Virus record (IMG/VR): IMGVR_UViG_2636416136_000013
Span: 1 to 40,427 of that record
Source: a virus
Taxonomy: Duplodnaviria; Heunggongvirae; Uroviricota; Caudoviricetes
Length of the DNA stretch: 40,427 nucleotides
Strand: one strand, 5' to 3'
In this document: piece by piece, positions 1 through 40,427 of the stretch
How the letters are laid out: every line of letters starts with the position of its first letter
How positions within the stretch are numbered: the stretch's first letter is position 1
Position numbers and translations under genes: made by a program
The notes under the pieces: model-generated
What the model was told of the DNA's origin: nothing
What the model saw: the letters and a program-made list of their open reading frames with translations, nothing else
Databases searched by the model: none

Positions 1-603
1 CTTCTATATGATAATCCATCATTATCCAACTCTGATATTCAGTTGTTGGCGACAAATCAATTGATTAGTTATCATGTTGTTTTAAATAATAAAATGCTTC
101 CTAATCAGTGCGCTCTTCTTCCTTTGTCGAAGTTAATTATTATTAGCGATAACTTTAGAAAGTTAGCAAAAAATGCTGATTATAATGGGCCGGAACTTTT
201 CACGCACGCACATCAATTCGTGGGACAAAATTACTTAGGATTTGGCGATTATACAATTACTGGCCAGGTACTAGATCTTGGAGGTGGTCAACCTTCTGCT
301 GTTGCCGCACATTTGGTGTTCAAGAATTTACAAGCGAATACAGTTTGGATTCGTCATTTTGTATCAAGCAACACGCAACGAGGAAGTTCAAATGTTACTG
401 CAAAATTTTTAGATGTTTCAGATCAAATTACAAATCTTGTTCCCCAACATCCAACCCAGTTTGGCAGCAACATTGGTCTTAACTATTATTATTACAATAG
501 TCAACCAACTGTAAGGCATTTCCCTGGGTTGCCAAAAAACAAACAGTATCAAATTACTCACCATATTTGTTTCATGCTGGATTTAATAGCAGGTCGTATT
601 TAA
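1..603 (+). CDS. Partial ORF, probably the C-terminal part of a protein starting upstream of the window; function unknown
   Basis: Reading frame is open from nt 1 (the track's Met at 43 is a TTG); AT-rich; the 3' end overlaps the 3' end of the convergent integrase by ~20 nt. No recognisable motifs. Confidence 0.3.
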   Translation, partial: LLYDNPSLSNSDIQLLATNQLISYHVVLNNKMLPNQCALLPLSKLIIISDNFRKLAKNADYNGPELFTHAHQFVGQNYLGFGDYTITGQVLDLGGGQPSAVAAHLVFKNLQANTVWIRHFVSSNTQRGSSNVTAKFLDVSDQITNLVPQHPTQFGSNIGLNYYYYNSQPTVRHFPGLPKNKQYQITHHICFMLDLIAGRI

Positions 604-1758
604 TAAGCTAGCGTACCATTCCATCATTACTTGTCGATCTTTAATATATTGCGCATGATTGTAAGTACCTCGAATAGAGTTCTTATCAACATGCGCAAGC
701 TGCATTTCAATCCAGGCACTTTCAAACCCATGCTCATGCAAGATGGTGCTCATGGTATGCCTGAAACCGTGACCCGTTAACCGACCGTGATAACCCAGTA
801 GTTTTATCACTTTGTTGATGCTGGCTTCGCTCATTGGTTTACTGACGTCATTCCGGCCAGGGAAAACGAGGCTGTAATTCCCTGTTATTTCTTGCAGCTT
901 TTTCAGGATATTGATCGCCTGAGTTGATAACGGAACCAGATGGGGGCGGCGTTTCTTCATCCGTTCTTTGGGGATCTCCCATAAGGCATTATCTAAATCA
1001 AACTCAGCCCATTCCGCTGCACGTAGTTCAATTGTTCGCACGCCTGTTAGCATCAACAGCTGCGTGGCGTATTTGGTAACTAAACTGCCCTGATAGTTAT
1101 CCAGAGCATTAACGAACTCGGGCAACTCGCTTTCAGTCAGGAACGGGAAGTGTTGGGTTTTAGGTTTGTTGAGTGCGATAGCTAAATCGGGTGCAAAATT
1201 ATACTTTGCTCTACCAGTGGCAACAGCATAACGAAGCACTTCACCACAGCGGCGGCGGATCTTACTGGTTTGCTCTAGCGCACCTCTTTTCTCTATTTTT
1301 TGCAGGACGGTTAGCAGTTCTAATGGTTCAATCTGCTCAATTGGGCGCTGGCCGATAAAAGGAAAAATATCCTTTTCCATACAATTGAGAACCTCTTTTG
1401 CATAACCCTCTGACCAGGTGGCTTTTTTCGATGAGTGCCATTCTCTGGCCACAGACTCAAAGCTGTTCTCATGCGCGAACTGCAAAGCAATCTTATCTGC
1501 TTTTCTGGCTTCACTTGGGTTTATCCCGTTGGCTAACATCGAACGCGCTTCATCACGTTTGGTACGTGCCTGTGCCAACGACACATCGCCATATACGCCA
1601 AAGGAAATCATCTTAGGCTTACCTGCAAAGCGATAGCGAAAACGCCAGCCTTTACTGCCCGCTGTGTCGATCAGGAGTGATAGCCCCATACCATCGTTAA
1701 GCGTATAGGGTTTGTCCTTCGGTTTTGCTCTTTTTATTTGGATGTCAGATAGCAGCAT
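583..1758 (-). CDS. int: P4-family tyrosine integrase (site-specific recombinase)
   Basis: N-terminus MLLSDIQIKRAKPKDKPYTLNDGMGL is a typical P4/CP4-57-type arm-binding start; C-terminal catalytic region has HGFRHT...LAHVDKNSIRGTYNHAQY (R..HxxR..Y). Start set at the internal Met (MLLSD), not the track's upstream Met. Confidence 0.9.
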   Translation of the reverse strand: MLLSDIQIKRAKPKDKPYTLNDGMGLSLLIDTAGSKGWRFRYRFAGKPKMISFGVYGDVSLAQARTKRDEARSMLANGINPSEARKADKIALQFAHENSFESVAREWHSSKKATWSEGYAKEVLNCMEKDIFPFIGQRPIEQIEPLELLTVLQKIEKRGALEQTSKIRRRCGEVLRYAVATGRAKYNFAPDLAIALNKPKTQHFPFLTESELPEFVNALDNYQGSLVTKYATQLLMLTGVRTIELRAAEWAEFDLDNALWEIPKERMKKRRPHLVPLSTQAINILKKLQEITGNYSLVFPGRNDVSKPMSEASINKVIKLLGYHGRLTGHGFRHTMSTILHEHGFESAWIEMQLAHVDKNSIRGTYNHAQYIKDRQVMMEWYASLLNTTCY

Positions 1759-2006
1759 GTGTATAGAAAAAAGATCGAACTCAGTTATACACAATGTTAT
1801 ACGCAAAGATGTATAGATTCCATTAGAAATAATGGTACTTTGCTGGACGAGTATAAGGAGATGATATCAGTTAAAACAGTGAGTTATGGAATTAATTGAA
1901 CTTAGTGAGAAGTGTTCATGGTGTCCCCTGCAGACATCTACTTGAGGCGGCAGGGGATTGATTGGAATGGTGTTTTTTAGATGTGAAAAATATTTTACCC
2001 GCTATT

Positions 2007-2207
2007 TTACCCATTGGCGCGGCTTAAGAGCTTATTTTTGAATTCACAATGGTCACGATATAACCATCTTGCTCGCCCGTGGATAACTTTGGCTTTTGGC
2101 AGGTCGCCGGACTTAATCCGGTCGTAGATGAAGGTTTTACCGAAGCCAGTATCGGCCATGATGAATTTCAAATCAACCAGTGAATCAGGCTGTAGTTCGT
2201 GTTGCAT
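2007..2207 (-). CDS. AlpA/TorI-family small DNA-binding protein, likely excisionase/recombination directionality factor
   Basis: 66 aa; LVDLKFIMADTGFGKTFIYDRIKSGDLPK...GRARWL matches the AlpA-type helix-turn-helix pattern; sits directly upstream of int on the same strand. Confidence 0.75.
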   Translation of the reverse strand: MQHELQPDSLVDLKFIMADTGFGKTFIYDRIKSGDLPKAKVIHGRARWLYRDHCEFKNKLLSRANG

Positions 2208-2249
2208 GAGTGCTATCTCCGAATAGGGAATCGAACCTGCAAATCAGGC

Positions 2250-2273
2250 AATAAAAAACCGCCATCAGGCGGC
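2250..2273 (-). terminator. Rho-independent terminator (minus strand)
   Basis: Stem CCGCC/GGCGG with a 4-5 nt loop, followed on the minus strand by a T-run (plus strand shows taaaaaa upstream). Confidence 0.55.
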
Positions 2274-2432
2274 TTGGTGTTCTTTCAGTTCTTCAATTCG
2301 AATATTGGTTATGTCTGCATGTGCTATCTGCGCCCATATCATCCAGTGGTCATAGCAGTCGTTGATGTTCTCCGCTTCGATAACTCTGTTGAATGGCTCT
2401 CCATTCCATTCACCTGTGACTCGGAAGTGCAT
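2265..2432 (-). CDS. Small hypothetical protein (55 aa), below the ORF-track size cutoff
   Basis: Manual minus-strand translation: MHFRVTGEWNGEPFNRVIEAENINDCYDHWMIWAQIAHADITNIRIEELKEHQAA. GGAGA Shine-Dalgarno 6 nt upstream of the ATG; flanked by terminator hairpins on both sides. Confidence 0.4.
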   Translation of the reverse strand: MHFRVTGEWNGEPFNRVIEAENINDCYDHWMIWAQIAHADITNIRIEELKEHQAA

Positions 2433-2443
2433 TTATCATCTCC

Positions 2444-2470
2444 ATAAAACAAAACTCGCCGTAGCGAGTT
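2444..2470 (-). terminator. Rho-independent terminator (minus strand) downstream of the 93-aa moron gene
   Basis: Stem AACTCGC/GCGAGTT with loop, followed on the minus strand by TTTTGTTTTAT. Confidence 0.6.
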
Positions 2471-2520
2471 CAGATAAAAGAAATCCCCGCGAGTGCGAGG
2501 ATAGTTACTTGTTCATATTA

Positions 2521-2802
2521 TTAATCGTCAATATATTTTGAGCATTGTGGGCAATCATCAATCCCACAATACGATTCATATGCATCCTTTATTGCGTCGC
2601 GGGCTTCAGTAAGAGTATTGAATAAGTTGCAGCTATTATCTTTTTGATATAGGTAAGTTCCTAATTTATAAGCAGAAGAAGCATCATTTCCGCTGTCTAA
2701 AATTACATCGTTATGGATTCTGCACCTTGCAAGAACTCCTGATCCCATAAGGGTCTGCATAGCCCATTGCTCTTGATCTTCACACAAATCATGAATGCTC
2801 AT
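2521..2802 (-). CDS. Hypothetical small Cys-containing protein (moron gene in an AT-rich segment)
   Basis: ORF 2521..2820; start set at the ATG preceded by GAGAGG (MSIHDLCEDQ...). The surrounding ~400 bp is visibly AT-rich compared with its neighbours, with an AT-rich upstream region and a downstream terminator. Confidence 0.5.
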   Translation of the reverse strand: MSIHDLCEDQEQWAMQTLMGSGVLARCRIHNDVILDSGNDASSAYKLGTYLYQKDNSCNLFNTLTEARDAIKDAYESYCGIDDCPQCSKYIDD

Positions 2803-2916
2803 TTCAACACCTCTCTTCACGTTTCACACACGTTAAGATTAACAGTGTTTTTACATGCTTTGGAAGATTTATTTTATAAAAACTCTTTTAATACAAATAG
2901 ATATAATAGTTCACTA

Positions 2917-3558
2917 TTATAGCTCCTTTAATCGAGGCGGTTCTGGTAGCGGCATCCAGTGTGATGGAATCCACGACGCACCAGGTATTACCCACCCATC
3001 ATTAGCGTCAGGATGCCCCGGGATGTAAGTCGCCCATTTCATTCGCCAGTCACCTTTCCTGTCAAACTCCCTGGCAACAAGAACGGCTGTTTTGGTATCC
3101 GGCATTCGCTCACTACAGCTTATCCAACCATCCGGAGTTACCGGATAGTTGCCGGGTTCTTTAATGTGCAAGCGAGGCTCACCATCTTTTGGCTCAGGCC
3201 ACTGGCGCTCCATGTTGATCTTCAATTTATCTTCCATAGCAGCGGTAATTTCAGCATCGCTGATGCCAGCACGGCGCTGTGCATCCCACAACAGAAACTG
3301 CATATCAGCCCACTCGCTAAGATCTTCTGGTTCGGCTGCGGCTTCCAGTGCCTCTTTTGAGAGGTGTTTCAGTGGACCAATGGGGCCAACGCAGCCAAAT
3401 GTGGAGTCAGACCATTTGGCATGCTCGTGGCGAATCTGTTCGCGTTCCAGTGATGCCAGTGCAATTCGTGCCAGTTCCATTTGTTCGCCACGAGTAAGCC
3501 CGTTTTCAAGCGGATTTTTAATGAACAATTCAATACGTTCTTTGGTAATAGTGGTCAT
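2917..3558 (-). CDS. Hypothetical early-left protein (213 aa); C-terminal W/P-rich region resembles DUF551-type phage proteins
   Basis: ORF with GGTG Shine-Dalgarno; C-terminus ...DGWVIPGASWIPSHWMPLPEPP. Domain assignment is from recollection, not a search. Confidence 0.55.
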   Translation of the reverse strand: MTTITKERIELFIKNPLENGLTRGEQMELARIALASLEREQIRHEHAKWSDSTFGCVGPIGPLKHLSKEALEAAAEPEDLSEWADMQFLLWDAQRRAGISDAEITAAMEDKLKINMERQWPEPKDGEPRLHIKEPGNYPVTPDGWISCSERMPDTKTAVLVAREFDRKGDWRMKWATYIPGHPDANDGWVIPGASWIPSHWMPLPEPPRLKEL

Positions 3559-3560
3559 GG

Positions 3561-3752
3561 CTATTTCACCTTAATCTCAACATTTCGCAGTTTTAGCTCC
3601 ACTGGCAGGTCTGACTTTCCGGTTAAAGCTAATGCGAGATTTTCTGGAGTAATGAGAGCTGTTATTGTTTTCCCCATCGCCAGACGAATAATCATTCGTA
3701 TTTCGCGATCGTCACATGCTCCTGGTCGAACAATTGATATCTGTCCGTTCAT
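3561..3752 (-). CDS. Hypothetical protein (63 aa)
   Basis: Start set at the internal Met (MNGQISIV...) with an AAGGAG Shine-Dalgarno; begins 1 nt after the stop of the upstream gene. Confidence 0.45.
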   Translation of the reverse strand: MNGQISIVRPGACDDREIRMIIRLAMGKTITALITPENLALALTGKSDLPVELKLRNVEIKVK

Positions 3753-3753
3753 C

Positions 3754-4461
3754 TCACTCTCCTTTGATGCGAATGCCAGCAAGCCAGTTTCTTATGCCGA
3801 TATATTCAGCGTTCCTGAAACCGCTTTTTACATATATAAATGGCAAGCGAAGATTGTGACCATTGGCTGCCAGGTAGTCTTTACAACCCTGTTCGGTGAA
3901 ACAGCAGGTAACGAATTCATCAATATCTTTCACAGCAACGCGCCGCCATTTTTCTGGTGGCTCTCGAAAGTTTTCGTGAAGTAGTTCGAGACGACGACTT
4001 TGGCGTTTATTGGCTTCATTGCCATCTTCATCAACCCAGACAATCCGGTCATAGTCATAATCAGCATCAACAACGATTTCGCGCTTTTGATACACACAAA
4101 ACATGGGATCTGACGTTATTCGATTGTCCTGTGTTCGAATATTTTCACCGATGATGCCAAACGAATCTGGTGCAGATTTTGTCTGCATCTCTTCGATACG
4201 TTCAGCCATCGCAGCACACTCTTCAAAGTTGCTTAATGCTTTTCGCTCCCATTCGGCGCATTGTTTTTCCAGTTCTGCTATGCGCTTACTTCCATCCGAG
4301 ATAACACCTTCGTAATACTCACGCTGCTCGTTGAGTTTTGATTCAAGTTCACCTAACTTACGGACAAGATATTCAGCGTTTGTTTCGTTAACCTTTAAAT
4401 CTCGTGGGATGCATTTACCTTTCAGAAATCCATCCATCTCAATTAGTGGCATTTGTTTCAT
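3754..4461 (-). CDS. Hypothetical early-left protein (~235 aa) with coiled-coil-like N-terminal half
   Basis: ORF 3754..4479; start set at an ATG that forms an ATGA overlap with the stop of the upstream 61-aa gene, suggesting translational coupling. Confidence 0.55.
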
Positions 4462-4640
4462 TTCTTCCCACTCCGCCACATCGCATTCAGATATTTGTTG
4501 TCATTAACAGAACCGAAACTCTTTCTCTTAAGCAATTCCTCTCTCGATGGCATTGGCTTTACGCGTTGGCGAATAATCATTTCTGCCGGAAGAATGCCGG
4601 GATTGTATGCAAGTCCTCTCATGGTAAATTCCTCAGTCAT
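4458..4640 (-). CDS. Hypothetical protein (61 aa)
   Basis: Start MTEEF... overlaps the stop of the upstream 97-aa gene (ATGACTGA); ends in an ATGA overlap with the next gene. Confidence 0.45.
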
Positions 4641-4926
4641 TACTGATAGCGCCATAGCGTGAGCGGTAATTACGCAGGCGCGGGTCAATTTCAGGGAAGT
4701 GGGTATATGTGGCTTTGCGGAATGGTCGGATTGATGTCTGGTAAATTCGCTCGCGTTCTTCTTTCTCTGCAAGCCATATACAGTGGCGAAATTCCTTTTC
4801 CTCTTTCGTTTCCTGCGGTAGAGACATTATTCGATCGTAGTTTTTTCTGAATTTATCCAGCACCTCCGATACGGAATTGCCGGAACAGCGGCGCGCGTCG
4901 TCCTCACCATACAGAGGCGCTGGCAT
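4633..4926 (-). CDS. Hypothetical 97-aa protein; possibly Abc2-like anti-RecBCD protein
   Basis: Lies downstream of erf/ssb, where P22-like phages carry abc genes; the 97-aa length and [10 protein letters not shown]...CSGNSV start recall P22 Abc2. Identity is from memory only. Confidence 0.5.
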
Positions 4927-4949
4927 AATGGAATCCTTATGTTGCTACT

Positions 4950-5333
4950 TTAGAAGGGAATTGAATCGTCGTATTCAGGATGATTTTGATGATTGCTACT
5001 TTGCTGCTGTTGGCTGTTTCCTGAAGCTGCAAATCCAATCTTCGCATTCAGTAATTCAAGAGTGATTGATTGACCATTTTGCCCCTGATAAACATCAACC
5101 CTGATGTTTTCTCCGGTAATTTCCACAATGCCACCTTCAACAAGAACACTACGGTAGTAATCCGCTTGAGCTCCCGGCTTGGCAAATACAACGGCGCTGT
5201 AGTTTGTCCACTCTTTCTTTTTTGTCTGGCGATCGTAATACTGAACGCCAGCACGGATGTTGAATCCGATATTTTCCCCGGCCTGAAACTCTCTTGCGGG
5301 CTTGTTTAGTCTTACAGTAATCGAATGTGCCAT
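4950..5333 (-). CDS. ssb: Single-stranded DNA-binding protein (short phage SSB)
   Basis: OB-fold-like N-terminal region, Q/N-rich linker and acidic C-terminal tail ...EYDDSIPF, the characteristic SSB tail. Start ATG overlaps the erf stop (TAATG). Confidence 0.75.
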   Translation of the reverse strand: MAHSITVRLNKPAREFQAGENIGFNIRAGVQYYDRQTKKKEWTNYSAVVFAKPGAQADYYRSVLVEGGIVEITGENIRVDVYQGQNGQSITLELLNAKIGFAASGNSQQQQSSNHQNHPEYDDSIPF

Positions 5334-5938
5334 TAAGCAGTTGCCCCTTCTAATTCGTCTCGTCTGATGTTGTAAACGTCCTGCGCTTTGTGCTGCTCCG
5401 GTGTGCCTTCGAGCATCTTCCACGCTTTGGCGAACGCCTGTTTAAGCTCTTCTACGGTGTTTTTCTGCATTGCTGCGTCAGTGAATGCTTTTAGAACCTG
5501 TTCAGGTGTAGGTGATGGTTTTGATTGCTTTGCTGCTGCGTTCTGCTGATGTTTATGCTCGTCTGTATCTGCATCTTTCGCATCATCAATGCCGAACAAA
5601 CCATTGAGGCAATACTTGCGCGCATAAGAGCTTGTAGCTCCCGTAACTTGTGCAGAATCCATTCCTTTCTTGCTTTCTTCCTCTCGTGCAAGAGCGGTTG
5701 CCGTATGGCTGCTTTCGCCATCGGTAATAGTTGCCGTGGCTTTCACGTAATACCGATCACCAATCAGCACAACTTCATCGCTGATTGATAAAAACAGGCC
5801 ATTCAGTAGCGGCTTAACGCCTTCAAGAATGTCTTCGCAGCTTCTGTATTTATATTTACCGAATGAGTTGTACTGATTCTTTGGCGCGTTCAGATTCTCC
5901 TGAATAGCTGCCAGTCTTGCGTAAAACTCTTTGCTCAT
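5333..5938 (-). CDS. erf: Erf-family single-strand annealing recombinase
   Basis: MSKEFYARLAAIQENLNAPKNQYNSFGKYKYRSCEDILEGVKPLL... closely recalls P22 Erf; start set at MSKEF rather than the track's upstream Met. Confidence 0.85.
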   Translation of the reverse strand: MSKEFYARLAAIQENLNAPKNQYNSFGKYKYRSCEDILEGVKPLLNGLFLSISDEVVLIGDRYYVKATATITDGESSHTATALAREEESKKGMDSAQVTGATSSYARKYCLNGLFGIDDAKDADTDEHKHQQNAAAKQSKPSPTPEQVLKAFTDAAMQKNTVEELKQAFAKAWKMLEGTPEQHKAQDVYNIRRDELEGATA

Positions 5939-6039
5939 ATGTTTGATCTCAGAATGGACACGGCCCAAGGAAATAACGCTGATTTAATACTTCGACTCGG
6001 GACAAATTAAGGCATACCCGCATTCCTTCGCGGTCACCA

Positions 6040-6198
6040 TTATGGCGATACCAGAGAGCTTTCTGCGTGTACATGCGCCTCTGTAACTTGCTCTCCTTCA
6101 CTGTGGTTGCAAGTGACATGAATATCTCCTTCGTTACCGATTAATTCTTTCATCTGACGAATGAATTCTTCGTCTGACCAGTTATCTGTAAAACTCAT
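6040..6198 (-). CDS. Hypothetical small protein (52 aa) in the kil position
   Basis: ATG forms an ATGA overlap with the cIII stop; no recognisable similarity to lambda Kil. Confidence 0.35.
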   Translation of the reverse strand: MSFTDNWSDEEFIRQMKELIGNEGDIHVTCNHSEGEQVTEAHVHAESSLVSP

Positions 6199-6365
6199 GG
6201 ACGGCCTTGTTGTTTCAAAATATCCCAAAGCTTTTCGAGCAAACTTTTCATTCTTGGTTGTTTAAAGTCTGCTCCGGTTAAAATATTTTTTCGTGAATGC
6301 TGTACCGATAAAATCGGGTTGAAAGGGCGAACCGATGCCGCCCCTGCAATAGCGAACTGTTGCAT
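6195..6365 (-). CDS. cIII: CIII-like protein (protease inhibitor that stabilises CII)
   Basis: MQQFAIAG... start and ...SLLEKLWDILKQQGRP match the lambda CIII pattern (MQYAIAG..., ...LIDILNQPG); AGGAG Shine-Dalgarno 7 nt upstream. Confidence 0.7.
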   Translation of the reverse strand: MQQFAIAGAASVRPFNPILSVQHSRKNILTGADFKQPRMKSLLEKLWDILKQQGRP

Positions 6366-6430
6366 AGGATGCTCCTTCTGTTTGATTGCATAACGAAAAC
6401 GCCTCAAGTGAAGCGTTATTGGTATGCATA

Positions 6431-6456
6431 TAAAAAAGCCCTCACATTGGAGGGCA
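6431..6456 (-). terminator. Rho-independent terminator (minus strand), tL1-like, between the 107-aa gene and cIII
   Basis: Stem GCCCTC/GAGGGC followed on the minus strand by TTTTTTAT. Confidence 0.55.
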
Positions 6457-6582
6457 AAGAAGATTTCCAATAATCAGAACAAGTCGGCTCCTGTTTAGTT
6501 ACGAGCGACATTGCTCCGTGTATTCACTCGTTGGAATGAATACACAGTGCAGTATTTATTCTGTTGTTTATGCCAAAAATAA

Positions 6583-6604
6583 AGGCCGACTATGCGGCCT
6601 TATC
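6583..6604 (-). terminator. Candidate terminator hairpin (minus strand) overlapping the 3' end of the 107-aa gene
   Basis: Stem AGGCCG/CGGCCT followed on the minus strand by TTATTTTTGG. Confidence 0.45.
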
Positions 6605-6913
6605 TACATTCCTGAACCAAACGCAGATCGGACCGTCTTCTGTATCGTGAATCGAACCAACAAACCATCCTTCTCCATCTGGCATGCTTGGCTCCCATCC
6701 GCTGATGTTTGGATTCCCATCTTCAAAATACGAGTCAATTACCGTTTGATTGTTGTCGTTTTCCATTTCAACAATTGATGATTCAATGCCATGCTGCTTG
6801 CAGAAAGATCTGAACTCATCAACTGAAATTACCTCTCTATCCCCAAACAGGTTGGCGTATTCTGGGTGCGTCCAGTAGCCATCCTCGCTTCGCTCTACTA
6901 CTAATGCTTCCAT
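6590..6913 (-). CDS. Hypothetical highly acidic protein (107 aa), first gene after N
   Basis: About 23 Asp/Glu against about 6 Lys/Arg in 107 residues, counted by eye; occupies the position where lambda encodes ral. Confidence 0.6.
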   Translation of the reverse strand: MEALVVERSEDGYWTHPEYANLFGDREVISVDEFRSFCKQHGIESSIVEMENDNNQTVIDSYFEDGNPNISGWEPSMPDGEGWFVGSIHDTEDGPICVWFRNVDKAA

Positions 6914-6921
6914 ATCTCACC

Positions 6922-7248
6922 TCAAATAAGTGGTTTGCTGCCTAATTTCATTTTCTGGCGACCAACACAAGTCATACCCATTTCACTGCGTGGCTTGCTG
7001 TACCATGTGCGCTGATTCTTGCGCTCAATACGTTGCAGGTTGCTTTCAATCTGTTCGTGGTATTCAGCCAGCACCGTAAGGTCTATCGGATTCAGTGCGC
7101 TTTCTACTCGTGATTTCGGTTTGCGATTCAGCGAGAGAATAGGGCGGTTAACTGGTTTTGCGCTTACCCCAACCAACAGGGGATTTGCTGCTTTCCATTG
7201 AGCCTGTTTCTCTGCGCGACGTTCGCGGCGGCGTGCTTGTGCATCCAT
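6922..7248 (-). CDS. N: Antitermination protein N
   Basis: MDAQARRRERRAEKQAQWKAANPLLVGVSAKPVNRPILSLNRKPKSRVESALNPIDLTVLAEYH... is near-identical to lambda N as recalled (arginine-rich boxB-binding motif at the N-terminus). Start set at MDAQ. Confidence 0.92.
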   Translation of the reverse strand: MDAQARRRERRAEKQAQWKAANPLLVGVSAKPVNRPILSLNRKPKSRVESALNPIDLTVLAEYHEQIESNLQRIERKNQRTWYSKPRSEMGMTCVGRQKMKLGSKPLI

Positions 7249-7354
7249 CTGGATTCTCCTGTCAGTTAGCTTTGAGTAACGCGCCGTGATGCTTATCTCC
7301 ACGGTTGCTGTCTTGCAGCTGCATTTCGCGCTACTCAAAGCCTTCTGCTTTGAA

Positions 7355-7395
7355 TGCTGCCCTTCTTCAGGGCTAAATTTTTAAGAGCCTCACCT
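7355..7395 (-). promoter_or_regulatory. nutL site (boxA and boxB)
   Basis: Minus-strand reading gives GGCTCTTAAAAATTTAGCCCTGAAGAAGGGC: boxA-like CTCTTAA plus the boxB hairpin GCCCTGAAGAAGGGC (plus 7359..7373), matching lambda nutL. Confidence 0.8.
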
Positions 7396-7428
7396 TCAAT
7401 GGTGGTCAGTGCGTCCTGCTGATGGCTA

Positions 7429-7457
7429 AATAGTACGATTTGTACTTTATCGAGTCA
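7429..7457 (-). promoter_or_regulatory. Candidate PL promoter with overlapping OL operator
   Basis: Minus strand reads TTGACT, 17-nt spacer, TACTAT; the spacer and -10 overlap a perfect palindrome AGTAC-N5-GTACT (plus 7431..7445). Confidence 0.6.
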
Positions 7458-7522
7458 ATACAAAATGTTCTAAATATAATTAGTTTTTTATAACGCTTTG
7501 TATTTAATGGGTTTATATTTTG

Positions 7523-7553
7523 GAAAAAGAAAACCCGGCGCTGAGGCCGGGTT
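7523..7553 (-). terminator. Rho-independent terminator ending the cI / 348-aa gene transcript
   Basis: Stem CCCGGC/GCCGGG with 6-nt loop followed on the minus strand by TTTTCTTTTT, just downstream of the 348-aa ORF stop. Confidence 0.7.
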
Positions 7554-7562
7554 TGGAGTGCA

Positions 7563-8609
7563 TCACTCTGGTTCGCTGGGGAATATATTTATCAATTGCC
7601 CTGTTGAAATGTGCCCATTTTCTACAACCTCTAGGTATGAAATTTCAACAGTTGATTCTTTGGCTACAGCATTCAAAAACTCAAGAAGCTCATCAGTAGA
7701 TGTTATGTCGGCTGAGGTTTTTATGGTGAAAGATTCACCATTTGAAACCCTTATGACGTCAATATTTATGTCCTGATTTGTTTCTCCCGAGCGACGAACG
7801 CCAGTGACATAAAAGTTATCTCTTCTAGTTTCCTTTTTTCGATCAATTGATTGTCTTTGGTTTAAGGTATTCAACTGTTCTCTATTTACCACTCTCTGAC
7901 CAATTGTTACCCTCTCAACTGACGAGTCTTGAGCAAGCTTTTTAAGCAACTTGCTTTTACCATCCTCGCCGTGAGCCAGAACCTCTCTGCTAATGTTTGT
8001 TTGACCGCTAATCAACAACTTGAGCACATTGTCTTGTGCTTCGTTTACCGCTTTGGTGCTTTTTTCCACCAATTGCACCTGAGAATCTTGGTCATGTCGC
8101 TGTGTTTCGTAGTACTCATTGATCCACTTATAGCCTACCGTGCTGGCAGCTAAGACGATAGCGGCGACGGCGCATAGTGCTTGCCTTCCTGTCATTTTGC
8201 CTATCGCTTGAGTAAACACTGTCACCACTCCGTTTACAATCGGATCTGAGTCACCATCCGCTTGGCTTGAGCCTTCGCTTATTCGGTAGACAATATCCAG
8301 CAAACCTTTCTCTGCATCTTTTAGCTTCTGCCGATTATGAGTGCTGTGACTGACTACCGTAAATGCTTTTTGTATTTCATGCGTAAGCTCTGCCATACCA
8401 AAAAGCATTGACGCAGTCAATGAAGAATTATATCTATTTGGATCGCCTTTTACATTAATATTGATCTTTGGCCATCCACTGAAAACTACGTTAGGGAATG
8501 TGAAGTCGCTTGAGTCGATATCCTTCCTTCCGAGCATTTCTGTTACAAAAGATACAAAGTCGTCTTCTGACTTGATAACATATTGCGCAGGTTGATCAAT
8601 CGCTGACAT
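7563..8609 (-). CDS. Hypothetical 348-aa protein with one central hydrophobic segment, in the rexAB-equivalent position
   Basis: Starts 25 nt downstream of the cI stop on the same strand, with AAGGA Shine-Dalgarno 7 nt upstream; hydrophobic stretch ALCAVAAIVLAASTVGY mid-protein; followed by a terminator. No recognisable family. Confidence 0.7.
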   Translation of the reverse strand: MSAIDQPAQYVIKSEDDFVSFVTEMLGRKDIDSSDFTFPNVVFSGWPKININVKGDPNRYNSSLTASMLFGMAELTHEIQKAFTVVSHSTHNRQKLKDAEKGLLDIVYRISEGSSQADGDSDPIVNGVVTVFTQAIGKMTGRQALCAVAAIVLAASTVGYKWINEYYETQRHDQDSQVQLVEKSTKAVNEAQDNVLKLLISGQTNISREVLAHGEDGKSKLLKKLAQDSSVERVTIGQRVVNREQLNTLNQRQSIDRKKETRRDNFYVTGVRRSGETNQDINIDVIRVSNGESFTIKTSADITSTDELLEFLNAVAKESTVEISYLEVVENGHISTGQLINIFPSEPE

Positions 8610-8634
8610 TCTTAATCCTTAACATCCATTCCTA

Positions 8635-9288
8635 TCACCCAAACGTCTCTTCTGGCCACTGGCTGGCGATAACTTTCCCTACAACGGAACAGCTATCATT
8701 GCATGGGATCATTGGATATTGCGGGTTTAGTGGTTGTAGGAACACCTGACCGCTATCCCTGATCAGTTTCTTGAAGGTAAACTCGTCACCACCAAGTCTG
8801 GCTATGCAGAAATCACCTGGCTCAACAGCCTGCTCAGGGTCAACGAGAATTAACATCCCGTCAGGAAAGCTTGGCTTGGATCCTGTTGGTGCGGTCATGG
8901 AATTACCTTCAACTTCAAGCCAAAACGCACAATCACTGGCTTTTTTGGTTGTGCTGACCCATCTCTCCGCATCACCTTTGGTAAAGGTTCTAAGCTCAGG
9001 CGAGAACATCCCGGCCTGAACATGAGAAAAAACAGGGTACTCATATTGTTTTTTAACGGGGGCAGATGAGTATTCGCCAACAGGTGAAAATGTACCGTCG
9101 TGGTTGAATGAGACGTTATCAATACCAAGGTATTTAAACACCACACCAATCTCGTCAAGAGATGGATGACGAGATCCGCGCAACCAGTGACCAATTCCAC
9201 CCTGCGTCATACCAAGCTCTTCAGCCAACTTCTCTTGAGTTATGCCGAGCTCTTTCATTCTGGATCTAGCCAGTTCATACCATTTCAT
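8635..9288 (-). CDS. cI: CI-type prophage repressor (lambda-identical C-terminal domain, distinct HTH N-terminal domain)
   Basis: C-terminal ~130 aa ([38 protein letters not shown]...[12 protein letters not shown]) matches lambda CI including the Ala-Gly cleavage site and Ser/Lys catalytic residues; N-terminal HTH ([35 protein letters not shown]) differs. Start set at MKWYE (AGGA 7 nt upstream). Confidence 0.92.
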
Positions 9289-9350
9289 TTTCATATCCTT
9301 ATTATTACGCTCTGTACTAAAACCATCCATGCACAAGATGTATTTTTTGT

Positions 9351-9379
9351 TTGCATTCCAAAAGTACATATCGTATTAT
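9351..9379 (+). promoter_or_regulatory. Candidate PR promoter with overlapping OR operator
   Basis: TTGCAT (9351..9356), 17-nt spacer, TATTAT (9374..9379); the spacer contains AAGTACATATCGTATT, resembling the OL palindrome. Confidence 0.6.
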
Positions 9380-9405
9380 TGTCTCATGGTTACTATGGAG
9401 GGCAT

Positions 9406-9621
9406 ATGAGCAACCTACGAAAATATCGAGAGTCACTGAATATCTCTCAAACAACACTTGCTAAGGCGGTTGGATGCACACAGGGAGCTATTGGGCATTG
9501 GGAATCTGGTCGTCGCTTCCCAGACCTTAAAACATGCCGCGCTCTTGTTGCATGCCTAAACAAGTTAGGCGCAAAAGTCAGTCTTGATGACGTGTTCCCT
9601 CCGGAACACAAAGCCGCTTAA
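9406..9621 (+). CDS. cro: Cro-like HTH repressor (XRE family)
   Basis: 71 aa, MSNLRKYRESLNISQTTLAKAVGCTQGAIGHWESGRRFPD...; GGAGGG Shine-Dalgarno; divergent from cI across the operator region. Confidence 0.75.
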   Translation: MSNLRKYRESLNISQTTLAKAVGCTQGAIGHWESGRRFPDLKTCRALVACLNKLGAKVSLDDVFPPEHKAA

Positions 9622-9629
9622 GACATTCC

Positions 9630-9661
9630 CGCTCTTACACATTCCAGCCCTGAAAAAGGGC
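9630..9661 (+). promoter_or_regulatory. nutR site (boxA CGCTCTTAC and boxB GCCCTGAAAAAGGGC)
   Basis: Sequence between cro and cII matches lambda nutR boxA/boxB. Confidence 0.85.
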
Positions 9662-9740
9662 ATCAAATTAAACCACACCTATGGTGTATGCATTTATTTG
9701 CATACATTCAATCAATTGTTATCTAAGGAAATACTTACAT

Positions 9741-10034
9741 ATGGTTCGTGCAAACAAACGCAACGAGGCTCTAAGAATCGAGAGTGCGTTGCTTAACAAA
9801 ATCGCAATGCTTGGAACTGAGAAGACAGCGGAAGCTGTGGGAGTTGATAAGTCGCAGATCAGCAGGTGGAAGAGGGACTGGATTCCAAAGTTCTCAATGC
9901 TGCTTGCTGTTCTTGAATGGGGTGTCGTCGACGACGACATGGCTCGATTGGCACGACAAGTTGCTTCGATTCTCACCAATAAAAAACGCCCGGCGGCAAC
10001 CGAGCGTTCTGAACAAATACAAATGGAATTTTAA
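9741..10034 (+). CDS. cII: Transcriptional activator CII
   Basis: MVRANKRNEALRIESALLNKIAMLGTEKTAEAVGVDKSQISRWKRDWIPKFSMLLAVLEWGVVDDDMARLARQVASILTNKKRPAATERSEQIQMEF is essentially lambda CII; the upstream sequence ttgcatacattcaatcaattgttatctaaggaaatacttacat also matches lambda. Confidence 0.95.
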   Translation: MVRANKRNEALRIESALLNKIAMLGTEKTAEAVGVDKSQISRWKRDWIPKFSMLLAVLEWGVVDDDMARLARQVASILTNKKRPAATERSEQIQMEF

Positions 10035-10056
10035 TAACATCCAACTAGGCAATTAT

Positions 10057-10329
10057 ATGCGAAACAAAGGCTTTAATCCACCTGATACACACAAAGAAGC
10101 TAAGCGTTTGCGCTTCCTTCGTTCCATTGATGAAAGAACTCAAATCTCTTTTGTGAAAGTTGCCAGAACTGAGCTTCTGAAGGCTGAGGCGAGGGCGTTG
10201 CTCCCGTCTCTACCAAAAGAGGAGGGATATACGTTCATTCCAAACGCATTTCTGGAAAAGCTGCTCAAAGAAGACATATCCGTAAGTCAGTTTAACGATG
10301 TTCTTAAGGTCTTTCGTCAAGGCAGGTAG
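10057..10329 (+). CDS. Hypothetical protein (90 aa) between cII and the replication genes
   Basis: ORF frame 9784..10329, start set at MRNKGFNPPDTHKEAKRLRFL... just downstream of the cII stop. Confidence 0.5.
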   Translation: MRNKGFNPPDTHKEAKRLRFLRSIDERTQISFVKVARTELLKAEARALLPSLPKEEGYTFIPNAFLEKLLKEDISVSQFNDVLKVFRQGR

Positions 10330-10331
10330 TT

Positions 10332-11279
10332 ATGAGCAATACAGCAAAAATCTACGATTTCAGCGCCGCACACGAGCGCAGGAGCAACAGGATGGAGAAC
10401 CAGAAAACTGGTTACATTCCGTTGTACCGGAGCATTCTGAAACAGTCATGGGCGAAAGATGTTTATCTTCGCACCCTGTGGGAAAACCTTCTCCTGAATG
10501 CCGCCAGAAAGCCATACAAAGCGAATTTCAAAGGTCATGAATGGCATCTGCAACCCGGTCAACTGGTTGTGACAGCAGCTGATTTAGGTCTTCAGTTATG
10601 CGACAGGCATGGCAAGCCGGCAAGCCGTGATCAGGTTGAGCGGATGCTTCAGGTTTTTGTGAAAGAGGGGATGATCTCCATTGATGGGGAGAAGCAAAAA
10701 GGTCGTGTGATAACCATCACAAATTACCATGAATATGCTCAAAAAATGGACAATTCACCCGCACATGAAGCCGCACAAACAACCGCACATGAAGCCGCAC
10801 ATGATGAAGCCAGTAATGGCGCGGCTTTCAGCGCACATGCCGCACATGAAAGCGCACATGAAGCCACACAAACAACCGCACATCATGAACAAGAAGGTAT
10901 TAACAAGAATATAAATAATACCCCCCTACCCCCCAATGGGGGAGGCGATGGGCAGGTTAAACCTGAACGTCGCAAGGCAGAACGAATCGACTACGAATCC
11001 TTCCTGAACGCCTACAACACCGAAGTCGGTGACAGACTGCCACACGCTGTTGCGGTCAACGAGAAACGCAAACGCCGCCTGAAGAAAATCATCCCGCAAC
11101 TGAAAACGCCAAACGTGGACGGTTTCAGAGCGTATGTCAGGGCGTTTGTACATCAGGCCAAGCCGTTTTACTTCGGAGACAACGACACTGGCTGGACGGC
11201 AGATTTTGATTACCTGCTGAGGGAAGATTCGTTAACGGGAGTTCGGGAAGGGAAGTTTGCAGACAGGGGGATTGCATGA
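10332..11279 (+). CDS. O: Replication initiation protein (O-like; internal repeat-encoded linker)
   Basis: Located where lambdoid phages encode O / P22 gene 18; [10 protein letters not shown] start resembles lambda O; central region encodes repeated AHEA/TTAH units from DNA direct repeats; stop overlaps the helicase start (ATGA). Confidence 0.75.
10758..10899 (+). repeat. Iteron-like direct repeats inside the O-like gene (candidate replication origin) followed by an AT-rich stretch
   Basis: Multiple copies of CGCACATGAAGCC / GCACATG units within ~140 bp, then aacaagaatataaataata and a C-rich/G-rich inverted element; the same layout as ori-lambda inside O. Confidence 0.6.
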
Positions 11280-13669
11280 GACAGGATATCGAAGCGAGCG
11301 TTATCGGTGGCCTGCTGATTGGTGGATTAACTCCAACCGCCAGTGACGTTCTGGCAACGCTTGAGCCGGAAGCGTTTTCAATTCCGCTCTACAGGAAAGC
11401 CTTCGAAGTTATCCGTAAGCAGGCGAGAAACAGAAATCTAATCGACGCGCTGATGGTTGCCGAGGCGTGCGGAGAGGAGCATTTCACGTCAATCCTGATG
11501 ACCAGCAAAAACTGCCCGAGTACCGCAAACCTGAAGGGATATGCCGGAATGGTCGCGGATAACTATCACCGCCGTCTGGTGCTGGAAATCATGGATGAAA
11601 TGCGTGAACCAATTCAGAGCGGAACCATCGACGCGTCGAGTCAGGCGATGGATGAACTTGTAAAGCGTCTCTCAGCTATCAGAAAGCCCCGTGACGAGGT
11701 TAAACCGGTACGCTTAGGGGAAATCATCACCGACTACACTGACACGCTTGACAGGCGTCTGAGGAACGGAGAAGAGTCAGATACCCTGAAGACCGGAATC
11801 GAAGAACTTGATGCCATCACCGGAGGGATGAACGCGGAAGACCTGGTGATAATCGCTGCTCGTCCTGGTATGGGGAAAGCAATGGCGCTAAGCGAAGGGA
11901 TTTTACTTGCAGATGGCACCTGGACTACTCACGGAGAAGTCAAAATTGGCGATCGCATCGCGTCAATAGACGGGCTTCCTTCGGAGGTAATTGGCGTCTT
12001 CCCACAAGGGAAGAAATTCACATATTTAGTCACCTTTGAAGACGGACGTAGCGTGAAATGTGCCGACAACCACTTATGGGAAATTTCATCATCAAGATTT
12101 ACTGGTAAACGCGTTGTTGATACTGATGCGCTGGCTGGGATGCTACAAAAAACACGTTATCAGGGAAGAATAAGAGTGCCATCCTTGACCGGAGACTTTG
12201 GTAAAAATATTTCCCTTGATGGTTGGGTTATTGGTGCTCTACTTGGTGACGGTTCGTTGATAAAAGGCATCAAATTCACCAACTCGGAAGAATATGTCCT
12301 GAGCCGCATGAGTGATGCAATTGCACCATTGCGACTGGTTAAGGTAGGAGAGAATGATTATTTGATAAGCAACCAAAAAGGCCAGAAGAACCCACTATTG
12401 GACAAACTACGTGGCATTGGGGTGATCGGGAAAGGTGCGTCCGAGAAGGAAATCCCAGCAGAAATTTTTAGTGCTAGCAAAGAAATACGTACCGGTGTTT
12501 TAACTGGCCTTCTCGAGACAGATGGCTGGGTTGAGAAGTCCGGATGCATCCGCTTTAGTTCATCCAGTCAGAAATTAGCTAAAGGATTAGTAAGGCTTGT
12601 TAGATCTTTAGGTGGAACCGCCAAAGAATCCAGCAGGACGGGAATAGTTTACACGTACAAAGGAGAGAAGCATGACGGACTTGATGCACACATGGTCAGC
12701 ATGAAGTTGCCATCATCTTTGATAGAGCAAATTCACTCACCACGTTTACGCAAAAATCTCGGGATTAACAGGCTTGGCGACCTTGGTGTGGGTATCAAAT
12801 CGGTTGAAGTTGTTGAGCCAGAAGAGTGTCTCTGCATCATGGTAAGCCATCCTAGCCATCTCTATGTGACAACGGATTACATCGTTACGCACAATACGGA
12901 ACTGGCGCTGAAGATTGCCGAAGGCGTTGCAAGCCGCGTTATTCCTGGTTCTGACGTCCGGCGCGGGGTATTGATTTTCTCAATGGAAATGAGCGCATTG
13001 CAGATTGCAGAGCGAAGCATTGCCAACGCCGGGAGGATGTCGGTTAGCGTACTGCGAAATCCTGCATCGATGGATGACGAAGGCTGGGCGCGCGTTGCTA
13101 ACGGCATGAGTCAGCTTGCAGATTTGGATGTATGGGTAGTCGATGCCTCGCGGTTATCGGTCGAAGAAATACGCTCAATCGCAGAACGGCACAAACAGGA
13201 AAATCCAAACCTGTCACTCATCATGGCGGATTATCTTGGCCTGATTGAGAAGCCGAAAGCAGATCGCAACGACCTCGCAATTGCTCACATCTCCGGAAGC
13301 CTTAAGGCGATGGCGAAAGACCTGAAAACGCCTGTGATCTCCCTAAGTCAGCTTTCGCGCGATGTTGAGAAGCGACCAAACAAACGCCCGACAAACGCAG
13401 ATTTGCGTGATTCAGGAAGCATTGAACAGGACGCAGACTCAATCATCATGCTCTATCGGGAAGCGGTATATGACGAGAACAGTAGCGCCGCGCCATTTGC
13501 TGAAATCATCGTGACGAAAAACCGTTTTGGCTCACTTGGTACGGTTTACCAGCGGTTCTGTAACGGACACTTTGTTGCATGTGACCAGGATGAAGCCAGA
13601 CAGATTTGCACAGCATCAAATGCACCTGCTGCGCGTGGCAGACGATATGCACAAGGGGCTGACGTATGA
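11276..13669 (+). CDS. DnaB-family replicative helicase interrupted by an intein
   Basis: Walker A ...[11 protein letters not shown] is split from [10 protein letters not shown]...; C-terminal DnaB motifs follow ([49 protein letters not shown]). The exteins alone total ~458 aa, normal for DnaB. Confidence 0.9.
11879..12895 (+). mobile_element. Intein (~339 aa) with a LAGLIDADG homing-endonuclease domain inserted in the helicase P-loop
   Basis: Block A-like A(M)[13 protein letters not shown] after GMGK; block B NHLW; two LAGLIDADG motifs ([13 protein letters not shown] and [14 protein letters not shown]); block F ECLCIMV; block G YIVTHN followed by Thr. The exact N-terminal boundary is uncertain by about 2 residues. 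Confidence 0.8.
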
Positions 13670-13693
13670 CCATCTACATCACTGAGCTAATAA

Positions 13694-13727
13694 CAGGCCT
13701 GCTGGTAATCGCAGGCCTTTTTATTTT
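13694..13727 (+). terminator. Rho-independent terminator after the helicase gene
   Basis: Stem CAGGCCTGC/GCAGGCCTT with loop, followed by TTTTTATTTT. Confidence 0.7.
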
Positions 13728-13741
13728 GGGGAGAGGGAAGT

Positions 13742-14068
13742 GTGGCTGACTGGCAAATTCCAATCATCATTCTTGCCGGAGCTTCGCTGGTTGCTGGCTT
13801 TATCCTGCTGAAAAAGCATAAAGACCGTGATCAAAAAGTCGAAGTTCTCTATGGGTATCCAGCGAACAGCACAACATGGCTGACCATTTACCACTACCGA
13901 AAATCAGGACGCTGGGTATTCGAATGGGATGATCTATTCGCTGAAAAGCGATCAAAGTCATGGGGAGACATCAGCGAATGCATGATGTTTGAAGAAAGAA
14001 AATCCGGCGCAACCCGAGAAGAGTTTAACGAAGCGTGGGCGCGATTAAGTGAGAGAGGGTATCAATGA
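13742..14068 (+). CDS. Hypothetical small membrane protein (108 aa; GTG start)
   Basis: GGGGAGAGGGAAG Shine-Dalgarno then GTG; N-terminal hydrophobic segment IPIIILAGASLVAGFILL. Confidence 0.5.
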   Translation: MADWQIPIIILAGASLVAGFILLKKHKDRDQKVEVLYGYPANSTTWLTIYHYRKSGRWVFEWDDLFAEKRSKSWGDISECMMFEERKSGATREEFNEAWARLSERGYQ

Positions 14069-14301
14069 GCAAAATTAAATCTGGTTATCCAGGGAATGGG
14101 GAATACCCGAAGCCATATTTACCTGTAACTGTGACCACTCAATCTAGGCATCCACATCATTTCAAGCAAAGTGGTACAGCTTATTGGAGTGGCAATCGGT
14201 GGATAGGTATTGATGGGTTCAAAATTGGGTATGCAAAGGTAATTAAATGGGAATTTAACATCGCAAACTGGAGTTCATCCCATGAGGAAACTAACGTTTG
14301 A
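14065..14301 (+). CDS. Hypothetical protein (78 aa)
   Basis: ORF overlapping the previous stop; no recognisable motifs. Confidence 0.4.
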   Translation: MSKIKSGYPGNGEYPKPYLPVTVTTQSRHPHHFKQSGTAYWSGNRWIGIDGFKIGYAKVIKWEFNIANWSSSHEETNV

Positions 14302-14722
14302 ACTAAGAAGCCACATCCATCAGCAGAACGCTATTCACGCAGTACAGCAAATCATTCCAGACCCAACCAAACCAATCGTAGTAACCATTCAGGAACGCAA
14401 CCGCAGCTTAGACCAAAACAGGAAGCTATGGGCCTGCTTAGGTGACGTCTCTCGTCAGGTTGAATGGCATGGTCGCTGGCTGGATGCAGAAAGCTGGAAG
14501 TGTGTGTTTACCGCAGCATTAAAGCAGCAGGATGTTGTTCCTAACCTTGCCGGGAATGGCTTTGTGGTAATAGGCCAGTCAACCAGCAGGATGCGTGTAA
14601 ACGAATTTGCGGAGCTATTAGAGCTTATACAGGCATTCGGTACAGAACGTGGCGTTAAGTGGTCAGACGAAGCGCGACTGGCTCTCGAATGGAAAGCGCG
14701 ATGGGGAGATCGGGCAGCATGA
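14282..14722 (+). CDS. ninB: NinB (Orf-family recombination mediator)
   Basis: ...[89 protein letters not shown]... matches lambda NinB as recalled. Confidence 0.9.
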
Positions 14723-14892
14723 TGCGATGTTATCGGTGCGGTGAATGCAAAGAAGATAACCGCTTCCGACCAAATCAACCTTACTGGAATCGATGGTGTC
14801 TCCGGTGTGAAAGAACACCAACAGGGGTGTTACCACTACCGCAGGAAAAGGAGGACGTGTGGCGAGACAGCGACGAAGTATCACCGACATAA
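14719..14892 (+). CDS. ninD: NinD (small zinc-ribbon-like protein)
   Basis: [34 protein letters not shown]...; start overlaps the ninB stop. Confidence 0.75.
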
Positions 14893-15035
14893 TCTGTGAA
14901 AACTGCAAATACCTTCCAACGAAACGCTCCAGAAATAAACGCAAGCCAATCCCAAAAGAATCTGACGTAAAAACCTTCAACTACACGGCTCACCTGTGGG
15001 ATATCCGGTGGCTAAGACATCGTGCGAGGAAATGA
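14859..15035 (+). CDS. ninE: NinE-like protein (58 aa, GTG start; below the ORF-track cutoff)
   Basis: Manual translation: (M)[57 protein letters not shown]; overlaps the ninD 3' end in another frame as in lambda; stop forms ATGA with the next gene. Confidence 0.55.
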
Positions 15036-15421
15036 CAATGGATTATTCACAGTTAAGTGATTTTGAAATTAACGTGGCGGTATTCGAAGCCATTCATAAC
15101 GGATCACCGGATTACAAAGAAGGTGAGAATGGCGCGATGGTGTTTATCTCATTTGAGGGAGACATTGTAAACGGAGACGCAGTTGAAGTAGAGGTTGAGC
15201 GCGGATCCTTTAACCCATGCGCAAACCCAGCAGACGCATGGCCGATTATCACTGAAAACAACATCAGCATAATTTTAGACAATCCCTCAATGCCGTGCGC
15301 TACAGACAACGCAAGGGACTTATTTGATGATGCCGGACCGAATGTTGGTGTCGCATATGACAATCCACTCCGTGCCGCCATGATTGTCTTTCTCATGATG
15401 CAGGACGCCAATAATGCTTAG
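15032..15421 (+). CDS. Hypothetical nin-region protein (~130 aa)
   Basis: ORF frame 14996..15421, start set at MTMDYSQL... (ATGA overlap with ninE stop); acidic protein. Possibly NinX-like, from recollection only. Confidence 0.5.
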
Positions 15422-15590
15422 CCCATCCCAATCCCTTCAATACCAGAAAGAAAGCGTCGAGCGGGCTTTAACGTGCGCTAACTGCGGTCAGAAGCTGCAT
15501 GTGCTGGAAGTTCACGTGTGTGAGCACTGCTGCGCAGAACTGATGAGCGATCCGAATAGCTCAATGTACGAGGAAGAAGACGATGAGTGA
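15414..15590 (+). CDS. ninF: NinF (58 aa; below the ORF-track cutoff)
   Basis: Manual translation: [58 protein letters not shown], matching lambda NinF as recalled. Confidence 0.75.
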   Translation: MLSPSQSLQYQKESVERALTCANCGQKLHVLEVHVCEHCCAELMSDPNSSMYEEEDDE

Positions 15591-15795
15591 TTACCTGAAA
15601 TGGTATCTCTGCCACCGCTGGTTAATTAAGTTTGCTGTAAAAGACTGGATGACAGCGGATGCCAACAAGCTTAAGCAACGAAAGGACTATTACTACGCCA
15701 GAATGAAGGAAAACTACTGCTCAATTCGCACTCGCATATTTATTAAAAAAGACCTTCAGTCAATTCTTCAATTGCGAGGGAAGGTAAATGGCTAA
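15583..15795 (+). CDS. Hypothetical nin-region protein (70 aa)
   Basis: ORF whose start overlaps the ninF stop; no recognisable motifs. Confidence 0.4.
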   Translation: MSDYLKWYLCHRWLIKFAVKDWMTADANKLKQRKDYYYARMKENYCSIRTRIFIKKDLQSILQLRGKVNG

Positions 15796-16078
15796 CCTAC
15801 GCAAAGAAGCATGCGGCAGAGAATGCCAGGTACGTATTTACGGCGTATGCAATGGTAATCCTGAAACCACAGTTCTGGCACATTACCGGATGGCTGGAAT
15901 TTGCGGAACTGGAATGAAGCCTGACGACCTGATCGGCGCATGGGCTTGTAGCGCGTGTCACGATGAAATCGACCGACGCACCCATAATCTCGACAACAAA
16001 GACGCCAGGCTTTACCACCTCGAAGGCGTGATCAGGACGCAGTCGATACTGCTGAAGGAGGGGAAGATTAAGTCATGA
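15788..16078 (+). CDS. Hypothetical Cys/His-rich nin-region protein (96 aa), probably metal-binding
   Basis: CGRECQ...CNGN...CSACHDEIDRRTH pattern; a family assignment (DUF1364-like) is from memory only. Confidence 0.5.
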   Translation: MANLRKEACGRECQVRIYGVCNGNPETTVLAHYRMAGICGTGMKPDDLIGAWACSACHDEIDRRTHNLDNKDARLYHLEGVIRTQSILLKEGKIKS

Positions 16079-16437
16079 GCGAATATCAGTTTGTGCTTCC
16101 ATACCCGCCGTCGGTGAACACCTACTGGCGAAGACGGGGAAGCCAATACTACATCAGCGATAAAGGCCAGAAATACCGAAAAGACGTTCAGCAAATCATC
16201 CGCCAACTTAAGTTAGACATTTTCACCAAATCACGACTCCGCATCAAAGTCATCGCAGACGTTCCAGACTCCCGCCGCCGCGACCTCGACAACATCCTGA
16301 AAGGTTTACTCGACTCCCTTATCCACGCCGGATTTGCGGAAGACGACGAGCAATTCGATGACATTCGCGTAATTCGTGGCGTGAAAGTACCAGGCGGAAG
16401 GCTTGGAATAAAAATCACCGAACTGGAGAACGCATGA
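16075..16437 (+). CDS. rusA: RusA-family Holliday junction resolvase
   Basis: MSEYQFVLPYPPSVNTYWRRRG...DLDNILKGLLDSL...DDEQFDDIRV is the characteristic RusA pattern. Confidence 0.9.
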   Translation: MSEYQFVLPYPPSVNTYWRRRGSQYYISDKGQKYRKDVQQIIRQLKLDIFTKSRLRIKVIADVPDSRRRDLDNILKGLLDSLIHAGFAEDDEQFDDIRVIRGVKVPGGRLGIKITELENA

Positions 16438-16622
16438 ACGCCACAATTCAAACGATACCAGAGCTTCTTATCCAGACACGAGGCAATCAGACTGAAGTGG
16501 CAAGGATGCTTTCCTGCGCAAGAGGAACAGTGCTCAAGTACAACCGAGACAGCAAAGGCGAGCGTCATGTAATAGTTAACGGCGTCCTGATGGTCAAACA
16601 GGGCAAGAGGGGAAGACGATGA
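16434..16622 (+). CDS. ninH: NinH-like protein
   Basis: TIPELLIQTRGNQTEVARMLSCARGTVLKY resembles lambda NinH; sits between rusA and Q. Confidence 0.7.
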   Translation: MNATIQTIPELLIQTRGNQTEVARMLSCARGTVLKYNRDSKGERHVIVNGVLMVKQGKRGRR

Positions 16623-17242
16623 GACTCGAAAGCGTAGCTAAATTTCATTCGCCAAAAAGCCCGATGATGAGCGACTCACCACGGGCCACGGCTTCTGACT
16701 CTCTTTCCGGTACTGATGTGATGGCTGCTATGGGGATGGCGCAATCACAAGCCGGATTCGGAATGGCTGCATTCTGCGGTAAGCATGAACTCAGCCAGAA
16801 CGACAAACAAAAGGCTATCAACTATCTGATGCAATTTGCACACAAGGTATCGGGGAAATACCGTGGTGTGGCAAAGCTTGAAGGAAATACTAAGGCAAAG
16901 GTACTGCAAGTTCTCGCAACATTCGCTTATGCGGATTATTGCCGTAGTGCCGCGACGCCGGGCGCAAGATGCAGAGATTGCCACGGTACAGGCCGTGCGG
17001 TTGATATAGCCAAAACAGAGCAGTGGGGGAGAGTTGTTGAGAAAGAGTGCGGAAGATGCAAAGGCGTCGGCTATTCAAGGATGCCAGCAAGCGCAGCATA
17101 TCGCGCTGTGACGATGCTAATCCCAAACCTTACTCAACCCACCTGGTCACGCACTGTTAAGCCGCTGTATGACGCTCTGGTGGTGCAATGCCACAAGGAA
17201 GAGTCAATCGCAGACAACATTTTGAATGCGGTCACACGTTAG
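16619..17242 (+). CDS. Q: Late-gene antiterminator Q
   Basis: 207 aa, MRLESVAKFHSPKSPMMSDSPRATASDSLSGTDVMAAMGMAQSQAGFGMAAFCGKHELSQNDKQKAINYLMQFAHK... with zinc-finger CRDCHGTG...CGRCKG; matches lambda Q as recalled. Confidence 0.95.
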   Translation: MRLESVAKFHSPKSPMMSDSPRATASDSLSGTDVMAAMGMAQSQAGFGMAAFCGKHELSQNDKQKAINYLMQFAHKVSGKYRGVAKLEGNTKAKVLQVLATFAYADYCRSAATPGARCRDCHGTGRAVDIAKTEQWGRVVEKECGRCKGVGYSRMPASAAYRAVTMLIPNLTQPTWSRTVKPLYDALVVQCHKEESIADNILNAVTR

Positions 17243-17284
17243 CAGCATGATTGCCACGGATGGCAACATATTAACGGCATGATA

Positions 17285-17313
17285 TTGACTTTTTGAATAA
17301 AGTTGGGTAAATT
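17285..17313 (+). promoter_or_regulatory. Late promoter PR' (with adjacent qut region)
   Basis: TTGACT (17285..17290), 17-nt spacer, TAAATT (17308..17313); downstream sequence matches the lambda PR'/qut region. Confidence 0.8.
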
Positions 17314-17453
17314 TGACCCAACGATGGGTTAATTCGCTCGTTGTGGTAGTGAGATGAAAAGAGGCGGCTCTTACTACCGATTCCGCCTAGTTGGTCACTT
17401 CGACGTATCGTCTGGAACTCCAACCATCGCAGGCTGAGAGGTCTGCAAAATGC

Positions 17454-17512
17454 AATCCCGAAACAGTTCGCAGGTAATAGTTAGAGCCTGCATAACGGTT
17501 TCGGGATTTTTT
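17454..17512 (+). terminator. tR' terminator (end of the short 6S-like late leader RNA)
   Basis: Long hairpin AATCCCGAAAC...GTTTCGGGATT followed by TTTTTT, about 190 nt downstream of the PR' start. Confidence 0.8.
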
Positions 17513-17928
17513 ATATCTGTGCAACAGGTAAGAGCATTTGTAGAGTTCGACTCTCTACCGTGGGCTTTTTCCCGCGATGCGAGCCATAAATGCTCTTTCC
17601 GTTGTGCTGAATTAAGCGAATGCCGGAAGCAGAACCGGATCACCAAATGCGTACAGGCGTCATCGCCGCCCAGCAACAGCACAACCCAAACTGAGCCGTA
17701 GCCACTGGCTATCCTGAATTCATCAGTGATAGTTATGCTGCGGCTTTCTACACATGACCTTCGTGAAAGCGGTGGCAGGAGGTTGCGCTAACAACCTCAT
17801 GCCGTTTTGCCCGTGCATATCGGTCACGAACAAATCTGATTACTAAACACAGTAGCCTGGATTTGTTCTATCAGTAATCGACCTTATTCCTAATTAAATA
17901 GAGCAAATCCCCTTATTGGGGGTAAGAC

Positions 17929-18252
17929 ATGAAGATGCCAGAAAAACATGACCTGTTAGCCGCCATTCTCGCGGCAAAGGAACAAGGCATCGGGGCAATC
18001 CTTGCGTTTGCAATGGCGTACCTTCGCGGCAGATATAATGGCGGTGCGTTTACAAAAACAGTAATCGACGCAACGATGTGCGCCATTATCGCCTGGTTCA
18101 TTCGTGACCTTCTCGACTTCGCCGGACTAAGTAGCAATCTCGCTTATATAACGAGCGTGTTCATCGGCTACATCGGTACTGACTCGATTGGTTCGCTTAT
18201 CAAACGCTTCGCTGCTAAAAAAGCCGGAGTAGAAGATGGTGGAAATCAATAA
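17929..18252 (+). CDS. S: Holin S (dual start S107/S105)
   Basis: [62 protein letters not shown]... matches the lambda S holin with its Met1-Lys2-Met3 dual-start motif. Confidence 0.95.
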
Positions 18253-18712
18253 TCAACGTAAGGCGTTCCTCGATATGCTGGCGTGGTCAGAGGGAACTGA
18301 TAACGGACGACAGAAAACCAGAAATCATGGTTATGACGTCATTGTTGGCGGAGAGTTATTCACTGATTACTCCGATCACCCTCGCAAACTTGTCACGCTA
18401 AACCCAAAACTCAAATCAACAGCAGCCGGACGTTACCAGCTTCTTTCCCGTTGGTGGGATGCCTATCGTAAGCAGCTTGGCCTGAAAGACTTCTCTCCGA
18501 AAAGCCAGGACGCTGTGGCATTGCAGCAGATTAAAGAGCGTGGCGCTTTACCGATGATTGATCGCGGTGATATCCGTCAGGCAATCGACCGTTGCAGCAA
18601 TATCTGGGCTTCACTGCCGGGTGCTGGTTATGGTCAGTTCGAGCATAAGGCTGACAGCCTGATTGCAAAATTCAAAGAAGCAGGCGGAACGGTCAGAGAG
18701 ATTGAGGTATGA
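18236..18712 (+). CDS. R: Endolysin R (lytic transglycosylase)
   Basis: [53 protein letters not shown]... matches lambda R. Confidence 0.95.
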
Positions 18713-19146
18713 GCAGAGTAACCGCGATTATCTCCGCTCTGGTTATCTGCATCATCGTCTGTCTGTCATGGGCTGTTAATCATTACCGTGATAACGCCAT
18801 CGCCTATAAAGAGCAGCGCGATAAGGCCACATCCACAATCGCTGACATGCAGAAGCGTCAACGTGATGTAGCAGAACTCGACGCCAGATACACAAAGGAG
18901 CTTGCTGATGCTAACGCGACTATCGAAAGTCTCCGTACTGATGTTTCTGCTGGTCGTAAGCGCCTGCAAGTCGCCGCCACCTGTGCAAAGTCAACGACCG
19001 GAGCCAGCAGCATGGGCGATGGAGAAAGCCCAAGACTTACAGCAGATGCTGAACTCAATTATTACCGTCTCAGAAGTGGAATCGACAAGATAACCGCGCA
19101 GGTTAACTACCTGCAGGAGTACATCAGGACGCAATGCCTGAAATAA
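18709..19146 (+). CDS. Rz: Spanin inner-membrane subunit Rz (i-spanin)
   Basis: N-terminal [32 protein letters not shown] identical to lambda Rz; divergent coiled-coil periplasmic domain. Confidence 0.9.
18902..19093 (+). CDS. Rz1: Spanin outer-membrane lipoprotein Rz1 (o-spanin), embedded in Rz in the +1 frame
   Basis: Lipobox LLVVSAC followed by a Pro-rich segment ([13 protein letters not shown]); fully nested within Rz. Confidence 0.8.
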
Positions 19147-19177
19147 TTTTTTTGCAAATCACAAAGTCCATTTAATG

Positions 19178-19202
19178 AGCCTCGCGATGCGGGGCTTTTT
19201 TA
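19178..19202 (+). terminator. Candidate terminator after the lysis cassette
   Basis: Imperfect GC-rich hairpin (AGCCTCGC...GCGGGGCT) followed by TTTTTTAT. Confidence 0.45.
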
Positions 19203-19348
19203 TGTCCGCAGTAAACGCGCTTCACACGCGCGACTTCTGAACACAGAACCTTTCAGGATGACCCTTGAGGATGCCGGTTTGGTGATCGGTGCCTTTCTGT
19301 GGGCCGGAATCCTGTGTGACAAGGTTCATCACTAAAAGGTGATCACTG

Positions 19349-19879
19349 ATGAAGTACCCAACAGTTATTGTCAATGGTGTGTCCGTTCGTGTTGATGAGG
19401 ATGGACGCTACAACTTAAACGATCTCCATGCAGCAGCAGTTGCAAATGGAGAGGCTACAGAGCAACAGCGCCCAAGCCAGTTTTTGCGTAGCGCGCAGAT
19501 AAAACGCTTCATAAAAGCACTGGAGGCCAAAGTGCAAAAAAGCACTTTGGAACAAATTCAACCACTTAAAATAATCAAAGGTGGTGCAGAACCAGGTGTG
19601 TGGGGTGTTGAACTTCTGGCAATCAGATATGCAGCATGGATTAAGCCGGAATTTGAAATCGAAGTTTATGAAGTTTTCAAAACGGTCGTCCGTCTCGGCG
19701 TTGGCGCAATGTCCCGTCTGAATAGAATCGATCACATCATCAATACTGAAACCAAAGCGATAAGCCAGTGCGCAAGCCAAATGGCTAAGTGGGGCGTTGG
19801 TGGGCGAAAAAGATTGCTTCATGTTGCACGTGAGAGAGCGGCAAATGAAGTGCAAATGTATTTGCCCGGAATGGTGTGA
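19349..19879 (+). CDS. KilA-N domain protein (moron between lysis and packaging genes)
   Basis: N-terminus VIVNGVSVRVDEDGRYNLNDLHAAAV...RPSQFLRSAQIKRFIKAL fits the KilA-N pattern from memory; own upstream intergenic region. Confidence 0.6.
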   Translation: MKYPTVIVNGVSVRVDEDGRYNLNDLHAAAVANGEATEQQRPSQFLRSAQIKRFIKALEAKVQKSTLEQIQPLKIIKGGAEPGVWGVELLAIRYAAWIKPEFEIEVYEVFKTVVRLGVGAMSRLNRIDHIINTETKAISQCASQMAKWGVGGRKRLLHVARERAANEVQMYLPGMV

Positions 19880-20135
19880 TTTCGCAGGTTAATCCAGTTT
19901 TTGCATTACGGCAGTACCACGAAGCAACCCAAGCCAGTAAGTGGGGAAATAACACTGGCAGCCACTGAAAGATGAACCTCCTGCCTTATGGCAAAAAAGA
20001 TTCTTTGTGGTGGCGGACTGATGGAAAGACATCGGTTATTGCAGAGACCATTCAATGAGTGGTCTCGACAATGACTTATACCCTACACGGGATAACTTAA
20101 CTGATATCCCTTTTAACGGATAAACGGAGCCAACA

Positions 20136-20378
20136 ATGGCAGAGATTATTCCCATGACTGAAGAACAGAAATTCCAGTTAGAGATTTACAAACTGGTCAT
20201 GAACCAGAACGCAGCCGCAGAAGAAGCATTTCAGTTCATTGGCACTGACGAACTGAAGCTTGAGCTATTCAAAATTCACTTCCAGTCAGGCGGCGCTAAT
20301 TCAGATATCACGACCCGCACTATCGAAGCGGTGCGTAAATCGAAGGAAGCGTTAGACCTGTTCACCACCGGAGCATAA
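20136..20378 (+). CDS. Hypothetical protein (80 aa)
   Basis: ORF with Shine-Dalgarno (aaacggag), immediately upstream of terS. Confidence 0.45.
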   Translation: MAEIIPMTEEQKFQLEIYKLVMNQNAAAEEAFQFIGTDELKLELFKIHFQSGGANSDITTRTIEAVRKSKEALDLFTTGA

Positions 20379-20380
20379 AC

Positions 20381-20821
20381 ATGGCGCGCCCAACAAAGTA
20401 TCAAGAGGCGTACGCCGAACAGGCACGCAAACTGTGCTTGCTGGGCTACACCGATGCAGAGCTTGCTGATTTCTTCGAAGTCAGTGAGTCAACTATTAAC
20501 AAGTGGAAGCTTGATTATCCTGAGTTTTCGGAGTCCATAAAAAAGGGTAAGGCCGTCGCTGATGCAGAAGTTAGTGACCGTCTTTATCAACGCGCTATGG
20601 GCTTCGTGGCTCCAGACATCGATATTCGTGTTATTGAAAACAGAATTGTCGAAACTCCGCTTGAGAAGTATTACCCGCCTGATACAACCGCCGCCATCTT
20701 CTGGCTTAAGAATCGACAGAAGGATAAATGGCGCGACAAGGTTGATCACGAGCTAACAGGCAAAGACGGCGGCGCAATCCAGATTGAAACATCACCGATG
20801 AGCACTCTATTCGGAAAATGA
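20381..20821 (+). CDS. Terminase small subunit (Sf6 gp1-like)
   Basis: N-terminal HTH MARPTKYQEAYAEQARKLCLLGYTDAELADFFEVSESTINKWK; C-terminus ...TGKDGGAIQIETSPMSTLFGK recalls the Sf6 small terminase; directly precedes terL. Confidence 0.8.
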   Translation: MARPTKYQEAYAEQARKLCLLGYTDAELADFFEVSESTINKWKLDYPEFSESIKKGKAVADAEVSDRLYQRAMGFVAPDIDIRVIENRIVETPLEKYYPPDTTAAIFWLKNRQKDKWRDKVDHELTGKDGGAIQIETSPMSTLFGK

Positions 20822-22233
20822 CCTCGATTAATCCTATCTTTGAACCGTTCATTGAGGCGCATCGCTACAAAGTCGCCAAAGGCGGTCGAGGTAGCGGTAA
20901 GTCATGGGCAATTGCTAGGCTGCTTGTTGAAGCGGCGCGTCGGCAGCCTGTGCGTATTCTCTGCGCTCGTGAACTGCAAAACAGTATCAGCGATTCGGTA
21001 ATCCGGTTGCTTGAAGACACCATAAAGCGGGAAGGGTATTCGGCTGAGTTTGAAATTCAGCGTTCAATGATTCGTCATCTCGGAACGAATGCTGAATTCA
21101 TGTTCTACGGCATAAAAAACAACCCGACGAAGATTAAATCGCTAGAAGGTATTGATATCTGCTGGGTGGAAGAAGCGGAAGCGGTAACGAAGGAATCGTG
21201 GGATATCCTGATTCCAACCATCCGCAAGCCGTTTTCCGAAATATGGGTGAGTTTCAACCCTAAGAACATCCTCGACGATACCTATCAGCGATTCGTTGTA
21301 AATCCTCCCGATGATATTTGCCTGCTGACGGTGAACTACACCGACAATCCGCACTTTCCTGAAGTTCTCCGTCTGGAGATGGAAGAGTGTAAACGCAGAA
21401 ATCCGACACTGTATCGTCACATCTGGCTTGGTGATCCAGTAAGCGCAAGTGATATGGCAATCATCAAACGTGAATGGCTTGAAGCCGCAACCGATGCGCA
21501 CAAGAAACTCGGATGGAAAGCGAAAGGCGCTGTTGTCTCTGCGCATGACCCATCAGATACAGGGCCGGATGCTAAAGGTTATGCATCGCGTCACGGTTCG
21601 GTAGTTAAGCGCATTGCCGAAGGTCTGCTGATGGACATCAACGAGGGGGCTGACTGGGCTACTTCGCTGGCGATTGAAGACGGTGCTGACCACTACTTGT
21701 GGGATGGTGATGGTGTTGGTGCAGGGCTACGCAGACAGACAACGGAAGCGTTCTCCGGTAAGAAAATCACCGCCACGATGTTCAAGGGCAGCGAATCGCC
21801 ATTTGATGAAGATGCACCATATCAGGCTGGAGCATGGGCTGATGAAGTCGTGCAGGGCGACAACGTTCGCACTATTGGCGATGTGTTCCGCAATAAGCGA
21901 GCGCAATTCTATTACGCGCTGGCTGACAGGTTGTATCTGACATATCGGGCGGTTGTCCACGGTGAGTATGCAGACCCCGACGACATGCTGAGCTTCGACA
22001 AAGAAGCGATAGGCGAGAAGATGCTGGAGAAGCTGTTTGCAGAACTGACGCAGATTCAGCGCAAATTCAATAACAACGGGAAGCTGGAGCTTATGACTAA
22101 GGTCGAAATGAAGCAAAAGCTCGGTATTCCATCTCCTAACCTGGCTGATGCGCTGATGATGTGTATGCATTGCCCGGAGTCGGCTGCGCAACCCGACTAT
22201 TCCAGTTACTCAATTCCTTGTGGTGTAGGTTGA
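20818..22233 (+). CDS. Terminase large subunit (ATPase/nuclease)
   Basis: Walker A KVAKGGRGSGKSWA; Walker B-like ICWVEEAE; 471 aa; ATGA overlap with terS. Confidence 0.9.
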   Translation: MTSINPIFEPFIEAHRYKVAKGGRGSGKSWAIARLLVEAARRQPVRILCARELQNSISDSVIRLLEDTIKREGYSAEFEIQRSMIRHLGTNAEFMFYGIKNNPTKIKSLEGIDICWVEEAEAVTKESWDILIPTIRKPFSEIWVSFNPKNILDDTYQRFVVNPPDDICLLTVNYTDNPHFPEVLRLEMEECKRRNPTLYRHIWLGDPVSASDMAIIKREWLEAATDAHKKLGWKAKGAVVSAHDPSDTGPDAKGYASRHGSVVKRIAEGLLMDINEGADWATSLAIEDGADHYLWDGDGVGAGLRRQTTEAFSGKKITATMFKGSESPFDEDAPYQAGAWADEVVQGDNVRTIGDVFRNKRAQFYYALADRLYLTYRAVVHGEYADPDDMLSFDKEAIGEKMLEKLFAELTQIQRKFNNNGKLELMTKVEMKQKLGIPSPNLADALMMCMHCPESAAQPDYSSYSIPCGVG

Positions 22234-22234
22234 T

Positions 22235-24433
22235 ATGGCAGAAAAAAAGATGACTGACTGGCATCGCAAGGTGCTGTGCAACTTTGATAATGCCTGGTCA
22301 GCAACGCAGGATATGCGTGAGCAGATTATAGAAGCTCAACGCTTCGTCAGGGTGTCCGGCGCACAGTGGGAAGGCAGCACAAATGCTGGTTACTCATTTG
22401 ATGAAGGCAGGTTCGAGCATTATCCGCGCTTTGAACTGAATAAGATTGCCCGTGAATGTGATCGCATCATTGGCGAGTATCGACAGAATCGCATCAGCGT
22501 TAAATTCAGGCCGAAGGACGATAAGGCATCGGAAGCGTTAGCCGAAAAGATGAACGGCAAATTCCGCGCTGACTATCAGGAAACATCCGGTGGCGAAGCG
22601 TGTGATAACGCATTTGATGATGCTGTAACGGGCGGATTCGGTTGTTTCCGCATGTGTGCCGATTACGAAGATGAAATGGACCCAAGTAACGATCAGCGAC
22701 GCATCAGCCTTCTTCCTGTTTACGACCCAGCGACATGCGTCTTCTTCGATCAGGACAGCAAACAATATGACCGCTCTGATGCTATGTGGGCTATGGAAAT
22801 GTTCTCCATGACGCCCAAAGCGTTCGAGGCTGAATACCCTGATTCCATCGCAGCAAGTCTTTCTCGTGATGACACTGGCACTCAATATGACTGGTCAACG
22901 CCAGATGCCATCTATGTTGGTCGCTACTACGAAGTTCGCATAGAGAAGGTGAAGCTCACGGCATGGCGCAACCCTGTTAGCGGAGAAACGGCAATCTATG
23001 ATGAAGAGCAAATCAAAGATATTGTCGACGAGCTGACCGATGGCGCATTCGAACTGATTGGTGAGCGGACAGTGAAGAAACGCCGAGTTTATTGCGGTCT
23101 TCTGTCTGGCGCTGAATGGCTGGAAGAACCGAAGCGTATTCCGGGCGAACATATTCCTCTCATCCCGGTATATGGGCGTCGTTCATTTGTTGATAATCAG
23201 GAGCGAATCGAAGGCCACGCTGCAAAAGCGATGGATGCACAGCGTCTTGAGAACCTGATGGTTTCCATGATTGCAGATAACGCCACTCAGGCTGGCGGTG
23301 ATGGCATTCCTATCGTGGATGTTGATTTCATTCCCGGTCCATTAATGAATCACTGGGCAGAGAGGAATAAGAAAAGACCTGCAGTTCTTCCCATGACCAG
23401 CAAGAAGGACAAAAACGGAACGGTCATTTCAGAGGCTCAGGTTGCTGGCTGGACACCTCCGACACAAATGCCTCCTGCTCTTGCCGGGCTATTGCAGTAC
23501 ACCGGAACGGCCATTCAGCAAATTACAGGTGCGTCGCAGCTTGAGAACATGCCGAGCAACGTCGCTACCGATACCGTTGATAGTATCTTTAACCGGATGG
23601 ATACGCAGTCCTATATCTACATGGACAACATGGCTAAATCCATGCGTCGCGCTGGCGTTGTGTGGCTTTCTATGGCGCGTGAGGTCTATGGCAGTGATAC
23701 GCCGATGCGTATCGTTAATGAGGACGGCAGCGATGACGTGGCGCTGATGACTGGTGAAGTGGTTGACCGTCAGACAGGGCAGGTTATCGCGCTTAACGAC
23801 CTTTCGCAGGGTAACTATGAAGTGACTGTCGATGTCGGTCTGTCGTTCGCTACTCGCCGTGATGCAACGGTTAAGTCGTTACTTTCCATGCTGGCACTTA
23901 TCCCACCAGGTACGCCGAAGCACGACCTTGTATCGTCGATGATTCTCGACAATATGGACGGCGAAGGGATGAACGACCTGAAAGAATACAACCGCAATCA
24001 GTTGCTTCTGTCTGGCGTTATCAAGCCGAGAACTACTGAAGAACAGCAGATGGTTGAACAGGCGAAACAACAACAGGCCAGTCAGCCAGATCCGGCTATG
24101 GTTGCAGCGCAAGGTCAGCTTCTTGCTGGTCAGGCTGAATTGCAGAAGGCGCAGAACGAACAGGCAGCCATTCAGGTTAAAGCATTCCAGGCACAGACTG
24201 ATGCTCAGGTTGCTGCGGCAAACGTTGTGAAAATACTCGCATCTGCCGATAGTCAGCAGAAATCTGATATCCGCGAGGCTCTGAAACTGCTCGGACAGTT
24301 CCAGCAACAGCAAGGAGATAATGCCCGTGCTGATGCAGAGCTTGTCCTGAAAAGTCAGGCACAGGGCCATGCGCAGCGCATGGACATCAGCAGCATCCTG
24401 CAAAAATCAACTCAGCAACAACCACAGCAGTAA
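22235..24433 (+). CDS. Portal protein (P22 gp1-like)
   Basis: 732 aa directly after terL; size and position match the P22/Sf6 portal; Q-rich C-terminal tail. Confidence 0.75.
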   Translation: MAEKKMTDWHRKVLCNFDNAWSATQDMREQIIEAQRFVRVSGAQWEGSTNAGYSFDEGRFEHYPRFELNKIARECDRIIGEYRQNRISVKFRPKDDKASEALAEKMNGKFRADYQETSGGEACDNAFDDAVTGGFGCFRMCADYEDEMDPSNDQRRISLLPVYDPATCVFFDQDSKQYDRSDAMWAMEMFSMTPKAFEAEYPDSIAASLSRDDTGTQYDWSTPDAIYVGRYYEVRIEKVKLTAWRNPVSGETAIYDEEQIKDIVDELTDGAFELIGERTVKKRRVYCGLLSGAEWLEEPKRIPGEHIPLIPVYGRRSFVDNQERIEGHAAKAMDAQRLENLMVSMIADNATQAGGDGIPIVDVDFIPGPLMNHWAERNKKRPAVLPMTSKKDKNGTVISEAQVAGWTPPTQMPPALAGLLQYTGTAIQQITGASQLENMPSNVATDTVDSIFNRMDTQSYIYMDNMAKSMRRAGVVWLSMAREVYGSDTPMRIVNEDGSDDVALMTGEVVDRQTGQVIALNDLSQGNYEVTVDVGLSFATRRDATVKSLLSMLALIPPGTPKHDLVSSMILDNMDGEGMNDLKEYNRNQLLLSGVIKPRTTEEQQMVEQAKQQQASQPDPAMVAAQGQLLAGQAELQKAQNEQAAIQVKAFQAQTDAQVAAANVVKILASADSQQKSDIREALKLLGQFQQQQGDNARADAELVLKSQAQGHAQRMDISSILQKSTQQQPQQ

Positions 24434-24523
24434 TTAACCCATAACGTGCAATGGCTGTCTTTATGAGGCCTGGCACCCTATTGCCTTCCGATGGGCTGAA
24501 CATCGAGTAAACAGGGGTAACAA

Positions 24524-25417
24524 ATGGACCAGATGGCAGAAAACACACCAGAAGTTGAAATCGAAACCGACGCGTCAGAGCAGATTCCTGATGATGTCGA
24601 ACTGGCTGAAGAAGTCGAAACAGAAGATGGCAGTGAGTCCTCCGGCAATGATGCAGAGGAAGCTACTGAAACTGATGACGACGAATCAGAACAGGAATTC
24701 TACTTTGGTGACGAAAAGCTGGATTCGCCAACCAGAGAAGATAGCGCAGAGCATGGACTGGTAAAACACCTGCGCAAGACGATTAAAGAGAAAGACCGCG
24801 AGCTGAAAGAGCTGATGCGTCAGTCTCAGAAACCCGTCGAGCAGCAGCCGGTAATCACTCAACCACCGCGAATGCCAAAACTGGACGATGAGGACATCGG
24901 TTTCGATGAAGAAATCTACCAGCAACGCATGGCTAAGTGGGCAGAGGATAACGGCAAATACCAGGAGCAAGTACGAGAGCGGAAACGAGAGGAAGAGGCG
25001 CGTACCGCAACGCTTCAGCAGAAAGCAGCCAATTACATGCAGAGAGTAAAAGCACTGAAAGTGGCTGGCTACCAGGATGCAGAACAGGCTGTACGCGAAG
25101 ATGTTCCTGTTCATATTCAGGACATGATCCTTCTTGAGTCAGAGAAGCCGGAAATCGTTGTTCTGGCGCTTGGTCGCAACGCTGAACTGCGCAAGCAACT
25201 GGCAGAAGCTACCAACCCCGTAGCAATTGGTCGTCTGCTGGAACGTATCGAATCTAAGGCCAGAATCATGCCAAAAGCAAAAACCACGGCAGCCACAACC
25301 CCAACAGTTAAGGGGAGCAACGGCGCAGTAATCAATAACCTCGACAAACTGAAAGCCAAGGCGCTGGAAACTGGTGACTGGACGCCGTATTTCGCCGCTA
25401 AAAAGGCAAAAAAATAA
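24524..25417 (+). CDS. Scaffolding protein (P22 gp8-like)
   Basis: 297 aa with a highly acidic N-terminus and charged helical remainder, between portal and coat. Confidence 0.75.
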   Translation: MDQMAENTPEVEIETDASEQIPDDVELAEEVETEDGSESSGNDAEEATETDDDESEQEFYFGDEKLDSPTREDSAEHGLVKHLRKTIKEKDRELKELMRQSQKPVEQQPVITQPPRMPKLDDEDIGFDEEIYQQRMAKWAEDNGKYQEQVRERKREEEARTATLQQKAANYMQRVKALKVAGYQDAEQAVREDVPVHIQDMILLESEKPEIVVLALGRNAELRKQLAEATNPVAIGRLLERIESKARIMPKAKTTAATTPTVKGSNGAVINNLDKLKAKALETGDWTPYFAAKKAKK

Positions 25418-25435
25418 CCTATCGGAGCATTAAGC

Positions 25436-26689
25436 ATGGCTAACCAATTAGCAAAAGACCTTGAAATCATGTTCGAAAACTACGTTGAAGGCTTTGAGGC
25501 CGCCTGCGTAGTTTCCCGTAACGCTAAAAAATTCCGTCCCGGTGATACAGCAATGCAGCGAGCAGGTGATGTTCTGTATCGTCCGCAGCATTACCACATG
25601 AACATTGAGGAAGGCCTCGACCTCAGCAGCAAAACGCCAACAGCACTGGTTCAGCGCCTTGTTCCTTCTGTGTTCAAGGAGCCGAAAAACATTCTGTACA
25701 CTCTGGATGCGCGTGAAATGCGTGACCCGGAACATAAAACTGAAGCTGGTCGCGCCGCAGGTATGCGCCTTGCTGCACAGATTGACTCTGACCTGATTTC
25801 CATGGTCACGCAGCGTGCTACTAACGTGATCACAATGGCTGACTCAACCACAGGCACACAGGGACGTGATTTGTGGAACTGTGCGGCAGGTATTGATGCC
25901 ACCATGACGGCGATTGGTGTACCTCAGGGTATCAACCGTCGCTCTTTCTGGAACCCCTTCAACTACAAAGACCTTGCTGGCGAGCTTGGTCACCGAGCCT
26001 ACGCTCAGGGCGCAACCCTGACAGCATACGAAAAAGCGCAGATCCCTCCGGTTGCTTCCTTTGATAGCTACAAGACCGATATTTCTGGTCGATTACCGAA
26101 AGGAAGCACTGAATCCTTGACAGTATCAGGCCAACCTGAACACAAGGTTGAAGCGAAAGATTCAAATGGTATGCCAGTTGATAACCGACAGGGGACTATT
26201 ACGGTATCTGCATCTGGCTTGCAGGTTGGTGATGCGTTCACCATTGCCGGTGTGAATTCCGTACACCAGACCACAAAAGATACCACCGGGCAACCGCAGG
26301 TATTCCGTGTTCTGGCTGTTAGCGGAACTACCGTAACAATCTCTCCAAAGATTCTCCCTGTTGAAAATACCGATGTTGCGAGTCGTCCATATGCAAACGT
26401 CGATGCCAAACCGGCAGAATCAGCAGCAATTACCATTCTCAACAAGAATGCCGCACCGGCTAACCTGTTCTGGGCTGATGGTTCTGTTGAGCTGATGTAC
26501 GGCAAACTGGCGTTCCCGACTGGTCAGGGTCCACAGGTAATGACAGCAACCACAGAGCAGGGCGCTACGCTGATCATGTCTTACGCCTTCGACCACATCA
26601 AAGGCGTAACCACTGCTCGTTTCACCACTCTGTACGGTTGCTCTGTACTTGTTCCTGAATATACGGGCATCGTTATTGCCGGGCAGTAA
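25436..26689 (+). CDS. Major capsid (coat) protein, P22 gp5-like
   Basis: 417 aa; segments ISGRLPKGS, DNRQGTITVSASG, FTIAGVNSV, RVLAVSGTTVTISPK, YANVDA, ILNKNAAPANLFWADGSVELMYGKL parallel the P22 coat protein as recalled. Confidence 0.85.
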   Translation: MANQLAKDLEIMFENYVEGFEAACVVSRNAKKFRPGDTAMQRAGDVLYRPQHYHMNIEEGLDLSSKTPTALVQRLVPSVFKEPKNILYTLDAREMRDPEHKTEAGRAAGMRLAAQIDSDLISMVTQRATNVITMADSTTGTQGRDLWNCAAGIDATMTAIGVPQGINRRSFWNPFNYKDLAGELGHRAYAQGATLTAYEKAQIPPVASFDSYKTDISGRLPKGSTESLTVSGQPEHKVEAKDSNGMPVDNRQGTITVSASGLQVGDAFTIAGVNSVHQTTKDTTGQPQVFRVLAVSGTTVTISPKILPVENTDVASRPYANVDAKPAESAAITILNKNAAPANLFWADGSVELMYGKLAFPTGQGPQVMTATTEQGATLIMSYAFDHIKGVTTARFTTLYGCSVLVPEYTGIVIAGQ

Positions 26690-26694
26690 TTTTG

Positions 26695-26719
26695 GTGGGG
26701 CTTCGGCCCCATTTTTATT
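26695..26719 (+). terminator. Rho-independent terminator / attenuator after the coat gene
   Basis: Stem GGGGC-TTCG-GCCCC followed by ATTTTTATT. Confidence 0.65.
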
Positions 26720-26730
26720 GGGAGAAGACA

Positions 26731-26919
26731 ATGGCACGAACAATGCTCTATAAGCCTGGCAACATGATCACCTGTGGTCAGTTTGCTGTCGATTACATCA
26801 TTGTTGATGACGAAGAAGTTAAATCTCACCTGAAAAAAGGTTGGGTAAAAACTCCTGAAGAAACCGCAACGAAGCAAAAAGTGGCTAAGGCGGAAGAAGA
26901 TGGCGAAAACGAAGGGTGA
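26731..26919 (+). CDS. Hypothetical small protein (62 aa) between coat and gp4
   Basis: ORF frame 26692..26919; start set at MARTMLYKPG with GGGAGAAG Shine-Dalgarno. Confidence 0.45.
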   Translation: MARTMLYKPGNMITCGQFAVDYIIVDDEEVKSHLKKGWVKTPEETATKQKVAKAEEDGENEG

Positions 26920-27361
26920 TCTCGTTCTAAAGGCTTTACGAAAAGCCGGGCTGTATTCCAATGCCACGTTGACAGATGCTGACCCTCAGGCAATTGAAGA
27001 TGCCATTAATGACCTCGAAGACATGATGGCAGCATGGCAGGCTAAAGGTATCGAGCTTGGGTATCAGTTTGCTGATACAGAAAACGGCATCATGCCGTTA
27101 CCTGACGATGATTCAGGTATCCCGGCATGGGCAAATGATGGCGTCGCTTTGAAGCTCGCTGTGCAAGTGTGCATGGATAACGTCATTCAGCCGTCAGACG
27201 CTCTCCTTACCGCTGCTGACAGTGCATATCAGACAATCTGTATCGCTTTAACCAAAATACCACCACTTGAGCGGCGAAATGACATGCCTCGCGGTAGTGG
27301 TAACAAAAGCGCGTTTACGTGGAATCGGTTTTACATCGAGAAAGATGATCCGAGTACGTGA
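26900..27361 (+). CDS. Head completion / tail adaptor protein (P22 gp4-like)
   Basis: 153 aa; [44 protein letters not shown] resembles the P22 gp4 N-terminus as recalled; correct position. Confidence 0.75.
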   Translation: [153 protein letters not shown]

Positions 27362-27370
27362 GGTGAATAA

Positions 27371-28789
27371 ATGCCGATTCAGCAACTTCCGCTTATGAAA
27401 GGTGTCGGCAAAGACTTTAGAAACGCTGACTATATCGACTATCTGCCAGTGAATATGCTGGCTACACCCAAAGAAATCCTGAACAGCAGCGGATATCTTC
27501 GCTCATTCCCGGGCATTGCCAAACGTTCTGATGTGAACGGTATATCTCGAGGCGTCGAGTACAACATGGCGCAGAGTGCTGTTTATCGCGTGTGTGGTGG
27601 CAAACTGTATAAGGGCGAAAGTGAGGTCGGTGATGTTGCCGGAAGTGGTCGCGTATCAATGGCGCATGGTCGAACATCACAGGCGGTAGGCGTTAACGGG
27701 CAACTGGTCGAGTATCGCTATGATGGCACGGTTAAAACCGTCTCAAACTGGCCTACAGACAGTGGATTCACGCAGTATGAGTTAGGCTCAGTCCGCGACA
27801 TTACGCGCTTGCGTGGGCGTTATGCGTGGTCAAAAGACGGCACTGATTCATGGTTTATCACTGACCTTGAAGACGAATCGCATCCTGACCGTTACAGCGC
27901 ACAATATCGCGCAGAATCGCAGCCGGACGGCATCATCGGTATCGGCACATGGCGAGACTTCATCGTCTGCTTTGGTTCATCGACGATTGAATATTTCTCC
28001 CTGACGGGTGCAACCACCGTTGGTGCTGCTTTGTATGTCGCACAGCCATCTCTTATGGTGCAGAAAGGCATTGCCGGGACTTACTGCAAAACGCCATTCG
28101 CTGATTCCTATGCGTTTATCAGCAATCCGGCAACAGGTGCGCCGTCTGTGTACATCATCGGCTCCGGTCAGGTATCACCAATCGCCAGCGCGAGCATTGA
28201 GAAAATACTACGCTCCTACACTGCTGATGAACTGGCTGATGGCGTGATGGAGTCTCTGCGATTTGATGCGCATGAGCTGCTGATTATCCATCTTCCGCGC
28301 CATGTTCTGGTGTACGACGCATCTTCAAGCGCCAATGGTCCGCAATGGTGTGTGCTGAAAACAGGCCTGTATAACGATGTGTACCGCGCTATCGACTTCA
28401 TTTACGAAGGCAATCAGATAACGTGCGGCGATAAGCTGGAGTCCGTGACCGGGAAACTGCAGTTCGATATCAGCAGCCAGTACGACAAGCAACAGGAACA
28501 TCTGCTGTTTACTCCTCTGTTCAAAGCGGATAACGCCAGAGTTTTCGACCTTGAAGTTGAATCGTCAACTGGCGTTGCGCAGTACGCCGACCGCCTGTTC
28601 CTCTCTGCAACCACTGACGGCATAAATTACGGTCGTGAGCAGATGATTGAGCAGAATGAACCGTTCGTTTACGACAAACGCGTTTTGTGGAAGAAAGTAG
28701 GGCGCATCAGGAAAAACATTGGCTTCAAATTGCGCGTTATCACGAAGTCACCTGTCACTCTGTCTGGCTGCTCTATTAGGCTGGAGTAA
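27371..28789 (+). CDS. Tail hub protein (P22 gp10-like)
   Basis: 472 aa, the same length as P22 gp10 as recalled, in the conserved position after gp4. Confidence 0.7.
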   Translation: MPIQQLPLMKGVGKDFRNADYIDYLPVNMLATPKEILNSSGYLRSFPGIAKRSDVNGISRGVEYNMAQSAVYRVCGGKLYKGESEVGDVAGSGRVSMAHGRTSQAVGVNGQLVEYRYDGTVKTVSNWPTDSGFTQYELGSVRDITRLRGRYAWSKDGTDSWFITDLEDESHPDRYSAQYRAESQPDGIIGIGTWRDFIVCFGSSTIEYFSLTGATTVGAALYVAQPSLMVQKGIAGTYCKTPFADSYAFISNPATGAPSVYIIGSGQVSPIASASIEKILRSYTADELADGVMESLRFDAHELLIIHLPRHVLVYDASSSANGPQWCVLKTGLYNDVYRAIDFIYEGNQITCGDKLESVTGKLQFDISSQYDKQQEHLLFTPLFKADNARVFDLEVESSTGVAQYADRLFLSATTDGINYGREQMIEQNEPFVYDKRVLWKKVGRIRKNIGFKLRVITKSPVTLSGCSIRLE

Positions 28790-28791
28790 TA

Positions 28792-29286
28792 ATGATTTCA
28801 CATGAAGAGTTGAAGCGTCATTTATCATATGACCCAGAAACCGGGGTTTTTACCCGAAAAATATCAAATACAGCGAGCGTCACCGTTGGTGATGAAGCGG
28901 GAACCATGTGCACTGGTTATTTAAGGATAATGGTCTGTGGTAAGAGATACTTAGCGCATAGGCTTGCTTGGTTTTATATGACAGGAAAACCTGCAAATTG
29001 CTTAATAGATCATATTAACGGAGACAGAACGGATAACAGATTTTCAAATTTAAGATTGGCAAATAGATCCCAGAATGGGATGAACAGGAATATTCAAAGA
29101 AATAATAAGTCAGGATATCCGGGTGTCTGTTGGCACAAAAATCTCTGCAAGTGGACTGTTTCTTTCAATAAAAATAAAAAACAGGTTCACGTTGGATGCT
29201 TCGATGACCTGGACGAAGCTATCTCAGCATCAATGATGGCAAGAGCAGAAAATTTTGGAGAGTTTGCAAGGCAGAGGATTGAGTAA
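28792..29286 (+). CDS. Free-standing HNH homing endonuclease with AP2-like DNA-binding domain
   Basis: HNH-type motif [26 protein letters not shown]; AP2-like [16 protein letters not shown]...[14 protein letters not shown]; start and stop overlap the gp10 stop and gp26 start. Confidence 0.8.
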
Positions 29287-29987
29287 TGGCTGATTCGAAT
29301 CTCAATGAGCCAGTAATCATCCAGGCTACGCGGCTCGATACATCAATCCTTCCACGCAATATATTCAGCCAGTCTTACCTGCTGTATGTCATTAATCAGG
29401 GAGCTGATGTCGGTGCAATTGCTGGGAAGGCAAATCAGGCTGGTCAGGGCGCTTACGATGCCCAGGTAAAAAACGATGAACAGGACGTAGAACTGGCTGA
29501 TCACGACGCAAGAATCACCGCAAACACAAAAGCGATAAATCTCCTTGAGGTCAGGTTAACAACCGCCGAAGGGAAGATAGTCGTACTGCGTAGCGATGTT
29601 GATTACTTGCTGGATGAGGTTATCGATATTCAGGCGCATCTGGTCACTGTTGACCAAAGACTGGATGACGTAGAAAGCGATGTATCTGACATTAAGAGTG
29701 ATTACGTATCGAAAACCGTAACCGAATCGCAGTCTCTTGCGTCACCGCTGGATGTAAAAACATCATATTCAGTTGATGGAATTCAGGTTGTTGGAGCAAG
29801 AAATACCGGATGGACTGCAGCCACAGGTACACCTCTTATTGGCTCATTCAACGCTAACCAGTCATACGCTGTCGGCACTACGTACACACAATCCGAAGTC
29901 GCAGCTCTCGCTACAGGTTTGCAGCAGGCGCGGCAGCGTATTCTGGCGCTTGAAACAGCACTTAGATTACATGGGCTGATTGACTGA
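29286..29987 (+). CDS. Tail needle protein (P22 gp26-like)
   Basis: 233 aa; N-terminus [73 protein letters not shown] closely matches P22 gp26; coiled-coil middle; C-terminal LRLHGLID. Confidence 0.9.
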
Positions 29988-30442
29988 TGATTACATTCAA
30001 ACCAACGCGAAACATCGACCTGATCGAAGCAGTCGGAAATCACCCTGACATTATCGCCGGGAGCAACAACGGTGATGGATACGACTACAAGCCTGAATGC
30101 CGTTACTTTGAGGTGAACGTGCACGGGCAGTTCGGCGGCATTGTTTACTATCAGGAGATTCAGCCGCTTGCATTCGATTGCCACGCCATGTACCTGCCAG
30201 AGATTCGCGGATTCAGCAAGGAAATCGGGCTGGCGTTCTGGCGATATATTCTGACTAACACCACCGTTCAGTGCGTCACATCGTTCGCCGCACGCAAATT
30301 CCGCCACGGTCAGATGTATTGCGCAATGATTGGTCTTAAGCGTGTAGGAACCATCAAGAAATACTTCAAAGGCGTGGATGACGTGACGTTTTACAGCGCA
30401 ACACGCGAAGAACTAATCGACTTCCTGAATCACGGGAGATAG
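29987..30442 (+). CDS. Virion protein (P22 gp14-like)
   Basis: 151 aa in the position of P22 gene 14. Confidence 0.6.
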   Translation: MITFKPTRNIDLIEAVGNHPDIIAGSNNGDGYDYKPECRYFEVNVHGQFGGIVYYQEIQPLAFDCHAMYLPEIRGFSKEIGLAFWRYILTNTTVQCVTSFAARKFRHGQMYCAMIGLKRVGTIKKYFKGVDDVTFYSATREELIDFLNHGR

Positions 30443-30444
30443 CC

Positions 30445-31137
30445 ATGTTATATGCATTTAAGCTGGGCAGAAAACTGCGCGGCGAGGAACCTTATTGCCC
30501 TGAAAAGGGTGGGAAAGGTGGCAGTTCTGATAAAAGCGCAAAGTATGCAGCAGAAGCTCAGAAGTATGCCGCAGACCTGCAAAATCAGCAGTTCAACACC
30601 ATCATGAATAACCTGAAGCAGTTTACTCCTCTGGCTGAGAAGTATGTCGGCAGCCTCGAGAACTTATCGTCTCTGGAGGGGCAAAGTCAGGCACTTAACC
30701 AGTATTACAACTCTCAGCAGTACAAAGACCTTGCTGGTCAGGCGCGCTATCAGAGTCTGGCGGCAGCGGAAGCAACAGGTGGATTGGGTTCCACCGCAAC
30801 CAGTAATCAGTTAGCAACAATCGCACCAACGCTTGGTCAGCAATGGCTATCTGGACAAATGAACAATTACAACAACCTGGCAAATATCGGTCTTGGCGCT
30901 CTTCAGGGGCAGGCAAACGCCGGGCAAACATATGCCAACAACATGAGTCAGATTTCACAGCAAAGCGCGGCGCTGGCTGCGGCAAACGCCAACCGACCGT
31001 CAGCATTGCAGCAGGGGGTTAGTGGTGCTGCATCCGGTGCGCTTTTGGGTGGTGGCATAGCCAGTGCTCTCGAGCTATCAACTCCGTGGGGTGCTGGTAT
31101 TGGTGCTGGTCTTGGTCTGCTTGGTTCACTGTTTTAA
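30445..31137 (+). CDS. Ejection/internal virion protein (P22 gp7-like)
   Basis: 230 aa; Q/N/A/G-rich with Gly-rich C-terminus; size and position match P22 gp7. Confidence 0.65.
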   Translation: MLYAFKLGRKLRGEEPYCPEKGGKGGSSDKSAKYAAEAQKYAADLQNQQFNTIMNNLKQFTPLAEKYVGSLENLSSLEGQSQALNQYYNSQQYKDLAGQARYQSLAAAEATGGLGSTATSNQLATIAPTLGQQWLSGQMNNYNNLANIGLGALQGQANAGQTYANNMSQISQQSAALAAANANRPSALQQGVSGAASGALLGGGIASALELSTPWGAGIGAGLGLLGSLF

Positions 31138-31147
31138 GGGTTAATCA

Positions 31148-32563
31148 ATGGCTACGTGGCAACAGGGTATTAATTCTGGTGGTTTTCTGGCTGGCATCGG
31201 TACGCAAAATGAGAATGCGCCAAAGGCAAGCGACATTAACGCAACGCTTGGTCTGATCCGCGAAAACAATGAACTGGCTCGCTCAGGTGTAAATAACGTT
31301 GGCCTGACCGCGTTACGTGGTCTGGCTGGAGTTGCTGATATTTACAATCAGGAACAGCAACAGAAAGCTATTAGTGCGTTCAATAAGGTTCACGCTGATG
31401 CATGGGCTTCTGGTGATCCATCTGGACTATTTAAGTTTGCCCAGGAAAATCCAGCGTTTGTTGCGCAGGCACAACAGGCGTTTTCCGGTCTTAATGAGCA
31501 GCAACGCAACGATATGGGCGATTTAGCCATGAGGGCTAACGTCGCTCTTTCTCAGGGACCGGAAGCCTACAGTAAATTCATTACTGACAACAAGGACAGG
31601 TTAAATCGCGTTGGTGCTAATGCTGACTGGATGATTCAGACAGGTATCCAGAATCCAGAGCAGCTATCACACATGCTGACTACTATGTCTCTCGGTGCGC
31701 TTGGGCCAGAAAAGGCGTTTGCTGTTCAGGATAAGATGGCTGGTCGTGAAATTGACCGAGGCAGGCTGGCAGAGACAATCCGCAGCAATCAGGCTGGTGA
31801 AGCACTTCAGGCGAGAGGGCAAAACCTTTCCTATCAGTCAGCAATGACTGGGCACAATATCGCAGCACAACGCTTGGCTCTGGATCAGCAAGAGTTCGGG
31901 TTTAAGATGCAGCAAGCGCAGGAAAAGGCTCAGCAGTTGATTAGCGAAGCACCTAAGCTGTCAGTAAACATGGAAAAAGGCATCGAGACGGCTGTAAATA
32001 ATGCCACAGCATCATCAAACTCAGCCAATTCCATGAGTGCGCTTGCTCAACAGTTCAGAGCAGAAAAACCAACGACCGGTTTGTTCGGTAACGCACAGAA
32101 CATGTTCGCAAAACTTACCGGAAGCGATACGACATTGCGTGATTTGCGCATTCGCCAAAATGCCCTTGTTAACAGTCAGGTTCTTAAATTCCTACCTCCC
32201 GGCCCAGCAACGGATAAAGACGTTGAGATCGTTCGACAGGGTGCGCCAACTGACATGGATAACCCTGAGACGGTCGCAAGATGGCTTGATGCAATGGCAA
32301 ACCTTGAGCGACGAAATGCGCAGTTTAATGAGTTTAAAGCCGAGTGGATGAGCGCGAATGGCAACCCTGGACAATCGCGTAATGGCGGTCAGATATTGGG
32401 GTTGGATGTTAAAAAAGGTGAATCATTGGGGAGTGCCGTTAAGCGGTATATGTCAATGAATACTGACGCAGCGCCAGCACAAGATTCGACACCTTCAGGA
32501 GAACCACGGAATCAGGTTGGATCATATACCTCAAAATCAGGCATTCAATTTACGGTGGAATGA
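31148..32563 (+). CDS. Ejection/internal virion protein (P22 gp20-like)
   Basis: 471 aa; size and position match P22 gp20. Confidence 0.65.
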
Positions 32564-34791
32564 TGAAAGTAACTGCAAACGGTAAGACATTTACCTTTCC
32601 TGATGGTACGAGCACCGAAGATATTGGCACCGCCATTGATGAGTATTTTGCTGGTCAGGCTGTTCAGCAACAAACAGTTAATCAGGCCAATAATGCACCA
32701 ACACGGGAAGAACCATCATTGATGCAACAAGCTGGCGATTGGCTCACTGGTGGTCAAAGTGCAGGGCAAATTGTAGAACAGGCTGGTCGTGGTCTGGTAA
32801 ACATACCATTTGACGTATTGCAGGGTGGCGCAAGTCTGATTAATGCAATCAGCCAGGGGCTTGGTGGCCCCAAGGTTTTGGACGATGTCTATCGTCCAGT
32901 AGATCGACCGACAGACCCTTATGCGCAAGCTGGAGAGTCAATAGGCGGTTATCTTGTTCCTGGAGCAGGAGTAGCTGGAAACATGGTCATTGGTTCTCTC
33001 GCTGACGCGGCGAATCAACGGGGTGATTTTGCCGAAAATGCCGCTATTAATGCCGGACTTAACATTGCTACGCATGGCCTGATAAATGGCGTTACCCATG
33101 GTGTTCGTGGTGCATCAAATATAATTAGTGGCAATAAAACATCTGCACAGAGAGCGACCACTGCGCCAACAGAAACATCACCATTCTCCGGTGATGCCGC
33201 TGCAGCAACAAATCCTGCGGTTCATGCCGCAGAGGCAAGAGTAGCACAAGGTGTACCAATGACGCCTGCGACGAGGAACCCAGAGGAAGTCGTTCGCACA
33301 GTAGCAGCACAAAAAAGGCCAAATCTCGCTTCATCGCTTGATGAACTAGATATCAATCCTCAGGCTGAAGTTCTGGAGTCTGCTGAAAGGCTTAATGTTG
33401 ATTCATTACTCCCTTCACACTTTTCCGGTAACGAGCAATACAAGGCAGTTGAGCAAGCAATCAAGTCCCGTGCGGGTTCTGCTCTACAGGTGCAGGAAAA
33501 TGAAGCAATCAGGCAGCTAGCACAGGGCGCGGGGGAGATAATTGATCGCGTTTCCGGTGCAAAAGATGCTCTTGGTATGAGCGACAAGTTTATTGATACG
33601 GTCAATGGAAGAATGTCTGCGCTGATGAAACGAAGCGACCAGCTTTATCGCAATGTTGAAAAGGCGATGCCTGCAGGTGCAAAAATTGATGCGCCATCAA
33701 CAAGGTCAATGCTCAAACAGGTGGCAGAAGATCTTGGCGGGATGAAAAACCTTGACCCTATTGAAAAGAGAGTCTTTCGGGCAGTTAATCCAGGCAAGAA
33801 CGGCGCATTAACTTATGCAAATCTCAATAAGCAACGACGACTTGTTGGTGATGCACTTCATAAGAATTCTGGGCCATATAAAGATGCTGATCGCGCTGCT
33901 TTATCGAGGCTTTACGGTTCTCTCGCCGATGATCAAAAGGCGGCGCTGTCAGAGACAAATGCATTACGTGATTTTGAAGTTGCTCAGAGGCTTGTTCAGA
34001 TGCGAAAAAGCATGGAAGAGCAAATGATTAATCTAACTGGCAGAACGCTGAACGGTGATGTTTCTCGCAAAGCAACTACAGCACTACAGGCAATGTCGAA
34101 AGGCGATGCCAAAGGATTTCGTGAATTGATGCAAAACACGCCGTCCAGGAAGCTAAGAACCGAGCTACTGGGAACAGGTCTTCGGGATATGCTTTCGAAC
34201 GGAAAACGTGGCGCTGATTTTAATCCTGCAGGGTTTGCTGACTGGTATCAAAACATGTTAGCAAACGGGCAGATGCGCAATCTTGCCCGACATTTACCAA
34301 AAGAGACTATGTCAGGGCTGAACGATGTATATAAGGTCGCAAAGGCTATCAAAGACGCAAAATCTTACGAGATAACTACAGGAAGACTAAACGAGTTCGT
34401 CAAACGGTTTAATCGCGTCACTGCGGCAAATGAATTTGTTGCTAACCATGCCCAACGCATTGGCACTGCGGTTGGTTCAACTGTGTCAGGACCGTTCAGT
34501 GCAGTAGGTGCTGTTGCTGGGTCAGAAATTGGGGCAAAAGTCGCCAGCAAAATCAGGGCGATGGGCGGCGCTGAATCAATTGAATCTGCAGAAAAGCTAA
34601 TTAGCTCACCAGAATTCCAGAAAGCAGCAAGGCTGGCAGTAAAACAAGCACCAGAAAGCATCGTTGATACAACTGTAAGACGCTCTTCTGCTTGGCGCTC
34701 GTTTTACAACTCACTTCCAGAATCAGATAAGAAAACCATATCAAGGCTAGGCATCATGTACTGGATGAACAGTGATGATAACCAGAAGTAA
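32560..34791 (+). CDS. Ejection/DNA-transfer protein (P22 gp16-like)
   Basis: 743 aa; last gene of the ejection-protein trio before the accessory region. Confidence 0.6.
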
Positions 34792-34808
34792 CGGAAAGCC
34801 ACGGATGG

Positions 34809-35006
34809 TTAGTTGCAGTCTTTTTTATATAAATCTCTGAGCGTATCAAAGACAATTTTCTTTACCATATCGGATTGTTGGTCTGCAATACGCGATGCTA
34901 TTGGTAGCGATGAATTCAATCGCTTGTCGAGAGCTGGTATTGTCGCCTCGTTAAGCGGAATGGAGCGGGAGTAATTAGTAATCCACGGATGGATTCGTTT
35001 AGCCAT
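34809..35006 (-). CDS. Hypothetical protein (65 aa), distal gene of a small minus-strand operon
   Basis: ORF overlapping the stop of the upstream ~140-aa gene by 8 nt; no recognisable motifs. Confidence 0.45.
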   Translation of the reverse strand: MAKRIHPWITNYSRSIPLNEATIPALDKRLNSSLPIASRIADQQSDMVKKIVFDTLRDLYKKDCN

Positions 35007-35445
35007 CGGATAGGCGCTCTTTTGCCTCTTCGATTAAATCAGCACAAATAAGAGGTAGCTCTGATGAAACAACTTCCCAGCCAGATTTTTTAACAACTTC
35101 ATTTAACCACTCTTCTCGATCGTGAGTTCCTCTTCTTTTTTCTAGGAGGAATATTTGAGAGTAAATCTGAATGGCCTTCTCGTTTAGATAAAACGCATAT
35201 TGCCTGTTTAAAACAACATCTGCAAGTATATCAATGCCTTGTTGAGTTTTTGCCGCTACATCTGGCTCTACTCCCATACGAATAGATAAATCGCATAACT
35301 CAACGAATGCACGCTCTTCAGCGTCGTATTTCATTTTGTAAAAATGTGAAGCCAGTTTTTGTGTTTCGGCGAGTTCTGCCCTTAATTTTTTTATCTTGCT
35401 TCTCGTTAATATACCAAACACACCAACCTCCTTAGTTTTGAGCAT
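34999..35445 (-). CDS. Hypothetical cytoplasmic protein (~140-148 aa)
   Basis: ORF 34999..35445; an AAGGAGG Shine-Dalgarno lies just inside the annotated 5' end, so the true start is probably the GTG at plus 35419..35421. Confidence 0.55.
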   Translation of the reverse strand: MLKTKEVGVFGILTRSKIKKLRAELAETQKLASHFYKMKYDAEERAFVELCDLSIRMGVEPDVAAKTQQGIDILADVVLNRQYAFYLNEKAIQIYSQIFLLEKRRGTHDREEWLNEVVKKSGWEVVSSELPLICADLIEEAKERLSDG

Positions 35446-35474
35446 GACGAAATTAACCAGCCATCAGGATGGTA

Positions 35475-35657
35475 TTAGTCACATTCTATTTCTTTTGTCG
35501 AGGTCCATACATAAGGGTCTGAGCAAACAACCTCTCCATTTATCATGACGTCATAGCCCATTAGATATGAGTTACCACCAACAACCTGGGCGGCGATGAC
35601 GCTAATGCTGGCGGCGCAGGCTGCACCAAAAACGAAACCAATTAATATATTTTTCAT
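35475..35657 (-). CDS. Small secreted protein (60 aa) with signal peptide
   Basis: [25 protein letters not shown] resembles a signal peptide; the ~35-aa mature part contains two Cys. Confidence 0.45.
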
Positions 35658-35679
35658 TTTGATTCCAAATAGTTATAGG

Positions 35680-35874
35680 ATGAAAGTTACGACCATAGAA
35701 GAACGCCTGAACAACACTGAGTTAAACCAAACCCTGCTTGACCAGCGACTTTCAGATCTTGAACTTAAAGATCTTGATGCGCAAATATCAGAAGCAGAAG
35801 CCAAGCTCTCCAGCTTAAACCACCGCAAGAAGCAAATCCGCAACAGAATTACTCAGGGACGCGGAAGCTGTTGA
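35680..35874 (+). CDS. Possible small coiled-coil protein (64 aa)
   Basis: ORF frame 35596..35874 with internal ATG; heptad-like sequence; weak ribosome-binding context. Confidence 0.25.
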   Translation: MKVTTIEERLNNTELNQTLLDQRLSDLELKDLDAQISEAEAKLSSLNHRKKQIRNRITQGRGSC

Positions 35875-35895
35875 TGTAGGGCCACAATCCTATCG

Positions 35896-36285
35896 TTAAC
35901 ATTTTCTTTTTACTTTTCCAACAAAAGCTTTGGTTGAATCCATATTTCCATAACCGGAAATGGTTTTTGACATTAAAACTGTTCCAGTAGGATGTATTAC
36001 CCATGAGTCTATAACGCGTTGAGTTTCTCCATTCGCGCCAATTCCTAGGATGGAGTTTTTAGACAATGCTTTGTAAGCCATGCCACCCGCATCTGTCCCA
36101 GAATATGTGACGCTGGCATCTTCACCGCTTGTCTTAATGATGAATGTTCCACTAAAACCATCTTCTTCCGGTTGGAAATTATTTCGTTCTGAATAGTTTA
36201 TTCCGCGCATATCTCCAACGACCCAGCACTCCGCTGTAGCCCCAAAAGATATGAATAAGAACATAGCAGCAAGAAATTGCTTCAC
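35896..36285 (-). CDS. Secreted/periplasmic hypothetical protein (129 aa; GTG start)
   Basis: AAGGAGG Shine-Dalgarno 5 nt upstream of the GTG; signal-peptide-like N-terminus (M)KQFLAAMFLFISFGATAEC. Confidence 0.6.
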   Translation of the reverse strand: MKQFLAAMFLFISFGATAECWVVGDMRGINYSERNNFQPEEDGFSGTFIIKTSGEDASVTYSGTDAGGMAYKALSKNSILGIGANGETQRVIDSWVIHPTGTVLMSKTISGYGNMDSTKAFVGKVKRKC

Positions 36286-36402
36286 GCCAACCTCCTTAGT
36301 TTTGAGCAGGATACCATGAAAAAAGTAAACATCTTTTGTCTACTTCACATTTGAATGGTTTGTCATTAGGATGTTTCCGGTTTTTTAAATATGGAAATTG
36401 TT

Positions 36403-36822
36403 ATGAAGAGGATTATTGGCGTCGTTGCTGGCGCTATATTGTTATCTGGGTGCGCAACTATTGTTGGTGACGAAACGCAGCTTGTGCAAGTGAACAGCAA
36501 TCCCTCCGGTGCGAGCTTTAAGGTAAAAGACGAATCAGGCGTGATTGTTGCGCAAGGTAAGACCCCGCAAGGAGTAACTCTTGCCAAGTCAGATGGTAGT
36601 TATTTTGGCAAAAAGAGCTACCAGATCACTATGGAAAAGGATGGGTACGAACCAGTTACCCTGCCAATCAAAGCCAATGCTAATGGCTGGTATATTGGTG
36701 GAAACCTTGTGTTTGGTGGGTTAATTGGTTGGCTTGCTGTAGATCCTTTTAATGGTGGGATGTATACCTTGAAGCCAAAAGAGGCAAACGCATCTCTTAT
36801 ACCATCAACAAAGCAAGACTAA
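36403..36822 (+). CDS. Lipoprotein (PEGA-like fold suspected)
   Basis: Lipobox MKRIIGVVAGAILLSGC; mature part has KDGYEP and a Gly/Trp-rich C-terminus; followed by two tandem terminators. Confidence 0.65.
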   Translation: MKRIIGVVAGAILLSGCATIVGDETQLVQVNSNPSGASFKVKDESGVIVAQGKTPQGVTLAKSDGSYFGKKSYQITMEKDGYEPVTLPIKANANGWYIGGNLVFGGLIGWLAVDPFNGGMYTLKPKEANASLIPSTKQD

Positions 36823-36831
36823 TAAATAGGA

Positions 36832-36854
36832 CCCACCTTCAGGTGGGTTTTTTG
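36832..36854 (+). terminator. Rho-independent terminator 1 after the lipoprotein gene
   Basis: ACCCACC-TTCA-GGTGGGT followed by TTTTTTG. Confidence 0.75.
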
Positions 36855-36904
36855 TACAAATCCTTCAGCCAGTACATAACTACTGACAGATAACCAACGC
36901 AACG

Positions 36905-36929
36905 ACCCAGCTTCGGCTGGGTTTTTTTA
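36905..36929 (+). terminator. Rho-independent terminator 2 (tandem)
   Basis: ACCCAGC-TTCG-GCTGGGT followed by TTTTTTTAT. Confidence 0.75.
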
Positions 36930-36986
36930 TGCCCAAAATTCACCGTAGCTACGCTGCGGCGATTCCTTGTATCTGGAGCAAATTAA

Positions 36987-39161
36987 ATGACAGACATTAC
37001 AGCCAATGTGATCGTATCGATGCCTTCGCAACTCTTCACTATGGCTCGTTCTTTTAAAGCTGTAGCCAATGGCAAAATTTATATCGGTAAAATTGACACT
37101 GACCCGGTAAATCCTGAAAACCAAATTCAGGTTTATGTGGAGAACGAAGACGGCTCTCACATTCCCGTTTCGCAACCAATAATTATTAACGCTGCTGGCT
37201 ACCCTGTATATAACGGACAGATTGCCAAATTCGTAACCGTGCAAGGCCATTCTATGGCTGTTTATGATGCGTATGGTACACAGCAGTTCTATTTTCCGAA
37301 TGTGCTGAAGTATGACCCGGATCAGTTTAAATTACTTATTGGCGGTACAGATGGTAGTAAATATATCGGTTTCGGCGCTTCAACTGTTTACGATGCAATC
37401 AGGAAAACACCTCAATACTATGGAGCTAAAGCAGATGGATTGACATCAGATTCTGATGCCATTAATGCCGCAGCATTAGCTGCTTTTAATAATGGTGGCG
37501 GGGAAATATTTTACCCTCCAGGTGTTTATTTAATAGATTCTCCTATCATTCTTTATACAGGCGTTCATCATAAAGGCTCTGGAAAGAGAGCAACATTTCT
37601 GTATGTTAAAAAAGGTAGTAATACAGATGTATTTAAAACACATGGCTTTGGCGTTGTGGATAATCTGTCTGATGCGCCATATGGTTTTAGCATAAAAGAT
37701 ATGACCATTGATGGTAATTATCTTGACTTGCAAAGAGATACAAACTCATGGAGAACTTGCGACACTGTTAACAATGACTATGGAACTGCCATTAAAATAT
37801 TCGGCAGCATGTACCACATTGATGTTGAGATTAATAATGTTGCAGAACATGCTCTCTATTCAGAGGGGTATGGATCATTTCATGATAATCAGGAACACGC
37901 CTCTGAAGTGAGGATAACGGGAAGAATTTCAGGGAGAGAGGGGGTTGTGTTCAGGGGGCCAGGTGATATTAACCTAGATTATATTGTTTTTGGCCTGTGT
38001 GGACTTCCTCCTTACAGCACAAGATTAACAGCAACAAGCCAACAAAGCCTTCTTTATCCCGGAGAACCATGTCATGGAATTGTTCTTGATAATCAGTCTC
38101 CTTATACAGGACATGTCGATATAAATTACATCCATGTATATGCTGCGTATTATGGCTATGGATTTAAGACGCTGGGTGTTAACCGATTCAATGCGAGGCA
38201 TGTGTGTGTTGATAATAGTTTAGGTGGTTACTGGTTTACCAACGGGGCACATGGTGTTGTTGCCATCGCAGAAGCCAGGGCGTGCGGAAGAATGCCAGAT
38301 AACTACACTGGCGATTCAATTTCTCCTCTCCGCGACATGCTTCTGGATAACGGTACAATCTGGACACTTAACATCAATATAAAAGCACAAAGATATTCAC
38401 CTTCAATTGATGATGATGGGTATCAGATAGCTATATCAGGCAACAACAATGTAGTTACAATAAACCAAATTGGTCAGTTACAGAGTGACAATGCCCCTAT
38501 TAAAGCCTCGCTTCTTTCTGTTACTGGTGACAATAACAATGTTACTTTTACATCCAAGAGGATAAAAGGAAATTTATGTTACTTATCCGGCGGTGGTAAT
38601 AATATAAGAGGTTCGTGTGATAATTTGTTTTCGGGTTCTGCTCTTATTCGCGATGCAGTAAATTCAACAACAATTTGTTTTGCGAACAGCGTAGATATAA
38701 CTGCGAAGGGGCTTTCTTCTGATTGTACTGGATTTAACAGCATTGGCACATGTGCATCAGAGAATATAAGATTAATCACTTCAGGCGCAAATGGTTATAA
38801 TAGGTTTTTAGGTGATAGAATGGCAGCCCTTAACAGGACGTGTACGTGGACGATTATGGCAACAGTTGGAAACTCAATAAATGGGAAATCAACTGACGAT
38901 TATATTGAGTGGAATATGCCAAACCCAACAGGTAGCGAATCTAACGAGGTTGATATTGAGCATAATTTTCTGTATGCCCCAACACCAAACCAGATTGCTG
39001 TGTTGGGGTTTAGACAACCTGCTGGTTCTGCAGAAGGTGCAACTTTAAGTCCAATAGAAATTATCGGAACTCCAAGTGAGTCTTCTTTCAGAATTAGATA
39101 CCATTGGTCAGGCACTTTATCTTCTGGCTCTGCTCCAATTGTAATGTTCAGGATTAGATAG
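36987..39161 (+). CDS. Tailspike protein (P22 gp9-type head-binding N-terminus, divergent beta-helix receptor domain)
   Basis: N-terminal ~115 aa [58 protein letters not shown]...NVLKYDPDQ matches the P22/HK620 tailspike head-binding domain; the rest is different and has a pectate-lyase-like start [18 protein letters not shown]. Confidence 0.85.
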
Positions 39162-39211
39162 AATTAATTGATATTTTAAAAAATTAAATTATTAGTTGAT
39201 AAATTGTATGC

Positions 39212-39250
39212 GCAAGGCCTGTAACTTGAGTGCCAGGCCTTGCATGTTTT
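39212..39250 (+). terminator. Terminator between the convergent tailspike and integrase genes
   Basis: Stem GCAAGGCCTG...CAGGCCTTGC followed by ATGTTTTCATT. Confidence 0.6.
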
Positions 39251-39269
39251 CATTGATTTTTAAGATGGT

Positions 39270-40427
39270 TCACTCCACCTTATCATCTAACCAGTCAGCC
39301 CACCATTGCATCATTTCTCTGCGTTTATCGAGATACTGAGCATGGTTGTAAATTCCGCGCACAGATCCGCCGTTGGCATGTGCCAGTTGCACCTCAATCG
39401 CGTCAGCAGGCCATTCGTGCTCGTTCATAATCGTGCTGAATTCATGCCTGAATCCGTGACCGCTTTCCAGACCCTCATAGCCGATTTGTTTGATCACAAG
39501 CAATACCGCGTTCTCGCAGATTGGCTTCTTCTTATCGTTGCGCCCGGCAAAAACAAACTCTGATACTGGTTTAGTGATTGAGCTTAGCGTAGTGAGAAGT
39601 TCAACCACCTGGTCTGACATCGGGACCACATGAATTTTGCGTCCCTTCATCACACTGGCGTCGATGGTGATAATCCTGTTTTCAAAATCGACGTTCTTCC
39701 ATAGCATGGAACGAAGCTCTTTCGTTCTTAGGGCGGTGTAGCGTAAAACTTTGGTCGCAATGAGCGATACGATGCTTCCTGAAAATGTTGCCAGTGCTTT
39801 GTTAAATGCCGGGATCTGGTCTGCTGGAAGGAACGGGAAGTTCTTCTTGCGGTATCCTTTCATGGCGTCTGCAAGGTCAGGTGCCGGGTTATATTTAGCC
39901 CTTCCGGTGACAATAGCGTAACGGAAAACCTCGCCGCATCTTCTGCGTGCTTTGTTGGCTCGCTCCATTGCCCCGCGATCTTCAAATCTGCGGATTACTT
40001 CCAGCAGTTGCATCGGCTCAATATCCTGAATTTCAAGGCCGCCGATGATGGGTAAAATGTCGTCATCAAACATTTTTGCAAGTTCAGTTGCATAGCCTAC
40101 TGACCAAACTTGCTTCTTGTGCTCGTACCATTCCTTGTAAATCGCACTAAAGGAATTGTTGTTAGACGAAGCCTTTTTCGCTTTTACCGGATCGATGCCA
40201 ACCGAGATGTCTTTCCTCGCGGTCCATGCTTTATCTCTTGCCTCCTGCAAAGTCATTAGCGGATATTTTCCTACGGTCAGGATTTTCTCCTTACCGTCAA
40301 TCTTGTAGCGAAGCTGCCATACCTTTTTCCCTGACACAGGGACATAAAGGTACAGGCCATTACCATCGAGTAGGCGGTATGGTTTTTCTTTCGGCTTTGC
40401 TGCTTCAATCTGCTTAACGGTGAGCAT
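39270..40427 (-). CDS. int: P4-family tyrosine integrase (second copy; start codon at the window edge)
   Basis: MLTVKQIEAAKPKEKPYRLLDGNGLYLYV N-terminus parallels the left integrase; catalytic HGFRHE...LAHANGGSVRGIYNHAQY; the ATG is the last three bases of the window, so upstream signals are not visible. Confidence 0.88.
   Translation of the reverse strand: MLTVKQIEAAKPKEKPYRLLDGNGLYLYVPVSGKKVWQLRYKIDGKEKILTVGKYPLMTLQEARDKAWTARKDISVGIDPVKAKKASSNNNSFSAIYKEWYEHKKQVWSVGYATELAKMFDDDILPIIGGLEIQDIEPMQLLEVIRRFEDRGAMERANKARRRCGEVFRYAIVTGRAKYNPAPDLADAMKGYRKKNFPFLPADQIPAFNKALATFSGSIVSLIATKVLRYTALRTKELRSMLWKNVDFENRIITIDASVMKGRKIHVVPMSDQVVELLTTLSSITKPVSEFVFAGRNDKKKPICENAVLLVIKQIGYEGLESGHGFRHEFSTIMNEHEWPADAIEVQLAHANGGSVRGIYNHAQYLDKRREMMQWWADWLDDKVE

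Follow-up and report, generated by a model that had tools for sequence, protein, structure and literature searches.

Gene content of the window

The stretch of DNA analysed here (the window, 40,427 nucleotides) is largely taken up by the body of a P22-like (Lederbergvirus-type) prophage (2208..39269), identified from its Pfam domains and its similarity to known phages. Its early-left genes lie on the minus strand, and genes for replication, nin, lysis and virion proteins were also found. Pfam domains detected among its products were P22_portal, P22_CoatProtein, Terminase_3, Peptidase_S24/HTH (a cI-like repressor, 8635..9369) and Head_binding (the tailspike, 36987..39161). The late region shares 94-96% identity with CUS-3, phiv205-1 and Kapi1, the closest phages, and a syntenic prophage is present in genome Ecol_276.

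An integrase gene was identified on the minus strand at each end of the window. The right-hand gene (39270..40427) encodes a protein of 385 aa beginning MLTVKQIEAAKPKEKPY, with its ATG reaching the last base of the window. This product differs from HK620 Int at six of 385 residues and from IntS of Ecol_276 at four of 385; RefSeq relatives are annotated as intS, and it is referred to here as intS, the integrase of the P22-like prophage. The left-hand gene (583..1758) encodes a protein of 391 aa beginning MLLSDIQIKRAKPKDKPY; the mechanical ORF extends to a TTG at 1806, with the ATG at 1758 giving the protein annotated in RefSeq relatives. On the basis of its Pfam domains and its identity to the integrase of strain SK1144, it was assigned as a satellite integrase of the P4 family of tyrosine recombinases. 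An earlier note on this DNA had described two related P4-type integrases at the window ends, and both the coordinates and the relationship were found to be correct: the proteins share 45% identity over 387 aa (E = 5e-124, far beyond chance) and a single Pfam architecture (Arm-DNA-bind_3, Phage_int_M, Phage_integrase). Each possesses the N-terminal Arm-DNA-bind_3 domain, central SAM-like domain and catalytic domain that define the P4 family of tyrosine integrases, and the R...HxxR...H...Y catalytic motifs are recognizable in both translations as RT(I/K)ELR, HGFRH and LAH..(N6-7)..Y. Both ORFs are intact, giving one integrase gene for each member of the array described below.

The gene at 2007..2207 (minus strand) encodes a product of 66 aa that is 100% identical to HkaC of HK620 and to E. 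coli TorI (WP_001163428.1), and that aligns with PDB 1Z4H over all 66 residues (1-66; E = 6.6e-43). From this identity it was named torI, the recombination directionality factor (RDF, or excisionase) partner of IntS; a role for TorI in excision has been described (PMC2951348, PMC3509656). The gene had previously been labelled AlpA-like and placed at the far end of the prophage from the right integrase. Its position was upheld, while the label was not, as the match to the AlpA family (PF05930; E = 0.12) scored 12.7 bits, below the gathering cut-off of 21. At default thresholds, neither Pfam nor NCBIfam provided a name for the product.

At the left edge, an ORF on the plus strand (1..603) that had been described as an AT-rich partial ORF (its GC content is 35.8%) and attributed to the element of the left integrase was found to be the 3' part, namely the C-terminal 200 codons, of a sce7725-family gene (NCBIfam NF033831, E = 3.6e-43, profile positions 122-311 of 312). 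The attribution was retained and the label refined. This gene and the satellite integrase gene share 21 bp where their 3' ends overlap, and relatives are annotated with the full-length gene (WP_000287253.1). PADLOC returned no match for sce7725 and a 'cll' match only for sce7726, so a defence role for this low-GC satellite cargo is unsupported here. A scan of the whole window for tRNA genes identified none; only the last 15-16 nt of argW are present, in the form of an att core.

The att core and the ends of the prophage

The 16-bp core, CTGCAGGGGACACCAT, is located at 1918..1933 on the minus strand, corresponds to the 3' end of argW (nt 61-75 and one further base) and is the sole copy in the window. 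It is the same as the core annotated at 1368..1383 in the attP of HK620, and the same as that of KplE1 (PMC2951348). Matches to phages begin at 1918, while matches to the satellite and argW stop at 1933. On the torI side, the P arm of the prophage (1934..2006) is near-identical to the left arm of HK620 attP, and two TATTTTACCC repeats at 1991..2012 correspond to the repeat_region 1441..1463 designated 'attP' in the HK620 record. On the other side, 1759..1917 comprises the int-proximal att arm of the satellite along with the region upstream of its integrase, and equals the sequence that comes after argW in genomes carrying the satellite alone. The junction panel therefore reads as an HK620-type torI-side arm, the core, and then the arm located next to argW in strains that have the satellite alone. 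Judged by these flanks, the core is a hybrid site that serves the prophage as attR and the satellite as attL. It is oriented like argW in the relatives, which is the criterion applied to tDNA fragments by Islander. The junction between the two elements had been predicted to lie within 1759..2006, where it was indeed located.

Repeated GTTATAC/TGTATAG words at 1760..1816, upstream of the satellite integrase gene, are candidate arm-type sites, with similar GTGTATA words occurring in the distal arm of the satellite. These differ from the TATTTTACCC repeats of the prophage, and the assignment of arm-type sites to both elements is to be taken as putative. A consensus sigma-70 scan of 1600..2600 gave no promoter-like site.

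In the HK620 record, int (50..1207) and hkaC/TorI (1457..1657) lie on either side of the attP core, and the free phages HK620, N7, Sf6, Kapi1, HF4s and others have the same int and torI parted only by attP. Because the two genes flank attP in free HK620-type genomes, integration places them at opposite ends of the prophage. Such an arrangement, with a 16-nt core, intS at attL and torI at attR, has been described as a module common to HK620, Sf6 and CUS-3 (PMC2951348, PMC3509656), and excision by IntS, TorI and IHF has been shown on KplE1 and HK620 substrates (PMC2951348). The pairing of the right integrase with the gene at 2007..2207 as the two ends of one P22-like prophage, as the earlier note had proposed, is thus seen across attP in free phages. 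In all relatives examined, including Ecol_276, argW is situated 161 bp past the IntS ATG, and a second copy of the prophage core (attL) lies approximately 145-160 bp beyond the position of the window end in Ecol_276 and in 1717 genomes with an argW|intS junction. These relatives agree with a tRNA/att junction beyond the right edge, that of the window itself being out of view, and the 5' end of intS would accordingly face an off-window attL and argW.

The left integrase gene and torI are adjacent, co-oriented and 248 bp apart, which superficially resembles the xis-int order of lambda. Lambda and P22 carry int next to xis, both genes lying on the same side of attP, which is positioned 3' of int. 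If the locus were read in this manner, an alternative the earlier note had allowed for, the left integrase would pair with the RDF at 2007..2207 as the adjacent int/xis genes of the prophage, attP would lie 3' of the left integrase, and the right integrase would belong to a neighbour. The comparative data refute this reading, which has next to no probability. The att core sits between the left integrase gene and torI, and free phages pair torI with an IntS-type integrase across attP and never with the left integrase. Prophage-only genomes (EC32 and AR_0058) show the order torI|core|dsdC without the left integrase, which conversely is found without any prophage in 425 genomes. In addition, no repeat above chance joins the region left of 603 to that right of the tailspike: the longest word common to 1..700 and 39100..39300 was 9 nt, with shuffled sequences giving a mean of 8.8 and a maximum of 13. 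The module at this locus resembles that of lambda and P22 in combining a tyrosine integrase with a small winged-helix RDF, acting with arm-type and core-type sites, but differs in that attP lies between the 5' end of int and the 3' end of the RDF gene.

A P4-related satellite and a tandem array at argW

Positions 1..1933 of the window are 100% identical to genomes in which the left integrase gene lies directly beside argW and no prophage is present, which agrees with the proposal that this integrase belongs to a second element extending leftwards. One of these satellite-only genomes is SK1144 (argW|core|int ... alpA|core|dsdC), whose identical integrase (100%) originates from a P4-related satellite of approximately 11 kb. 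A third copy of the core is found at the far end of the satellite in SK1144 (L006, 8279..8294). There, the part of the satellite lying outside the window was found to encode products with the Pfam domains Ogr_Delta, Phage_AlpA (the satellite's own AlpA-family gene at its far end, E = 5e-20) and Toprim_3/Zn_Ribbon_Prim/DUF927, with a PHROG match to DNA primase. The core set of P4-like satellites consists of int, psu, delta, sid, alpA, epsilon and alpha (PMC8628076). Of these, int, delta, alpA and an alpha-type primase are present, while no Pfam or PHROG match to psu or sid was obtained for the satellite, where their position is filled by a homologue of the P2-family major capsid protein (PF05125, E = 9.5e-67) and an unassigned ORF of 286 aa. 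As psu and sid were not detected, the element is termed P4-related and not a canonical P4-like satellite.

The window itself contains just the integrase gene and a partial cargo gene of this element, as would be the case if the left integrase were the leftover of a decayed older island and not part of a live second element. This is very improbable, as the ORF is intact and its product is identical to that of complete two-core elements of approximately 11 kb that possess genes for a primase, Ogr/Delta, AlpA and the capsid homologue, and as the closest tandem relative contains the satellite in full.

Almost certainly, a P22-like prophage and a small satellite related to P4 are arranged head-to-tail in one argW site, and each of these two mobile elements encodes an integrase of its own. 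There is likewise little doubt that the window represents two parts of an argW (tRNA-Arg CCU) array on an E. coli-type chromosome, the tRNA-proximal member and 1.9 kb at the start of the distal one. The main interpretation of the earlier note was thus upheld in each part open to testing. Along the direction of the tRNA, the array would read argW | core | intS ... P22-like prophage ... torI | core, followed by satellite int, sce7725/sce7726, delta, primase ... alpA | core | dsdC. Among complete genomes, the best relatives match the left end with 99.5% identity and the right end with 97.4%, and Ecol_276 shows the same tandem order. As the window stops at the intS ATG, attL, argW and the remainder of the satellite in this genome are inferred from relatives of 97-100% identity.

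Junctions were counted in 5426 complete E. coli genomes. All four configurations were found, these being prophage only, satellite only, tandem and reverse tandem. The argW|intS junction was present in 1717 genomes and the argW|satellite-int junction in 425, with the torI|satellite-int junction (the order of the window) in 13 and the satellite-distal|intS junction (the reverse order) in six. From these counts, the competition for argW among E. coli elements can be roughly outlined; tandems numbered 19 versus approximately 139 expected under independent occupancy of argW, an expectation that ignores phylogeny.

A mechanism consistent with these configurations can be proposed. IntS, as a P4-family tyrosine recombinase, would recombine two identical 16-bp cores, one at the argW 3' end and the other in attP, which in the circular phage has the 5' end of intS on one side and the 3' end of torI on the other. 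Integration would bring intS to the attL end and torI to the attR end, with the tRNA being regenerated. The satellite integrase would act on this tRNA end as well, by way of a 20-bp identity block containing the same 16 bp, though with different arm repeats and with its own AlpA-family excisionase gene at the far end of the element. Since every integration event results in an element with a complete core at either end, an occupied argW site could take up a second element. Furthermore, both elements keep both of their own arms, and so each should be capable of excising alone; the predicted products are the configurations with a satellite alone or a prophage alone that other genomes show. With regard to order of arrival, the junction sequences are compatible with both possibilities, as either order of integration predicts exactly the junctions observed.

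The same junction recurs in 13 genomes, and an identical 16-bp core together with integrases of 45% identity makes cross-reaction at the level of the core conceivable. The pair might then be regarded as a composite in which the prophage captured a satellite module (or the reverse), moving whole as a unit of approximately 51 kb through the outermost att sites. This is assigned a very small likelihood. An intact internal core with both cognate arms parts the elements, their arm repeats differ (TATTTTACCC versus GTTATAC/TGTATAG), each element is far commoner alone, and the reverse order also exists. Moreover, a unit of approximately 51 kb exceeds a P22-type headful.

Two independently inserted elements being the preferred reading, the boundaries of the prophage for annotation would be the core at 1918..1933 on the left and, a short way past 40427, the argW core on the right, and the left integrase and sce7725 fragment are not to be counted among prophage genes. 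The window thereby illustrates cleanly how a tRNA att site that is already occupied can stay open to a second element with a related integrase.

Relation to known systems and the surroundings of torI

The arrangement described above is already known, ordinary and well understood, and does not imply a new mechanism: experiments have characterised the IntS/TorI/argW module, and catalogues list tandem arrays at tRNA genes. The closest system is the IntS-TorI module of KplE1 (CPS-53), HK620, Sf6 and CUS-3 at argW (Panis et al. 2007, 2010; PMC2951348, PMC3509656), with which the prophage shares the core CTGCAGGGGACACCAT, TorI (100% identity), IntS (approximately 98% identity), the TATTTTACCC arm repeats, and the placement of intS proximal to the tRNA and torI at the far end. 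The difference here is that attR is followed by the int-proximal arm of another element and not by the dsdC flank. Tandem arrays at tDNAs have been defined and counted in Islander (PMC4383910), and in the arrays at tRNA and tmRNA genes of Islander/TIGER each member likewise has its own integrase and a correctly oriented tDNA fragment. There is no difference in kind from the Islander arrays; the pair here consists of a P22-like phage and a P4-related satellite, with both orders occurring.

P4-like satellites with a cargo or defence hotspot beside int have been described previously (Rousset et al. 2022, PMC9122126; de Sousa & Rocha, PMC8628076). The satellite at this locus is similar to these in its size (approximately 11 kb), integration at a tRNA gene, P4-family integrase, Toprim/zinc-ribbon primase, Ogr/Delta activator, AlpA excisionase, and low-GC cargo (sce7725/sce7726) adjoining int. 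It differs in that a P2-family major capsid homologue is found instead of Psu and Sid, which were not detected, and in that its circular order would be alpA-att-int, compared to alpha-att-int in P4. A further difference is that its neighbour, the P22-like prophage, is no helper of the P2 type.

A second argW-derived 16-mer, TTGCAGGTTCGATTCC (argW nt 46-61), was identified by an exact-match scan at 2227..2242 on the minus strand, just upstream of torI. It is conserved in HK620, Kapi1, EC32, AR_0058 and Ecol_276, with a one-base variant in L010. On either side of torI there is hence a piece of argW, one of nt 46-61 (2227..2242) and one of nt 61-76 (1918..1933), the two pieces abutting. They could be a relic of how the architecture with int and the RDF gene on opposite sides of attP arose.

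No terminator-like hairpin was found between torI and the satellite integrase gene, and torI reads directly into the latter. Given this, and the presence of two related integrases on one core, induction of the P22-like prophage might switch on or disturb recombination of the satellite and render tandem arrays unstable. Taken jointly, this suggestion and the relic interpretation of the argW pieces are considered unlikely. Instability of tandems would fit the deficit in their number noted above.

Integrases and att core

Each end of the window was confirmed to carry a minus-strand integrase gene, as the earlier note had claimed, namely that of the satellite on the left (583..1758, 391 aa) and intS on the right (39270..40427, 385 aa). 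Both ORFs are full-length, and their products share the P4-family architecture of Arm-DNA-bind_3, Phage_int_M and Phage_integrase domains (Pfam), with 45% protein identity to one another (E = 5e-124). The right integrase was identified as IntS, with 6 of its 385 residues differing from those of the phage HK620 integrase and 4 from those of an E. coli protein bearing the IntS annotation. The left one shares 100% identity with the integrase encoded by an approximately 11-kb element (the satellite) adjoining argW, a tRNA-Arg gene, in many E. coli genomes. The final base of the window is the A of the intS ATG, and no tRNA genes were found in the window using ARAGORN. It is suggested that the window was probably cut by gene coordinates (e.g. 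by a prophage caller), with the attL/argW junction lost approximately 145-235 bp beyond position 40427.

Only one copy of the att core was identified in the window (1918..1933; reverse complement, CTGCAGGGGACACCAT), consisting of the last 15 nt of argW and one further base. These 16 nt are the core that has been reported for KplE1 (PMC2951348), and they carry the annotation 'attP core' (1368..1383) in the HK620 record. Read in the tRNA direction, the sequence left of the core is the torI-side attP arm of HK620, and that to its right is identical to the sequence following argW in satellite-only strains. Matches to phage genomes (BLAST) run from window position 1918 onwards and those to the satellite and argW up to 1933, thus placing at 1918..1933 the junction previously predicted within 1759..2006. 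Two TATTTTACCC repeats (1991..2012) match the 'attP' repeats of HK620, and both arms at the attR half of the prophage are intact. The int-proximal arm of the satellite is likewise intact and has its own repeated word (GTTATAC/TGTATAG, 1760..1816), unlike the repeats of the prophage arm; the identity block of the satellite with argW is 20 bp, comprising ATTC and the 16-bp core.

It is established for this module that IntS recombines the attP core with the 3' end of argW, with excision requiring IntS, TorI and IHF, and with the intS promoter overlapping attL (PMC2951348, PMC3509656). For the phage, the hybrid site at 1918..1933 would function as attR, and for the satellite as attL, and both elements would remain capable of excising individually. 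As each integration regenerates the core at both ends, an occupied argW site would stay a target, and the predicted junction sequences are identical whichever element arrived first. Nothing in this arrangement is new in kind.

Assignment of the integrases to two elements

The 66-aa gene at 2007..2207 (minus strand) was identified as torI, its product being 100% identical to HK620 HkaC and E. coli TorI and matching, along its full length, the 'Tor inhibition protein' of PDB 1Z4H. The former label of AlpA-like is only loosely right, the Pfam AlpA score falling below threshold. Among free phages (HK620, N7, Sf6, HF4s, Kapi1, HK633, IME10 and others), an IntS-type integrase gene lies approximately 160 + 90 bp from torI, with nothing but attP separating the int 5' end from the torI 3' end; integration therefore puts intS and torI at opposite prophage ends, as reported for KplE1 by Panis et al. 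(PMC2951348, PMC3509656). This gene order, along with the presence of argW beyond intS in a relative with the tandem arrangement (Ecol_276), bears out the proposal that the right integrase belongs to the prophage, with torI at its far end. That the left integrase belongs to a second element was also upheld, as the identical integrase adjoins argW in satellite-only genomes. The sce7725 gene of that element accounts for the partial ORF at 1..603.

The lambda-style alternative, in which the left integrase and torI form the int/xis pair of the prophage and the right integrase lies in a separate neighbouring element, was ruled out: the core lies between the left integrase and torI, each of these is found without the other, and the left integrase is absent from every free phage genome examined. 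That option also needs att repeats past the 3' end of the left integrase and past the tailspike, and none above chance was found, the longest word shared by these 3' flanks being 9 nt, where shuffled sequences gave a mean of 8.8. The reasoning of the earlier note, which favoured two elements, is sound and now confirmed.

A second exact argW 16-mer (TTGCAGGTTCGATTCC, argW nt 46-61) was identified directly upstream of torI (2227..2242, minus strand). In the tRNA it lies directly 5' of the att core with a 1-nt overlap, and in the window 293 nt from it, so that torI is flanked on both sides by contiguous pieces of argW. This sequence is conserved in HK620, Kapi1, the prophage-only genomes EC32 and AR_0058, and Ecol_276, and a decayed element has a variant of it that differs by one base. 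In the HK620 record, it overlaps what is annotated as the 'phage integration' promoter and cII site. Approximately 1e-3 such matches would be expected by chance in the window; the 16-mer may be left over from an ancestral attP that was longer, or may coincide by chance with a promoter element. Directly upstream of torI (2275..2256, minus strand) is a strong terminator-like hairpin. None was found from the stop codon of torI (2007) to the ATG of satellite int (1758), and it is therefore possible, judging from sequence, that transcripts of the induced phage crossing torI could run on into satellite int.

Configurations of argW in E. coli

Configurations were counted among 5426 complete E. coli genomes, and all four states were present. 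The satellite alone (argW|core|int ... alpA|core|dsdC) is exemplified by SK1144, its junction occurring in 425 genomes, and an IntS element adjoins argW in 1717. In EC32 and AR_0058, which lack the satellite, the far end of a P22-like prophage reads torI|core|dsdC. The order of the window (argW-phage-satellite) was found in 13 genomes, including Ecol_276, where argW lies 161 bp past the intS ATG. The reverse order (argW-satellite-IntS element) was found in six; one of these was inspected, and its tRNA-distal IntS element proved to be a decayed KplE1-like remnant. Across the 13 same-order genomes the match to the window breaks off at varying points just beyond torI (2311 to 2511), which suggests that various phages adjoin one and the same satellite. 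Co-occupied argW was seen in 19 genomes (13 + 6) against approximately 139 expected under independence (438 × 1723 / 5426) with phylogeny ignored, a shortfall that lineage structure could explain.

Gene content of the satellite and prophage

Besides its integrase, the satellite has genes for sce7725/sce7726, an Ogr/Delta-type zinc finger protein, a Toprim/zinc-ribbon/DUF927 primase, an Ash/Icd-like protein and a P2-family major capsid homologue (PF05125, E = 9.5e-67), the last adjoining an unassigned 286-aa ORF; its far end encodes a true AlpA-family excisionase. Of the satellite, the window contains only the final 1.9 kb. It is P4-related but non-canonical: neither Psu nor Sid was detected in it (8755..19128 of the SK1144 locus), and it further differs from canonical P4-like satellites by its P2-type capsid homologue and by gene order around att, its predicted circular form placing alpA beside att where P4 has the primase. 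It may represent a non-canonical type of P2-dependent satellite. The P22-like phage is no P2-type helper, and a shared att site, not a helper-satellite relationship, probably underlies the pairing.

The window begins within the C-terminal part of sce7725 (1..603). The sce7726-sce7725 pair (16120..17973 of the SK1144 locus) is of low GC (36%) and has Ogr/Delta on one side and int on the other, which is where P4 has its cargo/defence hotspot. PADLOC returned nothing for sce7725, and sce7726 matched the 'cll' model only (E = 1e-18). Approximately 12 GGGCT repeats were observed in the distal arm of the satellite (about 8418..8480 of the same locus), 125-185 bp from the distal att core.

Between the integrases, the P22-like prophage was found to encode a P22 portal, P22 coat protein, tailspike head-binding domain, large terminase and S24/HTH repressor (Pfam), with a late region 94-96% identical to phiv205-1, CUS-3 and Kapi1. 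It belongs to the IntS/TorI argW module family. Its DnaB-type helicase (11276..13669, plus strand, 797 aa) possesses an insertion of approximately 355 residues (about 207-561) directly after the Walker-A region, with LAGLIDADG_3 and Hom_end homing endonuclease matches. The insertion resembles an intein, and the 478-aa helicase of the related Ecol_276 prophage is without it.

Follow-up and report, generated by a model that had tools for sequence, protein, structure and literature searches.

Whether the two small genes and the hairpins at positions 2244..2920 of the window (the whole 40,427-nucleotide stretch of viral DNA that was analysed) are independently transcribed modules or an ordinary part of a phage operon is the question raised by this locus. 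The preliminary description had read them as two morons, each bounded by a terminator; the moron concept itself is said to go back to Juhala, Hendrix and colleagues in 2000. We find that both small genes and all three hairpins have already been described for phage lambda and, since the genes are known accessory genes that lambda carries in its exo-xis region with conserved terminators, the observation is real but ordinary and holds nothing novel. It carries little weight as a discovery, the genes, their order and the hairpins being known from lambda and the structure of the 93-residue protein being deposited as PDB identifier 2M7A. Its value is corrective: an ORF that had been called unannotated is lambda orf55, the predicted terminators behave as linkers tied to their positions in the lambdoid early-left operon and not as terminators private to two morons, and the integrase next to xis is that of a neighbouring element. 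What both genes are, how the hairpins and their U-tracts are built and where the mosaic boundaries lie is shown here.

Setting of the locus

The prophage in the window is a P22/HK620-like prophage of E. coli, with the corresponding tailspike, Abc2 and argW-type Int/TorI, and it carries a lambda-type PL, nutL and N. All ORFs and hairpins of 2244..2920 are on the minus strand, where the order in the direction of transcription is ea8.5, t3, t4, orf55, t5 and pI/xis. The region probably forms the far end, away from the promoter, of this prophage's early-left (PL) operon and, judging from sequence homology, likely corresponds to the final stretch of lambda's 'exo-xis region', whose genes, ea8.5 and orf55 included, are transcribed from PL (PMC8614690, PMC4195576).

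Immediately 3' of the two small genes lies xis (2007..2207, minus strand), a TorI-type excisionase gene homologous to HK620 hkaC. The HK620 record labels hkaC 'response regulator inhibitor TorI', and RefSeq uses torI in E. coli genomes. Pairwise BLAST aligns 1918..2311 of the window with HK620 at 98.7% DNA identity, and the promoter (1664-1702) and the cII protein_bind feature (1689-1701) annotated in HK620, carried over through this alignment with an offset of 550, place a putative cII-activated promoter of the pI type at 2214..2252 (minus strand), abutting the U-tract of t5, and within it a putative cII box TTGCCTGATTTGC at 2251..2239 (minus strand), both by homology. In 1700..3700, Rfam at E<=1 shows no known RNA family: the only two matches, STnc130 with 25 bits where the cut-off is 55, and mir-277, are below threshold and due to chance.

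The Ea8.5-family gene

The 93-residue ORF of the preliminary description is present at 2521..2802(-). The ORF list gives it as 2521..2820(-), with 99 residues from a GTG, but the ATG at 2802 is the real start because the 93-residue form can be aligned over its whole length with both lambda Ea8.5 and PDB identifier 2M7A; a Shine-Dalgarno sequence, GAGAGGTG (2815..2809), lies about 5 nt 5' of this ATG. The protein matches Pfam PF20735 (Lambda_ea8_5), whose curated cut-off is 27, with 58.7 bits, its residues 8-93 covering profile positions 1-90 of 90, and phrog_6325 with an E-value of 5.6e-57, and is named 'Ea8.5 family phage-derived protein' in RefSeq (WP_000022062). It aligns with lambda Ea8.5 without gaps over all 93 residues at 41% identity, and is 100% identical to residues 9-101 of 2M7A, the Ea8.5 NMR structure (PMC8614690). 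By homology it is classed as a zinc-binding hybrid of a homeodomain-like fold and a zinc finger, and C27, H30, C84 and C87, which are unchanged in lambda Ea8.5 when the two are aligned, are the candidate zinc-binding residues.

A word-indexed protein search with Ea8.5 retrieved near-identical E. coli proteins only, and broader sampling was taken from 79 IMG/VR loci. Three Ea8.5 alleles with 41-44% identity to the window protein are found among these loci. The gene lies in the distal PL operon between genes of the ea22/eaA type and orf55-xis, an order shared with lambda and the 79 loci. Lambda ea8.5 represses paQ and, weakly, pI (PMC7093339), the reported phenotypes being those of multicopy plasmids and of the lambda protein, which is 41% identical to that of the window. 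From this literature on the lambda homologue, the window protein would be a zinc-binding homeodomain-like regulator that lowers the activity of cII-dependent promoters (paQ, weakly pI) and may in this way favour lytic growth. A defence function, named in the preliminary description as frequent in morons, receives no backing from PADLOC-DB 2.0, in which neither Ea8.5 nor the Orf55 protein matches any family at E<=0.01; NCBIfam likewise has no match for either.

The orf55 gene

The 55-residue ORF at 2265..2432(-) is the orthologue of lambda lambdap35/orf55, with 98.2% identity over 55/55 residues and the same t4 and t5 flanks as in lambda. It matches phrog_676 with an E-value of 1.7e-39, has its own RefSeq entry (WP_000545737) and occurs in 87 phage records; in a set of 5.8 billion proteins its homologues are narrowly distributed (E. 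coli, E. albertii and Klebsiella). It starts with ATG and has the good Shine-Dalgarno sequence that had been attributed to it (GGAG, 7 nt before the ATG). A chance origin of the two ORFs was considered and rejected, given that a lambda gene in one case and a solved structure in the other are matched at 98-100%, and that 41% identity is kept without gaps over 93 residues.

The high-confidence AF2 model of Orf55 (pLDDT 90.5) shows a beta-beta-alpha-beta fold of roughly 50 residues. A Foldseek search with this model against the PDB gave no match at E<=0.001. The best match is T7 Gp2 (PDB identifiers 4LK0, 4LLG and 2WNM; TM 0.57-0.63, RMSD 2.0-2.5 Å, 21-23% identity), but with E=0.05 the match is not significant, and similar scores are reached by the epsilon/YkzG and p56 folds. 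The resemblance to Gp2, reproduced here with the AF2 model and Foldseek, has been published (PMC8614690), along with the finding that, of two arginines critical to Gp2 function, only one is conserved, and a docking model in which Orf55 binds the beta' jaw of RNA polymerase. Together with this literature, the model suggests that Orf55 may be a small beta-beta-alpha-beta protein weakly resembling the RNA polymerase inhibitor T7 Gp2.

Predicted terminators and mosaic structure

Three intrinsic terminators are predicted on the minus strand. The first, t3, spans 2473..2502 (stem 2502..2483, U-rich tail 2482..2473; -12.1 kcal/mol, z -3.8), t4 spans 2442..2471 (stem 2471..2452, U-tract 2451..2442; -11.9 kcal/mol, z -4.5) and t5 spans 2246..2275 (stem 2275..2256, U-tract 2255..2246; -13.0 kcal/mol, z -2.4). 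All three have GC-rich stems of 8 bp and loops of 4 nt followed by 5-7 U in the next 8-9 nt, the full canonical anatomy of an intrinsic terminator, with the U-tract on the transcribed strand only. A terminator scan of 1700..3700 returned 6 sites against 2.1 +/- 1.3 in shuffled sequences. The hairpins placed earlier at 2444..2470 and 2250..2273 correspond to the scan sites 2471..2452 and 2275..2256, respectively, whereas the third, t3 at 2502..2483, had been missed. The stop codon of orf55 (TGA, 2267..2265) does lie within a hairpin, in the t5 loop UGAU, and the U-tract of t4 runs directly into the orf55 Shine-Dalgarno sequence; the 88-nt gap 5' of orf55 is wholly filled by t3 and t4. The three hairpins are those predicted as t3, t4 and t5 in lambda, with t5 identical to the lambda entry (PMC4195576, Table 4).

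The terminator blocks are more widespread than the gene between them here: 260 phage records contain the t3/t4 block and 157 the t5 block, against only 87 with orf55. Across the three Ea8.5 variants, t3 begins 18 nt past the Ea8.5 stop codon in 78 of the 79 IMG/VR loci, and among the compared loci homology ends right past the t5 U-tract and right before t3. Two mosaic units are delimited. The unit t3-t4-orf55-t5 (2250..2507, minus strand) is nearly unchanged in lambda and in phage N7 and has sharp boundaries at both ends. The ea8.5 cassette (2508..2935, minus strand), which comprises the leader and the coding sequence together with the closing 19 nt of the gene upstream, is absent from N7, for which pairwise BLAST matches 1918..2507 and resumes at 2936..2961, so that 2507 is joined almost directly to 2936.

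Since t3 and t4 persist in N7, Sf6 and VT2-Sakai, all of which are without ea8.5, they are not the 93-residue gene's own terminators, although t4 had been taken as such. In Sf6 and VT2-Sakai both terminator blocks flank an L0063-type gene, and in HK620 and phage L t5 is kept after hkaD/eaG in the absence of orf55. The ea8.5 cassette is present in some phages and absent from others; the orf55 slot is always occupied, by alternative genes in other phages, which points to replacement and not insertion. The comparison indicates that the terminators go with the position and not with a particular gene, and we regard the terminator blocks as the probable conserved mosaic linkers between exchangeable gene cassettes. 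Such intergenic blocks would serve as homology patches at which lambdoid phages recombine, and recombination there would bring different genes into the slots (orf55, L0063/Sf6 gene 19, hkaD/eaG, and ea8.5 present or absent). The arrangement ea8.5-t3-t4-orf55-t5 is kept across lambda-like and P22-like phages and three Ea8.5 alleles, a modest argument that Ea8.5 and Orf55 work together as a pair.

The correspondence with the lambda exo-xis region extends from the order ea8.5-t3-t4-orf55-t5-pI/xis (Bloch et al. 2014, PMC4195576; Donaldson 2021, PMC8614690) to the 88-nt gap, the start of t3 18 nt past the ea8.5 stop, the 98% identical orf55, hairpins that are identical or one pair-preserving base apart, and the lambda-type PL and N/nutL. 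The window differs in having another Ea8.5 allele, 41% identical and the one solved as 2M7A, a non-homologous and shorter ea8.5 leader (114 nt against 191 nt), and a DUF550/DUF551 (EaA-like) gene as the upstream neighbour in place of ea22, and its phage is P22/HK620-like and not a lambda-like siphovirus.

Boundary or linker sequences of lambdoid mosaicism are reportedly treated in the HK620 and Sf6 genome papers, and the Sf6 GenBank record (AF547987) annotates boundary sequences as 'bsq'. Like these, the blocks in the window are short, 95-100% conserved intergenic stretches whose flanking genes differ and at whose edges homology breaks. Unlike Sf6 bsq, they are themselves predicted terminators; bsq2 of Sf6 covers xis and pI and ends beside the t5 block.

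Proposed transcription from PL with antitermination

Upstream of ea8.5 and orf55, on the same strand, lie PL (TTGACT-17-TACTAT, 7458..7430, located by sequence reading and promoter scans), nutL with a boxA-like element GCTCTTAA (7388..7381) and a boxB GCCCTGAAGAAGGGC (7373..7359), both recognized by sequence reading, and a lambda-type N gene (7248..6922; Pfam PF11438, 87.7 bits), all on the minus strand. The genes from 2917 to about 6100 abut or overlap each other, and the only other cluster of minus-strand terminators in the PL operon, at 6601..6398, is just past N. On this arrangement, the RNA of ea8.5 and orf55 would come chiefly from the PL transcript made once infection or induction has taken place, and the lambda-type N/nutL system, 4.5 kb upstream, would let RNA polymerase pass the predicted terminators t3-t5. 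Without N, t3-t5 would halt stray or unmodified transcription before it reached pI-xis and, in the circular form of the phage, int. Having no candidate promoter and lying behind two terminators, orf55 would be expressed only under antitermination. Taken as a whole, this model of a PL operon with read-through by N and terminator-bearing linkers is the account that we consider likely.

Base composition and the moron reading

Windowed calculation bears out the AT-rich segment noted at about 2520..2920: its GC content is 34.4%, where the mean of the window is 46.9% (sd 4.1, 400-bp windows), and no other 400-bp stretch in the 40.4 kb is lower. The coding sequence of ea8.5 has 37.9% GC and the 114-nt gap 5' of it 27.2%, whereas the coding sequence of orf55, at 46.4%, is average for the window. 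Thus, only one of the two supposed modules, ea8.5, deviates in composition. The gap is an AT-rich (27% GC) non-coding leader (2803..2916, minus strand) that contrasts with the otherwise tightly packed operon and is unexplained by a pure operon model. All three Ea8.5 variants have long AT-rich leaders (114-202 nt) and coding sequences of low GC (38.7% in lambda), and the leader and coding sequence of the window type stay together at >=99% identity regardless of the upstream gene.

These features would be expected if the ea8.5 cassette (2508..2935) were a true moron, that is, an AT-rich gene gained by horizontal transfer whose 114-nt leader contains a sigma-70 promoter of its own, whose transcription from the repressed prophage ends at t3/t4 and which confers a regulatory or host-interaction function on the lysogen. 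Such an origin would also suit the insertion of the cassette relative to N7 and the best promoter candidate upstream of the gene, TTAAAG (2931..2926) and TATTAT (2908..2903) with a 17-nt spacer, whose score of 9.6 in a scan with -35/-10 position-weight matrices is in the top 0.01% of window positions. Further, lambda ea8.5 is reported to be expressed and translated in uninduced lysogens in the part of PMC4195576 that cites Liu et al. 2013; as far as that account goes, translation in the lysogen requires a PL-independent promoter, which fits a moron reading of ea8.5. Upstream of ea8.5, however, no sigma-70 promoter rises above composition-matched chance, as 38% of shuffles equal the best score, and a stricter scan of 1700..3700 found 0 sites. 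The lambda ea8.5 leader likewise has no strong promoter above chance, and alignment of the three leader types revealed no shared regulatory motif, the window leader not being convincingly homologous to the lambda type. Moreover, t3 and t4 remain where ea8.5 is missing, PADLOC gives no match, and the known phenotypes are pro-lytic regulatory effects and not lysogenic conversion. We therefore consider it unlikely that the cassette is a moron in this sense.

Compared with the morons of lambdoid phages, then, the ea8.5 cassette is similar in being extra DNA of clearly lower GC between genes that are adjacent in N7 and in being followed by terminators, but it is without a demonstrable promoter, the terminators after it are shared linkers retained by phages that lack the gene, and both ea8.5 and orf55 lie inside the PL operon on the same strand. 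With its average GC and an 88-nt gap that holds two terminators and no candidate promoter, orf55 shows neither the promoter nor the composition of a moron. The two-moron reading finds partial support, for ea8.5 alone: in its extra, AT-rich DNA relative to N7, its non-coding leader and the reported expression of lambda ea8.5 in uninduced lysogens.

A bolder combination holds that the three terminators exist on account of a dangerous gene between them, Orf55 being a Gp2-like inhibitor of host RNA polymerase that the two terminators before it keep silent in the lysogen and that only N antitermination sets free, and that the Ea8.5 allele is an autonomously transcribed, H-NS-sensitive moron tuning cII-dependent promoters from the prophage state. 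We judge this distinctly improbable. Against its first half, the same terminator linkers flank unrelated genes (L0063, eaG) in other phages, which suggests that it is the pI-xis-int junction, and not any single cargo, that the fence protects.

It is more improbable still that the t3-t5 hairpins are no terminators in vivo but RNA-stability or processing elements, or recombination linkers with an incidental terminator-like shape. The terminator status of the lambda homologues does rest on ARNold predictions (Bloch et al. 2014, PMC4195576), ea8.5 and int are reported at comparable, lowered levels after lambda infection, and the blocks clearly mark mosaic junctions. Against this, each of the three hairpins combines a GC-rich stem of 8 bp with a tetraloop and is followed at once by a U-tract, confined to the transcribed strand, the most frequent stem substitutions among the compared loci preserve pairing (the commonest t4 variant changes U-A to U.G), and the t5-homologous block is labelled 'terminator' in the record of Salmonella phage L. 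That orf55, too, is an independent moron equipped with a promoter and a terminator of its own is scarcely credible: the good Shine-Dalgarno sequence, t5 at its stop codon and the movement of 2250..2507 as a block with sharp ends are set against its average GC, an upstream gap taken up by t3 and t4 in which the best promoter score is 6.1 and overlaps t3, and the same linkers around unrelated genes in other phages.

The integrase beside xis

The preliminary description had set the two small genes next to an int/AlpA cassette. The integrase adjoining xis belongs to a neighbouring element and not to this prophage: an HK620-type int lies at the right end of the window, and the left int, beside xis, is only 45% identical. 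An int beside xis would also follow if the window were a circularly permuted phage genome; this was rejected, as the ends of the window do not join in frame and the HK620-type int is at the right end. These observations, with the 45% identity of the left int, indicate an integrated prophage beside a second element.

Identity of the two small genes

The features of segment 2244-2920 are real and non-random, but they have already been described; they form the lambda-type series ea8.5 - t3 - t4 - orf55 - t5, in which t3, t4 and t5 are hairpins named after predicted lambda terminators. The order is that of lambda, here inside a P22-like prophage. Both ORFs of the preliminary description are present in the ORF listing, and good Shine-Dalgarno sequences precede them, the one before the 55-aa ORF being evident, as had been described, on reading the sequence. 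The 93-aa ORF (2521..2802, minus strand) scores 58.7 bits in the Pfam family PF20735 (Lambda_ea8_5), whose cut-off is 27, and aligns with lambda Ea8.5 without gaps over all 93 residues at 41% identity, with Cys27, His30, Cys84 and Cys87 conserved. Its sequence is that of PDB chain 2M7A, the Ea8.5 NMR structure, at 100% identity. Alignments with both proteins run from end to end of the 93-aa form; for this reason the start at ATG 2802 is the correct one, and the 99-aa GTG-start version called mechanically is rejected as wrong. Supplied on a plasmid, lambda ea8.5 represses paQ, and weakly pI, and favours lytic growth (PMC7093339, PMC3824215).

The 55-aa ORF (2265..2432, minus strand) had been taken to be unannotated; it is orf55 of lambda (lambdap35), with 98.2% identity, and matches phrog_676, a family of unknown function. 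RefSeq names the pair 'Ea8.5 family phage-derived protein' and 'hypothetical protein'. Orf55 has been modelled earlier as a T7 Gp2-like RNA polymerase modulator (PMC8614690). Our AlphaFold model (pLDDT 90.5) has a beta-beta-alpha-beta topology, for which Foldseek returns T7 Gp2 as the best PDB match (E=0.05, TM 0.57-0.63), with epsilon/YkzG and p56 close behind; a Gp2-like nature of Orf55 may serve as a lead rather than as a membership.

The Ea8.5 allele of the window does not occur among 50,697 phage records, where the only matches are lambda-type genes at 41% identity. Of 5,426 complete E. coli genomes, 111 carry the allele at 99% identity or more; there it resides in prophages of both lambda-like and P22-like type, which differ in their integrases and in the gene upstream. 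It is also present in about 50 IMG/VR contigs. Truncations by IS2 or deletions in some E. coli genomes show decay in defective prophages; the copy in ACN002 is cut by IS2, and a deletion in KSC64 joins ea8.5 to a DUF2528 remnant.

Predicted terminator hairpins and operon context

The terminator scan recovered the two hairpins described previously as terminator-like minus-strand sites at 2471..2452 (t4) and 2275..2256 (t5), together with a third, overlooked site at 2502..2483 (t3); 2 kb of this region contain 6 terminator-like sites, compared with 2.1 +/- 1.3 in shuffled sequences. Each of the three hairpins has an 8-bp stem and a tetraloop followed immediately by a U-tract, and the folding energies of t3, t4 and t5 are -12.1, -11.9 and -13.0 kcal/mol (z -3.8, -4.5 and -2.4), respectively. 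As had been noted, the stop codon of orf55 lies inside a hairpin, namely in the loop of t5. When the window is aligned with HK620, lambda and N7, it is nearly identical to the latter two over a stretch that opens shortly ahead of t3, includes orf55 and closes with the U-tract of t5. The same three hairpin sequences are the predicted lambda terminators t3, t4 and t5 in Table 4 of Bloch et al. 2014 (PMC4195576), and the t5 homologue is labelled 'terminator' in the record of Salmonella phage L.

The region is 96-98% identical at the DNA level to the P22-like (Lederbergvirus) coliphages HK620, N7, Kapi1 and Sf6. Diagnostic genes include those for a P22-type tailspike, head-binding domain (36987..39161), Abc2 (4633..4926), a cI-type repressor (8635..9369) and a lambda-type N protein (7248..6922, minus strand; PF11438). 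Upstream of N, a PL-like promoter, TTGACT-17-TACTAT (7458..7430, minus strand), and nutL with the exact lambda boxB GCCCTGAAGAAGGGC (7373..7359, minus strand) could be read from the sequence. From about 6900 down to 2007 every gene lies on the minus strand, mostly abutting or overlapping. Thus, segment 2244-2920 lies in the N-antiterminated early-left operon, at the end far from the promoter. Directly after the U-tract of t5, homology with the HK620 annotation places a cII box and the pI promoter (2251..2214). By analogy with lambda, N-modified RNA polymerase from PL would, after infection or induction, pass the proximal terminator cluster (6601..6398) and also the distal t3-t5, permitting expression of ea8.5, orf55 and xis; unmodified polymerase would presumably halt at t3, t4 or t5, leaving orf55 silent and pI-xis insulated.

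Mosaic boundaries

Pairwise BLAST of the window against related phages reveals sharp junctions. In phage N7 the match covers 1918..2507 and starts again at 2936; the missing part, 2508..2935, holds the final 19 nt of the upstream gene together with the 114-nt leader and the CDS of ea8.5. In the comparison for presence or absence of modules in relatives, proposed earlier as a check, the ea8.5 unit is extra DNA relative to N7. The linker blocks, the conserved stretches around t3/t4 and t5, are both kept by Sf6 and VT2-Sakai (2250..2316 and 2435..2507), with an L0063-type gene replacing orf55 between them. HK620 and phage L keep 2249..2311 alone, that is, t5 with a 3' remnant of orf55, behind hkaD/eaG. 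Counts in the phage collection are 260 records for the t3/t4 block, 157 for the t5 block and only 87 for orf55, whose carriers include lambda, 434, HK022 and a number of P22-like phages. Over about 80 loci, homology ends directly after the t5 U-tract and just before t3, and the commonest stem substitutions, e.g. U-A to U.G, preserve pairing. As the blocks are kept without orf55 or ea8.5 and homology breaks at their edges, the predicted terminators are tied to where they lie, on the approach to pI-xis, rather than to one gene; these putative terminators also coincide with recombination junctions.

In phages with another gene in the slot, the last ~45 nt of orf55 coding sequence before t5 survive (window 2249..2316 against HK620 1699..1761, phage L 1501..1563 and VT2-Sakai 1134..1200). 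This retained 3' end is a fossil of recombination within the gene.

Are ea8.5 and orf55 morons?

Both units had been read as morons of deviant base composition, each with its own promoter and terminator. The windowed GC run upholds the composition for the ea8.5 unit only: at 34.4% GC, 2520..2920 is the lowest of all 400-bp stretches in the 40.4 kb (mean 46.9%, sd 4.1), whereas orf55 (46.4%) is average. The 88-nt gap upstream of orf55 is filled by t3 and t4 and yielded no promoter candidate, and the label is not defensible for this gene.

For ea8.5 the label is partly defensible: the gene is extra DNA relative to N7 and low in GC, but a promoter of its own is not demonstrable and the t3/t4 linkers, of which t4 had been regarded as its own terminator, are not private to it. 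Among 79 IMG/VR loci carrying the window allele or two alleles 41-44% identical to it, t3 begins 18 nt past the ea8.5 stop in 78, followed by t4 in 70 and orf55 in 60. All three alleles have a CDS of 38-40% GC and an AT-rich leader of 114-202 nt, and alignment of window-type with lambda-type leaders gave no convincing homology. A strict sigma-70 promoter scan of 1700..3700 found 0 sites, compared with 4.8 +/- 2.3 in shuffles. The weight-matrix candidate TTAAAG-17-TATTAT (2931..2903; score 9.6) is among the best 0.01% of positions in the window, yet 38% of composition-matched shuffles score as high; the lambda ea8.5 leader scanned no better. The single point favouring autonomy comes from the literature: PMC4195576 states, with reference to Liu et al. 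2013, that uninduced lysogens express lambda ea8.5. PADLOC defence models gave no match for Ea8.5 or Orf55.

Strict sigma-70-like sites are also scarce across 1..20000 (19 against 29 +/- 5 in shuffles), which suggests selection against spurious promoters in early regions. Antisense to ea8.5 lies a promoter-like site, TTGTTC-17-TATATT (2509..2537, plus strand), which with a score of 11.1 belongs to the 25 best in the window and may be a chance product of AT-rich sequence or an antisense RNA start.

Neighbouring elements and other observations

What had been called an int/AlpA cassette is the junction of two elements. The left integrase beside xis (583..1758, minus strand) is 45% identical to HK620 Int, whereas the integrase belonging to the prophage itself shares 98% identity with HK620 Int and lies at the right end (39270..40427), as expected since the HK620/KplE1-type attP sits between int and xis; HK620 homology starts exactly at the attP-core position, ~1918. 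The left flank, 1..1918, on the far side of the attP-core homologue, has the appearance of another element integrated in tandem. A partial sce7725-family gene (1..603, plus strand; NF033831, 2.4e-42; phrog_34524) runs off the window start.

Low-GC sequence at 34800..36990, between a 743-aa gene and the tailspike, contains several small ORFs on both strands; the three tested (34999..35445 and 35896..36285, minus strand; 36391..36822, plus strand) have no Pfam match. Between the cI-type repressor and PL, in the slot that rexAB occupies in lambda, lies a 348-aa ORF (7563..8609, minus strand) of ~38-40% GC with its own strong terminator (7554..7531). It matches phrog_6191 (unknown function) alone, with no Pfam or PADLOC match, and, compared with ea8.5 and orf55, is the stronger candidate for an accessory or defence gene expressed from the prophage.

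Follow-up and report, generated by a model that had tools for sequence, protein, structure and literature searches.

The most acidic protein encoded in the window (the whole 40,427-nt stretch of the Caudoviricetes record IMGVR_UViG_2636416136_000013 that we analysed), as ranked among all of its ORFs of at least 80 aa, is the product of a 107-aa gene of the orf184/PHROG 1372 family that directly follows the antiterminator gene N (6590..6913, minus strand; listed as an ATG-started ORF). We consider its most probable role, at a rough probability of 45%, to be that of an immediate-early accessory protein that would bind a basic surface of a host or rival protein as a decoy and would be sensed by Gop-beta-cII. 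The gene occupies the place of ral in related phages, its relatives appear to keep their negative charge under selection, and a near-identical allele has a published Gop-beta-cII phenotype.

An acidic gene in the place of ral

The window protein contains 23 Asp/Glu residues against six Lys/Arg, three His and 13 aromatic residues (F+W+Y), and its pI was computed as 4.09 with a net charge of about -17 at pH 7. These values agreed with the first-pass annotation, made from the DNA letters and an ORF list, which had described a highly acidic 107-aa protein with several aromatic residues and had proposed that its pI and charge be calculated. A Shine-Dalgarno-like GAGGTGA (6917..6923, minus strand; direct sequence reading) overlaps the TGA stop codon of N (6924..6922), the minus strand reading ...ATT TGA GGTGAGAT ATG with 8 nt from the N stop codon to the ATG. 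This site, the match to PHROG 1372 and 1009 clusters of relatives identify the ORF as a true gene, more than a chance ORF. N itself (6922..7248, minus strand) was recognised by Pfam PF11438 (N36, E = 3.3e-25) and shares about 98% DNA identity with N of HK542, HK544 and Dewey, which confirmed the acidic ORF as the first gene after N.

Upstream of N, the promoter and hairpin scan detected a PL-like sigma-70 promoter (TTGACT, 17 nt, TACTAT; 7430..7458, minus strand), and the HK544 record has a lambda-PL-like promoter annotated at the equivalent place, immediately before N. The hairpin listing also placed upstream of N a nutL stem-loop, GCCCTGAAGAAGGGC (7359..7373, minus strand), which we take to be the lambda boxB sequence. 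The first minus-strand terminator-like site downstream of the promoter is a hairpin at 6572..6601 (minus strand; stem 6601..6582 followed by TATTTTT), which has a 7-bp stem with five G-C pairs (-14.5 kcal/mol, z = -2.57) and encloses the TAG stop codon of the acidic ORF. Going upstream from the ORF, the next hairpins are the stem of boxB at 7373..7359 and, past the promoter, a terminator-like site at 7554..7531. Thus, of the terminator-like hairpins that had been described on both sides of the gene, the one on the 3' side (6601..6582) stood, whereas none was present on the 5' side, where the few nucleotides separating N from the ORF leave no room for one. The absence of any terminator-like site from the PL-like promoter to the end of the ORF argues for co-transcription with N, and the gene should be immediate-early, expressed together with N even before antitermination acts. 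The early expression proposed at first would fit this order of PL-like promoter, boxB, N and ORF, with the first terminator-like site only after the ORF. The promoter scan of the window found no promoter of the ORF's own.

The segment 6588..6906 is an exchangeable mosaic cassette, delimited by blastn junctions, that replaces ral and its flanks. In HK544, where ral follows N, blastn homology to the window covers 6432-6587 and 6907-7274, and ral occupies the interval that corresponds to 6588-6906; given these shared flanks, the cassette stands in place of ral, and the two cassettes have no blastn-level similarity to each other. Dewey matches the window at 6560-6600 (the hairpin, 100% identity) and 6911-7500 (N) and carries yet another cassette. 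The acidic ORF therefore fills the ral slot of HK544 exactly, in line with the ral position suggested at first, and exchange between flanks shared with HK544 and Dewey bears out the view that the gene is an independently acquired module. The Sf6 record annotates a 'boundary sequence' under its match to the wider query 6400-7450. A prophage of E. coli strain AH21A060 is 100% identical over the aligned stretch 5900-7500, and its early-left operon runs in the order N, acidic ORF, a 56-aa gene, erf, a hypothetical gene and abc2 (annotated as anti-RecBCD). The full cassette was found in 41 of 5,426 complete E. coli genomes.

Several features of the surrounding region were also recorded. In the window, erf (5333-5938) lies beside a 97-aa ORF (4633-4926, minus strand) that corresponds to the RefSeq 'phage anti-RecBCD protein' (Abc2) in the same operon, so the operon already holds one known host-takeover function. 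Comparison of 6198-6432 with the HK544 locus (L003, 228-1501) revealed that the window is without the block of kil, cIII and 'gene 33'; between common flanks, this interval spans about 1.27 kb in HK544 and about 0.23 kb in the window. An unannotated 56-aa ORF (6195-6365, minus strand; MQQFAIAGAASVRPF...LLEKLWDILKQQGRP) with a GGAG ribosome-binding site lies just after two terminator-like hairpins (6455..6438 and 6417..6398), in the cIII position of related phages. Its N-terminus presumably resembles that of lambda CIII, a Pfam scan of the ORF gave no match, and three IMG/VR loci (e.g., L014) also have the same ORF next to the acidic gene on its downstream side. A 348-aa ORF (7563-8609, minus strand; RefSeq hypothetical WP_001272876.1) with its own terminator-like hairpin (7554..7531) occupies the position of rexAB in lambda, flanked by the cI-like repressor (8635-9369) on one side and the PL-like promoter on the other. 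It matched nothing in Pfam or PADLOC and is a candidate lysogen-expressed exclusion or defence gene.

The PHROG 1372 family and its predicted fold

The window protein matched PHROG 1372, a family whose function is unannotated, over residues 1-106 (HMM, E = 1.7e-43), and also had a full-length HMM match to PHROG 20322 (E = 1.4e-16). The earlier statement that no family could be recognised is superseded by the PHROG 1372 match, the family having a member with a published Gop-beta-cII phenotype. A 28-member profile searched against 1.84 billion representatives returned the 1009 clusters of relatives (E <= 1e-3), and an IMG/VR scan confirmed at least 540 relatives among the 599 pattern matches listed. 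With tblastn, relatives were detected in 84 phage records, the host genera being Escherichia, Pectobacterium, Erwinia, Yersinia, Klebsiella, Vibrio, Pseudomonas, Burkholderia, Ralstonia and Nitrincola. The window protein had no match in Pfam at E <= 1, nothing meaningful in NCBIfam or PADLOC and nothing among PDB sequences (phmmer); Foldseek against BFVD returned uncharacterised family members only, and literature searches on PHROG or locus-tag names found nothing.

Across the 180 family domains examined, the median excess of D+E over K+R was 15 per domain of about 105 aa (17 in the window protein), and pI was below 5 in 97%. Judged from these sequences, PHROG 1372 is a large family of the phages of Proteobacteria, with about 1,000 clusters and conserved acidity, and its negative charge appears to be under selection. 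Close relatives share the signature V.R...G.WTHP.Y ... W.P..P.G.GWF.GSIHDTEDGP.C.W.R, and in a sample of 120 family members less than 60% identical to each other, 17 residues were conserved in at least 85% (R8, G12, W14, H16, P17, W73, P75, P78, G80, G82, W83, F84, I88, G94, P95, W99 and R101), all of which the window protein carries.

Half of the 180 domains are stand-alone, whereas about 40% are extended by 50 aa or more at the N- or C-terminus; the window protein is a typical stand-alone member of PHROG 1372/PHROG 20322, unlike the many members fused to further domains. The extensions are very diverse and mostly unassigned, and the acidic domain can carry them on either flank. Among 20 fused relatives scanned against Pfam (10 of the 20 also against PHROGs), the only recognisable partners were a DHH/DHHA1 phosphoesterase (one case), a complete PF16473 DEDD 3'-5' exonuclease (two cases) and, weakly, a DnaJ-type zinc finger. 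A phage domain of some 95 residues that turns up repeatedly (AERxRQ..EGW..HDD..GELA.AAA.Y..WPW...KPS..R.LVKAGALILAEIERLDR), fused on either side of the acidic domain, is the main recurring partner in the largest extension cluster (17 of 75) and was seen in P0048, P0052, P0063, P0089, P0090, P0091, P0096, P0105 and P0127. An assignment of this commonest partner (ERxRQ...HDD...WPW...KAGALILAEIERLDR) as MazG/DUF550-like was considered and dropped, as a PDB profile search and Pfam scans matched nothing.

N lies immediately upstream in 25 close viral homologue loci, with a variable downstream neighbour; homologues 45-49% identical adjoin unrelated genes, a Ser/Thr phosphatase and a methyltransferase-like gene among them, and in phi1026b, PY54 and D6 the homologue sits in arrays of small early accessory genes. 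Among 80 viral loci and three distant phages, no conserved partner gene was found except N in the close subfamily.

The predicted model of the window protein has a pLDDT of 86.7, and the published AlphaFold model of orf184 exceeds 95 for most residues. For the geometry of orf184, the CA, CB and charge-centre atoms were transcribed from the published model (CA-CA distances of 3.66-3.95 A), which gave a domain of about 41 x 33 x 23 A with salt bridges R101-E44 and R26-E33. The conserved residues are almost all buried in this model (W14, W73, P75, W83, F84, I88, P95, W99, R8 and H16) and therefore form the core; the only exposed conserved residues, as judged on the 120 relatives, are P17, G80, E92 and D93. 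No obvious catalytic pocket was found. A catalytic or metal site built from H16, H89, D90, E92, D93 and C97, which are conserved in close relatives, was rated unlikely because the conservation of H89 does not extend to the wider family and H16, C97 and R8 lie in the interior. H16, with 99% conservation and with E18 and H41 close by, may yet belong to a metal or ligand site, though with low probability. The model thus indicates conserved residues that are structural rather than catalytic and a conserved surface feature that consists of negative charge, and the predicted fold resembles no solved structure. The 23 carboxylates are evenly spread on the orf184 model (resultant of 0.17 vs. 0.16 +/- 0.07 for random exposed sets). 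The family-conserved acidic positions are biased to one pole (permutation p = 0.02), with clusters at 51/53/90/92/93 (the TEDG beta-turn at 90-93, plus E51/D53) and 7/9/10/64/67/69; as modelled, this bias is modest and belongs to the family level only.

Triggering of Gop-beta-cII and competing explanations

The window protein is 96.3% identical over all 107 residues to gp45 of phage mEp213 (AFM76385.1), from which it is separated by four substitutions (V28A, V31A, S36Y and S61A). This gp45 is UDP0184, or orf184, in Supplementary File 3 of Silas et al., where its annotation reads '??? - checked but nothing meaningful found' (bioRxiv 10.1101/2023.04.06.535777), in agreement with the null HMM and fold searches here. 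In that study, expression of orf184 was lethal in ECOR59, transposon suppressors of the toxicity fell in beta and gop, and the cloned gop-beta-cII of ECOR59, a P4-satellite abortive-infection system, restored orf184-triggered cell death in a lab strain; the locus was classed as an accessory region holding ral, and orf184 was termed 'counter-defense-associated' (bioRxiv 10.1101/2023.04.06.535777). The gop-beta-cII system also protects against lambda and P1. Since expression of orf184 activates Gop-beta-cII and kills the cell, the bacterium appears to read either this protein or what it does as a sign of infection. The triggering was shown with the mEp213 protein and may extend to the 96%-identical window allele.

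Like the window ORF, orf184 of mEp213 lies in the early-left operon downstream of N, within the accessory region where other phages have ral; in mEp213, however, a 75-aa gene separates N from gp45, whereas the window ORF directly follows N. The mEp213 record (L001, 1953-2285 and 3438-3710) carries two annotated antitermination protein N genes in tandem in this operon, one similar to N of HK244 and the other to N of HK620, with three small hypothetical genes between them and the second N just upstream of the orf184 homologue. On the defence side, in the phage P4 locus (L088, 247-2540), Gop (133 aa) has two predicted N-terminal hydrophobic (membrane) helices, and cII is basic (pI 9.4) and annotated as 'sce7726 family'; a Pfam scan of Gop and cII gave no family for either, whereas beta belongs to PF14350.

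We read the acidic ORF as the E. coli lambdoid orf184, an exchangeable accessory gene taking the place of ral after N, whose product is predicted to be a small alpha/beta protein that folds stably around a buried core rich in Trp and has a strongly negative surface. It is most likely non-enzymatic and would probably act stoichiometrically, its acidic surface docking on a basic surface, probably one that binds nucleic acid, of a protein from the host or from a rival element; the protein so bound would be blocked or redirected. Such docking may serve as a host-takeover or counter-defence decoy, and Gop-beta-cII would sense the orf184 protein or its effect. The apparently structural conserved residues, together with a surface negative charge that is partly focused at one pole, point to a basic surface as the most likely binding partner, and the anti-RecBCD gene abc2 (4633-4926) in the same operon provides context for a takeover role. 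Several points argue against docking as a decoy. The protein is not among the counter-defence hits named in a screen of 196 genes and 45 pairs (PMC12373910), the carboxylates of this protein are evenly spread and the pole bias is modest and family-level, the fusions to a PF16473 exonuclease and DHH/DHHA1 could mean a role in nucleic-acid metabolism, H16, 99% conserved near E18 and H41, might belong to a metal or ligand site, and the structural points rest on predicted models.

The first-pass annotation had put forward a DNA-mimic anti-restriction or anti-defence protein. One such reading is an Ocr/ArdA-type mimic or a functional Ral analogue that would block type I (or III) restriction-modification or BREX by occupying the DNA-binding groove. 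The exact ral slot and the immediate-early position are in keeping with this reading, as is a net charge per residue of -0.159 that falls between T4 Arn (-0.098) and T7 Ocr (-0.239); the pI of 4.09 also lies within the range of about 3-5 that marks the carboxylate density of DNA mimics. T7 Ocr, ArdA and T4 Arn are likewise small, very acidic (pI about 4), early phage or plasmid proteins, and Ocr, ArdA and Ral, as orf184 does, trigger bacterial cell-death backup systems (bioRxiv 10.1101/2023.04.06.535777). Lambda Ral shares with the acidic ORF the genomic slot, the logic of early expression and the swapping of cassettes between identical flanks, but it is a protein of 66 aa (a 201-nt gene in HK544) that modulates type I restriction-modification and has no sequence relationship to the acidic ORF. 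The window protein, with no Pfam match at E <= 1, had no sequence or fold similarity to a known DNA mimic (Ocr/ArdA/Arn). A pooled companion screen on the same platform, with orf184 in its library, covered 196 accessory genes in 45 attenuated phage-host pairs and identified Ocr, Ral, ArdA, six new genes and Ip2 as infection enhancers (PMC12373910). The protein was absent from both the named hits and the unvalidated candidates of this screen, the term orf184 being absent from the main text (PMC12373910). This counts as a genuine, if limited, negative result for anti-restriction activity of a broad kind, and it leaves an anti-defence role unproven and perhaps narrow. Because similarity in fold or sequence and a named screen hit are missing and no DNA-like shape is apparent, the anti-restriction proposal went unsupported and we regard it as improbable. 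By analogy, the orf184 protein may come closest in its action to Ocr and ArdA, acidic early anti-defence proteins that also set off backup immunity, but it does not belong to their families.

The acidic domain could instead assist or regulate phage nucleic-acid or nucleotide metabolism, for instance by docking exonucleases or phosphoesterases onto a partner or by regulating them, the stand-alone form then being a detached module of such proteins; in our estimate this is unlikely. The extensions of at least 50 aa on about 40% of the 180 domains, the two PF16473 exonuclease fusions and the single DHH/DHHA1 fusion would suit such a module, and so would the location of the PY54 homologue ORF48, three genes from an annotated exonuclease and adjoining a recombination gene, and of the window gene within the erf/abc2 recombination operon. 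However, the partners are extremely diverse and occur on either side, which resembles promiscuous domain shuffling more than a dedicated pairing, half of the family is stand-alone, no neighbouring gene is conserved, and for the most frequent partner neither Pfam nor the PDB gave a match. Direct neutralisation of part of a rival mobile element, such as binding of cII (sce7726 family) or beta of P4-like satellites, would imply that the real target is satellite interference and not chromosomal defence; we consider this quite unlikely. Gop-beta-cII is carried by P4-like satellites, the orf184 suppressors lie in beta and gop, P4 cII is basic (pI 9.4), and the predicted N-terminal membrane helices of Gop are typical of an effector. 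Yet the family extends to phages of Burkholderia, Pseudomonas, Vibrio and Nitrincola, far beyond the hosts of P4-like satellites, and lambda is also blocked by gop-beta-cII although it is absent from the family matches in the phage collection; Gop-beta-cII therefore does not depend on the orf184 protein alone. Lambdoid early-left regions do hold exclusion genes such as sieB, which phage ev243 annotates at this locus, but a prophage-expressed superinfection-exclusion or defence gene is highly improbable here. The acidic ORF is co-oriented and tightly coupled with N downstream of the PL-like promoter and therefore should be repressed in a lysogen, no promoter of its own and no PADLOC match were found, and the published phenotype of orf184 is that of a trigger of defence, not a defence (bioRxiv 10.1101/2023.04.06.535777).

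Possible implications for phage counter-defence

Both the gene and the one phenotype reported for it have been described before, a near-identical copy having been cloned, screened and reported as a Gop-beta-cII trigger. What is added here is a large family whose charge appears to be under selection, conserved residues with a predicted structural role, a modelled fold unlike solved structures and the position of the ORF before the first terminator-like site. A bolder and rather doubtful extension is that the PHROG 1372 domain represents a new fold class among anti-defence proteins, one of acidic nucleic-acid mimics or decoys, widespread in the temperate phages of Proteobacteria and often fused to an exonuclease or phosphoesterase (bifunctional), with Gop-beta-cII as a guard on its immune target. 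If this is true, Gop-beta-cII detects the action of PHROG 1372 on that target, as PARIS senses Ocr.

These findings raise the questions of how the phage benefits from an abundant, conserved, immediate-early acidic protein and why a satellite-borne abortive-infection system detects orf184. Triggers such as Ocr (for PARIS), Gam and others (for retrons) are usually inhibitors of another immune or repair pathway. Knowing what orf184 targets would therefore probably uncover an anti-defence mechanism and, with it, the logic by which Gop-beta-cII senses its trigger.

Follow-up and report, generated by a model that had tools for sequence, protein, structure and literature searches.

The window analysed here is a stretch of 40,427 nucleotides from a virus of the Caudoviricetes (IMG/VR record IMGVR_UViG_2636416136_000013). 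In its immunity region, a gene for a 348 amino acid protein follows the repressor gene cI, within an interval whose far boundary is the gene for antiterminator N (Table 1). The order is OR/PRM, cI, the 348 amino acid gene, a terminator, OL/PL and N, which is the position held by rexA-rexB in lambda. To the right of cI are cro, cII, an O-like gene and a gene for a DnaB-type helicase. The start codon of cI is uncertain: the mechanically called ORF reaches 9369, and the annotation of Escherichia phage phi458 gives a shorter CDS.

Table 1. Features of the immunity region and of the 348 amino acid gene, in window coordinates
Feature	Position	Strand	Evidence or remark
Lambda-type antiterminator N, first gene of the PL operon	6922..7248	-	Pfam N36, E-value 3e-25
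OL/PL	7430..7505	-	Promoter-like site overlapped by operator-like palindromes
Intrinsic terminator closing the cI-gene unit	7521..7554	-	Hairpin scan; analogue of lambda t_imm
348 amino acid ORF (phrog_6191)	7563..8609	-	ATG at 8609, stop codon 7565..7563
Predicted C-terminal OB-fold domain, residues 257-348 (model 257-343)	7566..7841	-	AlphaFold2
Predicted linker, helical hairpin, small beta-hairpin and short helix, residues 161-256	7842..8129	-	AlphaFold2
Uniformly hydrophobic helix, residues 141-160 (model 141-155)	8130..8189	-	Hydropathy and AlphaFold2
Predicted N-terminal alpha/beta domain, residues 1-140 (model 9-138)	8190..8609	-	AlphaFold2
Spacer between cI and the gene, 25 nt, with Shine-Dalgarno AAGGA	8610..8634	-	Direct sequence reading
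cI repressor, HTH_3 and Peptidase_S24	8635..9294	-	Peptidase_S24, E-value 9e-29; HTH_3, E-value 8e-11
OR region, two operator-like AGTAC-N5-GTACT palindromes	9304..9377	.	Between cI and cro
cro-like HTH ORF	9406-9621		Domain scan
cII	9741-10034		Domain scan

The control sites on both sides of the cI-gene unit share one motif. At OL, a PL-like promoter (TTGACT-17-TACTAT, 7458..7430) is accompanied by operator-like palindromes of the form AGTAC-N5-GTACT at 7432-7446 (perfect) and 7457-7471, and by a third, weaker copy of the repeat at 7493-7508. The two palindromes of the OR region, where PRM is presumed to lie, are found at 9304-9318 and 9363-9377 with one mismatch each. The 40-kb window holds three matches to this motif with at most one mismatch, every one of them in OL or OR. 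An earlier note on this DNA, made from its letters alone, had assigned the gene to the rexAB position between cI and OL/PL; the S24/HTH repressor, the PL-like promoter, the operator palindromes and the N36 match bear this out.

The same note had described a gene that begins 25 nt after the cI stop codon on the same strand, has its own Shine-Dalgarno sequence and is followed at once by a terminator. Each of these readings is correct in detail. The TGA of cI occupies 8637..8635 and the ATG of the gene is at 8609; the ribosome-binding site AAGGA (8620..8616) stands 6 nt ahead of the ATG; and 8 nt past the stop codon begins a terminator-like hairpin with a stem of 9 pairs, 6 of them G-C (7554..7531), with a T-run after it (TCTTTTTCC). 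A site scan found no promoter-like or terminator-like site in the 25-nt spacer, which has no room for either. Given the short gap, the lack of a promoter-like site between the two genes and their common terminator, we infer that cI and the 348 amino acid gene are co-transcribed. With no detectable promoter of its own, the gene would depend here on the cI promoters and should be transcribed together with the repressor, from PRM, in every lysogen. It is the single ORF between cI and the terminator, and there is no gene for a second component. Inside the ORF, a terminator-like hairpin (8422..8406) and a promoter-like site (8363..8334) were disregarded, as both kinds of site occur there at chance frequency. 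Comparison with an 88% identical homologue gives a dN/dS of approximately 0.04, with synonymous sites near saturation, a mark of strong purifying selection. Together with the 939 homologous sequence clusters described below, this value shows that the ORF is a real gene and not a chance reading frame.

How stable is the gene's place in the immunity region? Positions 7300-9700 of the window are 99.9% identical to phi458 (OP434518), whose annotation calls the gene hypothetical Orf11; the paper on phi458 makes no mention of it (PMC9701743). The gene is absent from the phages Dewey, Louie, vB_EcoP-720R6 and 683R2, in which the flanking cI and PL sequences are approximately 98% identical to those of the window. 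Phage Dewey has a homologous terminator hairpin directly 3' of cI, and everything further downstream is identical. Three different repressor alleles in IMG/VR prophages are followed by a segment with over 99% identity to the window (8661/8664..7525/7530). All are S24 proteins: the window's own, one that is 48% identical to it and one without detectable similarity. On the far side, identity stops at 7525-7530, so that the terminator moves together with the gene, and in one lineage the segment took along the last approximately 27 nt of a foreign cI gene. Presence and absence between near-identical flanks, and occurrence behind different repressors, mark the gene as an optional, exchangeable cassette. 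Judged from these comparisons, the mobile unit consists of ribosome-binding site, ORF and terminator, approximately 1.13 kb in all, and the cassette is a moron whose insertion site lies between the stop codon of cI and its terminator. Only 18 of 5,426 complete E. coli genomes carry the gene, and in all of them it is annotated as a hypothetical protein.

The earlier note recognised no motif in the protein, and the databases agree: the query has no match in Pfam, NCBIfam or PADLOC (PADLOC-DB v2.0.0), and no accepted match in PDB by sequence or by profile. Weak Pfam matches to fvmX3-analog and FtsH_ext fell far under their own cut-offs and were rejected. Marginal PDB matches to MotB (E-value 0.003) cover the transmembrane and linker region of that protein and were treated as an effect of composition. 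When 102 diverse members of the family were compared with Pfam, NCBIfam and PADLOC, nothing rose beyond noise (scattered single PADLOC matches, best E-value 1e-4). GenBank labels the homologues in phages PhiR12 and mEp332 "T2SS GspM"; this label was not reproducible, as neither has a Pfam match at an E-value of 1 or below. Models of GspM and PilO domains do not match the query, and one of the 102 members matches PAP_PilO (E-value 0.005). Nor did the domain scans of the query and the 102 members find an adhesin, enzyme or secretion signature. Direct profile comparisons (hhalign) with known exclusion and defence proteins gave probabilities of 0.3% each for RexA and RexB, 0.3% for P22 SieA, 2.3% for P22 SieB (with the alignment confined to a hydrophobic stretch) and 0.1% for PdpSau (phage 53 ORF016, 278 amino acids). 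By these comparisons the protein is unrelated to RexA, RexB, SieA, SieB and PdpSau. In the literature on phi458, mEp332, PhiR12 and defence genes downstream of cI, we found no study of this gene.

The protein does have a large family of its own. The remote-homology search that the earlier note had proposed returned phrog_6191 as the sole family match (E-value 5.8e-36, residues 7-342 of 348), a family with no function assigned in that resource, and led to no described family or defence system. In an exhaustive search with a profile, at least 939 clusters (50% identity) matched at an E-value of 1e-3 or below, 578 of them at 1e-10 or below; the median length is 335 amino acids among the best 150 of the 939 clusters. 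A word-indexed search gave 56 relatives, and all the named ones belong to Enterobacterales and are labelled hypothetical. Beyond these, named members come from Aeromonas, Pseudomonas, Pseudoalteromonas, Photobacterium, Halomonas and Thiothrix, and from a Pasteurella phage; all members with an organism name belong to Gammaproteobacteria.

Distant homologues (25-41% identity overall) recur in the same kind of place. The homologues in PhiR12_2 and mEp332, which are 25% identical to the query and 42% identical to each other, both lie directly downstream of their own, differing S24 cI genes and upstream of N. A homologue in P0057 (41% identity) is likewise found behind a different S24 repressor and ahead of N. 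Counting named phages and IMG/VR loci, a family member stands behind at least nine distinct S24 repressor alleles. Other members are located between a host gene and an integrase gene, 3' of a tail-fibre module next to the attachment site, or, in the case of L044, within a Mu-like baseplate cluster. A pattern-based scan of genome contigs for family loci gave 11 loci. One Aeromonas homologue resides in an integrative element, and a Pseudoalteromonas homologue adjoins AbiEi/AbiEii. The more distant members are lone chromosomal insertions amid housekeeping genes, exemplified by an Aeromonas relative that stands alone between RDD/lptFG and degQ. The family is thus not confined to prophages. Among 130 neighbouring ORFs pooled from the contexts other than cI, the Pfam matches were mostly to tail-fibre assembly protein, resolvase/invertase, baseplate J and integrase, and PADLOC defence models matched sporadically. 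No conserved partner gene was found at any of the loci examined, whether behind cI, at prophage ends, in tail clusters or in the chromosome.

The structure prediction that the earlier note had also proposed depended on the depth of the alignment. With 24 sequences, AlphaFold2 reached a mean pLDDT of 64; with 102 diverse sequences, it reached a pLDDT of 87.6 and a pTM of 0.76. In the latter model (Table 1), the hydrophobic helix separates an N-terminal alpha/beta domain from a C-terminal half, in which a low-confidence linker (residues 170-177) leads to a helical hairpin (179-201 and 205-226) and finally to an OB fold. Conservation in the family is highest in the N-terminal domain (mean column identity 0.42, versus 0.31 for the OB domain). 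Its conserved residues (F43, GWP at 45-47, G55, L96, G113-[SC]114-[ST]115 and M139) are mainly structural, with the G-[S/C]-[S/T] at 113-115 near-invariant, and no catalytic signature is evident among them. The 60 structural matches listed include no relative of the fold of this domain, and the sequence matches listed include none of its sequence. The C-terminal domain is modelled as a five-stranded barrel composed of three strands, a helix (305-317) and two strands; this helix between strands 3 and 4 is characteristic of the OB-fold superfamily, to which the predicted domain belongs. Its best matches are periplasmic or secreted OB proteins, namely SilF/CusF, the B subunits of AB5 toxins and YgiW. 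Identity to them is 8-15% and we identified no metal- or sugar-binding motif in the query. OB folds are too widespread for such a match to imply a function.

Only one hydrophobic peak is found in the 348 amino acids. As the earlier note had observed, it is central: the segment ALCAVAAIVLAASTVGY covers residues 144-160, with a Kyte-Doolittle maximum (19 residues) of 1.72, which is above the classical threshold. Across the family the peak keeps its position but not its sequence. Every one of the 102 aligned members has an Eisenberg <H>21 of at least 0.42; the median hydrophobic moment is 0.09, and 72 of the 102 have no charged residue in the segment. Hydrophobicity is nevertheless moderate, with a Hessa-scale sum of +3.0 kcal/mol for the query beside that Kyte-Doolittle value. 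From these features the helix 141-160 is very probably a membrane span, the only one, and the product is thus most likely anchored in the inner membrane by a single span. The earlier description of a membrane-associated protein, strengthened by the conserved helix, can thus be retained at the level of probable.

The orientation of this presumed span is less directly indicated. Flanking lysines and arginines number 2.3 on the N-terminal side and 2.6 on the C-terminal side, so the positive-inside rule is uninformative. A 140-residue folded domain without a signal sequence is unlikely to be exported, and the protein has no N-terminal signal sequence. For this reason, and because cysteine is scarcer in the C-terminal half than in the N-terminal domain and the OB domain is not basic, we favour a topology with the N-terminus inside and the C-terminus outside. 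The net charge of the OB domain is -4 in the query, with a family mean of -0.9 and 34% of members positive. A domain that is not basic would speak against binding of nucleic acids.

How does the gene compare with known occupants of such sites? In lambda, rexA and rexB lie 3' of cI on the PRM transcript with a terminator before OL/PL, as the gene does here, and the Rex system likewise has a membrane component. RexA is a soluble, DNA-binding protein, and RexB (144 amino acids in the lambda record) is described as a multi-span ion channel. Rex thus consists of two genes, whereas we find a single gene whose product has one hydrophobic helix, with a folded domain before and after it. The interval between cI and N is a documented hotspot of diversity, and two proven abortive-infection systems, RexAB and BstA, are encoded there (PMC8585504). 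BstA, from Salmonella prophage BTP1, is encoded by a single gene directly 3' of the repressor, presumably expressed from the same promoter and with its own Rho-independent terminator, and its synteny is kept across diverse homologues; the protein works at cytoplasmic sites of phage DNA replication and its gene carries a self-immunity DNA element, aba (PMC8585504). The lone gene directly behind a prophage repressor, the separate terminator and the recurring synteny are all shared with the 348 amino acid gene. BstA is a soluble protein of the KilA-N type; it differs in its cytoplasmic action, and the 348 amino acid protein is without any Pfam domain.

A closer likeness in architecture is offered by PdpSau of S. 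aureus prophages and AbiP of lactococci, both of which have a membrane-anchoring helix and an OB-fold-like domain; PdpSau depolarises infected cells (PMC10127798). Both carry the helix at the N-terminus; the C-terminal domain, basic and located in the cytoplasm, is described as binding nucleic acids (PMC10127798). They share with the 348 amino acid protein a single accessory gene at a prophage moron site and the combination of anchoring helix and OB-fold-like domain; for AbiP the likeness is taken from the published description, and the sequence comparison covered PdpSau. They differ in that the helix is central here, preceded by a domain of 140 residues, and in the acidic charge of the OB domain. 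Another group comprises P22 SieA, HK97 gp15, T4 Imm/Sp and P1 Sim, prophage-expressed proteins of the inner membrane or periplasm that block genome entry. They are small (approximately 60-260 amino acids) and have no large cytoplasmic domain. Like them, the 348 amino acid protein is predicted to be a prophage membrane protein; the sequence comparison in this group covered SieA. HK97 gp15 is a moron among tail genes, a site that resembles the position of the L044 homologue in its baseplate cluster. We conclude that the gene represents a new protein family and architecture in an already known kind of genetic slot.

What might it do? A gene that is optional, swapped among heteroimmune phages, placed in the repressor transcript or at prophage ends, and self-sufficient is likely to have a function that benefits the lysogen. 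On genomic context, we lean towards some anti-phage role for the candidate cassette, and the recurrence behind different S24 repressors and at classic moron sites argues for it. The earlier note had named the gene a candidate for exclusion or abortive infection. Its candidacy gains from the slot, the moron character and the repressor alleles, and loses from the lack of homology to known defence proteins and of a catalytic motif.

As the leading form of such a role, we tentatively suggest superinfection exclusion by a block of entry at the envelope, a possibility that we hold with some doubt. The cassette would be transcribed with the repressor from PRM in the lysogen; the conserved 140-residue N-terminal domain would lie in the cytoplasm, and the helical-hairpin stalk with its OB-fold head in the periplasm. 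Stalk and head might bind the DNA-delivery machinery of an incoming phage, or a host envelope protein needed by that machinery. Binding would stop genome entry and so protect the lysogen from superinfecting phages. The periplasmic and secreted proteins among the top OB matches (SilF/CusF, AB5 toxin B subunits) speak for an entry block. Several observations count against it. Conservation is highest in the presumed cytoplasmic domain, of which a protein that simply blocked entry from the periplasm would have no need; RexAB and BstA, in the same slot, work from the cytoplasm by abortive infection; Aeromonas relatives that stand alone amid housekeeping genes are less typical of phage-exclusion genes; the gene is rare among E. 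coli genomes; the protein has no similarity to known exclusion or defence proteins; and the positive-inside rule is uninformative and hydrophobicity moderate.

The main rival is abortive infection by a membrane-anchored sensor-effector, modelled on descriptions of RexB, AbiP and PdpSau, which we regard as rather doubtful. In such a system the cytoplasmic domain would sense an early phage product or nucleic acid, and oligomers formed through the small-residue-rich helix would collapse the membrane potential and kill the infected cell. Both proven systems at this locus, RexAB and BstA, do act by abortive infection (PMC8585504), PdpSau and AbiP pair an anchoring helix with an OB-fold-like domain as the 348 amino acid protein does (PMC10127798), and the conservation of the presumed cytoplasmic domain is as expected. 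However, hhalign probabilities are below 1% against PdpSau, RexA and RexB, and with a single, central span the N-terminal and OB domains would be on opposite sides of the membrane. Moreover, the OB domain is acidic to neutral, and one moderately hydrophobic helix would be a weak pore former. On a further reading, which is speculative and improbable, the family forms a new and widespread class of single-protein trans-envelope phage sensors. The periplasmic OB head on its stalk would detect the injection apparatus, or DNA crossing the periplasm, and signal through one membrane helix to the novel-fold cytoplasmic domain, which would execute the defence. If this were true, infection would be sensed before the genome gets into the cytoplasm.

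The gene might also act in lysogenic conversion with no part in defence, in the manner of the envelope proteins Bor and Lom of lambda; it would then merely sit in a highly expressed prophage slot, and its product would alter the surface, stress tolerance, biofilm or virulence of the host. We consider this unlikely. A membrane-protein architecture with a possible periplasmic domain would suit such a role, as would the envelope-related lptFG and degQ that adjoin the distant Aeromonas relatives. In its APEC host, the phi458 prophage changes both virulence and the formation of biofilms, with no gene assigned; the authors ascribe these phenotypes, which are unmapped, to the repressors (PMC9701743). 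Against conversion, the tight and repeated linkage to repressors and prophage ends across heteroimmune phages fits known defence morons, and the scans gave no adhesin, enzyme or secretion signature. Two further explanations seem to us quite improbable. A role in the phage's own switch would agree with the presumed co-expression with cI in the immunity region, and a secondary role of this kind has been attributed to RexAB in work cited in PMC12315714. Against it, phages with identical cI, operators and PL exist without the gene, the same cassette follows unrelated repressors, and family members also occur outside any prophage. Finally, the protein could be a soluble cytoplasmic factor, with its helix buried in the core of an oligomer and its OB fold bound to single-stranded nucleic acid. 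The uniformly hydrophobic segment of very low moment in all 102 members, uncharged in most of them and conserved as a property and not as a sequence, argues otherwise, as do an OB domain that is not basic and top OB matches that are periplasmic or secreted.

An unannotated gene behind cI is by itself no surprise to specialists. The interest of this one lies in the size of its family (more than 900 sequence clusters), in its absence from curated protein-family and defence databases, in the predicted two-sided architecture and in the ease with which a single gene can be tested. The slot between cI and N is among the most strongly expressed places of a lambdoid prophage, and RexAB and BstA are already known from there; the 348 amino acid cassette is a third occupant, unrelated to either. 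If it has no role in defence, it would still define a common lysogenic-conversion gene. If the anti-phage role is true, the family would be a new kind of defence protein with a folded domain on either side of the inner membrane, and hundreds of genes now labelled hypothetical protein would gain a function.

The window carries cI and the 348-amino acid gene behind it at 99.9% identity to Escherichia phage phi458 (OP434518). To the right of cII (compared span 9700-13700), however, it has an O-like gene followed by a DnaB-type helicase, whereas the phi458 annotation gives O- and P-type replication genes. Because the replication genes differ despite the near-identity across cI and the gene, the window is a mosaic relative and not phi458 itself. 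The helicase is split by an intein-like insert with a LAGLIDADG homing-endonuclease domain, a layout shared by L054, a related lambdoid prophage.

Features in the window and homologues of the 348-amino acid protein in two phages
Feature	Location	Strand	Remarks
Replicative helicase	window 11276-13669	+	797 amino acids in total; DnaB N- and C-terminal domains
O-like gene	window 10332-11279		contains tandem repeats
12-nt tandem repeats, CCGCACATGAAG	window 10759-10870		imperfect; 3.8 and 2.7 copies; inside the O-like gene
cI	window 8635-9369	-	mechanical ORF
107-amino acid acidic ORF	window 6590-6913	-	PL operon, directly downstream of N
PhiR12_2 homologue	L003 3983-5008		GenBank: "T2SS GspM containing protein"
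mEp332 homologue	L005 3887-4924		GenBank: "T2SS GspM containing protein"

The repeats encode a His/Ala/Thr-rich segment of the O-like protein. Since the lambda origin of replication is located within gene O, they may also be origin iterons. In the PL operon, the acidic ORF beyond the antiterminator gene N has no match in Pfam.

The start codon of cI is ambiguous. The mechanical ORF reaches back across the OR operators, and the phi458 annotation gives only 576 nt; translation from the Met at 9294 (MKMKWYEL...) yields 219 amino acids, with the HTH and S24 domains both complete.

No Pfam model at E<=1 supports the GspM name of the two phage homologues. A distant family member in Pseudoalteromonas sp. 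P1-9 (L049 9096-10980) lies approximately 3 kb from an AbiEi/AbiEii pair and is surrounded by three large ORFs (432-679 amino acids) of unknown function; these surroundings may be a defence island.

In three IMG/VR prophages (L011, L012 and L016), three different repressor alleles precede one cassette (window 8661..7525; >99% nucleotide identity), which comprises the gene with its ribosome-binding site and terminator. In the L016 type, the cassette travels together with approximately 27 nt left over from a foreign cI gene (its 3' end), a remnant that documents the recombination event.

Follow-up and report, generated by a model that had tools for sequence, protein, structure and literature searches.

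The immunity type analyzed here was described in 2000 for the Shiga-toxin phage VT2-Sakai. Fattah et al. (2000) are cited in PMC10742460 for high C-terminal and low N-terminal homology between the CI proteins of VT2-Sakai and lambda, and also for a report of cross-immunity between the two phages. The same paper gives binding values for lambda CI on VT2-Sakai operator oligonucleotides; binding was weak (3.7–6.4 μM), similar to the 3.07 μM obtained for lambda's own OR3. The operators of this immunity type are labeled "putative" in GenBank records, and assays of the matching CI or Cro on them were not found in the literature searched.

Two other groups of repressors bear comparison. The repressor of BAA2326, an O104:H4 Stx2a phage, is 61% identical to lambda CI and was shown by footprinting to bind three OR sites (Chakraborty et al. 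2018, PMC5977221). It resembles the repressor studied here in being a lambda-related CI with diverged specificity, and differs from it in having a C-terminal domain of a type only about 64% identical and in having been characterized biochemically, whereas the present type is known from sequence. Its operators (e.g., ATAACTGTGCGTAATG) are weakly symmetric and unrelated to those described below, and we therefore rejected it as a member of the same immunity type (PMC5977221). The repressor of Salmonella phage epsilon34 (and also of g341c, SPN9CC, and vB_SosS_Oslo) is likewise built from two domains, of which the N-terminal one shares about 54% identity with ours and the C-terminal one about 80% with the lambda type. 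An operator proposed for epsilon34, WTACRAWWTGTAT, has the TAC...GTA core of our sites; however, only two OR sites, each of 13 bp, are annotated there, and a different immunity specificity is expected.

Organization of the immunity region

The window, which is the whole 40,427-nucleotide stretch of phage DNA that was analyzed, contains P22-like virion genes, and no stx gene was seen in it. An earlier note had described the segment from 8635 to 9661, which contains cI, the PRM/PR operator region (9295–9405), cro, and nutR, as a hybrid immunity region. Our analysis confirmed a real hybrid repressor switch, complete with a Cro of its own and six operators to match. Very probably, it is a lysis/lysogeny switch in the style of lambda, has immunity of the VT2-Sakai (Sp5) type, and is carried by an E. 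coli phage that is P22-like (CUS-3-like). The genes for the two regulators are as follows:

8635–9294, minus strand: cI, 219 aa
8635–9045, minus strand: C-terminal part of cI, lambda type (end of the linker, Ala94-Gly95 cleavage site, S24 protease/oligomerization domain)
9046–9294, minus strand: N-terminal helix-turn-helix domain of cI, non-lambda, VT2-Sakai type
9406–9621, plus strand: cro, helix-turn-helix type (HTH_3), 71 aa

Protein alignment showed that 134 of the last 136 residues of CI are identical to those of lambda CI. This domain had been called lambda-identical; near-identity is what the alignment bears out, since residues 122 (Ser to Cys) and 200 (Glu to Asp) are substituted. At the codon level this part differs from lambda by 21 synonymous and 2 non-synonymous changes. 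Residues Ala94-Gly95, Ser132, and Lys175 align with Ala111-Gly112, Ser149, and Lys192 of lambda CI, and these columns are invariant. CI matched the solved lambda CI structures 3bdn, 8gmu, and 1f39 (E 5.6e-97) and the Pfam families Peptidase_S24 (E 8.9e-29) and HTH_3 (E 8.3e-11, residues 11–58). By its domains, an N-terminal HTH followed by an S24 domain with an Ala-Gly site and a Ser/Lys dyad, it is a self-cleaving repressor of the LexA/lambda-CI type.

The first 83 residues aligned only weakly with lambda CI (about 25% identity), as expected from the earlier claim that the HTH domain is different. DNA identity to lambda switches on sharply at position 9045, the codon for Tyr84, which belongs to the linker between the domains and is 10 residues N-terminal of the Ala-Gly cleavage site; the description of the region as a domain-level mosaic is thus well founded. 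Relative to lambda, the mosaic boundaries are at 7424/7425, 9045/9046, and 9627/9628. Cro, which had likewise been said to differ from that of lambda, gave no local alignment with lambda Cro at E ≤ 100. It matches HTH_3 in Pfam (E 4.2e-12) and is identical to VT2-Sakai Cro at all 71 residues. The recognition helices of Cro (TQGAIGHW) and CI (TQGGIGHW) are nearly the same.

The lambda-type genes and signals that flank the switch, the putative promoters, and the gene between cI and OL are as follows:

6922–7248, minus strand: N antiterminator gene, lambda type (Pfam N36, E 3.3e-25)
7359–7389, minus strand: nutL (boxB 7359–7373, boxA 7382–7389)
7430–7458, minus strand: putative PL from a consensus scan (−35 TTGACT at 7458–7453, 17-nt spacer, −10 TACTAT at 7435–7430)
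7526–7554, minus strand: intrinsic terminator closing the cI operon (stem 7554–7531, then a T run)
7563–8609, minus strand: 348-aa ORF from the ORF list, located where lambda has rexA-rexB (PHROG 6191, "unknown function," E 5.8e-36)
9301–9329, minus strand: putative PRM read from the sequence (−35 TGGATG at 9329–9324, 17-nt spacer, −10 AATAAT at 9306–9301, then 6 nt to the ATG at 9294)
9350–9379, plus strand: putative PR from a consensus scan (−35 TTTGCA, 18-nt spacer, −10 TATTAT)
9630–9661, plus strand: nutR (boxA 9630–9637, boxB 9647–9661)
9741–10034, plus strand: cII, lambda type (Phage_CII, E 1.7e-48)
9763–9750, minus strand: TTGC-N6-TTGC repeats read from the sequence (TTGCGTTTGTTTGC)

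The near-identity to lambda previously noted for N, nutL, nutR, and cII was borne out in each case. N is identical to lambda N at 97 of 108 residues (DNA 93.9% identical to lambda 35062–35386), and CII to lambda CII at 96 of 97. Compared with the lambda PL leader, nutL has an identical boxB and a single substitution in boxA (GGCTCTTA here, CGCTCTTA in lambda). DNA from 9628, comprising nutR through the start of cII, is 100% identical to lambda. The TTGC repeats at 9750–9763 are presumably the CII-binding site of PRE, given their identity to lambda.

The putative PL occupies the position of lambda PL, and lambda homology starts immediately downstream of it at 7424; this lambda-like block (7336–7424, 96.6% identical) ends at the start of PL. 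Downstream of PR come a GGAGG ribosome-binding site and then the cro ATG at 9406. The geometry of PRM is that of lambda PRM (−35 TAGATA, 17-nt spacer, −10 TAGATT, 6 nt, ATG), and the record of a Stx1-converting phage (AP005153) annotates its putative maintenance promoter there too. All three promoters are placed alike in VT2-Sakai and its relatives (AP005153, Stx2 II, Nil2, 2851, 1717, and the PA-series phages). The cI-operon terminator contains 28 bp that are 100% identical to lambda 35799–35826. Searches of Pfam and PADLOC with the 348-aa ORF gave no match; the ORF is present in phi458 and absent from Louie, and other phages of this immunity type have different genes in that slot.

Relation to lambda immunity

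The likeness to lambda therefore extends to the C-terminal domain of CI, the tripartite OL and OR, the geometry of PRM, the probable leaderless start of cI, N/nut/cII/PRE, and the cI-operon terminator. The region differs from lambda in its N-terminal CI domain, in its HTH_3-type Cro, which is unrelated in sequence, in its operators, which are unrelated to TATCACCGC, and in having a single ORF instead of rexA-rexB. A search for 17-bp operators of the lambda TATCACCGC type, allowing up to three mismatches, gave five matches in the window, no more than expected by chance, and none in 7425–7525 or 9295–9405. The statement that the candidate operators do not resemble those of lambda was thus correct, and the two sites on which it was based are two of the six VT2-Sakai-type sites described below. 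The region has neither the CI N-terminal domain and Cro of lambda nor lambda operators at PL and PR, so that it does not belong to imm-lambda. These sequence features suggest a distinct immunity specificity, as proposed, which would place the phage outside lambda immunity.

An alternative is that the separation of the hybrid CI from lambda immunity is incomplete, and that mixed dimers or oligomers with lambda CI, or weak binding to lambda operators, lead to partial cross-immunity or to cross-induction of co-resident prophages. The near-identity of the C-terminal domain (134/136) is compatible with mixed oligomers, and the micromolar affinity of lambda CI for VT2-Sakai operator oligonucleotides, together with the cross-immunity cited in PMC10742460, indicates that specificity may not be absolute. 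However, lambda-type operators are absent near both PL and PR, and the recognition helix of CI differs from the QSGVGALFNG of lambda. In the accessible portion of PMC10742460, moreover, the EMSA values for lambda CI on VT2-Sakai oligonucleotides are 10–25 times weaker than those on its own OR1 and OL1, and a non-specific DNA control is not described there. Among other papers citing Fattah et al. (2000), we found no detail on cross-immunity between VT2-Sakai and lambda. We consider this alternative unlikely, and a separate specificity remains the preferred reading.

Operators

Six near-palindromic candidate operators of 15–17 bp with the consensus ARTACA-N4-GTAYT were found, three at PL and three at PR/PRM (no strand is assigned; ranks are those in the whole window):

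7431–7447: OL1, TAGTACGATTTGTACTT, exact consensus match, ranked 1st by the OR-trained matrix
7456–7472: OL2, overlapping the PL −35, one mismatch, ranked 7th by the OR-trained matrix
7489–7505: OL3, two mismatches, ranked 6th by the OR-trained matrix
9303–9319: OR3, overlapping the PRM spacer and −10, one mismatch, ranked 5th by the OL-trained matrix
9329–9345: OR2, abutting the PRM −35, two mismatches, ranked 25th by the OL-trained matrix
9362–9378: OR1, within the PR spacer and reaching into the −10, exact consensus match, ranked 2nd by the OL-trained matrix

Two palindromes had been singled out earlier. The first, AGTACGATTTGTACT, was said to overlap the −10 of PL; it lies at 7432–7446, outside the 8635–9661 segment, and does share 4 bp with TACTAT. 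The second, AAGTACATATCGTATT, was placed within the PR spacer; it was found there, at 9362–9377, and it also overlaps the −10 TATTAT (9374–9379).

The six sites coincide with OL1–3 and OR1–3 of VT2-Sakai as published (Table S1 of PMC10742460); order and spacing agree. OL1 is the published site except for one central base, OR1 except for one central base and the last base, and OR3 except for the last base; OL3 matches its published counterpart, and OL2 and OR2 correspond in position. Conservation extends to all six. OL1 and OR2 are kept in seven relatives, OL2 and OR3 are conserved, and OL3 forms a conserved block beside a variable spacer. The sites have this spacing in L001 and L004 as well.

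It could be argued that these palindromes are chance products of AT-rich promoter sequence and that the true operators are different or fewer. The AGTAC-N5-GTACT pattern from which the earlier proposal started shows just a mild excess across the window as a whole: with up to two mismatches allowed there were 15 matches where 8.5 ± 2.9 were expected, an excess that is weak alone. Of the 15 matches, 4 nevertheless fall within the two promoter regions, each of about 100 bp. OR2, the weakest of the six sites, is a poor match, and in the record of the Stx1-converting phage the putative OR3 is offset by a few bases from ours. Against chance, however, the OL and OR sites cross-validate: a palindromic weight matrix built from the three OL sites alone recovered OR1 and OR3, and one built from the OR sites alone recovered OL1, OL3, and OL2, at the ranks given above. 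The only two exact matches to the consensus in 40 kb lie on the −10 of PL and on that of PR. In addition, the number, order, and spacing of the sites are identical in seven phages, in which the half-sites are kept while the central bases and the spacers between sites vary. Chance palindromes are thus a very improbable explanation, and we infer that CI and Cro bind all six sites.

An inverted-repeat finder with a minimum seed of 6, which leaves 5-bp arms unreported, found only the OL1/OL2 pair. A different OR2, centered near 9346 and thus at a lambda-like distance from OR1, was considered and rejected; it has four consensus mismatches by eye and lies in a variable stretch of the alignment.

Measured from center to center, the OL sites lie 25 and 33 bp apart; at OR the distances are 26 bp (OR2–OR3) and 32–33 bp (OR1–OR2). 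Those of lambda are 24 and 20 bp at OL and 23 and 24 bp at OR. Because of this difference, the pairwise OR1/OR2 cooperativity of lambda may or may not apply.

Relatives and origin of the hybrid repressor

Over the cI-cro block, DNA identity to VT2-Sakai, which has the same lambda-type C-terminal domain, amounts to 92.7%. The N-terminal domain of CI is 96.4% identical to those of VT2-Sakai, the Stx1-converting phage, phage 1717, and the PA-series phages, and 100% identical to that of phi458; the next relatives (epsilon34, g341c, and L/ST64T) are about 54% identical. In contrast to this agreement, the OL region is just 78% identical to that of the VT2-Sakai type, and the cargo between cI and OL differs. 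The flanks differ as well: the Stx1-converting phage record has an HK97-like N and an HK022-like CII annotated, whereas N, nutL, nutR, and cII of the window are lambda-type. The same module with lambda-type flanks is present in the Escherichia phages phi458 (99.4–99.7% identical over 6953–10030) and in Louie, Dewey, and vB_EcoP-720R6 (97.8–98% identical). Beyond cII, phi458 has O and P of the lambda type, whereas the window has an O-like gene and an intein-split DnaB.

DNA identities of the C-terminal domain among the window, VT2-Sakai, and lambda are 94.4%, 92.5%, and 92.9%, and the differences are nearly all synonymous. It follows from this equidistance that the CI fusion predates all three lineages and that the hybrid junction did not arise in this phage. 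A recent origin in this phage, by recombination inside cI between lambda itself and a VT2-Sakai-type phage, would fit the sharp junction and the lambda-like blocks on both sides of the module but is the least credible of the alternatives, because all VT2-Sakai-type repressors share both the junction and the lambda-type domain, the three C-terminal domains are about equally distant (92.5–94.4%), and the junctions specific to the phi458/Louie/Dewey/720R6 lineage are only the outer ones, at 7424/7425 and 9627/9628.

Proposed regulation

In the mechanism that we propose, the 83-residue HTH domain of CI would read the ARTACA-N4-GTAYT operators, while the C-terminal part, with its Ala-Gly cleavage site and Ser/Lys self-cleaving domain, would also form dimers and higher oligomers. 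CI bound at OL1/OL2 and at OR1 would block the lytic promoters. From OR2, directly against the weak PRM −35, it could activate its own synthesis as in lambda, and at high concentration it would shut PRM off from OR3, which overlaps the −10. The cI mRNA made from PRM probably begins at the ATG itself and is leaderless, as in lambda. Cro, a small HTH protein, should bind the same sites as CI because its recognition helix is nearly the same. The 134/136 identity to the lambda C-terminal domain predicts that DNA damage should trigger RecA-stimulated self-cleavage of CI, as it does for lambda CI. Antitermination through N and nut, and establishment through cII and PRE, would use lambda's own parts.

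The combination of a lambda-identical oligomerization domain with a non-lambda operator layout allows a further, doubtful possibility. OR2 and OR3 are separated by a lambda-like 26 bp and OR1 and OR2 by 32–33 bp, so that cooperative pairing may favor OR2–OR3; PRM would then be throttled at low CI, and the result would be a "hair-trigger" switch that often induces spontaneously. Through the shared domain, mixed oligomers with repressors of lambda immunity might also couple the induction of several prophages within one strain. The phage phi458, in which the region is 99.4% identical, has reportedly been published as a spontaneously induced prophage.

Significance

The hybrid region is not new. 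Its immunity type has been known since 2000, and at least 80% of the immunity-region stretch is present in 776 of 5426 complete E. coli genomes (about 1 in 7), which makes the region an ordinary one. What is local about it is solely where it sits, between lambda-type N/nut/cII flanks in a phage that is P22-like (CUS-3-like), and the window contributes only one further genomic setting for a common and already described module. The region is a textbook case of modular exchange among lambdoid phages, with the junction inside a gene at an interdomain linker, and with the DNA-binding domain, Cro, and operators moving jointly as a single specificity unit. Many Shiga-toxin phages, among them the Stx2 prophage of E. 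coli O157:H7 Sakai, are governed by this immunity type, so that biochemistry done on it would bear on toxin induction.

Mosaic structure of the immunity region

Blastn of the window against lambda defined the lambda-like blocks, which alternate with non-lambda stretches:

6947–7274, N, 93.9% identity to lambda
7336–7424, PL leader and nutL, 96.6% identity to lambda
7425–7525, OL, non-lambda
7526–7553, terminator after the cI operon, 100% identity to lambda
7563–8609, minus strand, one 348-aa ORF replacing lambda rexA-rexB, non-lambda
8621–9045, C-terminal part of cI, 93.6% identity to lambda
9046–9627, cI N-terminal domain, OR, and cro, non-lambda
9628–10030, nutR, tR1, and cII, 97.8% identity to lambda

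The immunity region itself (8635–9661) contains the following:

8635–9294, minus strand, cI, 219 aa
111 bp between cI and cro, divergent control region
9406–9621, plus strand, cro, 71 aa
9630–9661, nutR

CI has HTH_3 (E 8.3e-11) and Peptidase_S24 (E 8.9e-29) domains. From Tyr84 to the end it is identical to lambda CI at 134 of 136 residues, the sole differences being Ser to Cys at 122 and Glu to Asp at 200, and the Ala-Gly cleavage site and Ser/Lys dyad are kept. Residues 1–83 align only weakly with lambda CI; for Cro, a plain HTH_3 protein, no similarity to its lambda namesake was detected. Within cI the switch between non-lambda and lambda-like sequence is abrupt, at the Tyr84 codon in the interdomain linker, 10 residues ahead of the cleavage site. 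The top solved-structure matches to CI were lambda repressor entries (3bdn, E 5.6e-97; 8gmu; 1f39), and no structure close to the N-terminal domain was found among the structure matches. N (97/108 residues) and cII (96/97) are nearly identical to their lambda counterparts, the DNA matches lambda exactly from nutR to the start of cII, and nutL has an identical boxB and a single change in boxA. The earlier note had proposed this combination of a lambda-type CI C-terminal domain with a different DNA-binding domain and Cro on a lambda-like scaffold; the observation is confirmed in all its parts, apart from the position given for the PL palindrome, and its interpretation is supported in substance.

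Located between cI and OL, the 348-aa ORF precedes the lambda-identical terminator. Neither Pfam nor PADLOC gave a match; the sole assignment was to PHROG 6191, a family of unknown function. Because other phages of this immunity type have different genes at the rexA-rexB slot, the slot looks like a variable cargo position; the ORF is possibly a prophage-expressed gene that excludes other phages. On the other side of the immunity region, the O-like replication initiator gene (10332–11279) contains 12-bp repeats, CCGCACATGAAG, at 10759–10804 and 10839–10870. These are probably origin iterons and also encode an "AHEAA"-rich protein stretch. A DnaB-like replicative helicase (11276–13669, plus strand, 797 aa) carries an interrupting segment, a LAGLIDADG-type homing endonuclease (intein), and its DnaB_C match falls in two stretches.

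Candidate operators and promoters

A search with the pattern ARTACA-N4-GTAYT, allowing up to two mismatches, identified two triplets of sites, one at OL and one at OR:

7432–7446, OL1, exact match
7457–7471, OL2, match
7490–7504, OL3, match
9304–9318, OR3, match
9330–9344, OR2, match
9363–9377, OR1, exact match

OL1 and OR1 are the only exact matches in the 40-kb window, and each overlaps the −10 of a lytic promoter. No lambda-type operator was found near PL or PR. The palindrome that the earlier note described at PL is present, but at OL1, outside the coordinates assigned to it. Its literal pattern, AGTAC-N5-GTACT, was only mildly enriched in the whole window (15 matches vs. 8.5 ± 2.9 expected); cross-validation between OL and OR was much clearer. 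With a palindromic matrix built from the OL sites alone, OR1 ranked 2nd, OR3 5th, and OR2, a weak site, 25th; with one built from the OR sites alone, OL1 ranked 1st, OL3 6th, and OL2 7th. The order and spacing of the six sites are constant in seven phages with the same repressor. In alignments the half-sites are conserved, and the central bases and inter-site spacers vary, most clearly between OL2 and OL3. CI and Cro have almost the same recognition helix (TQGGIGHW in CI, TQGAIGHW in Cro), which fits a single operator set serving both proteins.

PL and PR were located by consensus scan and the putative PRM by reading the sequence:

7458–7430, minus strand, PL, TTGACT, 17 nt, TACTAT
9350–9379, plus strand, PR, TTTGCA, 18 nt, TATTAT
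minus strand, putative PRM, TGGATG directly after OR2, 17-nt spacer, AATAAT, 6 nt, ATG at 9294

Lambda PRM has an equal layout (TAGATA, 17 nt, TAGATT, 6 nt, ATG); it is therefore plausible that the cI mRNA is leaderless and that CI at OR2 activates PRM. In lambda CI, Glu34 and Asp38 form the patch that activates PRM; in the alignment these residues (mature numbering) stand opposite Glu21 and Glu25 of the window CI. On the minus strand at 9286–9300, two ATGs are in frame, one at 9294 and the other at 9288. The former is placed like the leaderless PRM start of lambda; the latter, 7 nt past AAGGA, could serve leader-carrying transcripts, for example from PRE.

Relation to known phages and specificity

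This feature has already been described and is very common. At the DNA level, the cI-cro block shares 92.7% identity with that of the Shiga-toxin phage VT2-Sakai and 92.9% with that of the Stx1-converting phage of strain Morioka V526, whose record already annotates promoters and three putative operators each at OL and OR. VT2-Sakai Cro is identical (71/71), and its CI N-terminal domain is 96.4% identical. At 95% identity or above, that domain occurs in 63 phage records, including 1717, 2851, Nil2, and PA-series Stx2a phages, and at least 80% of 8635–9661 is present in 776 of 5426 complete E. coli genomes. All six sites, found independently, coincide with the VT2-Sakai operators in Table S1 of Sedhom and Solomon (2023; PMC10742460), which includes OR1 AAGTACATATTGTATTT and OL1 TAGTACGATATGTACTT. 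According to that paper, Fattah et al. (2000) saw that homology between VT2-Sakai and lambda CI is high in the C-terminal part and low in the N-terminal part. For epsilon34, Villafane et al. (2008) reported a repressor C-terminal domain ~80% identical to that of lambda and an N-terminal domain with ~50% identity to its counterparts in L, VT2-Sa, and Nil2, identities that we confirmed, and proposed the operator WTACRAWWTGTAT; the epsilon34 control region holds related ATACA...GTAT sites. In the VT2-Sakai record (NC_000902), an in-frame TAG at cI codon 31 replaces the Gln codon opening the recognition helix, and cI is therefore annotated in two pieces. The TAG could be a real amber mutation of the sequenced isolate or an error.

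The only binding data found on VT2-Sakai operators (PMC10742460) used lambda CI, which bound these oligonucleotides at 3.7–6.4 μM, compared with 0.2–0.35 μM for lambda OL1 and OR1 and 3.07 μM for lambda OR3; our literature search found no experiment with the matching CI or Cro. Because the same paper cites Fattah et al. for cross-immunity between VT2-Sakai and lambda, an immunity distinct from that of lambda is an expectation from sequence rather than a demonstrated fact.

Operator spacing

Center-to-center spacings are 25 bp (OL1–OL2) and 33 bp (OL2–OL3) at OL, and 26 bp (OR3–OR2) and 33 bp (OR2–OR1; 32 bp in Sakai) at OR, whereas those computed from the lambda record are 24, 20, 23, and 24 bp. 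Thus, despite the lambda oligomerization domain, the OR pair nearest PR lacks lambda-like spacing. Because of this spacing, and because phi458 is described as a spontaneously induced prophage, we considered a hair-trigger switch with favored OR2–OR3 pairing and frequent spontaneous induction, a reading of low probability.

Age of the fusion

The whole window is a P22-like phage genome of ~40 kb (CUS-3, Kapi1, phiv205-1-like), in which a P22-like virion module is combined with a lambda/HK97-like early region. Nucleotide differences in the C-terminal domain numbered 23 between window and lambda, 31 between window and Sakai, and 29 between Sakai and lambda (synonymous/non-synonymous codons, 21/2, 28/3, and 28/1). 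Almost all of these differences are synonymous. The CI fusion therefore predates the split of the three lineages and did not arise in this phage, and strong purifying selection acts on the domain. Lineage specificity (phi458, Louie, Dewey, 720R6) is confined to the outer junctions, where lambda-type N/nutL and nutR/cII flank the module.

Follow-up and report, generated by a model that had tools for sequence, protein, structure and literature searches.

The window, a 40,427-nucleotide (40.4-kb) stretch of DNA, is overall a CUS-3-like P22-type phage. Downstream of cII-, cro- and cI-like genes lies a gene for an O-like replication initiator (Table 1). The whole protein matches PHROG 345 ('replication initiation O-like', E 5e-100), and Pfam Phage_rep_O (PF04492) spans its residues 20–132 (E 3.3e-15; 56.8 bits, with a curated cut-off of 28.7). 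O genes that are 98% identical to this gene occur in CUS-3, JEP4, Gally and HF4s, one that is 97% identical in Kapi1 and others that are 97.9% identical in about 48 Stx2a-converting phages (LC6160xx records). A phage-encoded DnaB-like helicase gene, the analogue of P22 gene 12, adjoins the initiator gene in the place of a lambda-P loader. This helicase gene is split by a 339-aa intein (nucleotides 11879–12895), and its exteins align with the 458-aa P protein of CUS-3 at 95–100% identity.

An AlphaFold model of the initiator, built from a 25-sequence alignment, has block-mean pLDDT values of 66–90 over residues 31–140, where two helices (H82–88 and H99–111) and a wing (E115–129) form a predicted winged helix-turn-helix (HTH). 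Foldseek comparison of the model with the PDB returned weak matches (E about 0.1), including CodY, ArsR/CadC, MarR and TubR, which hint at the fold class (winged helix) and not at a specific homologue; a sequence search of the PDB with the initiator returned nothing at E up to 1. Residues 138–215 have pLDDT values below 50 and no predicted secondary structure. Helices are predicted at residues 221–305, within a C-terminal domain that is presumed to be the helicase-recruiting module.

Table 1 Features of the initiator gene and its surroundings (positions in the window)
Feature	Position	Strand	Sequence	Basis
O-like replication initiator gene (315 aa)	10332..11279	+		program-listed ORF, Pfam, PHROG
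N-terminal winged-helix DNA-binding domain (aa 29–136), coding part	10416..10739	+		AlphaFold, Foldseek
Predicted recognition helix (aa 99–111)	10626–10664	+		AlphaFold
Iteron cluster 1, four 12-bp units	10759..10806	+	core (C/G)CGCACAT	
Cluster 1 unit	10759	+	CCGCACATGAAG	
Cluster 1 unit	10771	+	CCGCACAAACAA	
Cluster 1 unit	10783	+	CCGCACATGAAG	
Cluster 1 unit	10795	+	CCGCACATGATG	
Conserved central spacer, 33 bp	10807..10839	+	starts AAGCCAGTAATGGCGCGGCTT	
Off-register copy inside spacer	10831–10839	+	GCGCACATG	
Iteron cluster 2, four 12-bp units	10840..10887	+		
Cluster 2 unit	10840	+	CCGCACATGAAA	
Cluster 2 unit	10852	+	GCGCACATGAAG	
Cluster 2 unit	10864	+	CCACACAAACAA	
Cluster 2 unit	10876	+	CCGCACATCATG	
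AT-rich tract, 33 bp, 18% GC, A-rich on + strand (predicted DNA-unwinding element)	10888..10920	.		
C6-TA-C6-AAT-G5 inverted element, right of AT-rich tract	10921..10945	.	CCCCCCTACCCCCCAATGGGGGAGG	
C-terminal helical domain (aa 216–315), P22 gp18/HK97 O type	10977..11276	+		tblastn, AlphaFold
DnaB-like replicative helicase gene, P22 gene 12 analogue	11276..13669	+		Pfam DnaB, DnaB_C, LAGLIDADG_3

Eight direct repeats within the initiator gene

Positions 10759–10887 of the window hold eight 12-bp units of the form (C/G)CGCACATnnnn, arranged as two clusters of four around the central spacer. The units are in frame with the initiator ORF, so that each encodes a tetrapeptide, and the array begins at residue 143. 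Their conserved core is 7–8 nucleotides long and asymmetric; no inverted repeat was found within the array, and the units lack dyad symmetry. Of the 20 plus-strand copies of the hexamer CGCACA in the window, eight are packed into 156 bp, a span for which chance predicts about 0.05 (Poisson P about 5e-16), and only two of the eight plus-strand copies of the heptamer CCGCACA lie outside the array. Tandem Repeats Finder returned only the two half-arrays, with a period of 12. No second iteron array or other origin-like region was seen within the 40.4-kb window.

An earlier note on this DNA had described an iteron array, an AT-rich block and a C-run/G-run inverted element at positions 10745–10945, inside an O-like gene, and had read the repeats as encoding a repetitive protein linker. 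All three elements are present, the hairpin being a modest one, and the coordinates are accurate. The gene assignment agrees with the Phage_rep_O match and the DnaB-like helicase gene downstream, and the low-confidence segment of the AlphaFold model supports the linker.

Selection on the DNA of the repeats

A one-genome-per-species scan found 65 loci that encode relatives of the N-terminal domain (41–87% identity) in many Enterobacterales genera. These genome-contig loci were used instead of the results of a protein search with the N-terminal domain only, which were mostly truncated 'partial' proteins. Arrays of the CCGCxCAT type define a set of 52 loci, consisting of prophage loci, the window and two phage loci, in which the identity of the N-terminal domain is 63–87%. 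Arrays were registered by an CATGAACAA anchor. The anchor is invariant by construction, so its own conservation is no independent evidence; what carries weight is its occurrence at a consistent offset in every one of these loci. Every one of the 52 loci has a 12-bp period and clusters of equal size (3+3 or 4+4).

Across these loci, the first, second and third codon positions of the N-terminal domain have a mean information content of 1.47, 1.69 and 0.76 bits, respectively, which is the usual mark of protein-level selection. The pattern is reversed in the units, in which the third codon positions (unit positions 2, 5 and 8) carry 2.0, 1.9 and 1.4 bits, whereas positions 9–12, some of them first or second codon positions, are close to random (0.1–0.6 bits). 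Information content is at least 1.8 bits at each of unit positions 2–7 across 146 units from 23 loci. At unit position 5, where an Ala codon has its wobble base, A stands in 99% of these 146 units and G in 99% of 212 units from the other 29 loci; the two bases are almost never mixed within one locus. Uniformity of a synonymous base across the units of a locus, combined with differences from locus to locus, would be expected from a shared binding protein and not from selection on the peptide.

Databases hold proteins with 1, 3 or 4 clusters, which differ in steps of 31 aa or 93 bp, the length of one four-unit cluster plus a spacer. Gains and losses in the array thus come in higher-order units, and duplication can create equal clusters; the strict equality of cluster sizes lacks an explanation in the origin model. 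The existence of proteins with 1, 3 or 4 clusters also means that the size of the array is held only loosely, a freedom that a tolerant linker in the protein would likewise permit.

These observations bear on the reading that the repeats are merely a tolerated low-complexity linker, prone to slippage or recombination, and that the origin consists of the AT-rich tract and the C/G-run only, or lies elsewhere. Such a linker would fit the predicted disorder of the segment, the poor conservation of its amino acid sequence and the occurrence of database proteins with 1 to 4 clusters. However, protein selection cannot explain why wobble positions are invariant when the first and second codon positions next to them are close to random, and the uniform choice of GCA or GCG across the units of a locus, which follows residue 100 of the HTH (see below), is left unaccounted for. 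The length of the array is also constant in 58 of 80 close IMG/VR relatives (where the anchor sequence was found), despite frequent point variants. We consider it improbable that the repeats are a linker and nothing else.

Co-variation of the repeats and the DNA-binding domain

Only two columns in the alignment of the N-terminal domain separate loci with A at unit position 5 (A-type) perfectly from those with G (G-type). Residue 100 is Asp in 23 of 23 A-type loci and His in 29 of 29 G-type loci, and residue 82 is Ala or Pro in the A-type as opposed to Ser, Thr or Leu in the G-type loci. Both fall in the predicted helices of the HTH (H82–88 and H99–111), residue 100 being the second residue of the recognition helix. 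On a neighbour-joining tree made without residues 82 and 100, the iteron type changes at least four times, so the association is not that of a single clade split. As the HTH residues are encoded only 130–260 bp upstream of the units, linkage or shared ancestry could be a partial cause of the co-segregation.

More distant relatives (41–51% identity) have the same layout of two clusters, spacer and AT-rich tract with quite different 12-bp units (CCGATGAACC, GAGGTAACAAA and GTCCAACCATCC), and their residues 98–100 read SAK, SPQ, SPK or TPK. The correlation supports the view that repeat specificity is matched to the DNA-binding domain of the initiator, and the comparison of loci predicts a specificity contact between Asp or His at residue 100 and the A or G at unit position 5.

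A conserved spacer between the clusters

All 52 loci have a central spacer of the same length, and the step between their clusters (last unit of cluster 1 to first unit of cluster 2) is exactly 45 bp. The left 21 nucleotides of the spacer (AAGCCAGTAATGGCGCGGCTT) are equally conserved at codon positions 1, 2 and 3; the element of roughly 21 bp reads A-A/G-n-CCAGTAATGGCGCGGCTT, and the motif CCAGTAATGG lies within the spacer. At position 10831, many close relatives carry GCGTACATG rather than the GCGCACATG of the window. Lineages whose units and C-terminal domains are unrelated still retain the spacer, a conservation for which the initiator-specificity model has no explanation; the spacer may be the site of a second factor. 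The idea of a hairpin in the spacer was abandoned, as single-stranded DNA folding was no better than that of shuffled sequence (z −0.41) and an apparent compensation of GCC/GGC by CCC/GGG was inconsistent across loci.

The AT-rich tract and the C-run/G-run element

In all 52 loci a conserved tail, CATGAACAAGAAGG, comes before the AT-rich tract, and the 30 nucleotides past the last unit core have a mean GC content of 18% (range 3–23%). The least stable 30-mer of the initiator gene starts at position 10891, with −30.9 kcal/mol compared with a window mean of −41.6 kcal/mol (s.d. 3.2), and ranks 78 of 40,397 for instability in the window.

The C-run/G-run element to the right of the tract has a calculated hairpin energy of −6.6 kcal/mol on the plus strand and −8.3 kcal/mol on the minus strand. 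These hairpins are only marginally more stable than those of shuffled sequences (z-scores of −1.4 and −2.1, respectively), so we refer to a conserved sequence element and not to a proven structure. The element is also found in P22, where it is inside the annotated rep_origin, in HK97, in Citrobacter phage Omnitron and in Pasteurella phage Pmp10; in the last two it is kept in the DNA despite C-terminal domain identities of 47% and 36%, respectively. At the equivalent position, lambda-type loci have a GAATTC-centred palindrome and one further C-terminal type has TCATCTGAAGATGA; inverted repeats thus recur on the right-hand side of the AT-rich tract. An Rfam scan of the whole window gave no match, which leaves the conserved linker DNA without a known RNA element to account for it.

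A junction between modules

The initiator is a mosaic. In tblastn comparisons, residues 190–315 are 97.6% identical to HK97 O and 60.5% identical to P22 gp18, and residues 3–143 are 74–80% identical to their counterparts in Klebsiella and Yersinia phages, in which CCGCACAT arrays are kept and are followed by a lambda-type O C terminus and a lambda-P-type loader. Similarity to HK97 and P22 starts, and similarity to the Klebsiella and Yersinia phages stops, in the AT-rich tract. This junction shows the tract to be the apparent joint at which initiator-specificity and helicase-recruitment modules are exchanged.

A joint of this kind raises the question of whether the spacer, the CATGAACAAGAAGG...AT-rich tract and the C/G-run are homology patches ('boundary sequences') for module exchange instead of parts of an origin. 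One module, the N-terminal domain plus array, is joined in the AT-rich tract to two unrelated C-terminal modules, and the CUS-3 record marks 'boundary sequences' elsewhere in the region, both of which would agree with such patches. Homology patches leave unaccounted for the iteron behaviour of the units, the persistence of AT-richness itself (3–23% GC in 52 loci) and the presence of three unrelated inverted repeats in the equivalent place to the right of the tract; moreover, the central spacer is internal to one module and away from the junction. We therefore regard this explanation as highly improbable.

A candidate origin and its proposed mode of action

Three findings, namely how the elements are laid out, the constraint on the DNA itself and the way in which the repeats co-vary with the DNA-binding domain, point to positions 10759–10945 of the window as the replication origin of a P22/CUS-3-like lambdoid phage, located where the initiator gene codes for the disordered linker. 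We put the probability of this reading, which draws on sequence comparison, at roughly 80%. The repeats, the AT-rich tract and the C/G-run all encode a segment of low model confidence (disordered), which allows the coding DNA to carry other signals.

Initiator binding, unwinding and helicase loading are steps that we infer by analogy with ori-lambda and P22 (PMC7466680, PMC3349717, PMC8022706). The N-terminal winged-helix domain (residues 29–136) would bind the eight direct CCGCACAT units, probably with one monomer per unit at the 12-bp spacing rather than with lambda-style dimers on dyads, because the units are short, asymmetric and without dyad symmetry. The resulting nucleoprotein complex would strain the neighbouring AT-rich tract and so lead to melting, and the C-terminal domain of the P22 gp18 type would recruit the phage DnaB-like helicase without a lambda-P-type loader.

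Units that are bound by the initiator could also have a mainly regulatory role, in titration, 'handcuffing', autoregulation or as a transcription roadblock of the replication operon. Plasmid-borne lambda iterons are able to silence replication in trans (PMC3349717), the extra iterons of Stx phages are weakly bound yet still needed (PMC7466680) and the number of clusters differs among relatives of the window, as might be expected of regulatory sites. Such a role is, however, compatible with that of an origin and does not exclude it; the array lies immediately next to a conserved AT-rich tract, just as the iterons do in ori-lambda and P22, and neither a second array nor another origin-like region was seen in the window. 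That the units are mainly regulatory seems to us quite unlikely, and we retain the origin as the preferred reading.

A more specific version of the origin model is tentative, and we hold it with more doubt than confidence. The layout of monomer-sized, non-palindromic sites in equal clusters may be one that is undescribed for lambdoid phages. In this version, the spacer element of about 21 bp would bind a second conserved factor, either a protein of the host or some invariant initiator surface, that organises two initiator filaments into the open complex, and Asp or His at residue 100 would read A or G as a simple code.

Novelty and distribution

For lambdoid phages it is textbook knowledge that an O-like gene contains the origin together with iterons specific to the phage, and an embedded origin is conceptually expected here. 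The arrangement is already known; the repeat type itself is so far unannotated. None of the records examined has an origin feature over CCGCxCAT-type repeats, the genes being labelled only 'replication protein', and a literature search found neither a description nor a footprint or ori-plasmid assay of iterons of this type. The unusual features of the layout are the short non-dyad units, the two equal clusters and the conserved spacer.

The replicon is found in CUS-3-like P22-type phages, in about 48 Stx2a-converting phages, in Klebsiella, Yersinia and Enterobacter phages and in prophages of many Enterobacterales genera. Comparison of these loci yields a precise map of the proposed origin and one predicted residue-to-base contact, between Asp/His100 and A/G, which could serve to engineer or type replicon specificities, including those of Shiga-toxin phages. 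In Shiga-toxin phages, the level of replication affects toxin output. More generally, the locus illustrates how a disordered protein linker lets coding DNA hold dense signals at the DNA level.

Comparison with known replication origins

Iteron plasmids of the RepA/pi/TrfA type are similar to the window in having a winged-helix initiator and direct repeats beside an AT-rich unwinding element. Their iterons are about 17–22 bp in length and lie outside the rep gene, usually with DnaA boxes, whereas the origin in the window is coding sequence. PLSDB 'plasmids' that carry the module of the window are circular phage genomes of 36–50 kb with no typed replicon; they are weak proof of autonomous replication and were set aside.

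Among phages, the lambda O gene and the gp18 genes of P22 and L each carry their own iterons (PMC8022706). The putative origin in gene 18 of phage L consists of six imprecise 11-bp repeats, TGTCCAACGGA (PMC8022706). As in the window, its units span about one helical turn within an O/18-like gene and the origin was read from the sequence alone; the unit sequences differ. Kinship with these 11-bp repeats could not be shown by tblastn: a search of the phage collection with a distant relative that has GTCCAACC-type units (L139) returned no phage L record, and phage L was absent among the matches listed for the initiator of the window.

The Stx phages 933W and P27 have six lambda-type iterons and O/P proteins (PMC7466680), in contrast to the CCGCACAT units of the window type. 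The two groups are alike in that close relatives differ in their number of iterons and show corresponding insertions in the initiator linker (PMC7466680). The Stx2a phages that share the module of the window (LC6160xx) combine the CCGCACAT type with the helicase.

The earlier note had likened the locus to ori-lambda. This likeness holds for the initiator family (Phage_rep_O), for the position of the origin mid-gene, 3' of the part that encodes the DNA-binding domain, and for the order of direct repeats, A-rich AT tract and inverted repeat (PMC7466680, PMC3349717). It does not extend to the repeats themselves: lambda has four iterons, which are imperfect dyads of 18–19 bp about 20–24 bp apart and are each bound by an O dimer, whereas the window has eight non-palindromic 12-bp units, without dyads, in two clusters. 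The iterons of lambda, P22 and HK97 are all dyads of roughly 18–24 bp, and the lambda mode of binding cannot simply be copied to the 12-bp non-palindromic units of the window. Lambda, in which an O-some forms and P mediates the loading of DnaB, also differs in using P with host DnaB, as opposed to a P22-type C-terminal domain with a phage DnaB-like helicase, and in having a GAATTC-centred palindrome in place of the C6/C6/G5 inverted repeat. The distinct initiator–origin specificity that the same note had proposed is supported by our comparison, in which the core of the repeat changes with the N-terminal domain across lineages and the A/G switch tracks Asp/His100.

P22 and HK97 resemble the window in the C-terminal domain of the initiator and in the adjacent DnaB-like helicase gene. 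Their N-terminal domains and iterons are unrelated in sequence to those of the window, the iterons being four GGTAAAAC-A-TTTACC-type dyads about 23 bp apart in P22 and TTAGCT-AAAAC-AGCTAA dyads in HK97, and neither phage has the central spacer. The left part of the AT-rich tract also belongs to a different family (CACAAAAGACAAT... in P22 and HK97 compared with CATGAACAAGAAGG... in the window). In the P22 record, a rep_origin is annotated in gene 18 over the iterons, the AT-rich tract and CCCCCTTACCCCCTAAAGGGGG, and the right half of this feature, the part with the AT-rich tract and the C/G-run, is common to the window. P22, HK97 and the window share the right end of the origin, ...AATA-C5-TTA-C5-N3-4-G5.

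Repeat clusters and the central spacer

The array within the gene for the O-like initiator has a conserved geometry. Both repeat clusters contain the same number of units, either 3+3 or 4+4, in all 52 loci with arrays of the type found in the window (L087-L140), and the jump between clusters is fixed at 45 bp throughout this set. Cluster number is reflected in the length of the database proteins, as initiators of 284, 288 or 292 amino acids have one cluster, those of 315 have two, those of 346 have three and those of 357-377 have four; sizes rise by 31 amino acids with each step in cluster number. The central spacer, AAGCCAGTAATGGCGCGGCTT, is conserved at codon positions 1, 2 and 3 alike and is retained in lineages whose repeat units and C-terminal domains are unrelated (L087-L150, the initiator loci compared). 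It may serve as a site for a second factor.

Features in and around the initiator gene, with positions in the window.
Feature	Position	Strand	Remarks
ORF	about 10040-10329	+	Follows the cII-like gene and precedes the initiator
Array central spacer (AAGCCAGTAATGGCGCGGCTT)	10807-10827		Equivalent position in L087-L150
Intein, 339 amino acids	11879-12895		Splits the DnaB-like helicase; within helicase gene 11276-13669

Unusual copies and database records

Two copies are degenerate. L141, from a Symbiopectobacterium metagenome-assembled genome, has a single three-unit cluster and no spacer, and L089 (Xenorhabdus ehlersii), whose sequence follows the family pattern only through cluster 1 and into the spacer, looks like a prophage copy in decay. 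The distant relative L139 (NZ_SZPQ01000041.1, ‘Martelella alba’) encodes an enterobacterial-type initiator of 378 amino acids, with four copies of a four-unit cluster and three of the spacer. The contig is labelled as alphaproteobacterial, and this label looks doubtful.

The 2.7-kb record OR850084.1 (hits H59 and H181), entitled ‘Staphylococcus phage SA 1298 Kay’, also encodes an enterobacterial-type O-like initiator. This protein is 60-64% identical to the initiator family of the window, and the record is probably mislabelled or a contaminant. Three circular PLSDB ‘plasmids’ of 36-50 kb without a typed plasmid replicon (CP148757.1, NZ_CP077781.1 and NZ_CP091500.1) are phage genomes that carry the initiator and array module. 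Many initiator entries from the N-terminal-domain search (P0001-P0073) are labelled ‘partial’ and end inside or just past the array of repeats. This seems to be a point at which assemblies break, likely owing to a C-terminal half that is common to prophages co-resident in one genome.

Genes on either side of the initiator

The ORF upstream of the initiator had no match in Pfam. It is listed as 9784-10329 with a GTG start; because this version overlaps cII, the real start is probably farther downstream. Its position is equivalent to that of P22 orf48 and HK97 gp53.

The helicase intein is inserted in the Walker A motif, between GMGK and T. Its first residue is Ala rather than Cys or Ser, its last three are THN, with Thr directly after, and it contains a LAGLIDADG homing-endonuclease domain. 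The helicase of CUS-3 is the same, 95-100% identical to that of the window across the exteins, and has no intein; the Stx2a-converting phages LC6160xx carry an intein-containing helicase allele that is 98.8% identical to that of the window.

Follow-up and report, generated by a model that had tools for sequence, protein, structure and literature searches.

A predicted class 3 intein with a LAGLIDADG homing endonuclease domain in the P-loop of an enterobacterial prophage DnaB-type helicase

Class 3 inteins were defined by Tori et al. in 2010 (PMC2807308). Their prototype, the MP-Be 'DnaB' intein of phage Bethlehem, is a full-length, phage-borne intein of 341 aa with a LAGLIDADG domain, and its signature residues have been mutated, His65, Trp67, and Cys320 among them proving essential (PMC2807308). 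The protein that hosts it, originally labelled DnaB, is the large terminase subunit of an actinophage (gp10, with the intein at residues 141-481). Two other Bethlehem proteins were considered and rejected as the source of the prototype: the DnaB-like helicase gp61 is only 273 aa long and contains no intein, and the intein of gp51 begins with Cys and follows the class 1 pattern; a tblastn search of the right half of the Bethlehem genome did not find the prototype intein. A second described group, the DnaB site-b inteins of mycobacteria (M. smegmatis DnaBi1, 6bs8; M. chimaera DnaB1, denoted MchDnaB1, 6rix; and M. leprae DnaB), consists of mini-inteins that have lost the endonuclease and reside in essential chromosomal DnaB (PMC6195587, PMC7664689). 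The intein of Catera gp206 also belongs to class 3 (PMC3196547), and an intein has been noted in the primase-helicase P of the Stx phages φ24B, Min27, and Stx2a_F451 (PMC3430580).

The window analyzed here, the whole 40,427-nt stretch of a Caudoviricetes record (IMGVR_UViG_2636416136_000013), contains an open reading frame (11276..13669; this and all other features are on the plus strand) encoding a 797-aa DnaB-type phage helicase with a precursor mass of ~87 kDa. Pfam searches showed that the DnaB N-terminal domain (residues 3-95) and the DnaB_C domain (residues 540-762) of this protein are separated by an insert with matches to LAGLIDADG_3, Hom_end, and Hom_end_hint. The insert comprises 339 aa (36.8 kDa; 1017 nt in frame), from AMALSEG to IVTHN, corresponds to helicase residues 202-540 (11879..12895), and lies between the Lys and Thr of Walker A (GMGK/…/TELA, where slashes mark the junctions and GMGK is residues 198-201). 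The N-extein (residues 1-201; 11276..11878) covers the N-terminal DnaB domain plus the beginning of the ATPase domain and ends with the first half of Walker A, ARPGMGK. The C-extein (residues 541-797 and the stop codon; 12896..13669) starts with Thr541 (nt 12896-12898), which, as the +1 residue of the insert, is the predicted second nucleophile of splicing and doubles as the Walker A Thr.

An intein-less allele from Escherichia coli OkiPb01713 (WP_000806599.1, annotated as 'replicative DNA helicase') is 1377 nt long, that is, 2394 minus 1017, and is colinear with the gene in the window, N-extein included, once the insert is removed, with 26 nucleotide differences; the intein-less site reads CGTCCTGGTATGGGGAAA followed directly by ACSGAACTGGCGCTGAAG, the insertion point falling between the two. 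The boundaries given for the insert in the original prediction proved correct to the base, and its placement directly after the Walker A lysine was borne out as well. No Walker A motif was detected anywhere in the unspliced precursor, whereas in silico excision of the insert produced ARPGMGKT, the sole Walker A in the helicase. Because the precursor has no alternative Walker A, the helicase should depend on splicing, and, judging from the sequence, replication of the phage should depend on it too. The resident element had been described as an enteric lambdoid prophage. Its early region is indeed lambdoid; the layout, however, is P22-like from integrase to tailspike, as judged by the order and sizes of open reading frames and by PHROG matches (integrase, repressor, CII, O-like initiator, NinB, large terminase, major head protein, and tailspike).

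We consider residues 202-540 very probably to be a full-length class 3 intein with a LAGLIDADG homing endonuclease, located at the DnaB P-loop site b. The anatomy of the insert, its fold, the residue-by-residue signature, the precision of the insertion, and the population pattern are shown directly and support this assignment. All four splicing blocks (A, B, F, and G) are present and the C-terminal junction is THN/T, as in the HINT fold. The N-terminal splicing half (approximately intein residues 1-105; 11879..12193) was delineated by alignments to 6riz, 6rix, 6bs8, and the Bethlehem prototype; the endonuclease domain (approximately residues 106-295; 12194..12763) by Pfam matches to LAGLIDADG_3 and Hom_end, alignment with PI-SceI, and Foldseek; and the C-terminal splicing half (approximately residues 296-339; 12764..12895) by alignments to MchDnaB1 and the prototype. 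Among solved inteins, phmmer retrieved 6riz (E-value 6.9e-11), class 3 MchDnaB1 (6rix; 1.3e-06), and class 3 Msm DnaBi1 (6bs8; 2.1e-06), and the endonuclease part also matched PI-SceI in sequence. The AF2 model of the intein was of high confidence (pLDDT 96.3, pTM 0.93). In Foldseek searches, it matched PI-SceI (E-value 5e-19, TMq 0.75), its splicing domain matched the class 3 DnaB inteins 6rix and 6bs8 (TMt 0.76-0.87), and Hedgehog Hog domains were also among the matches. These matches and the model support the Hint fold behind the earlier call of an intein with a LAGLIDADG domain.

The residues diagnostic of class 3 are all present and are highly conserved in 89 relatives found in P-loop proteins that include DnaB and PhoH, where the junctions are usually GK/A…VTHN/T. 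Position 1 in block A is Ala (Ala1; nt 11879-11881), not Cys, Ser, or Thr, and is Ala in 47 of the 56 relatives in which this position is available. In block B, His65 (B:10; nt 12071-12073; His in 65/68) is followed two residues later by Trp67 (B:12; nt 12077-12079; Trp in 67/68). Block F contains Cys319 at F:4 (precursor Cys520; nt 12833-12835; Cys in 70/76 relatives), the predicted nucleophile. In block G, Thr337 (G:5; conserved in 71/76) directly precedes His338 (69/75) and Asn339 (69/74), the three residues being encoded by nt 12887-12895, and the +1 residue is Thr (67/73). BLASTP aligned His65, Trp67, Cys320, Thr339, His340, and Asn341 of the prototype with His65, Trp67, Cys319, Thr337, His338, and Asn339, respectively. 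Likewise, the His65-Leu-Trp67 stretch aligns with His65 and Trp67 of both MchDnaB1 and the prototype, and Cys319 aligns with Cys124 of MchDnaB1 (6rix) and with the engineered Cys of gp41-1_WCT (6riz). The sequence motifs named from the letters alone, NHLW, ECLC, IVTHN, and two LAGLIDADG motifs, are all there, and the class 3 pattern proposed from them (Ala1, Trp at B:12, Cys at F:4, Thr at G:5, and Thr+1) falls on the residues mutated in the prototype; in ECLC, the predicted nucleophile can be refined to the second Cys, Cys319, rather than the first. At position B:7, this intein has Ala, Msm DnaBi1 has Asp, and the prototype has a Ser that proved dispensable. Activity does not follow from the signature by itself: a class 1 intein into which the WCT triplet was grafted did not thereby become a working class 3 intein (PMC7664689). 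Membership in the monophyletic class 3 clade is likely, since three validated class 3 inteins, along with more than 80 relatives that bear the same signature, are homologues of this intein.

Compared end to end with the Bethlehem prototype (BLASTP E-value 4e-20), the helicase intein is similar in size and shares the non-nucleophilic first residue, His65, Trp67, the F:4 Cys, the C-terminal Thr-His-Asn, and Thr+1, but the identity is only 27%, the loop between blocks F and G is one residue shorter, and this intein interrupts a DnaB-type helicase from an enterobacterial prophage rather than a terminase. The BLASTP match to the Catera gp206 intein had an E-value of 5e-29. The mycobacterial DnaB inteins share the P-loop position, the +1 residue that is the Walker A Ser or Thr, class 3 membership, and identical His65/Trp67 numbering. 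They differ in lacking the endonuclease, in having Ser+1 rather than Thr+1 and Asp rather than Ala at B:7, and in residing in a chromosomal gene rather than in a prophage gene, and the sequence similarity is weak (E-value ~1e-6). The Stx-phage paralogue, the Min27 copy of which is presumably the intein listed in InBase as EP-Min27 Primase, is 50% identical over the full length and contains Ala1, DHLW, ECLCIMV, and THN/T. It is also inserted after a P-loop GK (GHGK/…/TEV) and occurs in the same setting, Stx prophages of E. coli, although its host is a non-orthologous protein combining a Toprim primase with a gp4-type helicase, in contrast to the DnaB/P22 gp12-type helicase of the window. The original prediction overstated two points, the splicing competence of the intein, which is still a prediction, and how surprising the element is: class 3 inteins in phages and in helicase P-loops are a textbook case (PMC2807308, PMC6195587, PMC5050341), and an intein in an enteric prophage had a precedent in the Stx phage paralogue (PMC3430580). 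PI-SceI, the yeast VMA1 intein and the bifunctional archetype, has the same two-domain architecture but is a eukaryotic class 1 intein (Cys1, Cys+1) with an extra DNA-recognition region and ~15% identity.

The endonuclease domain scored 26.6 bits against Pfam LAGLIDADG_3 (cut-off 22.5) and contains two LAGLIDADG motifs, one at nt 12221-12259 (with GALLGDGS; catalytic D124 at nt 12248-12250) and one at nt 12491-12532 (with GLLETDGW; catalytic D215 at nt 12521-12523), in a fold that, according to Foldseek, resembles PI-SceI and I-DmoI. In the HMMER alignment with PI-SceI, K190 (nt 12446-12448) falls on K301 and D215 on D326. The catalytic residues are retained in nearly all relatives (D124 in 77/79, K190 in 84/87, and D215 in 87/87), and the domain is presumably an active endonuclease. 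It would cut intein-less helicase alleles at the site coding for GMGK/TELA, and repair of the cut allele would copy the intein in, which is homing.

The steps of the proposed splicing mechanism are borrowed from the characterized class 3 pathway and are assigned here by homology. Cys319, activated by His65 together with Trp67 and Thr337, would attack the Lys201-Ala202 peptide bond, and the N-extein would be transferred onto its sulfur as a thioester branch. The hydroxyl of Thr+1 would then receive the N-extein, cyclization of Asn339 would free the intein, and an O-to-N acyl shift would produce a normal Lys-Thr peptide bond. The spliced product would be a 458-aa, 50.2-kDa helicase with the restored P-loop ARPGMGKT.

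The alternative that survives best, although we regard it as improbable, is that the insert is a dead relic that does not splice, so that the helicase is a pseudogene and the prophages carrying it are replication defective or use the host DnaB. Consistent with a relic, the RefSeq PGAP pipeline breaks the helicase gene up, in all complete genomes inspected, into two or three pseudogene fragments marked "incomplete"; in one of four sampled E. coli carriers that differ from the window, ET734, the open reading frame is shortened and stops after residue 711, with a transposase gene alongside; and a class 3 look-alike from Arthrobacter is inactive (PMC3196547). The Arthrobacter case, however, lacks the His at B:10 and the Cys at F:4 and has only stub exteins (PMC3196547), whereas all catalytic residues and both full exteins are intact here. 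The 2394-nt frame encoding the 797-aa protein is open in the other three sampled E. coli genomes (L005, L006, and L008), in nine E. coli and Salmonella variants of the protein, and in 51 phage records. The PGAP call looks like a failure to model inteins because the reading frame is uninterrupted.

Also against a relic, the intein gene is under strong purifying selection. Compared with relatives 65-72% identical, dN was 0.24-0.33 and synonymous sites were saturated, so that dN/dS was mostly not computable; the sole computable value was 0.115, for the endonuclease domain, and both closest diverged relatives used in this comparison are cut by contig ends. The same gene is present in a Stx2a prophage located at wrbA in strain WG5::TT12A, that is, in a second host background. 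Mitomycin C mobilizes the TT12A-specific prophages (PMC11052207), and in our reading the strain name denotes a lysogen made by phage infection; our literature searches returned no description of the strain. From the open frame in many genomes, the selection on the gene, and the Stx2a phage in WG5::TT12A, we infer that the intein does splice.

A working intein that splices by a route other than class 3, such as direct attack by Thr+1 on the N-terminal junction in the manner of the class 2 KlbA inteins, which would leave only a structural role to the block F Cys, appears less probable still. Ala1 is common to class 2 inteins and the mechanism is assigned here by homology only, but the WCT triplet is absent from class 2 inteins, for which KlbA is the only known host protein (PMC2807308, PMC3196547), whereas the helicase intein has the full triplet, end-to-end homology to inteins in which the block F Cys is obligatory, and structural grouping with the solved class 3 DnaB inteins. 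LAGLIDADG open reading frames can also stand alone as genes or lie within group I introns, but it is very unlikely that the insert represents a permanent fusion of domains or mobile DNA of another type: a fusion is rejected because the unspliced protein has no Walker A and the HINT halves flank the endonuclease, a transposon or IS element because no target-site duplication or terminal inverted repeats were found at the insert, whose length is divisible by three and keeps the frame, and an intron because Rfam returned no intron or other RNA family match for it.

Given the class 3 reading, the intein might be more than a parasite and also act as a conditional switch, although we consider this doubtful. 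Oxidants or Zn2+ reversibly block splicing of DnaBi1, the class 3 intein that M. smegmatis carries at this DnaB site (PMC6195587, PMC7360933). By analogy, oxidants or Zn2+ could reversibly block splicing at the Cys319 thiol, as maturation would depend on this free thiol, which lies two residues from Cys317, with another Cys in block B (Cys61). If this were the case, the redox or metal state of the host cell would influence how P22-like and Stx2a prophages replicate and, through this, the dosage of Shiga-toxin genes once the prophage is induced.

The helicase intein is carried by 30 of 5426 complete E. coli genomes and the Stx-phage paralogue by 79, so that the two together would account for up to ~2% of the genomes if the sets do not overlap; alleles that match straight across the junction, and are thus intein-less, were found in 667 of the 5426. 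These counts, along with the occurrence of the helicase intein in Salmonella, stand against the statement in a review that inteins are apparently absent from E. coli and Salmonella (PMC5050341). As a consequence of the fragmented PGAP annotation, possibly replication-competent prophages, including Stx2a prophages of O121:H19 and O157:H7, look as if their helicase were broken. Inteins of this kind are well understood, and this copy is undescribed in the literature that we searched: a search for inteins in Stx2 phage helicases retrieved only the φ24B P-gene intein. As a further class 3 intein at a site typical of the class, the P-loop of a phage helicase, it adds little to intein biology. The locus does offer, in the genetically tractable E. 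coli, a phage whose replication should require class 3 splicing, with potential uses in the study of conditional splicing in vivo and of homing between two helicase families.

Several observations point indirectly to mobility of the intein. Divergence among intein-bearing alleles is 3-6 times lower in the intein than in the exteins (Fisher p 2e-4 to 6e-3), although this difference could also stem from ordinary mosaic recombination rather than homing. The G+C content of the intein is lower than that of the exteins (43-46% vs 52-53%), the helicase intein occurs in both E. coli and Salmonella, and a paralogue resides in an unrelated primase-helicase. The insertion sites of the helicase intein and of this paralogue share only 22 of 48 nt, which suggests two endonucleases with different targets and lineages that split long ago.

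The helicase gene of the window (11276..13669, + strand) encodes 797 aa, and Pfam searches assigned residues 3-95 to the DnaB N-terminal domain and two segments to DnaB_C, the main one at 540-762 and a short one at 171-203. The LAGLIDADG_3, Hom_end and Hom_end_hint domains were detected within a 339-aa insert that begins with AMALSEG, ends with IVTHN, and occupies residues 202-540, directly after GMGK (residues 198-201); its nucleotide span, 11879-12895, is exactly the one originally predicted. The protein belongs to the NCBIfam replicative DNA helicase family, and the interrupting sequence otherwise matches intein-containing proteins only. The G+C content of the insert is 43-46% vs 52-53% in the flanks; a search for target-site duplications and terminal repeats at the insert detected none, and an Rfam search across the region returned zero matches. 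The original prediction held that an intact Walker A motif elsewhere in the protein would point to a domain fusion; the whole unspliced protein contains no Walker A, and a single one (ARPGMGKT) arises when residues 202-540 are deleted, ruling out a fusion.

A junction query lacking the insert found one-piece matches in 667 of 5426 complete E. coli genomes (identity 96-99.8%). The intein-less allele of strain OkiPb01713, annotated "replicative DNA helicase," is 1377 nt long (2394 - 1017) and colinear with the window gene once the insert is removed, with 26 nt and 3 aa differences. In this closest intein-less allele, the one compared base by base, the third base of the first C-extein codon (Thr+1, window 12896-12898) is the sole difference within ~165 nt from the junction, the codon reading ACC instead of the ACG of the intein-bearing allele. 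This synonymous difference could be a co-conversion marker, a target-immunity marker, or chance.

Class 3 inteins lack Cys, Ser, or Thr at position 1 and carry three co-varying residues, Trp B:12, Cys F:4, and Thr G:5; the +1 residue is usually Ser or Thr, and experiments have shown the His of block B, the Trp, and the Cys of block F to be critical (PMC2807308, PMC3196547). The window intein combines Ala1, His65-Leu-Trp67, Cys319, Thr337-His338-Asn339, and Thr+1. We identified Cys319, the second Cys of ECLCIM, as the block F Cys because it aligns independently with Cys124 of the M. chimaera DnaB1 structure, the engineered Cys of gp41-1_WCT, and Cys320 of the class 3 prototype intein, MP-Be DnaB of Mycobacteriophage Bethlehem. 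The prototype is absent from the Bethlehem gene annotated as DnaB-like and was located in gp10, the large subunit of the terminase, at residues 141-481, where the numbering is the published one (His65, Trp67, Lys319-Cys320-Ile321, Asp324, His328, Phe330, and Thr339-His340-Asn341). BLASTP aligned the window intein with the prototype end to end (E 4e-20, 27% identity), with all signature residues on their counterparts, and with the intein of Catera gp206 at E 5e-29; splicing of the latter class 3 intein has been shown by experiment (PMC3196547). Among 89 relatives (denominators are sequences having the given position), the signature is kept at Ala1 in 47/56, His65 in 65/68, Trp67 in 67/68, Cys319 in 70/76, Thr337 in 71/76, His338 in 69/75, Asn339 in 69/74, and Thr+1 in 67/73, and Cys317 is variable (30 Cys, 25 Thr, and 11 Ala). 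The host proteins of these relatives are DnaB-type helicases, PhoH, and further P-loop NTPases, and the typical arrangement is GK/AQPLD…VTHN/T (slashes mark the intein boundaries). These comparisons confirm the predicted pattern of Ala1 with the Trp/Cys/Thr triplet and support the interpretation of the insert as a class 3 intein.

A phmmer search of the insert against PDB sequences matched intein splicing domains, namely, gp41-1 with the engineered WCT triplet (6riz, 6.9e-11), wild-type gp41-1 (5e-8), and the class 3 M. chimaera DnaB1 (6rix, 1.3e-06) and M. smegmatis DnaBi1 (6bs8, 2.1e-06) inteins, as well as one intein endonuclease, PI-SceI, which matched the central part (~7e-8). AlphaFold2 modeling from 52 aligned relatives yielded a very confident model (mean pLDDT 96.3, pTM 0.93), for which the top Foldseek matches in the PDB were bifunctional inteins, PI-SceI first (E 5e-19, TMq 0.75), followed by TliVMA, PhoVMA, and PI-PfuI; the splicing domain alone matched 6rix and 6bs8 with TMt 0.76-0.87. 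Together with the Pfam domains, these matches to solved structures bear out the prediction of an intein with a LAGLIDADG endonuclease (residues ~106-295), which separates the N-terminal (~1-105) and C-terminal (~296-339) HINT halves.

The acidic residue is intact in both LAGLIDADG motifs (D124 in GALLGDGS and D215 in GLLETDGW), and the HMMER alignment to PI-SceI places K190 on K301 and D215 on D326, which we take to be active-site residues of PI-SceI. Relatives keep D124 in 77/79, K190 in 84/87, and D215 in 87/87 cases. Against relatives with 65% and 72% identity from other lambdoid contigs, dN is 0.24-0.33 with saturated synonymous sites, and the only ratio that could be calculated, that of the endonuclease domain, is 0.115, indicative of purifying selection on the splicing and endonuclease halves alike. 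In the two Logan metagenome contigs encoding these relatives, a stop interrupts the intein frame a few dozen bases from the contig end (L011 4561-4566 and L012 1-83), probably because of noise at the assembly ends and not of real decay.

The intein sits at DnaB site b, which also houses the class 3 mini-inteins in the DnaB proteins of M. smegmatis, M. leprae, and M. chimaera (PMC6195587, PMC7664689), and the "classic" Lys/Thr P-loop insertion of phage terminases is the same (PMC5050341). Class 3 inteins are concentrated in helicase-like proteins, and a phage origin has been proposed for them (PMC2807308, PMC3196547). A class 3-type paralogue with 50% identity (Ala1, DHLW, ECLCIMV, THN/T) interrupts the P-loop (GHGK/…/TEV) of the Toprim primase/gp4-type helicase of phage Stx2a_F451, forming residues 372-713 of this 968-aa replication protein (L004 1388-4294). 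The target sites of the two inteins have 22/48 nt in common. Thus, two non-orthologous Stx-phage replication modules each harbor a related intein at GK/T. For φ24B, Min27, and similar Stx phages, the records show a match within the P gene to a short 5′ segment of the window intein; Smith et al. 2012 noted the φ24B P gene intein, leaving it unclassified (PMC3430580). A literature search, with Tori & Perler 2011 and the InBase lists outside its scope, turned up no description of the DnaB-type copy.

The window intein is present in 30 of 5426 complete E. coli genomes, and the F451-type intein in 79 of 5426, contradicting the general statement that inteins are absent from E. coli and Salmonella (PMC5050341). 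Of four sampled E. coli genomes differing from the window, three keep the 2394-nt frame open; in the remaining one, ET734, the gene ends early after residue 711 and is followed by a transposase gene. The helicase gene of the AH21A060 prophage is identical to that of the window. An open frame is likewise present in 51 phage records (49 Stx2a-converting phages, TL-2011a, and Stx2a 981509). The intein resides in clinically relevant Stx2a phages. The identical protein in NCBI, "DNA helicase [Escherichia coli]," is encoded on 54 contigs, variants from Salmonella serovars Schwarzengrund and Kentucky differ by 4-5 residues, and the catalytic residues are unchanged in all protein variants. Unrelated 217-aa "DUF6246 family" proteins of Salmonella and Citrobacter share the 90%-identity cluster with this helicase, apparently a clustering artefact of the protein collection. 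In RefSeq, this gene is systematically mis-annotated as pseudogene fragments: in AH21A060, four other E. coli genomes (L005-L008), and WG5::TT12A, PGAP breaks the continuous 797-aa gene into two or three features, which are either flagged "incomplete; partial in the middle of a contig" or given as N-terminally truncated proteins starting at an intein-internal Met, a systematic artefact for intein-containing genes.

Comparison of intein-bearing alleles shows differences at 4-7 of 1017 nt in the intein vs 25-33 of 1377 nt in the exteins (Fisher p 2e-4 to 6e-3). This agrees with a recent horizontal spread of the intein to helicase alleles that had already diverged; ordinary mosaic recombination might also account for the lower divergence. 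The element is probably active in nature. The Stx2a prophage at wrbA of WG5::TT12A carries the helicase gene. We read the strain name as that of a laboratory lysogen, in which case a phage dependent on the intein-bearing gene would be viable; a literature search for a paper on this strain found none. TT12A strain-specific prophages yield more excised copies after mitomycin C (PMC11052207).

By homology with the characterized pathway (PMC2807308, PMC6195587, PMC7664689), Cys319 would attack the Lys201-Ala202 bond, producing a block F thioester branch, and the N-extein would be transferred to the Thr+1 hydroxyl. Cyclization of Asn339 would then free the 36.8-kDa intein, and an O-to-N shift would form the Lys-Thr peptide bond, converting the 87.0-kDa precursor to the 50.2-kDa helicase. 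Because the precursor lacks a P-loop, it should be ATPase-dead, in keeping with how P-loop inteins are discussed in PMC6195587. Thiol-dependent splicing could conceivably gate prophage replication.

Two neighboring features were also observed. Just past the helicase stop, the AH21A060 prophage contains ~658 extra bp with an HNH endonuclease gene (L001 4820-5477), flanked by 4697-nt and 1541-nt blocks 99.9% identical to the window, which has an empty site at 13690-13697; in the Stx2a prophage of WG5::TT12A, too, an HNH endonuclease gene lies downstream of the helicase (L009 18136-18747). Apparently, a free-standing homing endonuclease beside the intein-bearing gene is polymorphic, being present in some prophages and absent from others. 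Upstream, the gene for an O-like replication initiator (10332..11279) contains five overlapping CCGCACATGAAG-like repeat copies with a 12-nt period (10747-10901) that encode a His/Ala-rich stretch and show strong A-over-T skew (AT skew 0.37-0.41). In lambda, ori lies within gene O, and by analogy, these repeats may be origin iterons.

Follow-up and report, generated by a model that had tools for sequence, protein, structure and literature searches.

Gene content of the locus

The window, i.e., the whole stretch of 40,427 nucleotides that was analysed, holds a P22-like prophage in which an integrase, a Rep-O-like protein, DnaB, the terminase, the P22 portal and a tailspike whose head-binding domain is that of P22 were recognised. 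Among its morphogenesis genes, an ATG-started open reading frame of 164 codons, referred to below as the endonuclease gene, separates the tail hub gene gp10 from the tail needle gene gp26. This is the placement that was given in the preliminary description, and both the open reading frame call and the Pfam and PHROG matches of the neighbouring genes agree with it. The genes that are of importance here are as follows:

11276-13669, + strand: DnaB helicase gene, 797 aa, with the C-terminal domain matched in two stretches
20818-22233: terminase genes
27371-28789, + strand: gp10, tail hub/head closure, upstream of the endonuclease gene (Pfam Phage_stabilise, 1e-298; PHROG_578, head closure Hc3)
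28792-29286, + strand: endonuclease gene, ATG-started open reading frame of 164 codons
29286-29987, + strand: gp26, tail needle of the HK620/P22 type, downstream of the endonuclease gene (PHROG_1219, tail needle protein, 3e-113)

On the 3' side of gp26, a gp14-like gene (DUF2824) is followed by genes that, according to Pfam and PHROG, occupy the positions of the P22 ejection-protein genes. The stop codon of the endonuclease gene shares one base with the gp26 start (TAATG at 29284-29288), as had been reported. The overlap that was claimed between its start and the gp10 stop was not found: the gp10 TAA (28787-28789) is followed by two bases (TA) and then by the ATG, and it is a second in-frame TAA (28790-28792) whose final A is shared with the endonuclease ATG. 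The GC content inside the open reading frame was 37-39% compared with approximately 50% in the flanks (0.51 and 0.48 for the flanking genes), and its GC3 of 0.38 was lower than the 0.44-0.63 of the five adjacent genes. A scan of the + strand between 28300 and 29700 for promoter-like and terminator-like sites found none. Because the coding strand has no such site, the endonuclease gene is most likely carried on the late transcript with no polar effects and no disturbance of tail-gene expression.

A second homing-type element had been reported elsewhere in the window. Residues 393-454 of DnaB match LAGLIDADG_3 and Hom_end, which is consistent with an intein that carries a homing endonuclease, and the earlier count of two such elements, the HNH gene and the LAGLIDADG insertion in the DnaB gene, was upheld. 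Both ends of the window carry a tyrosine integrase gene, at 583-1806 (- strand) and 39270-40427 (- strand), and the two have an identical set of domains. The latter comes after the tailspike gene, reaches the window edge and probably belongs to an adjacent integrated element.

Domain composition and predicted active site

The regions that were assigned in the protein are as follows:

28792-28947, + strand: N-terminal beta-hairpin region, residues 1-52, 5' of the nuclease core, as in I-HmuI
28948-29082, + strand: HNH_3 nuclease core, residues 53-97 (Pfam, alignment to I-HmuI 1u3e, 73 homologues)
29008-29013, + strand: codons of the predicted catalytic residues D73 and H74, which together with N82 and N95 lie in the HNH_3 core
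29110-29250, + strand: AP2-type DNA-binding domain, residues 107-153, composed of a sheet and a helix

The Pfam profile HNH_3 (PF13392) was matched over its full length (1-46) with 58.7 bits (4.3e-16), far above the cut-off of 24.8, and the protein also matched PHROG_99 'HNH endonuclease' (9e-70). NCBIfam held no model for it. An AlphaFold2 model that was built from 73 homologues was confident (pLDDT 91.8, pTM 0.78) and predicts an I-HmuI-like HNH fold of the beta-beta-alpha-metal type for the nuclease core, so the HNH motif of the preliminary description gained support from both the profile and the model, and the lack of an HNH fold, which had been considered as grounds for rejecting it, was not what the modelling returned. 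The AP2-like domain that had been proposed stands less evenly. The model predicts a sheet of three antiparallel strands that packs against a C-terminal helix, and the Pfam AP2 match (PF00847, 1.2e-4) reached 22.7 bits, which is under the gathering cut-off of 33.3; matches to PF00847 are precomputed for many close homologues of the endonuclease. According to the model, both domains are confirmed at the level of the fold, and the AP2 assignment is supported mainly by that predicted fold.

In the HMMER alignment to I-HmuI (1u3e), whose sequence similarity to the endonuclease is marginal (E 0.19), D73-H74 correspond to D74-H75, N82 to N83 and N95 to N96 with equal spacing. Among the 73 homologues, D73 and H74 were invariant and both N82 and N95 were conserved in at least 90%. 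In the I-HmuI structure, which is said to have been described by Shen et al. in 2004, the aligned residues reportedly act as the general base, the structural asparagine and the metal ligands. The doubt about activity that had been raised over a motif ending in HINGD proved to be unfounded, as the motif had been misregistered; read from the aligned sequences as D73-H74...N82...N95, it is the usual His-Asn-Asn variant. The window copy has an asparagine at residue 126 (29167-29169) in the AP2 sheet, while a lysine is found in 17/17 of the other intact copies (T378G). K126N is a private change of this copy.

Anatomy of the empty and occupied junctions

Comparison of the window with genomes in which gp10 adjoins the needle gene defined the insert and its edges:

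28772-29274, + strand: insert relative to the empty site, 503 nt in place of CAGATA (6 nt), a net gain of 497 nt
28772-28791, + strand: recoded gp10 tail and 2-nt spacer, in which TCT ATT AGG CTG GAG TAA encodes S-I-R-L-E-stop
29275-29288, + strand: end of the endonuclease gene, AGG ATT GAG TAATG, its last three codons and stop

The 497-nt gain is the difference between the 1701 nt that the query covers in the window and the 1204 nt that it covers in the HK620-type records. In 8/8 E. coli/Shigella-type sequences, the empty junction reads ...GGCTGC CAG ATA AGG AT(T/C) GAG TAATG GC... and gp10 terminates in Q-I-R-I-E. The occupied junction was uniform in all 19 carriers, its left end being ...GG(C/T)TGC TCT ATT AGG CTG GAG TAA TA ATG... 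and its right end ...CAG AGG AT(T/C) GAG TAATG GC.... The last five gp10 codons of the carriers are replaced by the sequence TCTATTAGGCTGGAG, which converts QIRIE into SIRLE and was present in 19/19 insert-bearing loci and in none of the eight empty E. coli/Shigella-type junctions. The carrier allele has both the site split and 5/15 tail bases altered in every one of the 19 loci.

Both edges appear to be equipped for translation. A putative GGAG ribosome-binding site (28783-28786) lies in the recoded tail, 5 nt 5' of the endonuclease ATG. At the other edge, AGG ATT GAG TAATG is identical to the native gp10 end at empty sites and, judged by its sequence, gives the needle gene back its ribosome-binding site and its TAATG overlap. 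The cassette ends form an imperfect 13-nt direct repeat, AGGCTGGAGTAAT and AGGATTGAGTAAT (28778-28790 and the 29275-29288 region). A recoded tail fused straight to the needle-gene start, the footprint that a precise loss would leave, was not found in IMG/VR, so the exact recoded tail was encountered solely alongside the endonuclease gene. The insert-free Salmonella phage SI8 has the native gp10 tail ...CAA ATT CGT CTG GAG TAA, from which it follows that the substitute tail may be donor flank from another P22-like lineage.

Distribution among phages and E. coli genomes

The preliminary description had regarded the gene as an insertion into a conserved structural operon, and the relatives bear this out. 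In HK620, CUS-3, IME10, Huey, E212 and others, gp10 is directly joined to the needle gene, and the region is exactly 497 nt shorter; the two genes are also contiguous in Sf6, whose needle gene is too different to be aligned. Of 37 phage records with the gp10 3' end, only one, vB_EcoP-683R2, has the endonuclease gene. The gp10 3' region was found in 920 of 5426 complete E. coli genomes and the endonuclease gene in 16/5426, which is far from the universal presence that would speak for an essential gene, as the uninterrupted junction was found in at least 423, a lower bound that was obtained using a 100-nt probe centred on the uninterrupted junction. Eight carrier E. coli annotations list the protein as WP_021529423.1 or, in FDAARGOS_1280, as an IS2-truncated form of it. 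IMG/VR added ten carrier loci. Insertion of the endonuclease gene is optional, and its site is precise.

In ON470594.1 (vB_EcoP-683R2, L001 3593-4087), an identical gene is labelled 'endolysin' and gp14 is labelled 'head decoration protein'; both labels are probably annotation errors. One carrier P22-like element (L010) lies on a replicon that is recorded as a plasmid, the 176.6-kb 'plasmid p3' of E. coli EC20. A scan of one genome per species, a sampling that tells little about the host range, returned no close relative and only homologues of 39-41% identity in Methylobacterium and Gilliamella.

Variation of the cassette and of its flanks

Among 18 intact copies of the endonuclease gene, five of the 495 positions varied and the identity was never below 99.4%; these copies comprise the first nine-locus set and the ten IMG/VR loci, counting the intact ones only. 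In the first nine carrier loci, the 495-nt gene had three variable sites in all, whereas a 50-nt stretch contained approximately seven in gp10 and 14-37 in the needle gene. The gp10 identity was 92-100% among these nine loci and 91-95% to the window copy in all 18 of the others. The history of the gene is therefore incongruent with that of its flanks, as the gene is at least 99.4% identical, gp10 91-95% and the needle gene far less. The near-invariant tract extends from approximately 28769 to 29289; to its left, the carriers vary again from 28768 outwards, and to its right from the second needle codon (29290-29291) onwards.

The backbones in which the cassette resides are also mixed. The gp10 sequences of carriers interleave with those of non-carriers, and for 4/9 carriers (the window, L005, L007 and L010) the closest gp10 was from an insert-free genome. 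Downstream of the cassette, several needle N-terminal alleles were found as well as Sf6-type knob needles, and several of these N-terminal alleles also occur in the listed insert-free loci. Taken at sequence level, this pattern is what repeated transfer by homing would be expected to produce. As all of the carriers have one junction structure, the number of independent insertion events cannot be counted.

A more distant relative was found at the same junction of a metagenomic P22-like phage (L018), in which the identity is 77% for the protein (P0003) and, for gp10, 71% at the protein level and 65% at the DNA level. The junction architecture is alike: gp10 ends in S-I-R-V-E, the spacer is 2 nt long, and the gene closes with AGG ATT GAA TAATG, which differs from that of the window by one substitution (GAG to GAA). 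Comparison of the endonuclease gene with that of P0003 gave a dN/dS of 0.083 (dS 1.30, dN 0.11). Because the dN/dS against this 77%-identical relative is so low, the sequences indicate long-term purifying selection and, presumably, a long tie to the gp10/needle site.

Two kinds of disrupted copy were also found. In FDAARGOS_1280 (L006 1261-2489), an IS2 interrupts the endonuclease gene in its 5' part, so that nt 109-495 remain, and in IMGVR_UViG_2547132415_000014 (L036 2501-2991), a 1-nt deletion in a T run near nt 59 causes a frameshift, making this copy either a pseudogene or a sequencing error. Since IS2-interrupted and frameshifted copies exist, the gene appears to be unnecessary for prophage maintenance. 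An equally 5'-truncated match that is split over two places was observed in strains 2779 and 5283 (H95 and H96).

A second endonuclease gene at the same junction

An unrelated gene of 181 aa with NUMOD4 and HNH_3 domains and a GC content of 0.39 was found at the same gp10/needle junction:

L003 1612-2157 (phage HZ41): NUMOD4-HNH_3 gene
L016 2112-2657 (E. coli A42 prophage): NUMOD4-HNH_3 gene

Of the complete E. coli genomes, 16 contain full-length copies, mostly at least 99% identical, and 18 others gave matches that were weaker or partial. Like the endonuclease gene of the window, it is a free-standing HNH_3 gene between gp10 and the needle gene and occurs at a similar frequency. It differs in its N- and C-terminal DNA-binding modules, as it has NUMOD4 and no AP2 match, and it has its own 21-nt spacer with a ribosome-binding site, whereas the spacer of the window gene is 2 nt long. 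The NUMOD4-HNH_3 gene is linked to a gp10 3' end of approximately 300 nt that is only 50-70% identical to HK620, compared with approximately 95% further upstream; from its sequence, this stretch resembles a long piece of flank of foreign origin.

Discussion

In this study, the gene at the gp10 3' end of a P22-like (Lederbergvirus-type) prophage is very probably a free-standing homing endonuclease gene of the HNH_3 + AP2 family. The preliminary description had read it in the same way, and this reading is supported by its rare and precise insertion, by the empty sites in relatives and by the predicted HNH fold, from which we infer activity and homing. The event would take place where insert-bearing and insert-free P22-like genomes replicate in one cell. 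There, the endonuclease would bind the intact junction, about ...GGCTGC CAGATA AGGATTGAGTAATGGC..., by means of the AP2 domain and the N-terminal hairpins; this target site is proposed from the comparison of junctions. A nick or a cut would then be made at the junction, with H74 as the general base and the metal held by D73 and N95, and recombinational repair from the insert-bearing genome would copy in the cassette together with the recoded gp10 tail. Because the cassette splits and recodes the site, the carrier genome would be immune to its own endonuclease. A palindrome in the empty junction, CTGGC-T-GCCAG, was considered as the recognition element and rejected, as it is missing in Sf6-type empty junctions (GGCGCTCAG).

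The same population pattern could also, as far as the sequences tell, go back to a single old insertion whose flanks later underwent ordinary homologous recombination, a frequent event in these phages. The gene would then be an immobile relic of that insertion, with a protein that is inactive or has another role. One founding event is indeed enough to explain the one junction structure of all 19 carriers. Mosaicism is pronounced in P22-like phages, modules already meet at the gp10/needle junction where the insert is missing, and disrupted copies exist, one with the IS2 insertion and one with the frameshift. We nevertheless consider a relic unlikely. The gene stays at least 99.4% identical while gp10 diverges by approximately 4-9% to within a few bases of the cassette, and passive hitch-hiking would require repeated crossovers at both cassette edges. 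Moreover, the catalytic residues are intact, and the dN/dS of 0.083 against the 77%-identical relative argues for a protein that was kept functional.

Two further roles for an active nuclease deserve to be weighed against homing. Very unlikely, although compatible with homing, is that the gene primarily serves competition or exclusion as a weapon that cuts co-infecting insert-free P22-like genomes, with homing as a by-product. Its target would be an essential late-operon junction that is common to hundreds of E. coli prophages, the single PADLOC match of the protein is to the 'homing endonuclease' model of that program, and nuclease genes at exchange boundaries between competing phages have been described (PMC10448857); yet with no promoter-like site on the coding strand, the gene would probably be silent in a lysogen and leave the host unprotected, and the sequence offers nothing that separates a weapon from plain homing. 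Anti-phage defence in the lysogen was likewise considered and found to be unlikely, given the lack of a promoter-like site on the coding strand and a PADLOC match to what is a generic homing-endonuclease model. An even more improbable role, to which we give almost no weight, is that of a domesticated HNH protein that participates in virion production, such as the terminase-associated HNH of HK97-like cos phages, or that of an AP2-type late regulator. The location in the morphogenesis operon and the translational link to the needle gene would suit such a function, but the gene is missing in nearly all relatives, including the viable HK620, Sf6 and CUS-3, it is not adjacent to the terminase genes (20818-22233), and both an IS2-disrupted and a frameshifted copy exist. 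The idea of an HNH protein that acts with the terminase was rejected because of the position of the gene and its dispensability.

As a homing endonuclease, the protein has well-established relatives. The combination of HNH and AP2 is a recognised homing endonuclease architecture according to Magnani et al. (2004), as cited in PMC10448857 and PMC5714182, and HNH_3/I-HmuI constitutes group 2 of the His-Me finger classification, in which AP2 is among the DNA-binding modules (PMC5714182). HNH homing genes adjoin essential or structural phage genes and the boundaries of genetic exchange (PMC10448857). Like other HNH-AP2 homing endonucleases, the protein has an N-terminal HNH_3 and a C-terminal AP2 domain and is encoded by a small free-standing gene beside essential or structural genes; unlike them, its lineage is tied to the gp10/needle junction of P22-like temperate phages. 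Homologues were found in 2758 of 50,697 phage records, and the nearest one in a cultured phage beyond vB_EcoP-683R2 was only 48% identical. I-HmuI (1u3e) of the Bacillus phage SPO1 differs in being encoded within a group I intron, whereas the present gene is free-standing, and in having a helix-turn-helix as its C-terminal DNA-binding domain in place of AP2. A closer parallel is offered by the IPA-HNH genes of ICP1-like vibriophages described by Barth et al. (2023; PMC10448857), which also combine HNH with AP2 and are located beside structural genes and, as here, at boundaries of exchange between related phages. Their HNH domains, however, are too divergent for the Pfam HNH_3 profile, which the window protein matches strongly, and these phages are lytic, whereas the window is a temperate P22-like prophage. 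In the literature that was searched, the scope of which excluded Casjens and Thuman-Commike (2011) and Magnani (2004), an endonuclease between genes 10 and 26 of P22-like phages was undescribed, and the searchable literature held no description of this endonuclease lineage.

The architecture of the gene is thus a textbook one in which HNH and AP2 were already established, and the biology is not new in kind. What makes it noteworthy is the clean natural polymorphism, the self-contained design that spares the expression of the operon and the second, unrelated endonuclease at the junction. Nuclease genes have landed at the gp10/needle junction more than once, and this is relevant to the exchange of needle modules. 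It is conceivable, albeit rather doubtful, that the junction is a contested site at which the two unrelated HNH cassettes compete, each with its own substitute gp10 C-terminus that would make the insertion phenotypically silent, and at which cutting drives the sharp module boundary and, through it, the frequent swapping of needle alleles. If this were true, selfish nucleases would shape the mosaicism of the tail needle gene in temperate enterobacterial phages. On the practical side, the 'endolysin' label of the gene in ON470594 calls for a database correction. As both the carrier and the empty allele are available in cultured phages (vB_EcoP-683R2 compared with HK620 and Huey), direct tests are feasible, and homing, target recognition by AP2 and protection by the recoded gp10 tail could all be tested in this pair. 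Judging by its sequence features, the locus would provide a natural and cleanly defined homing system in the P22/HK620/Sf6 group, in which the genetics are very good.
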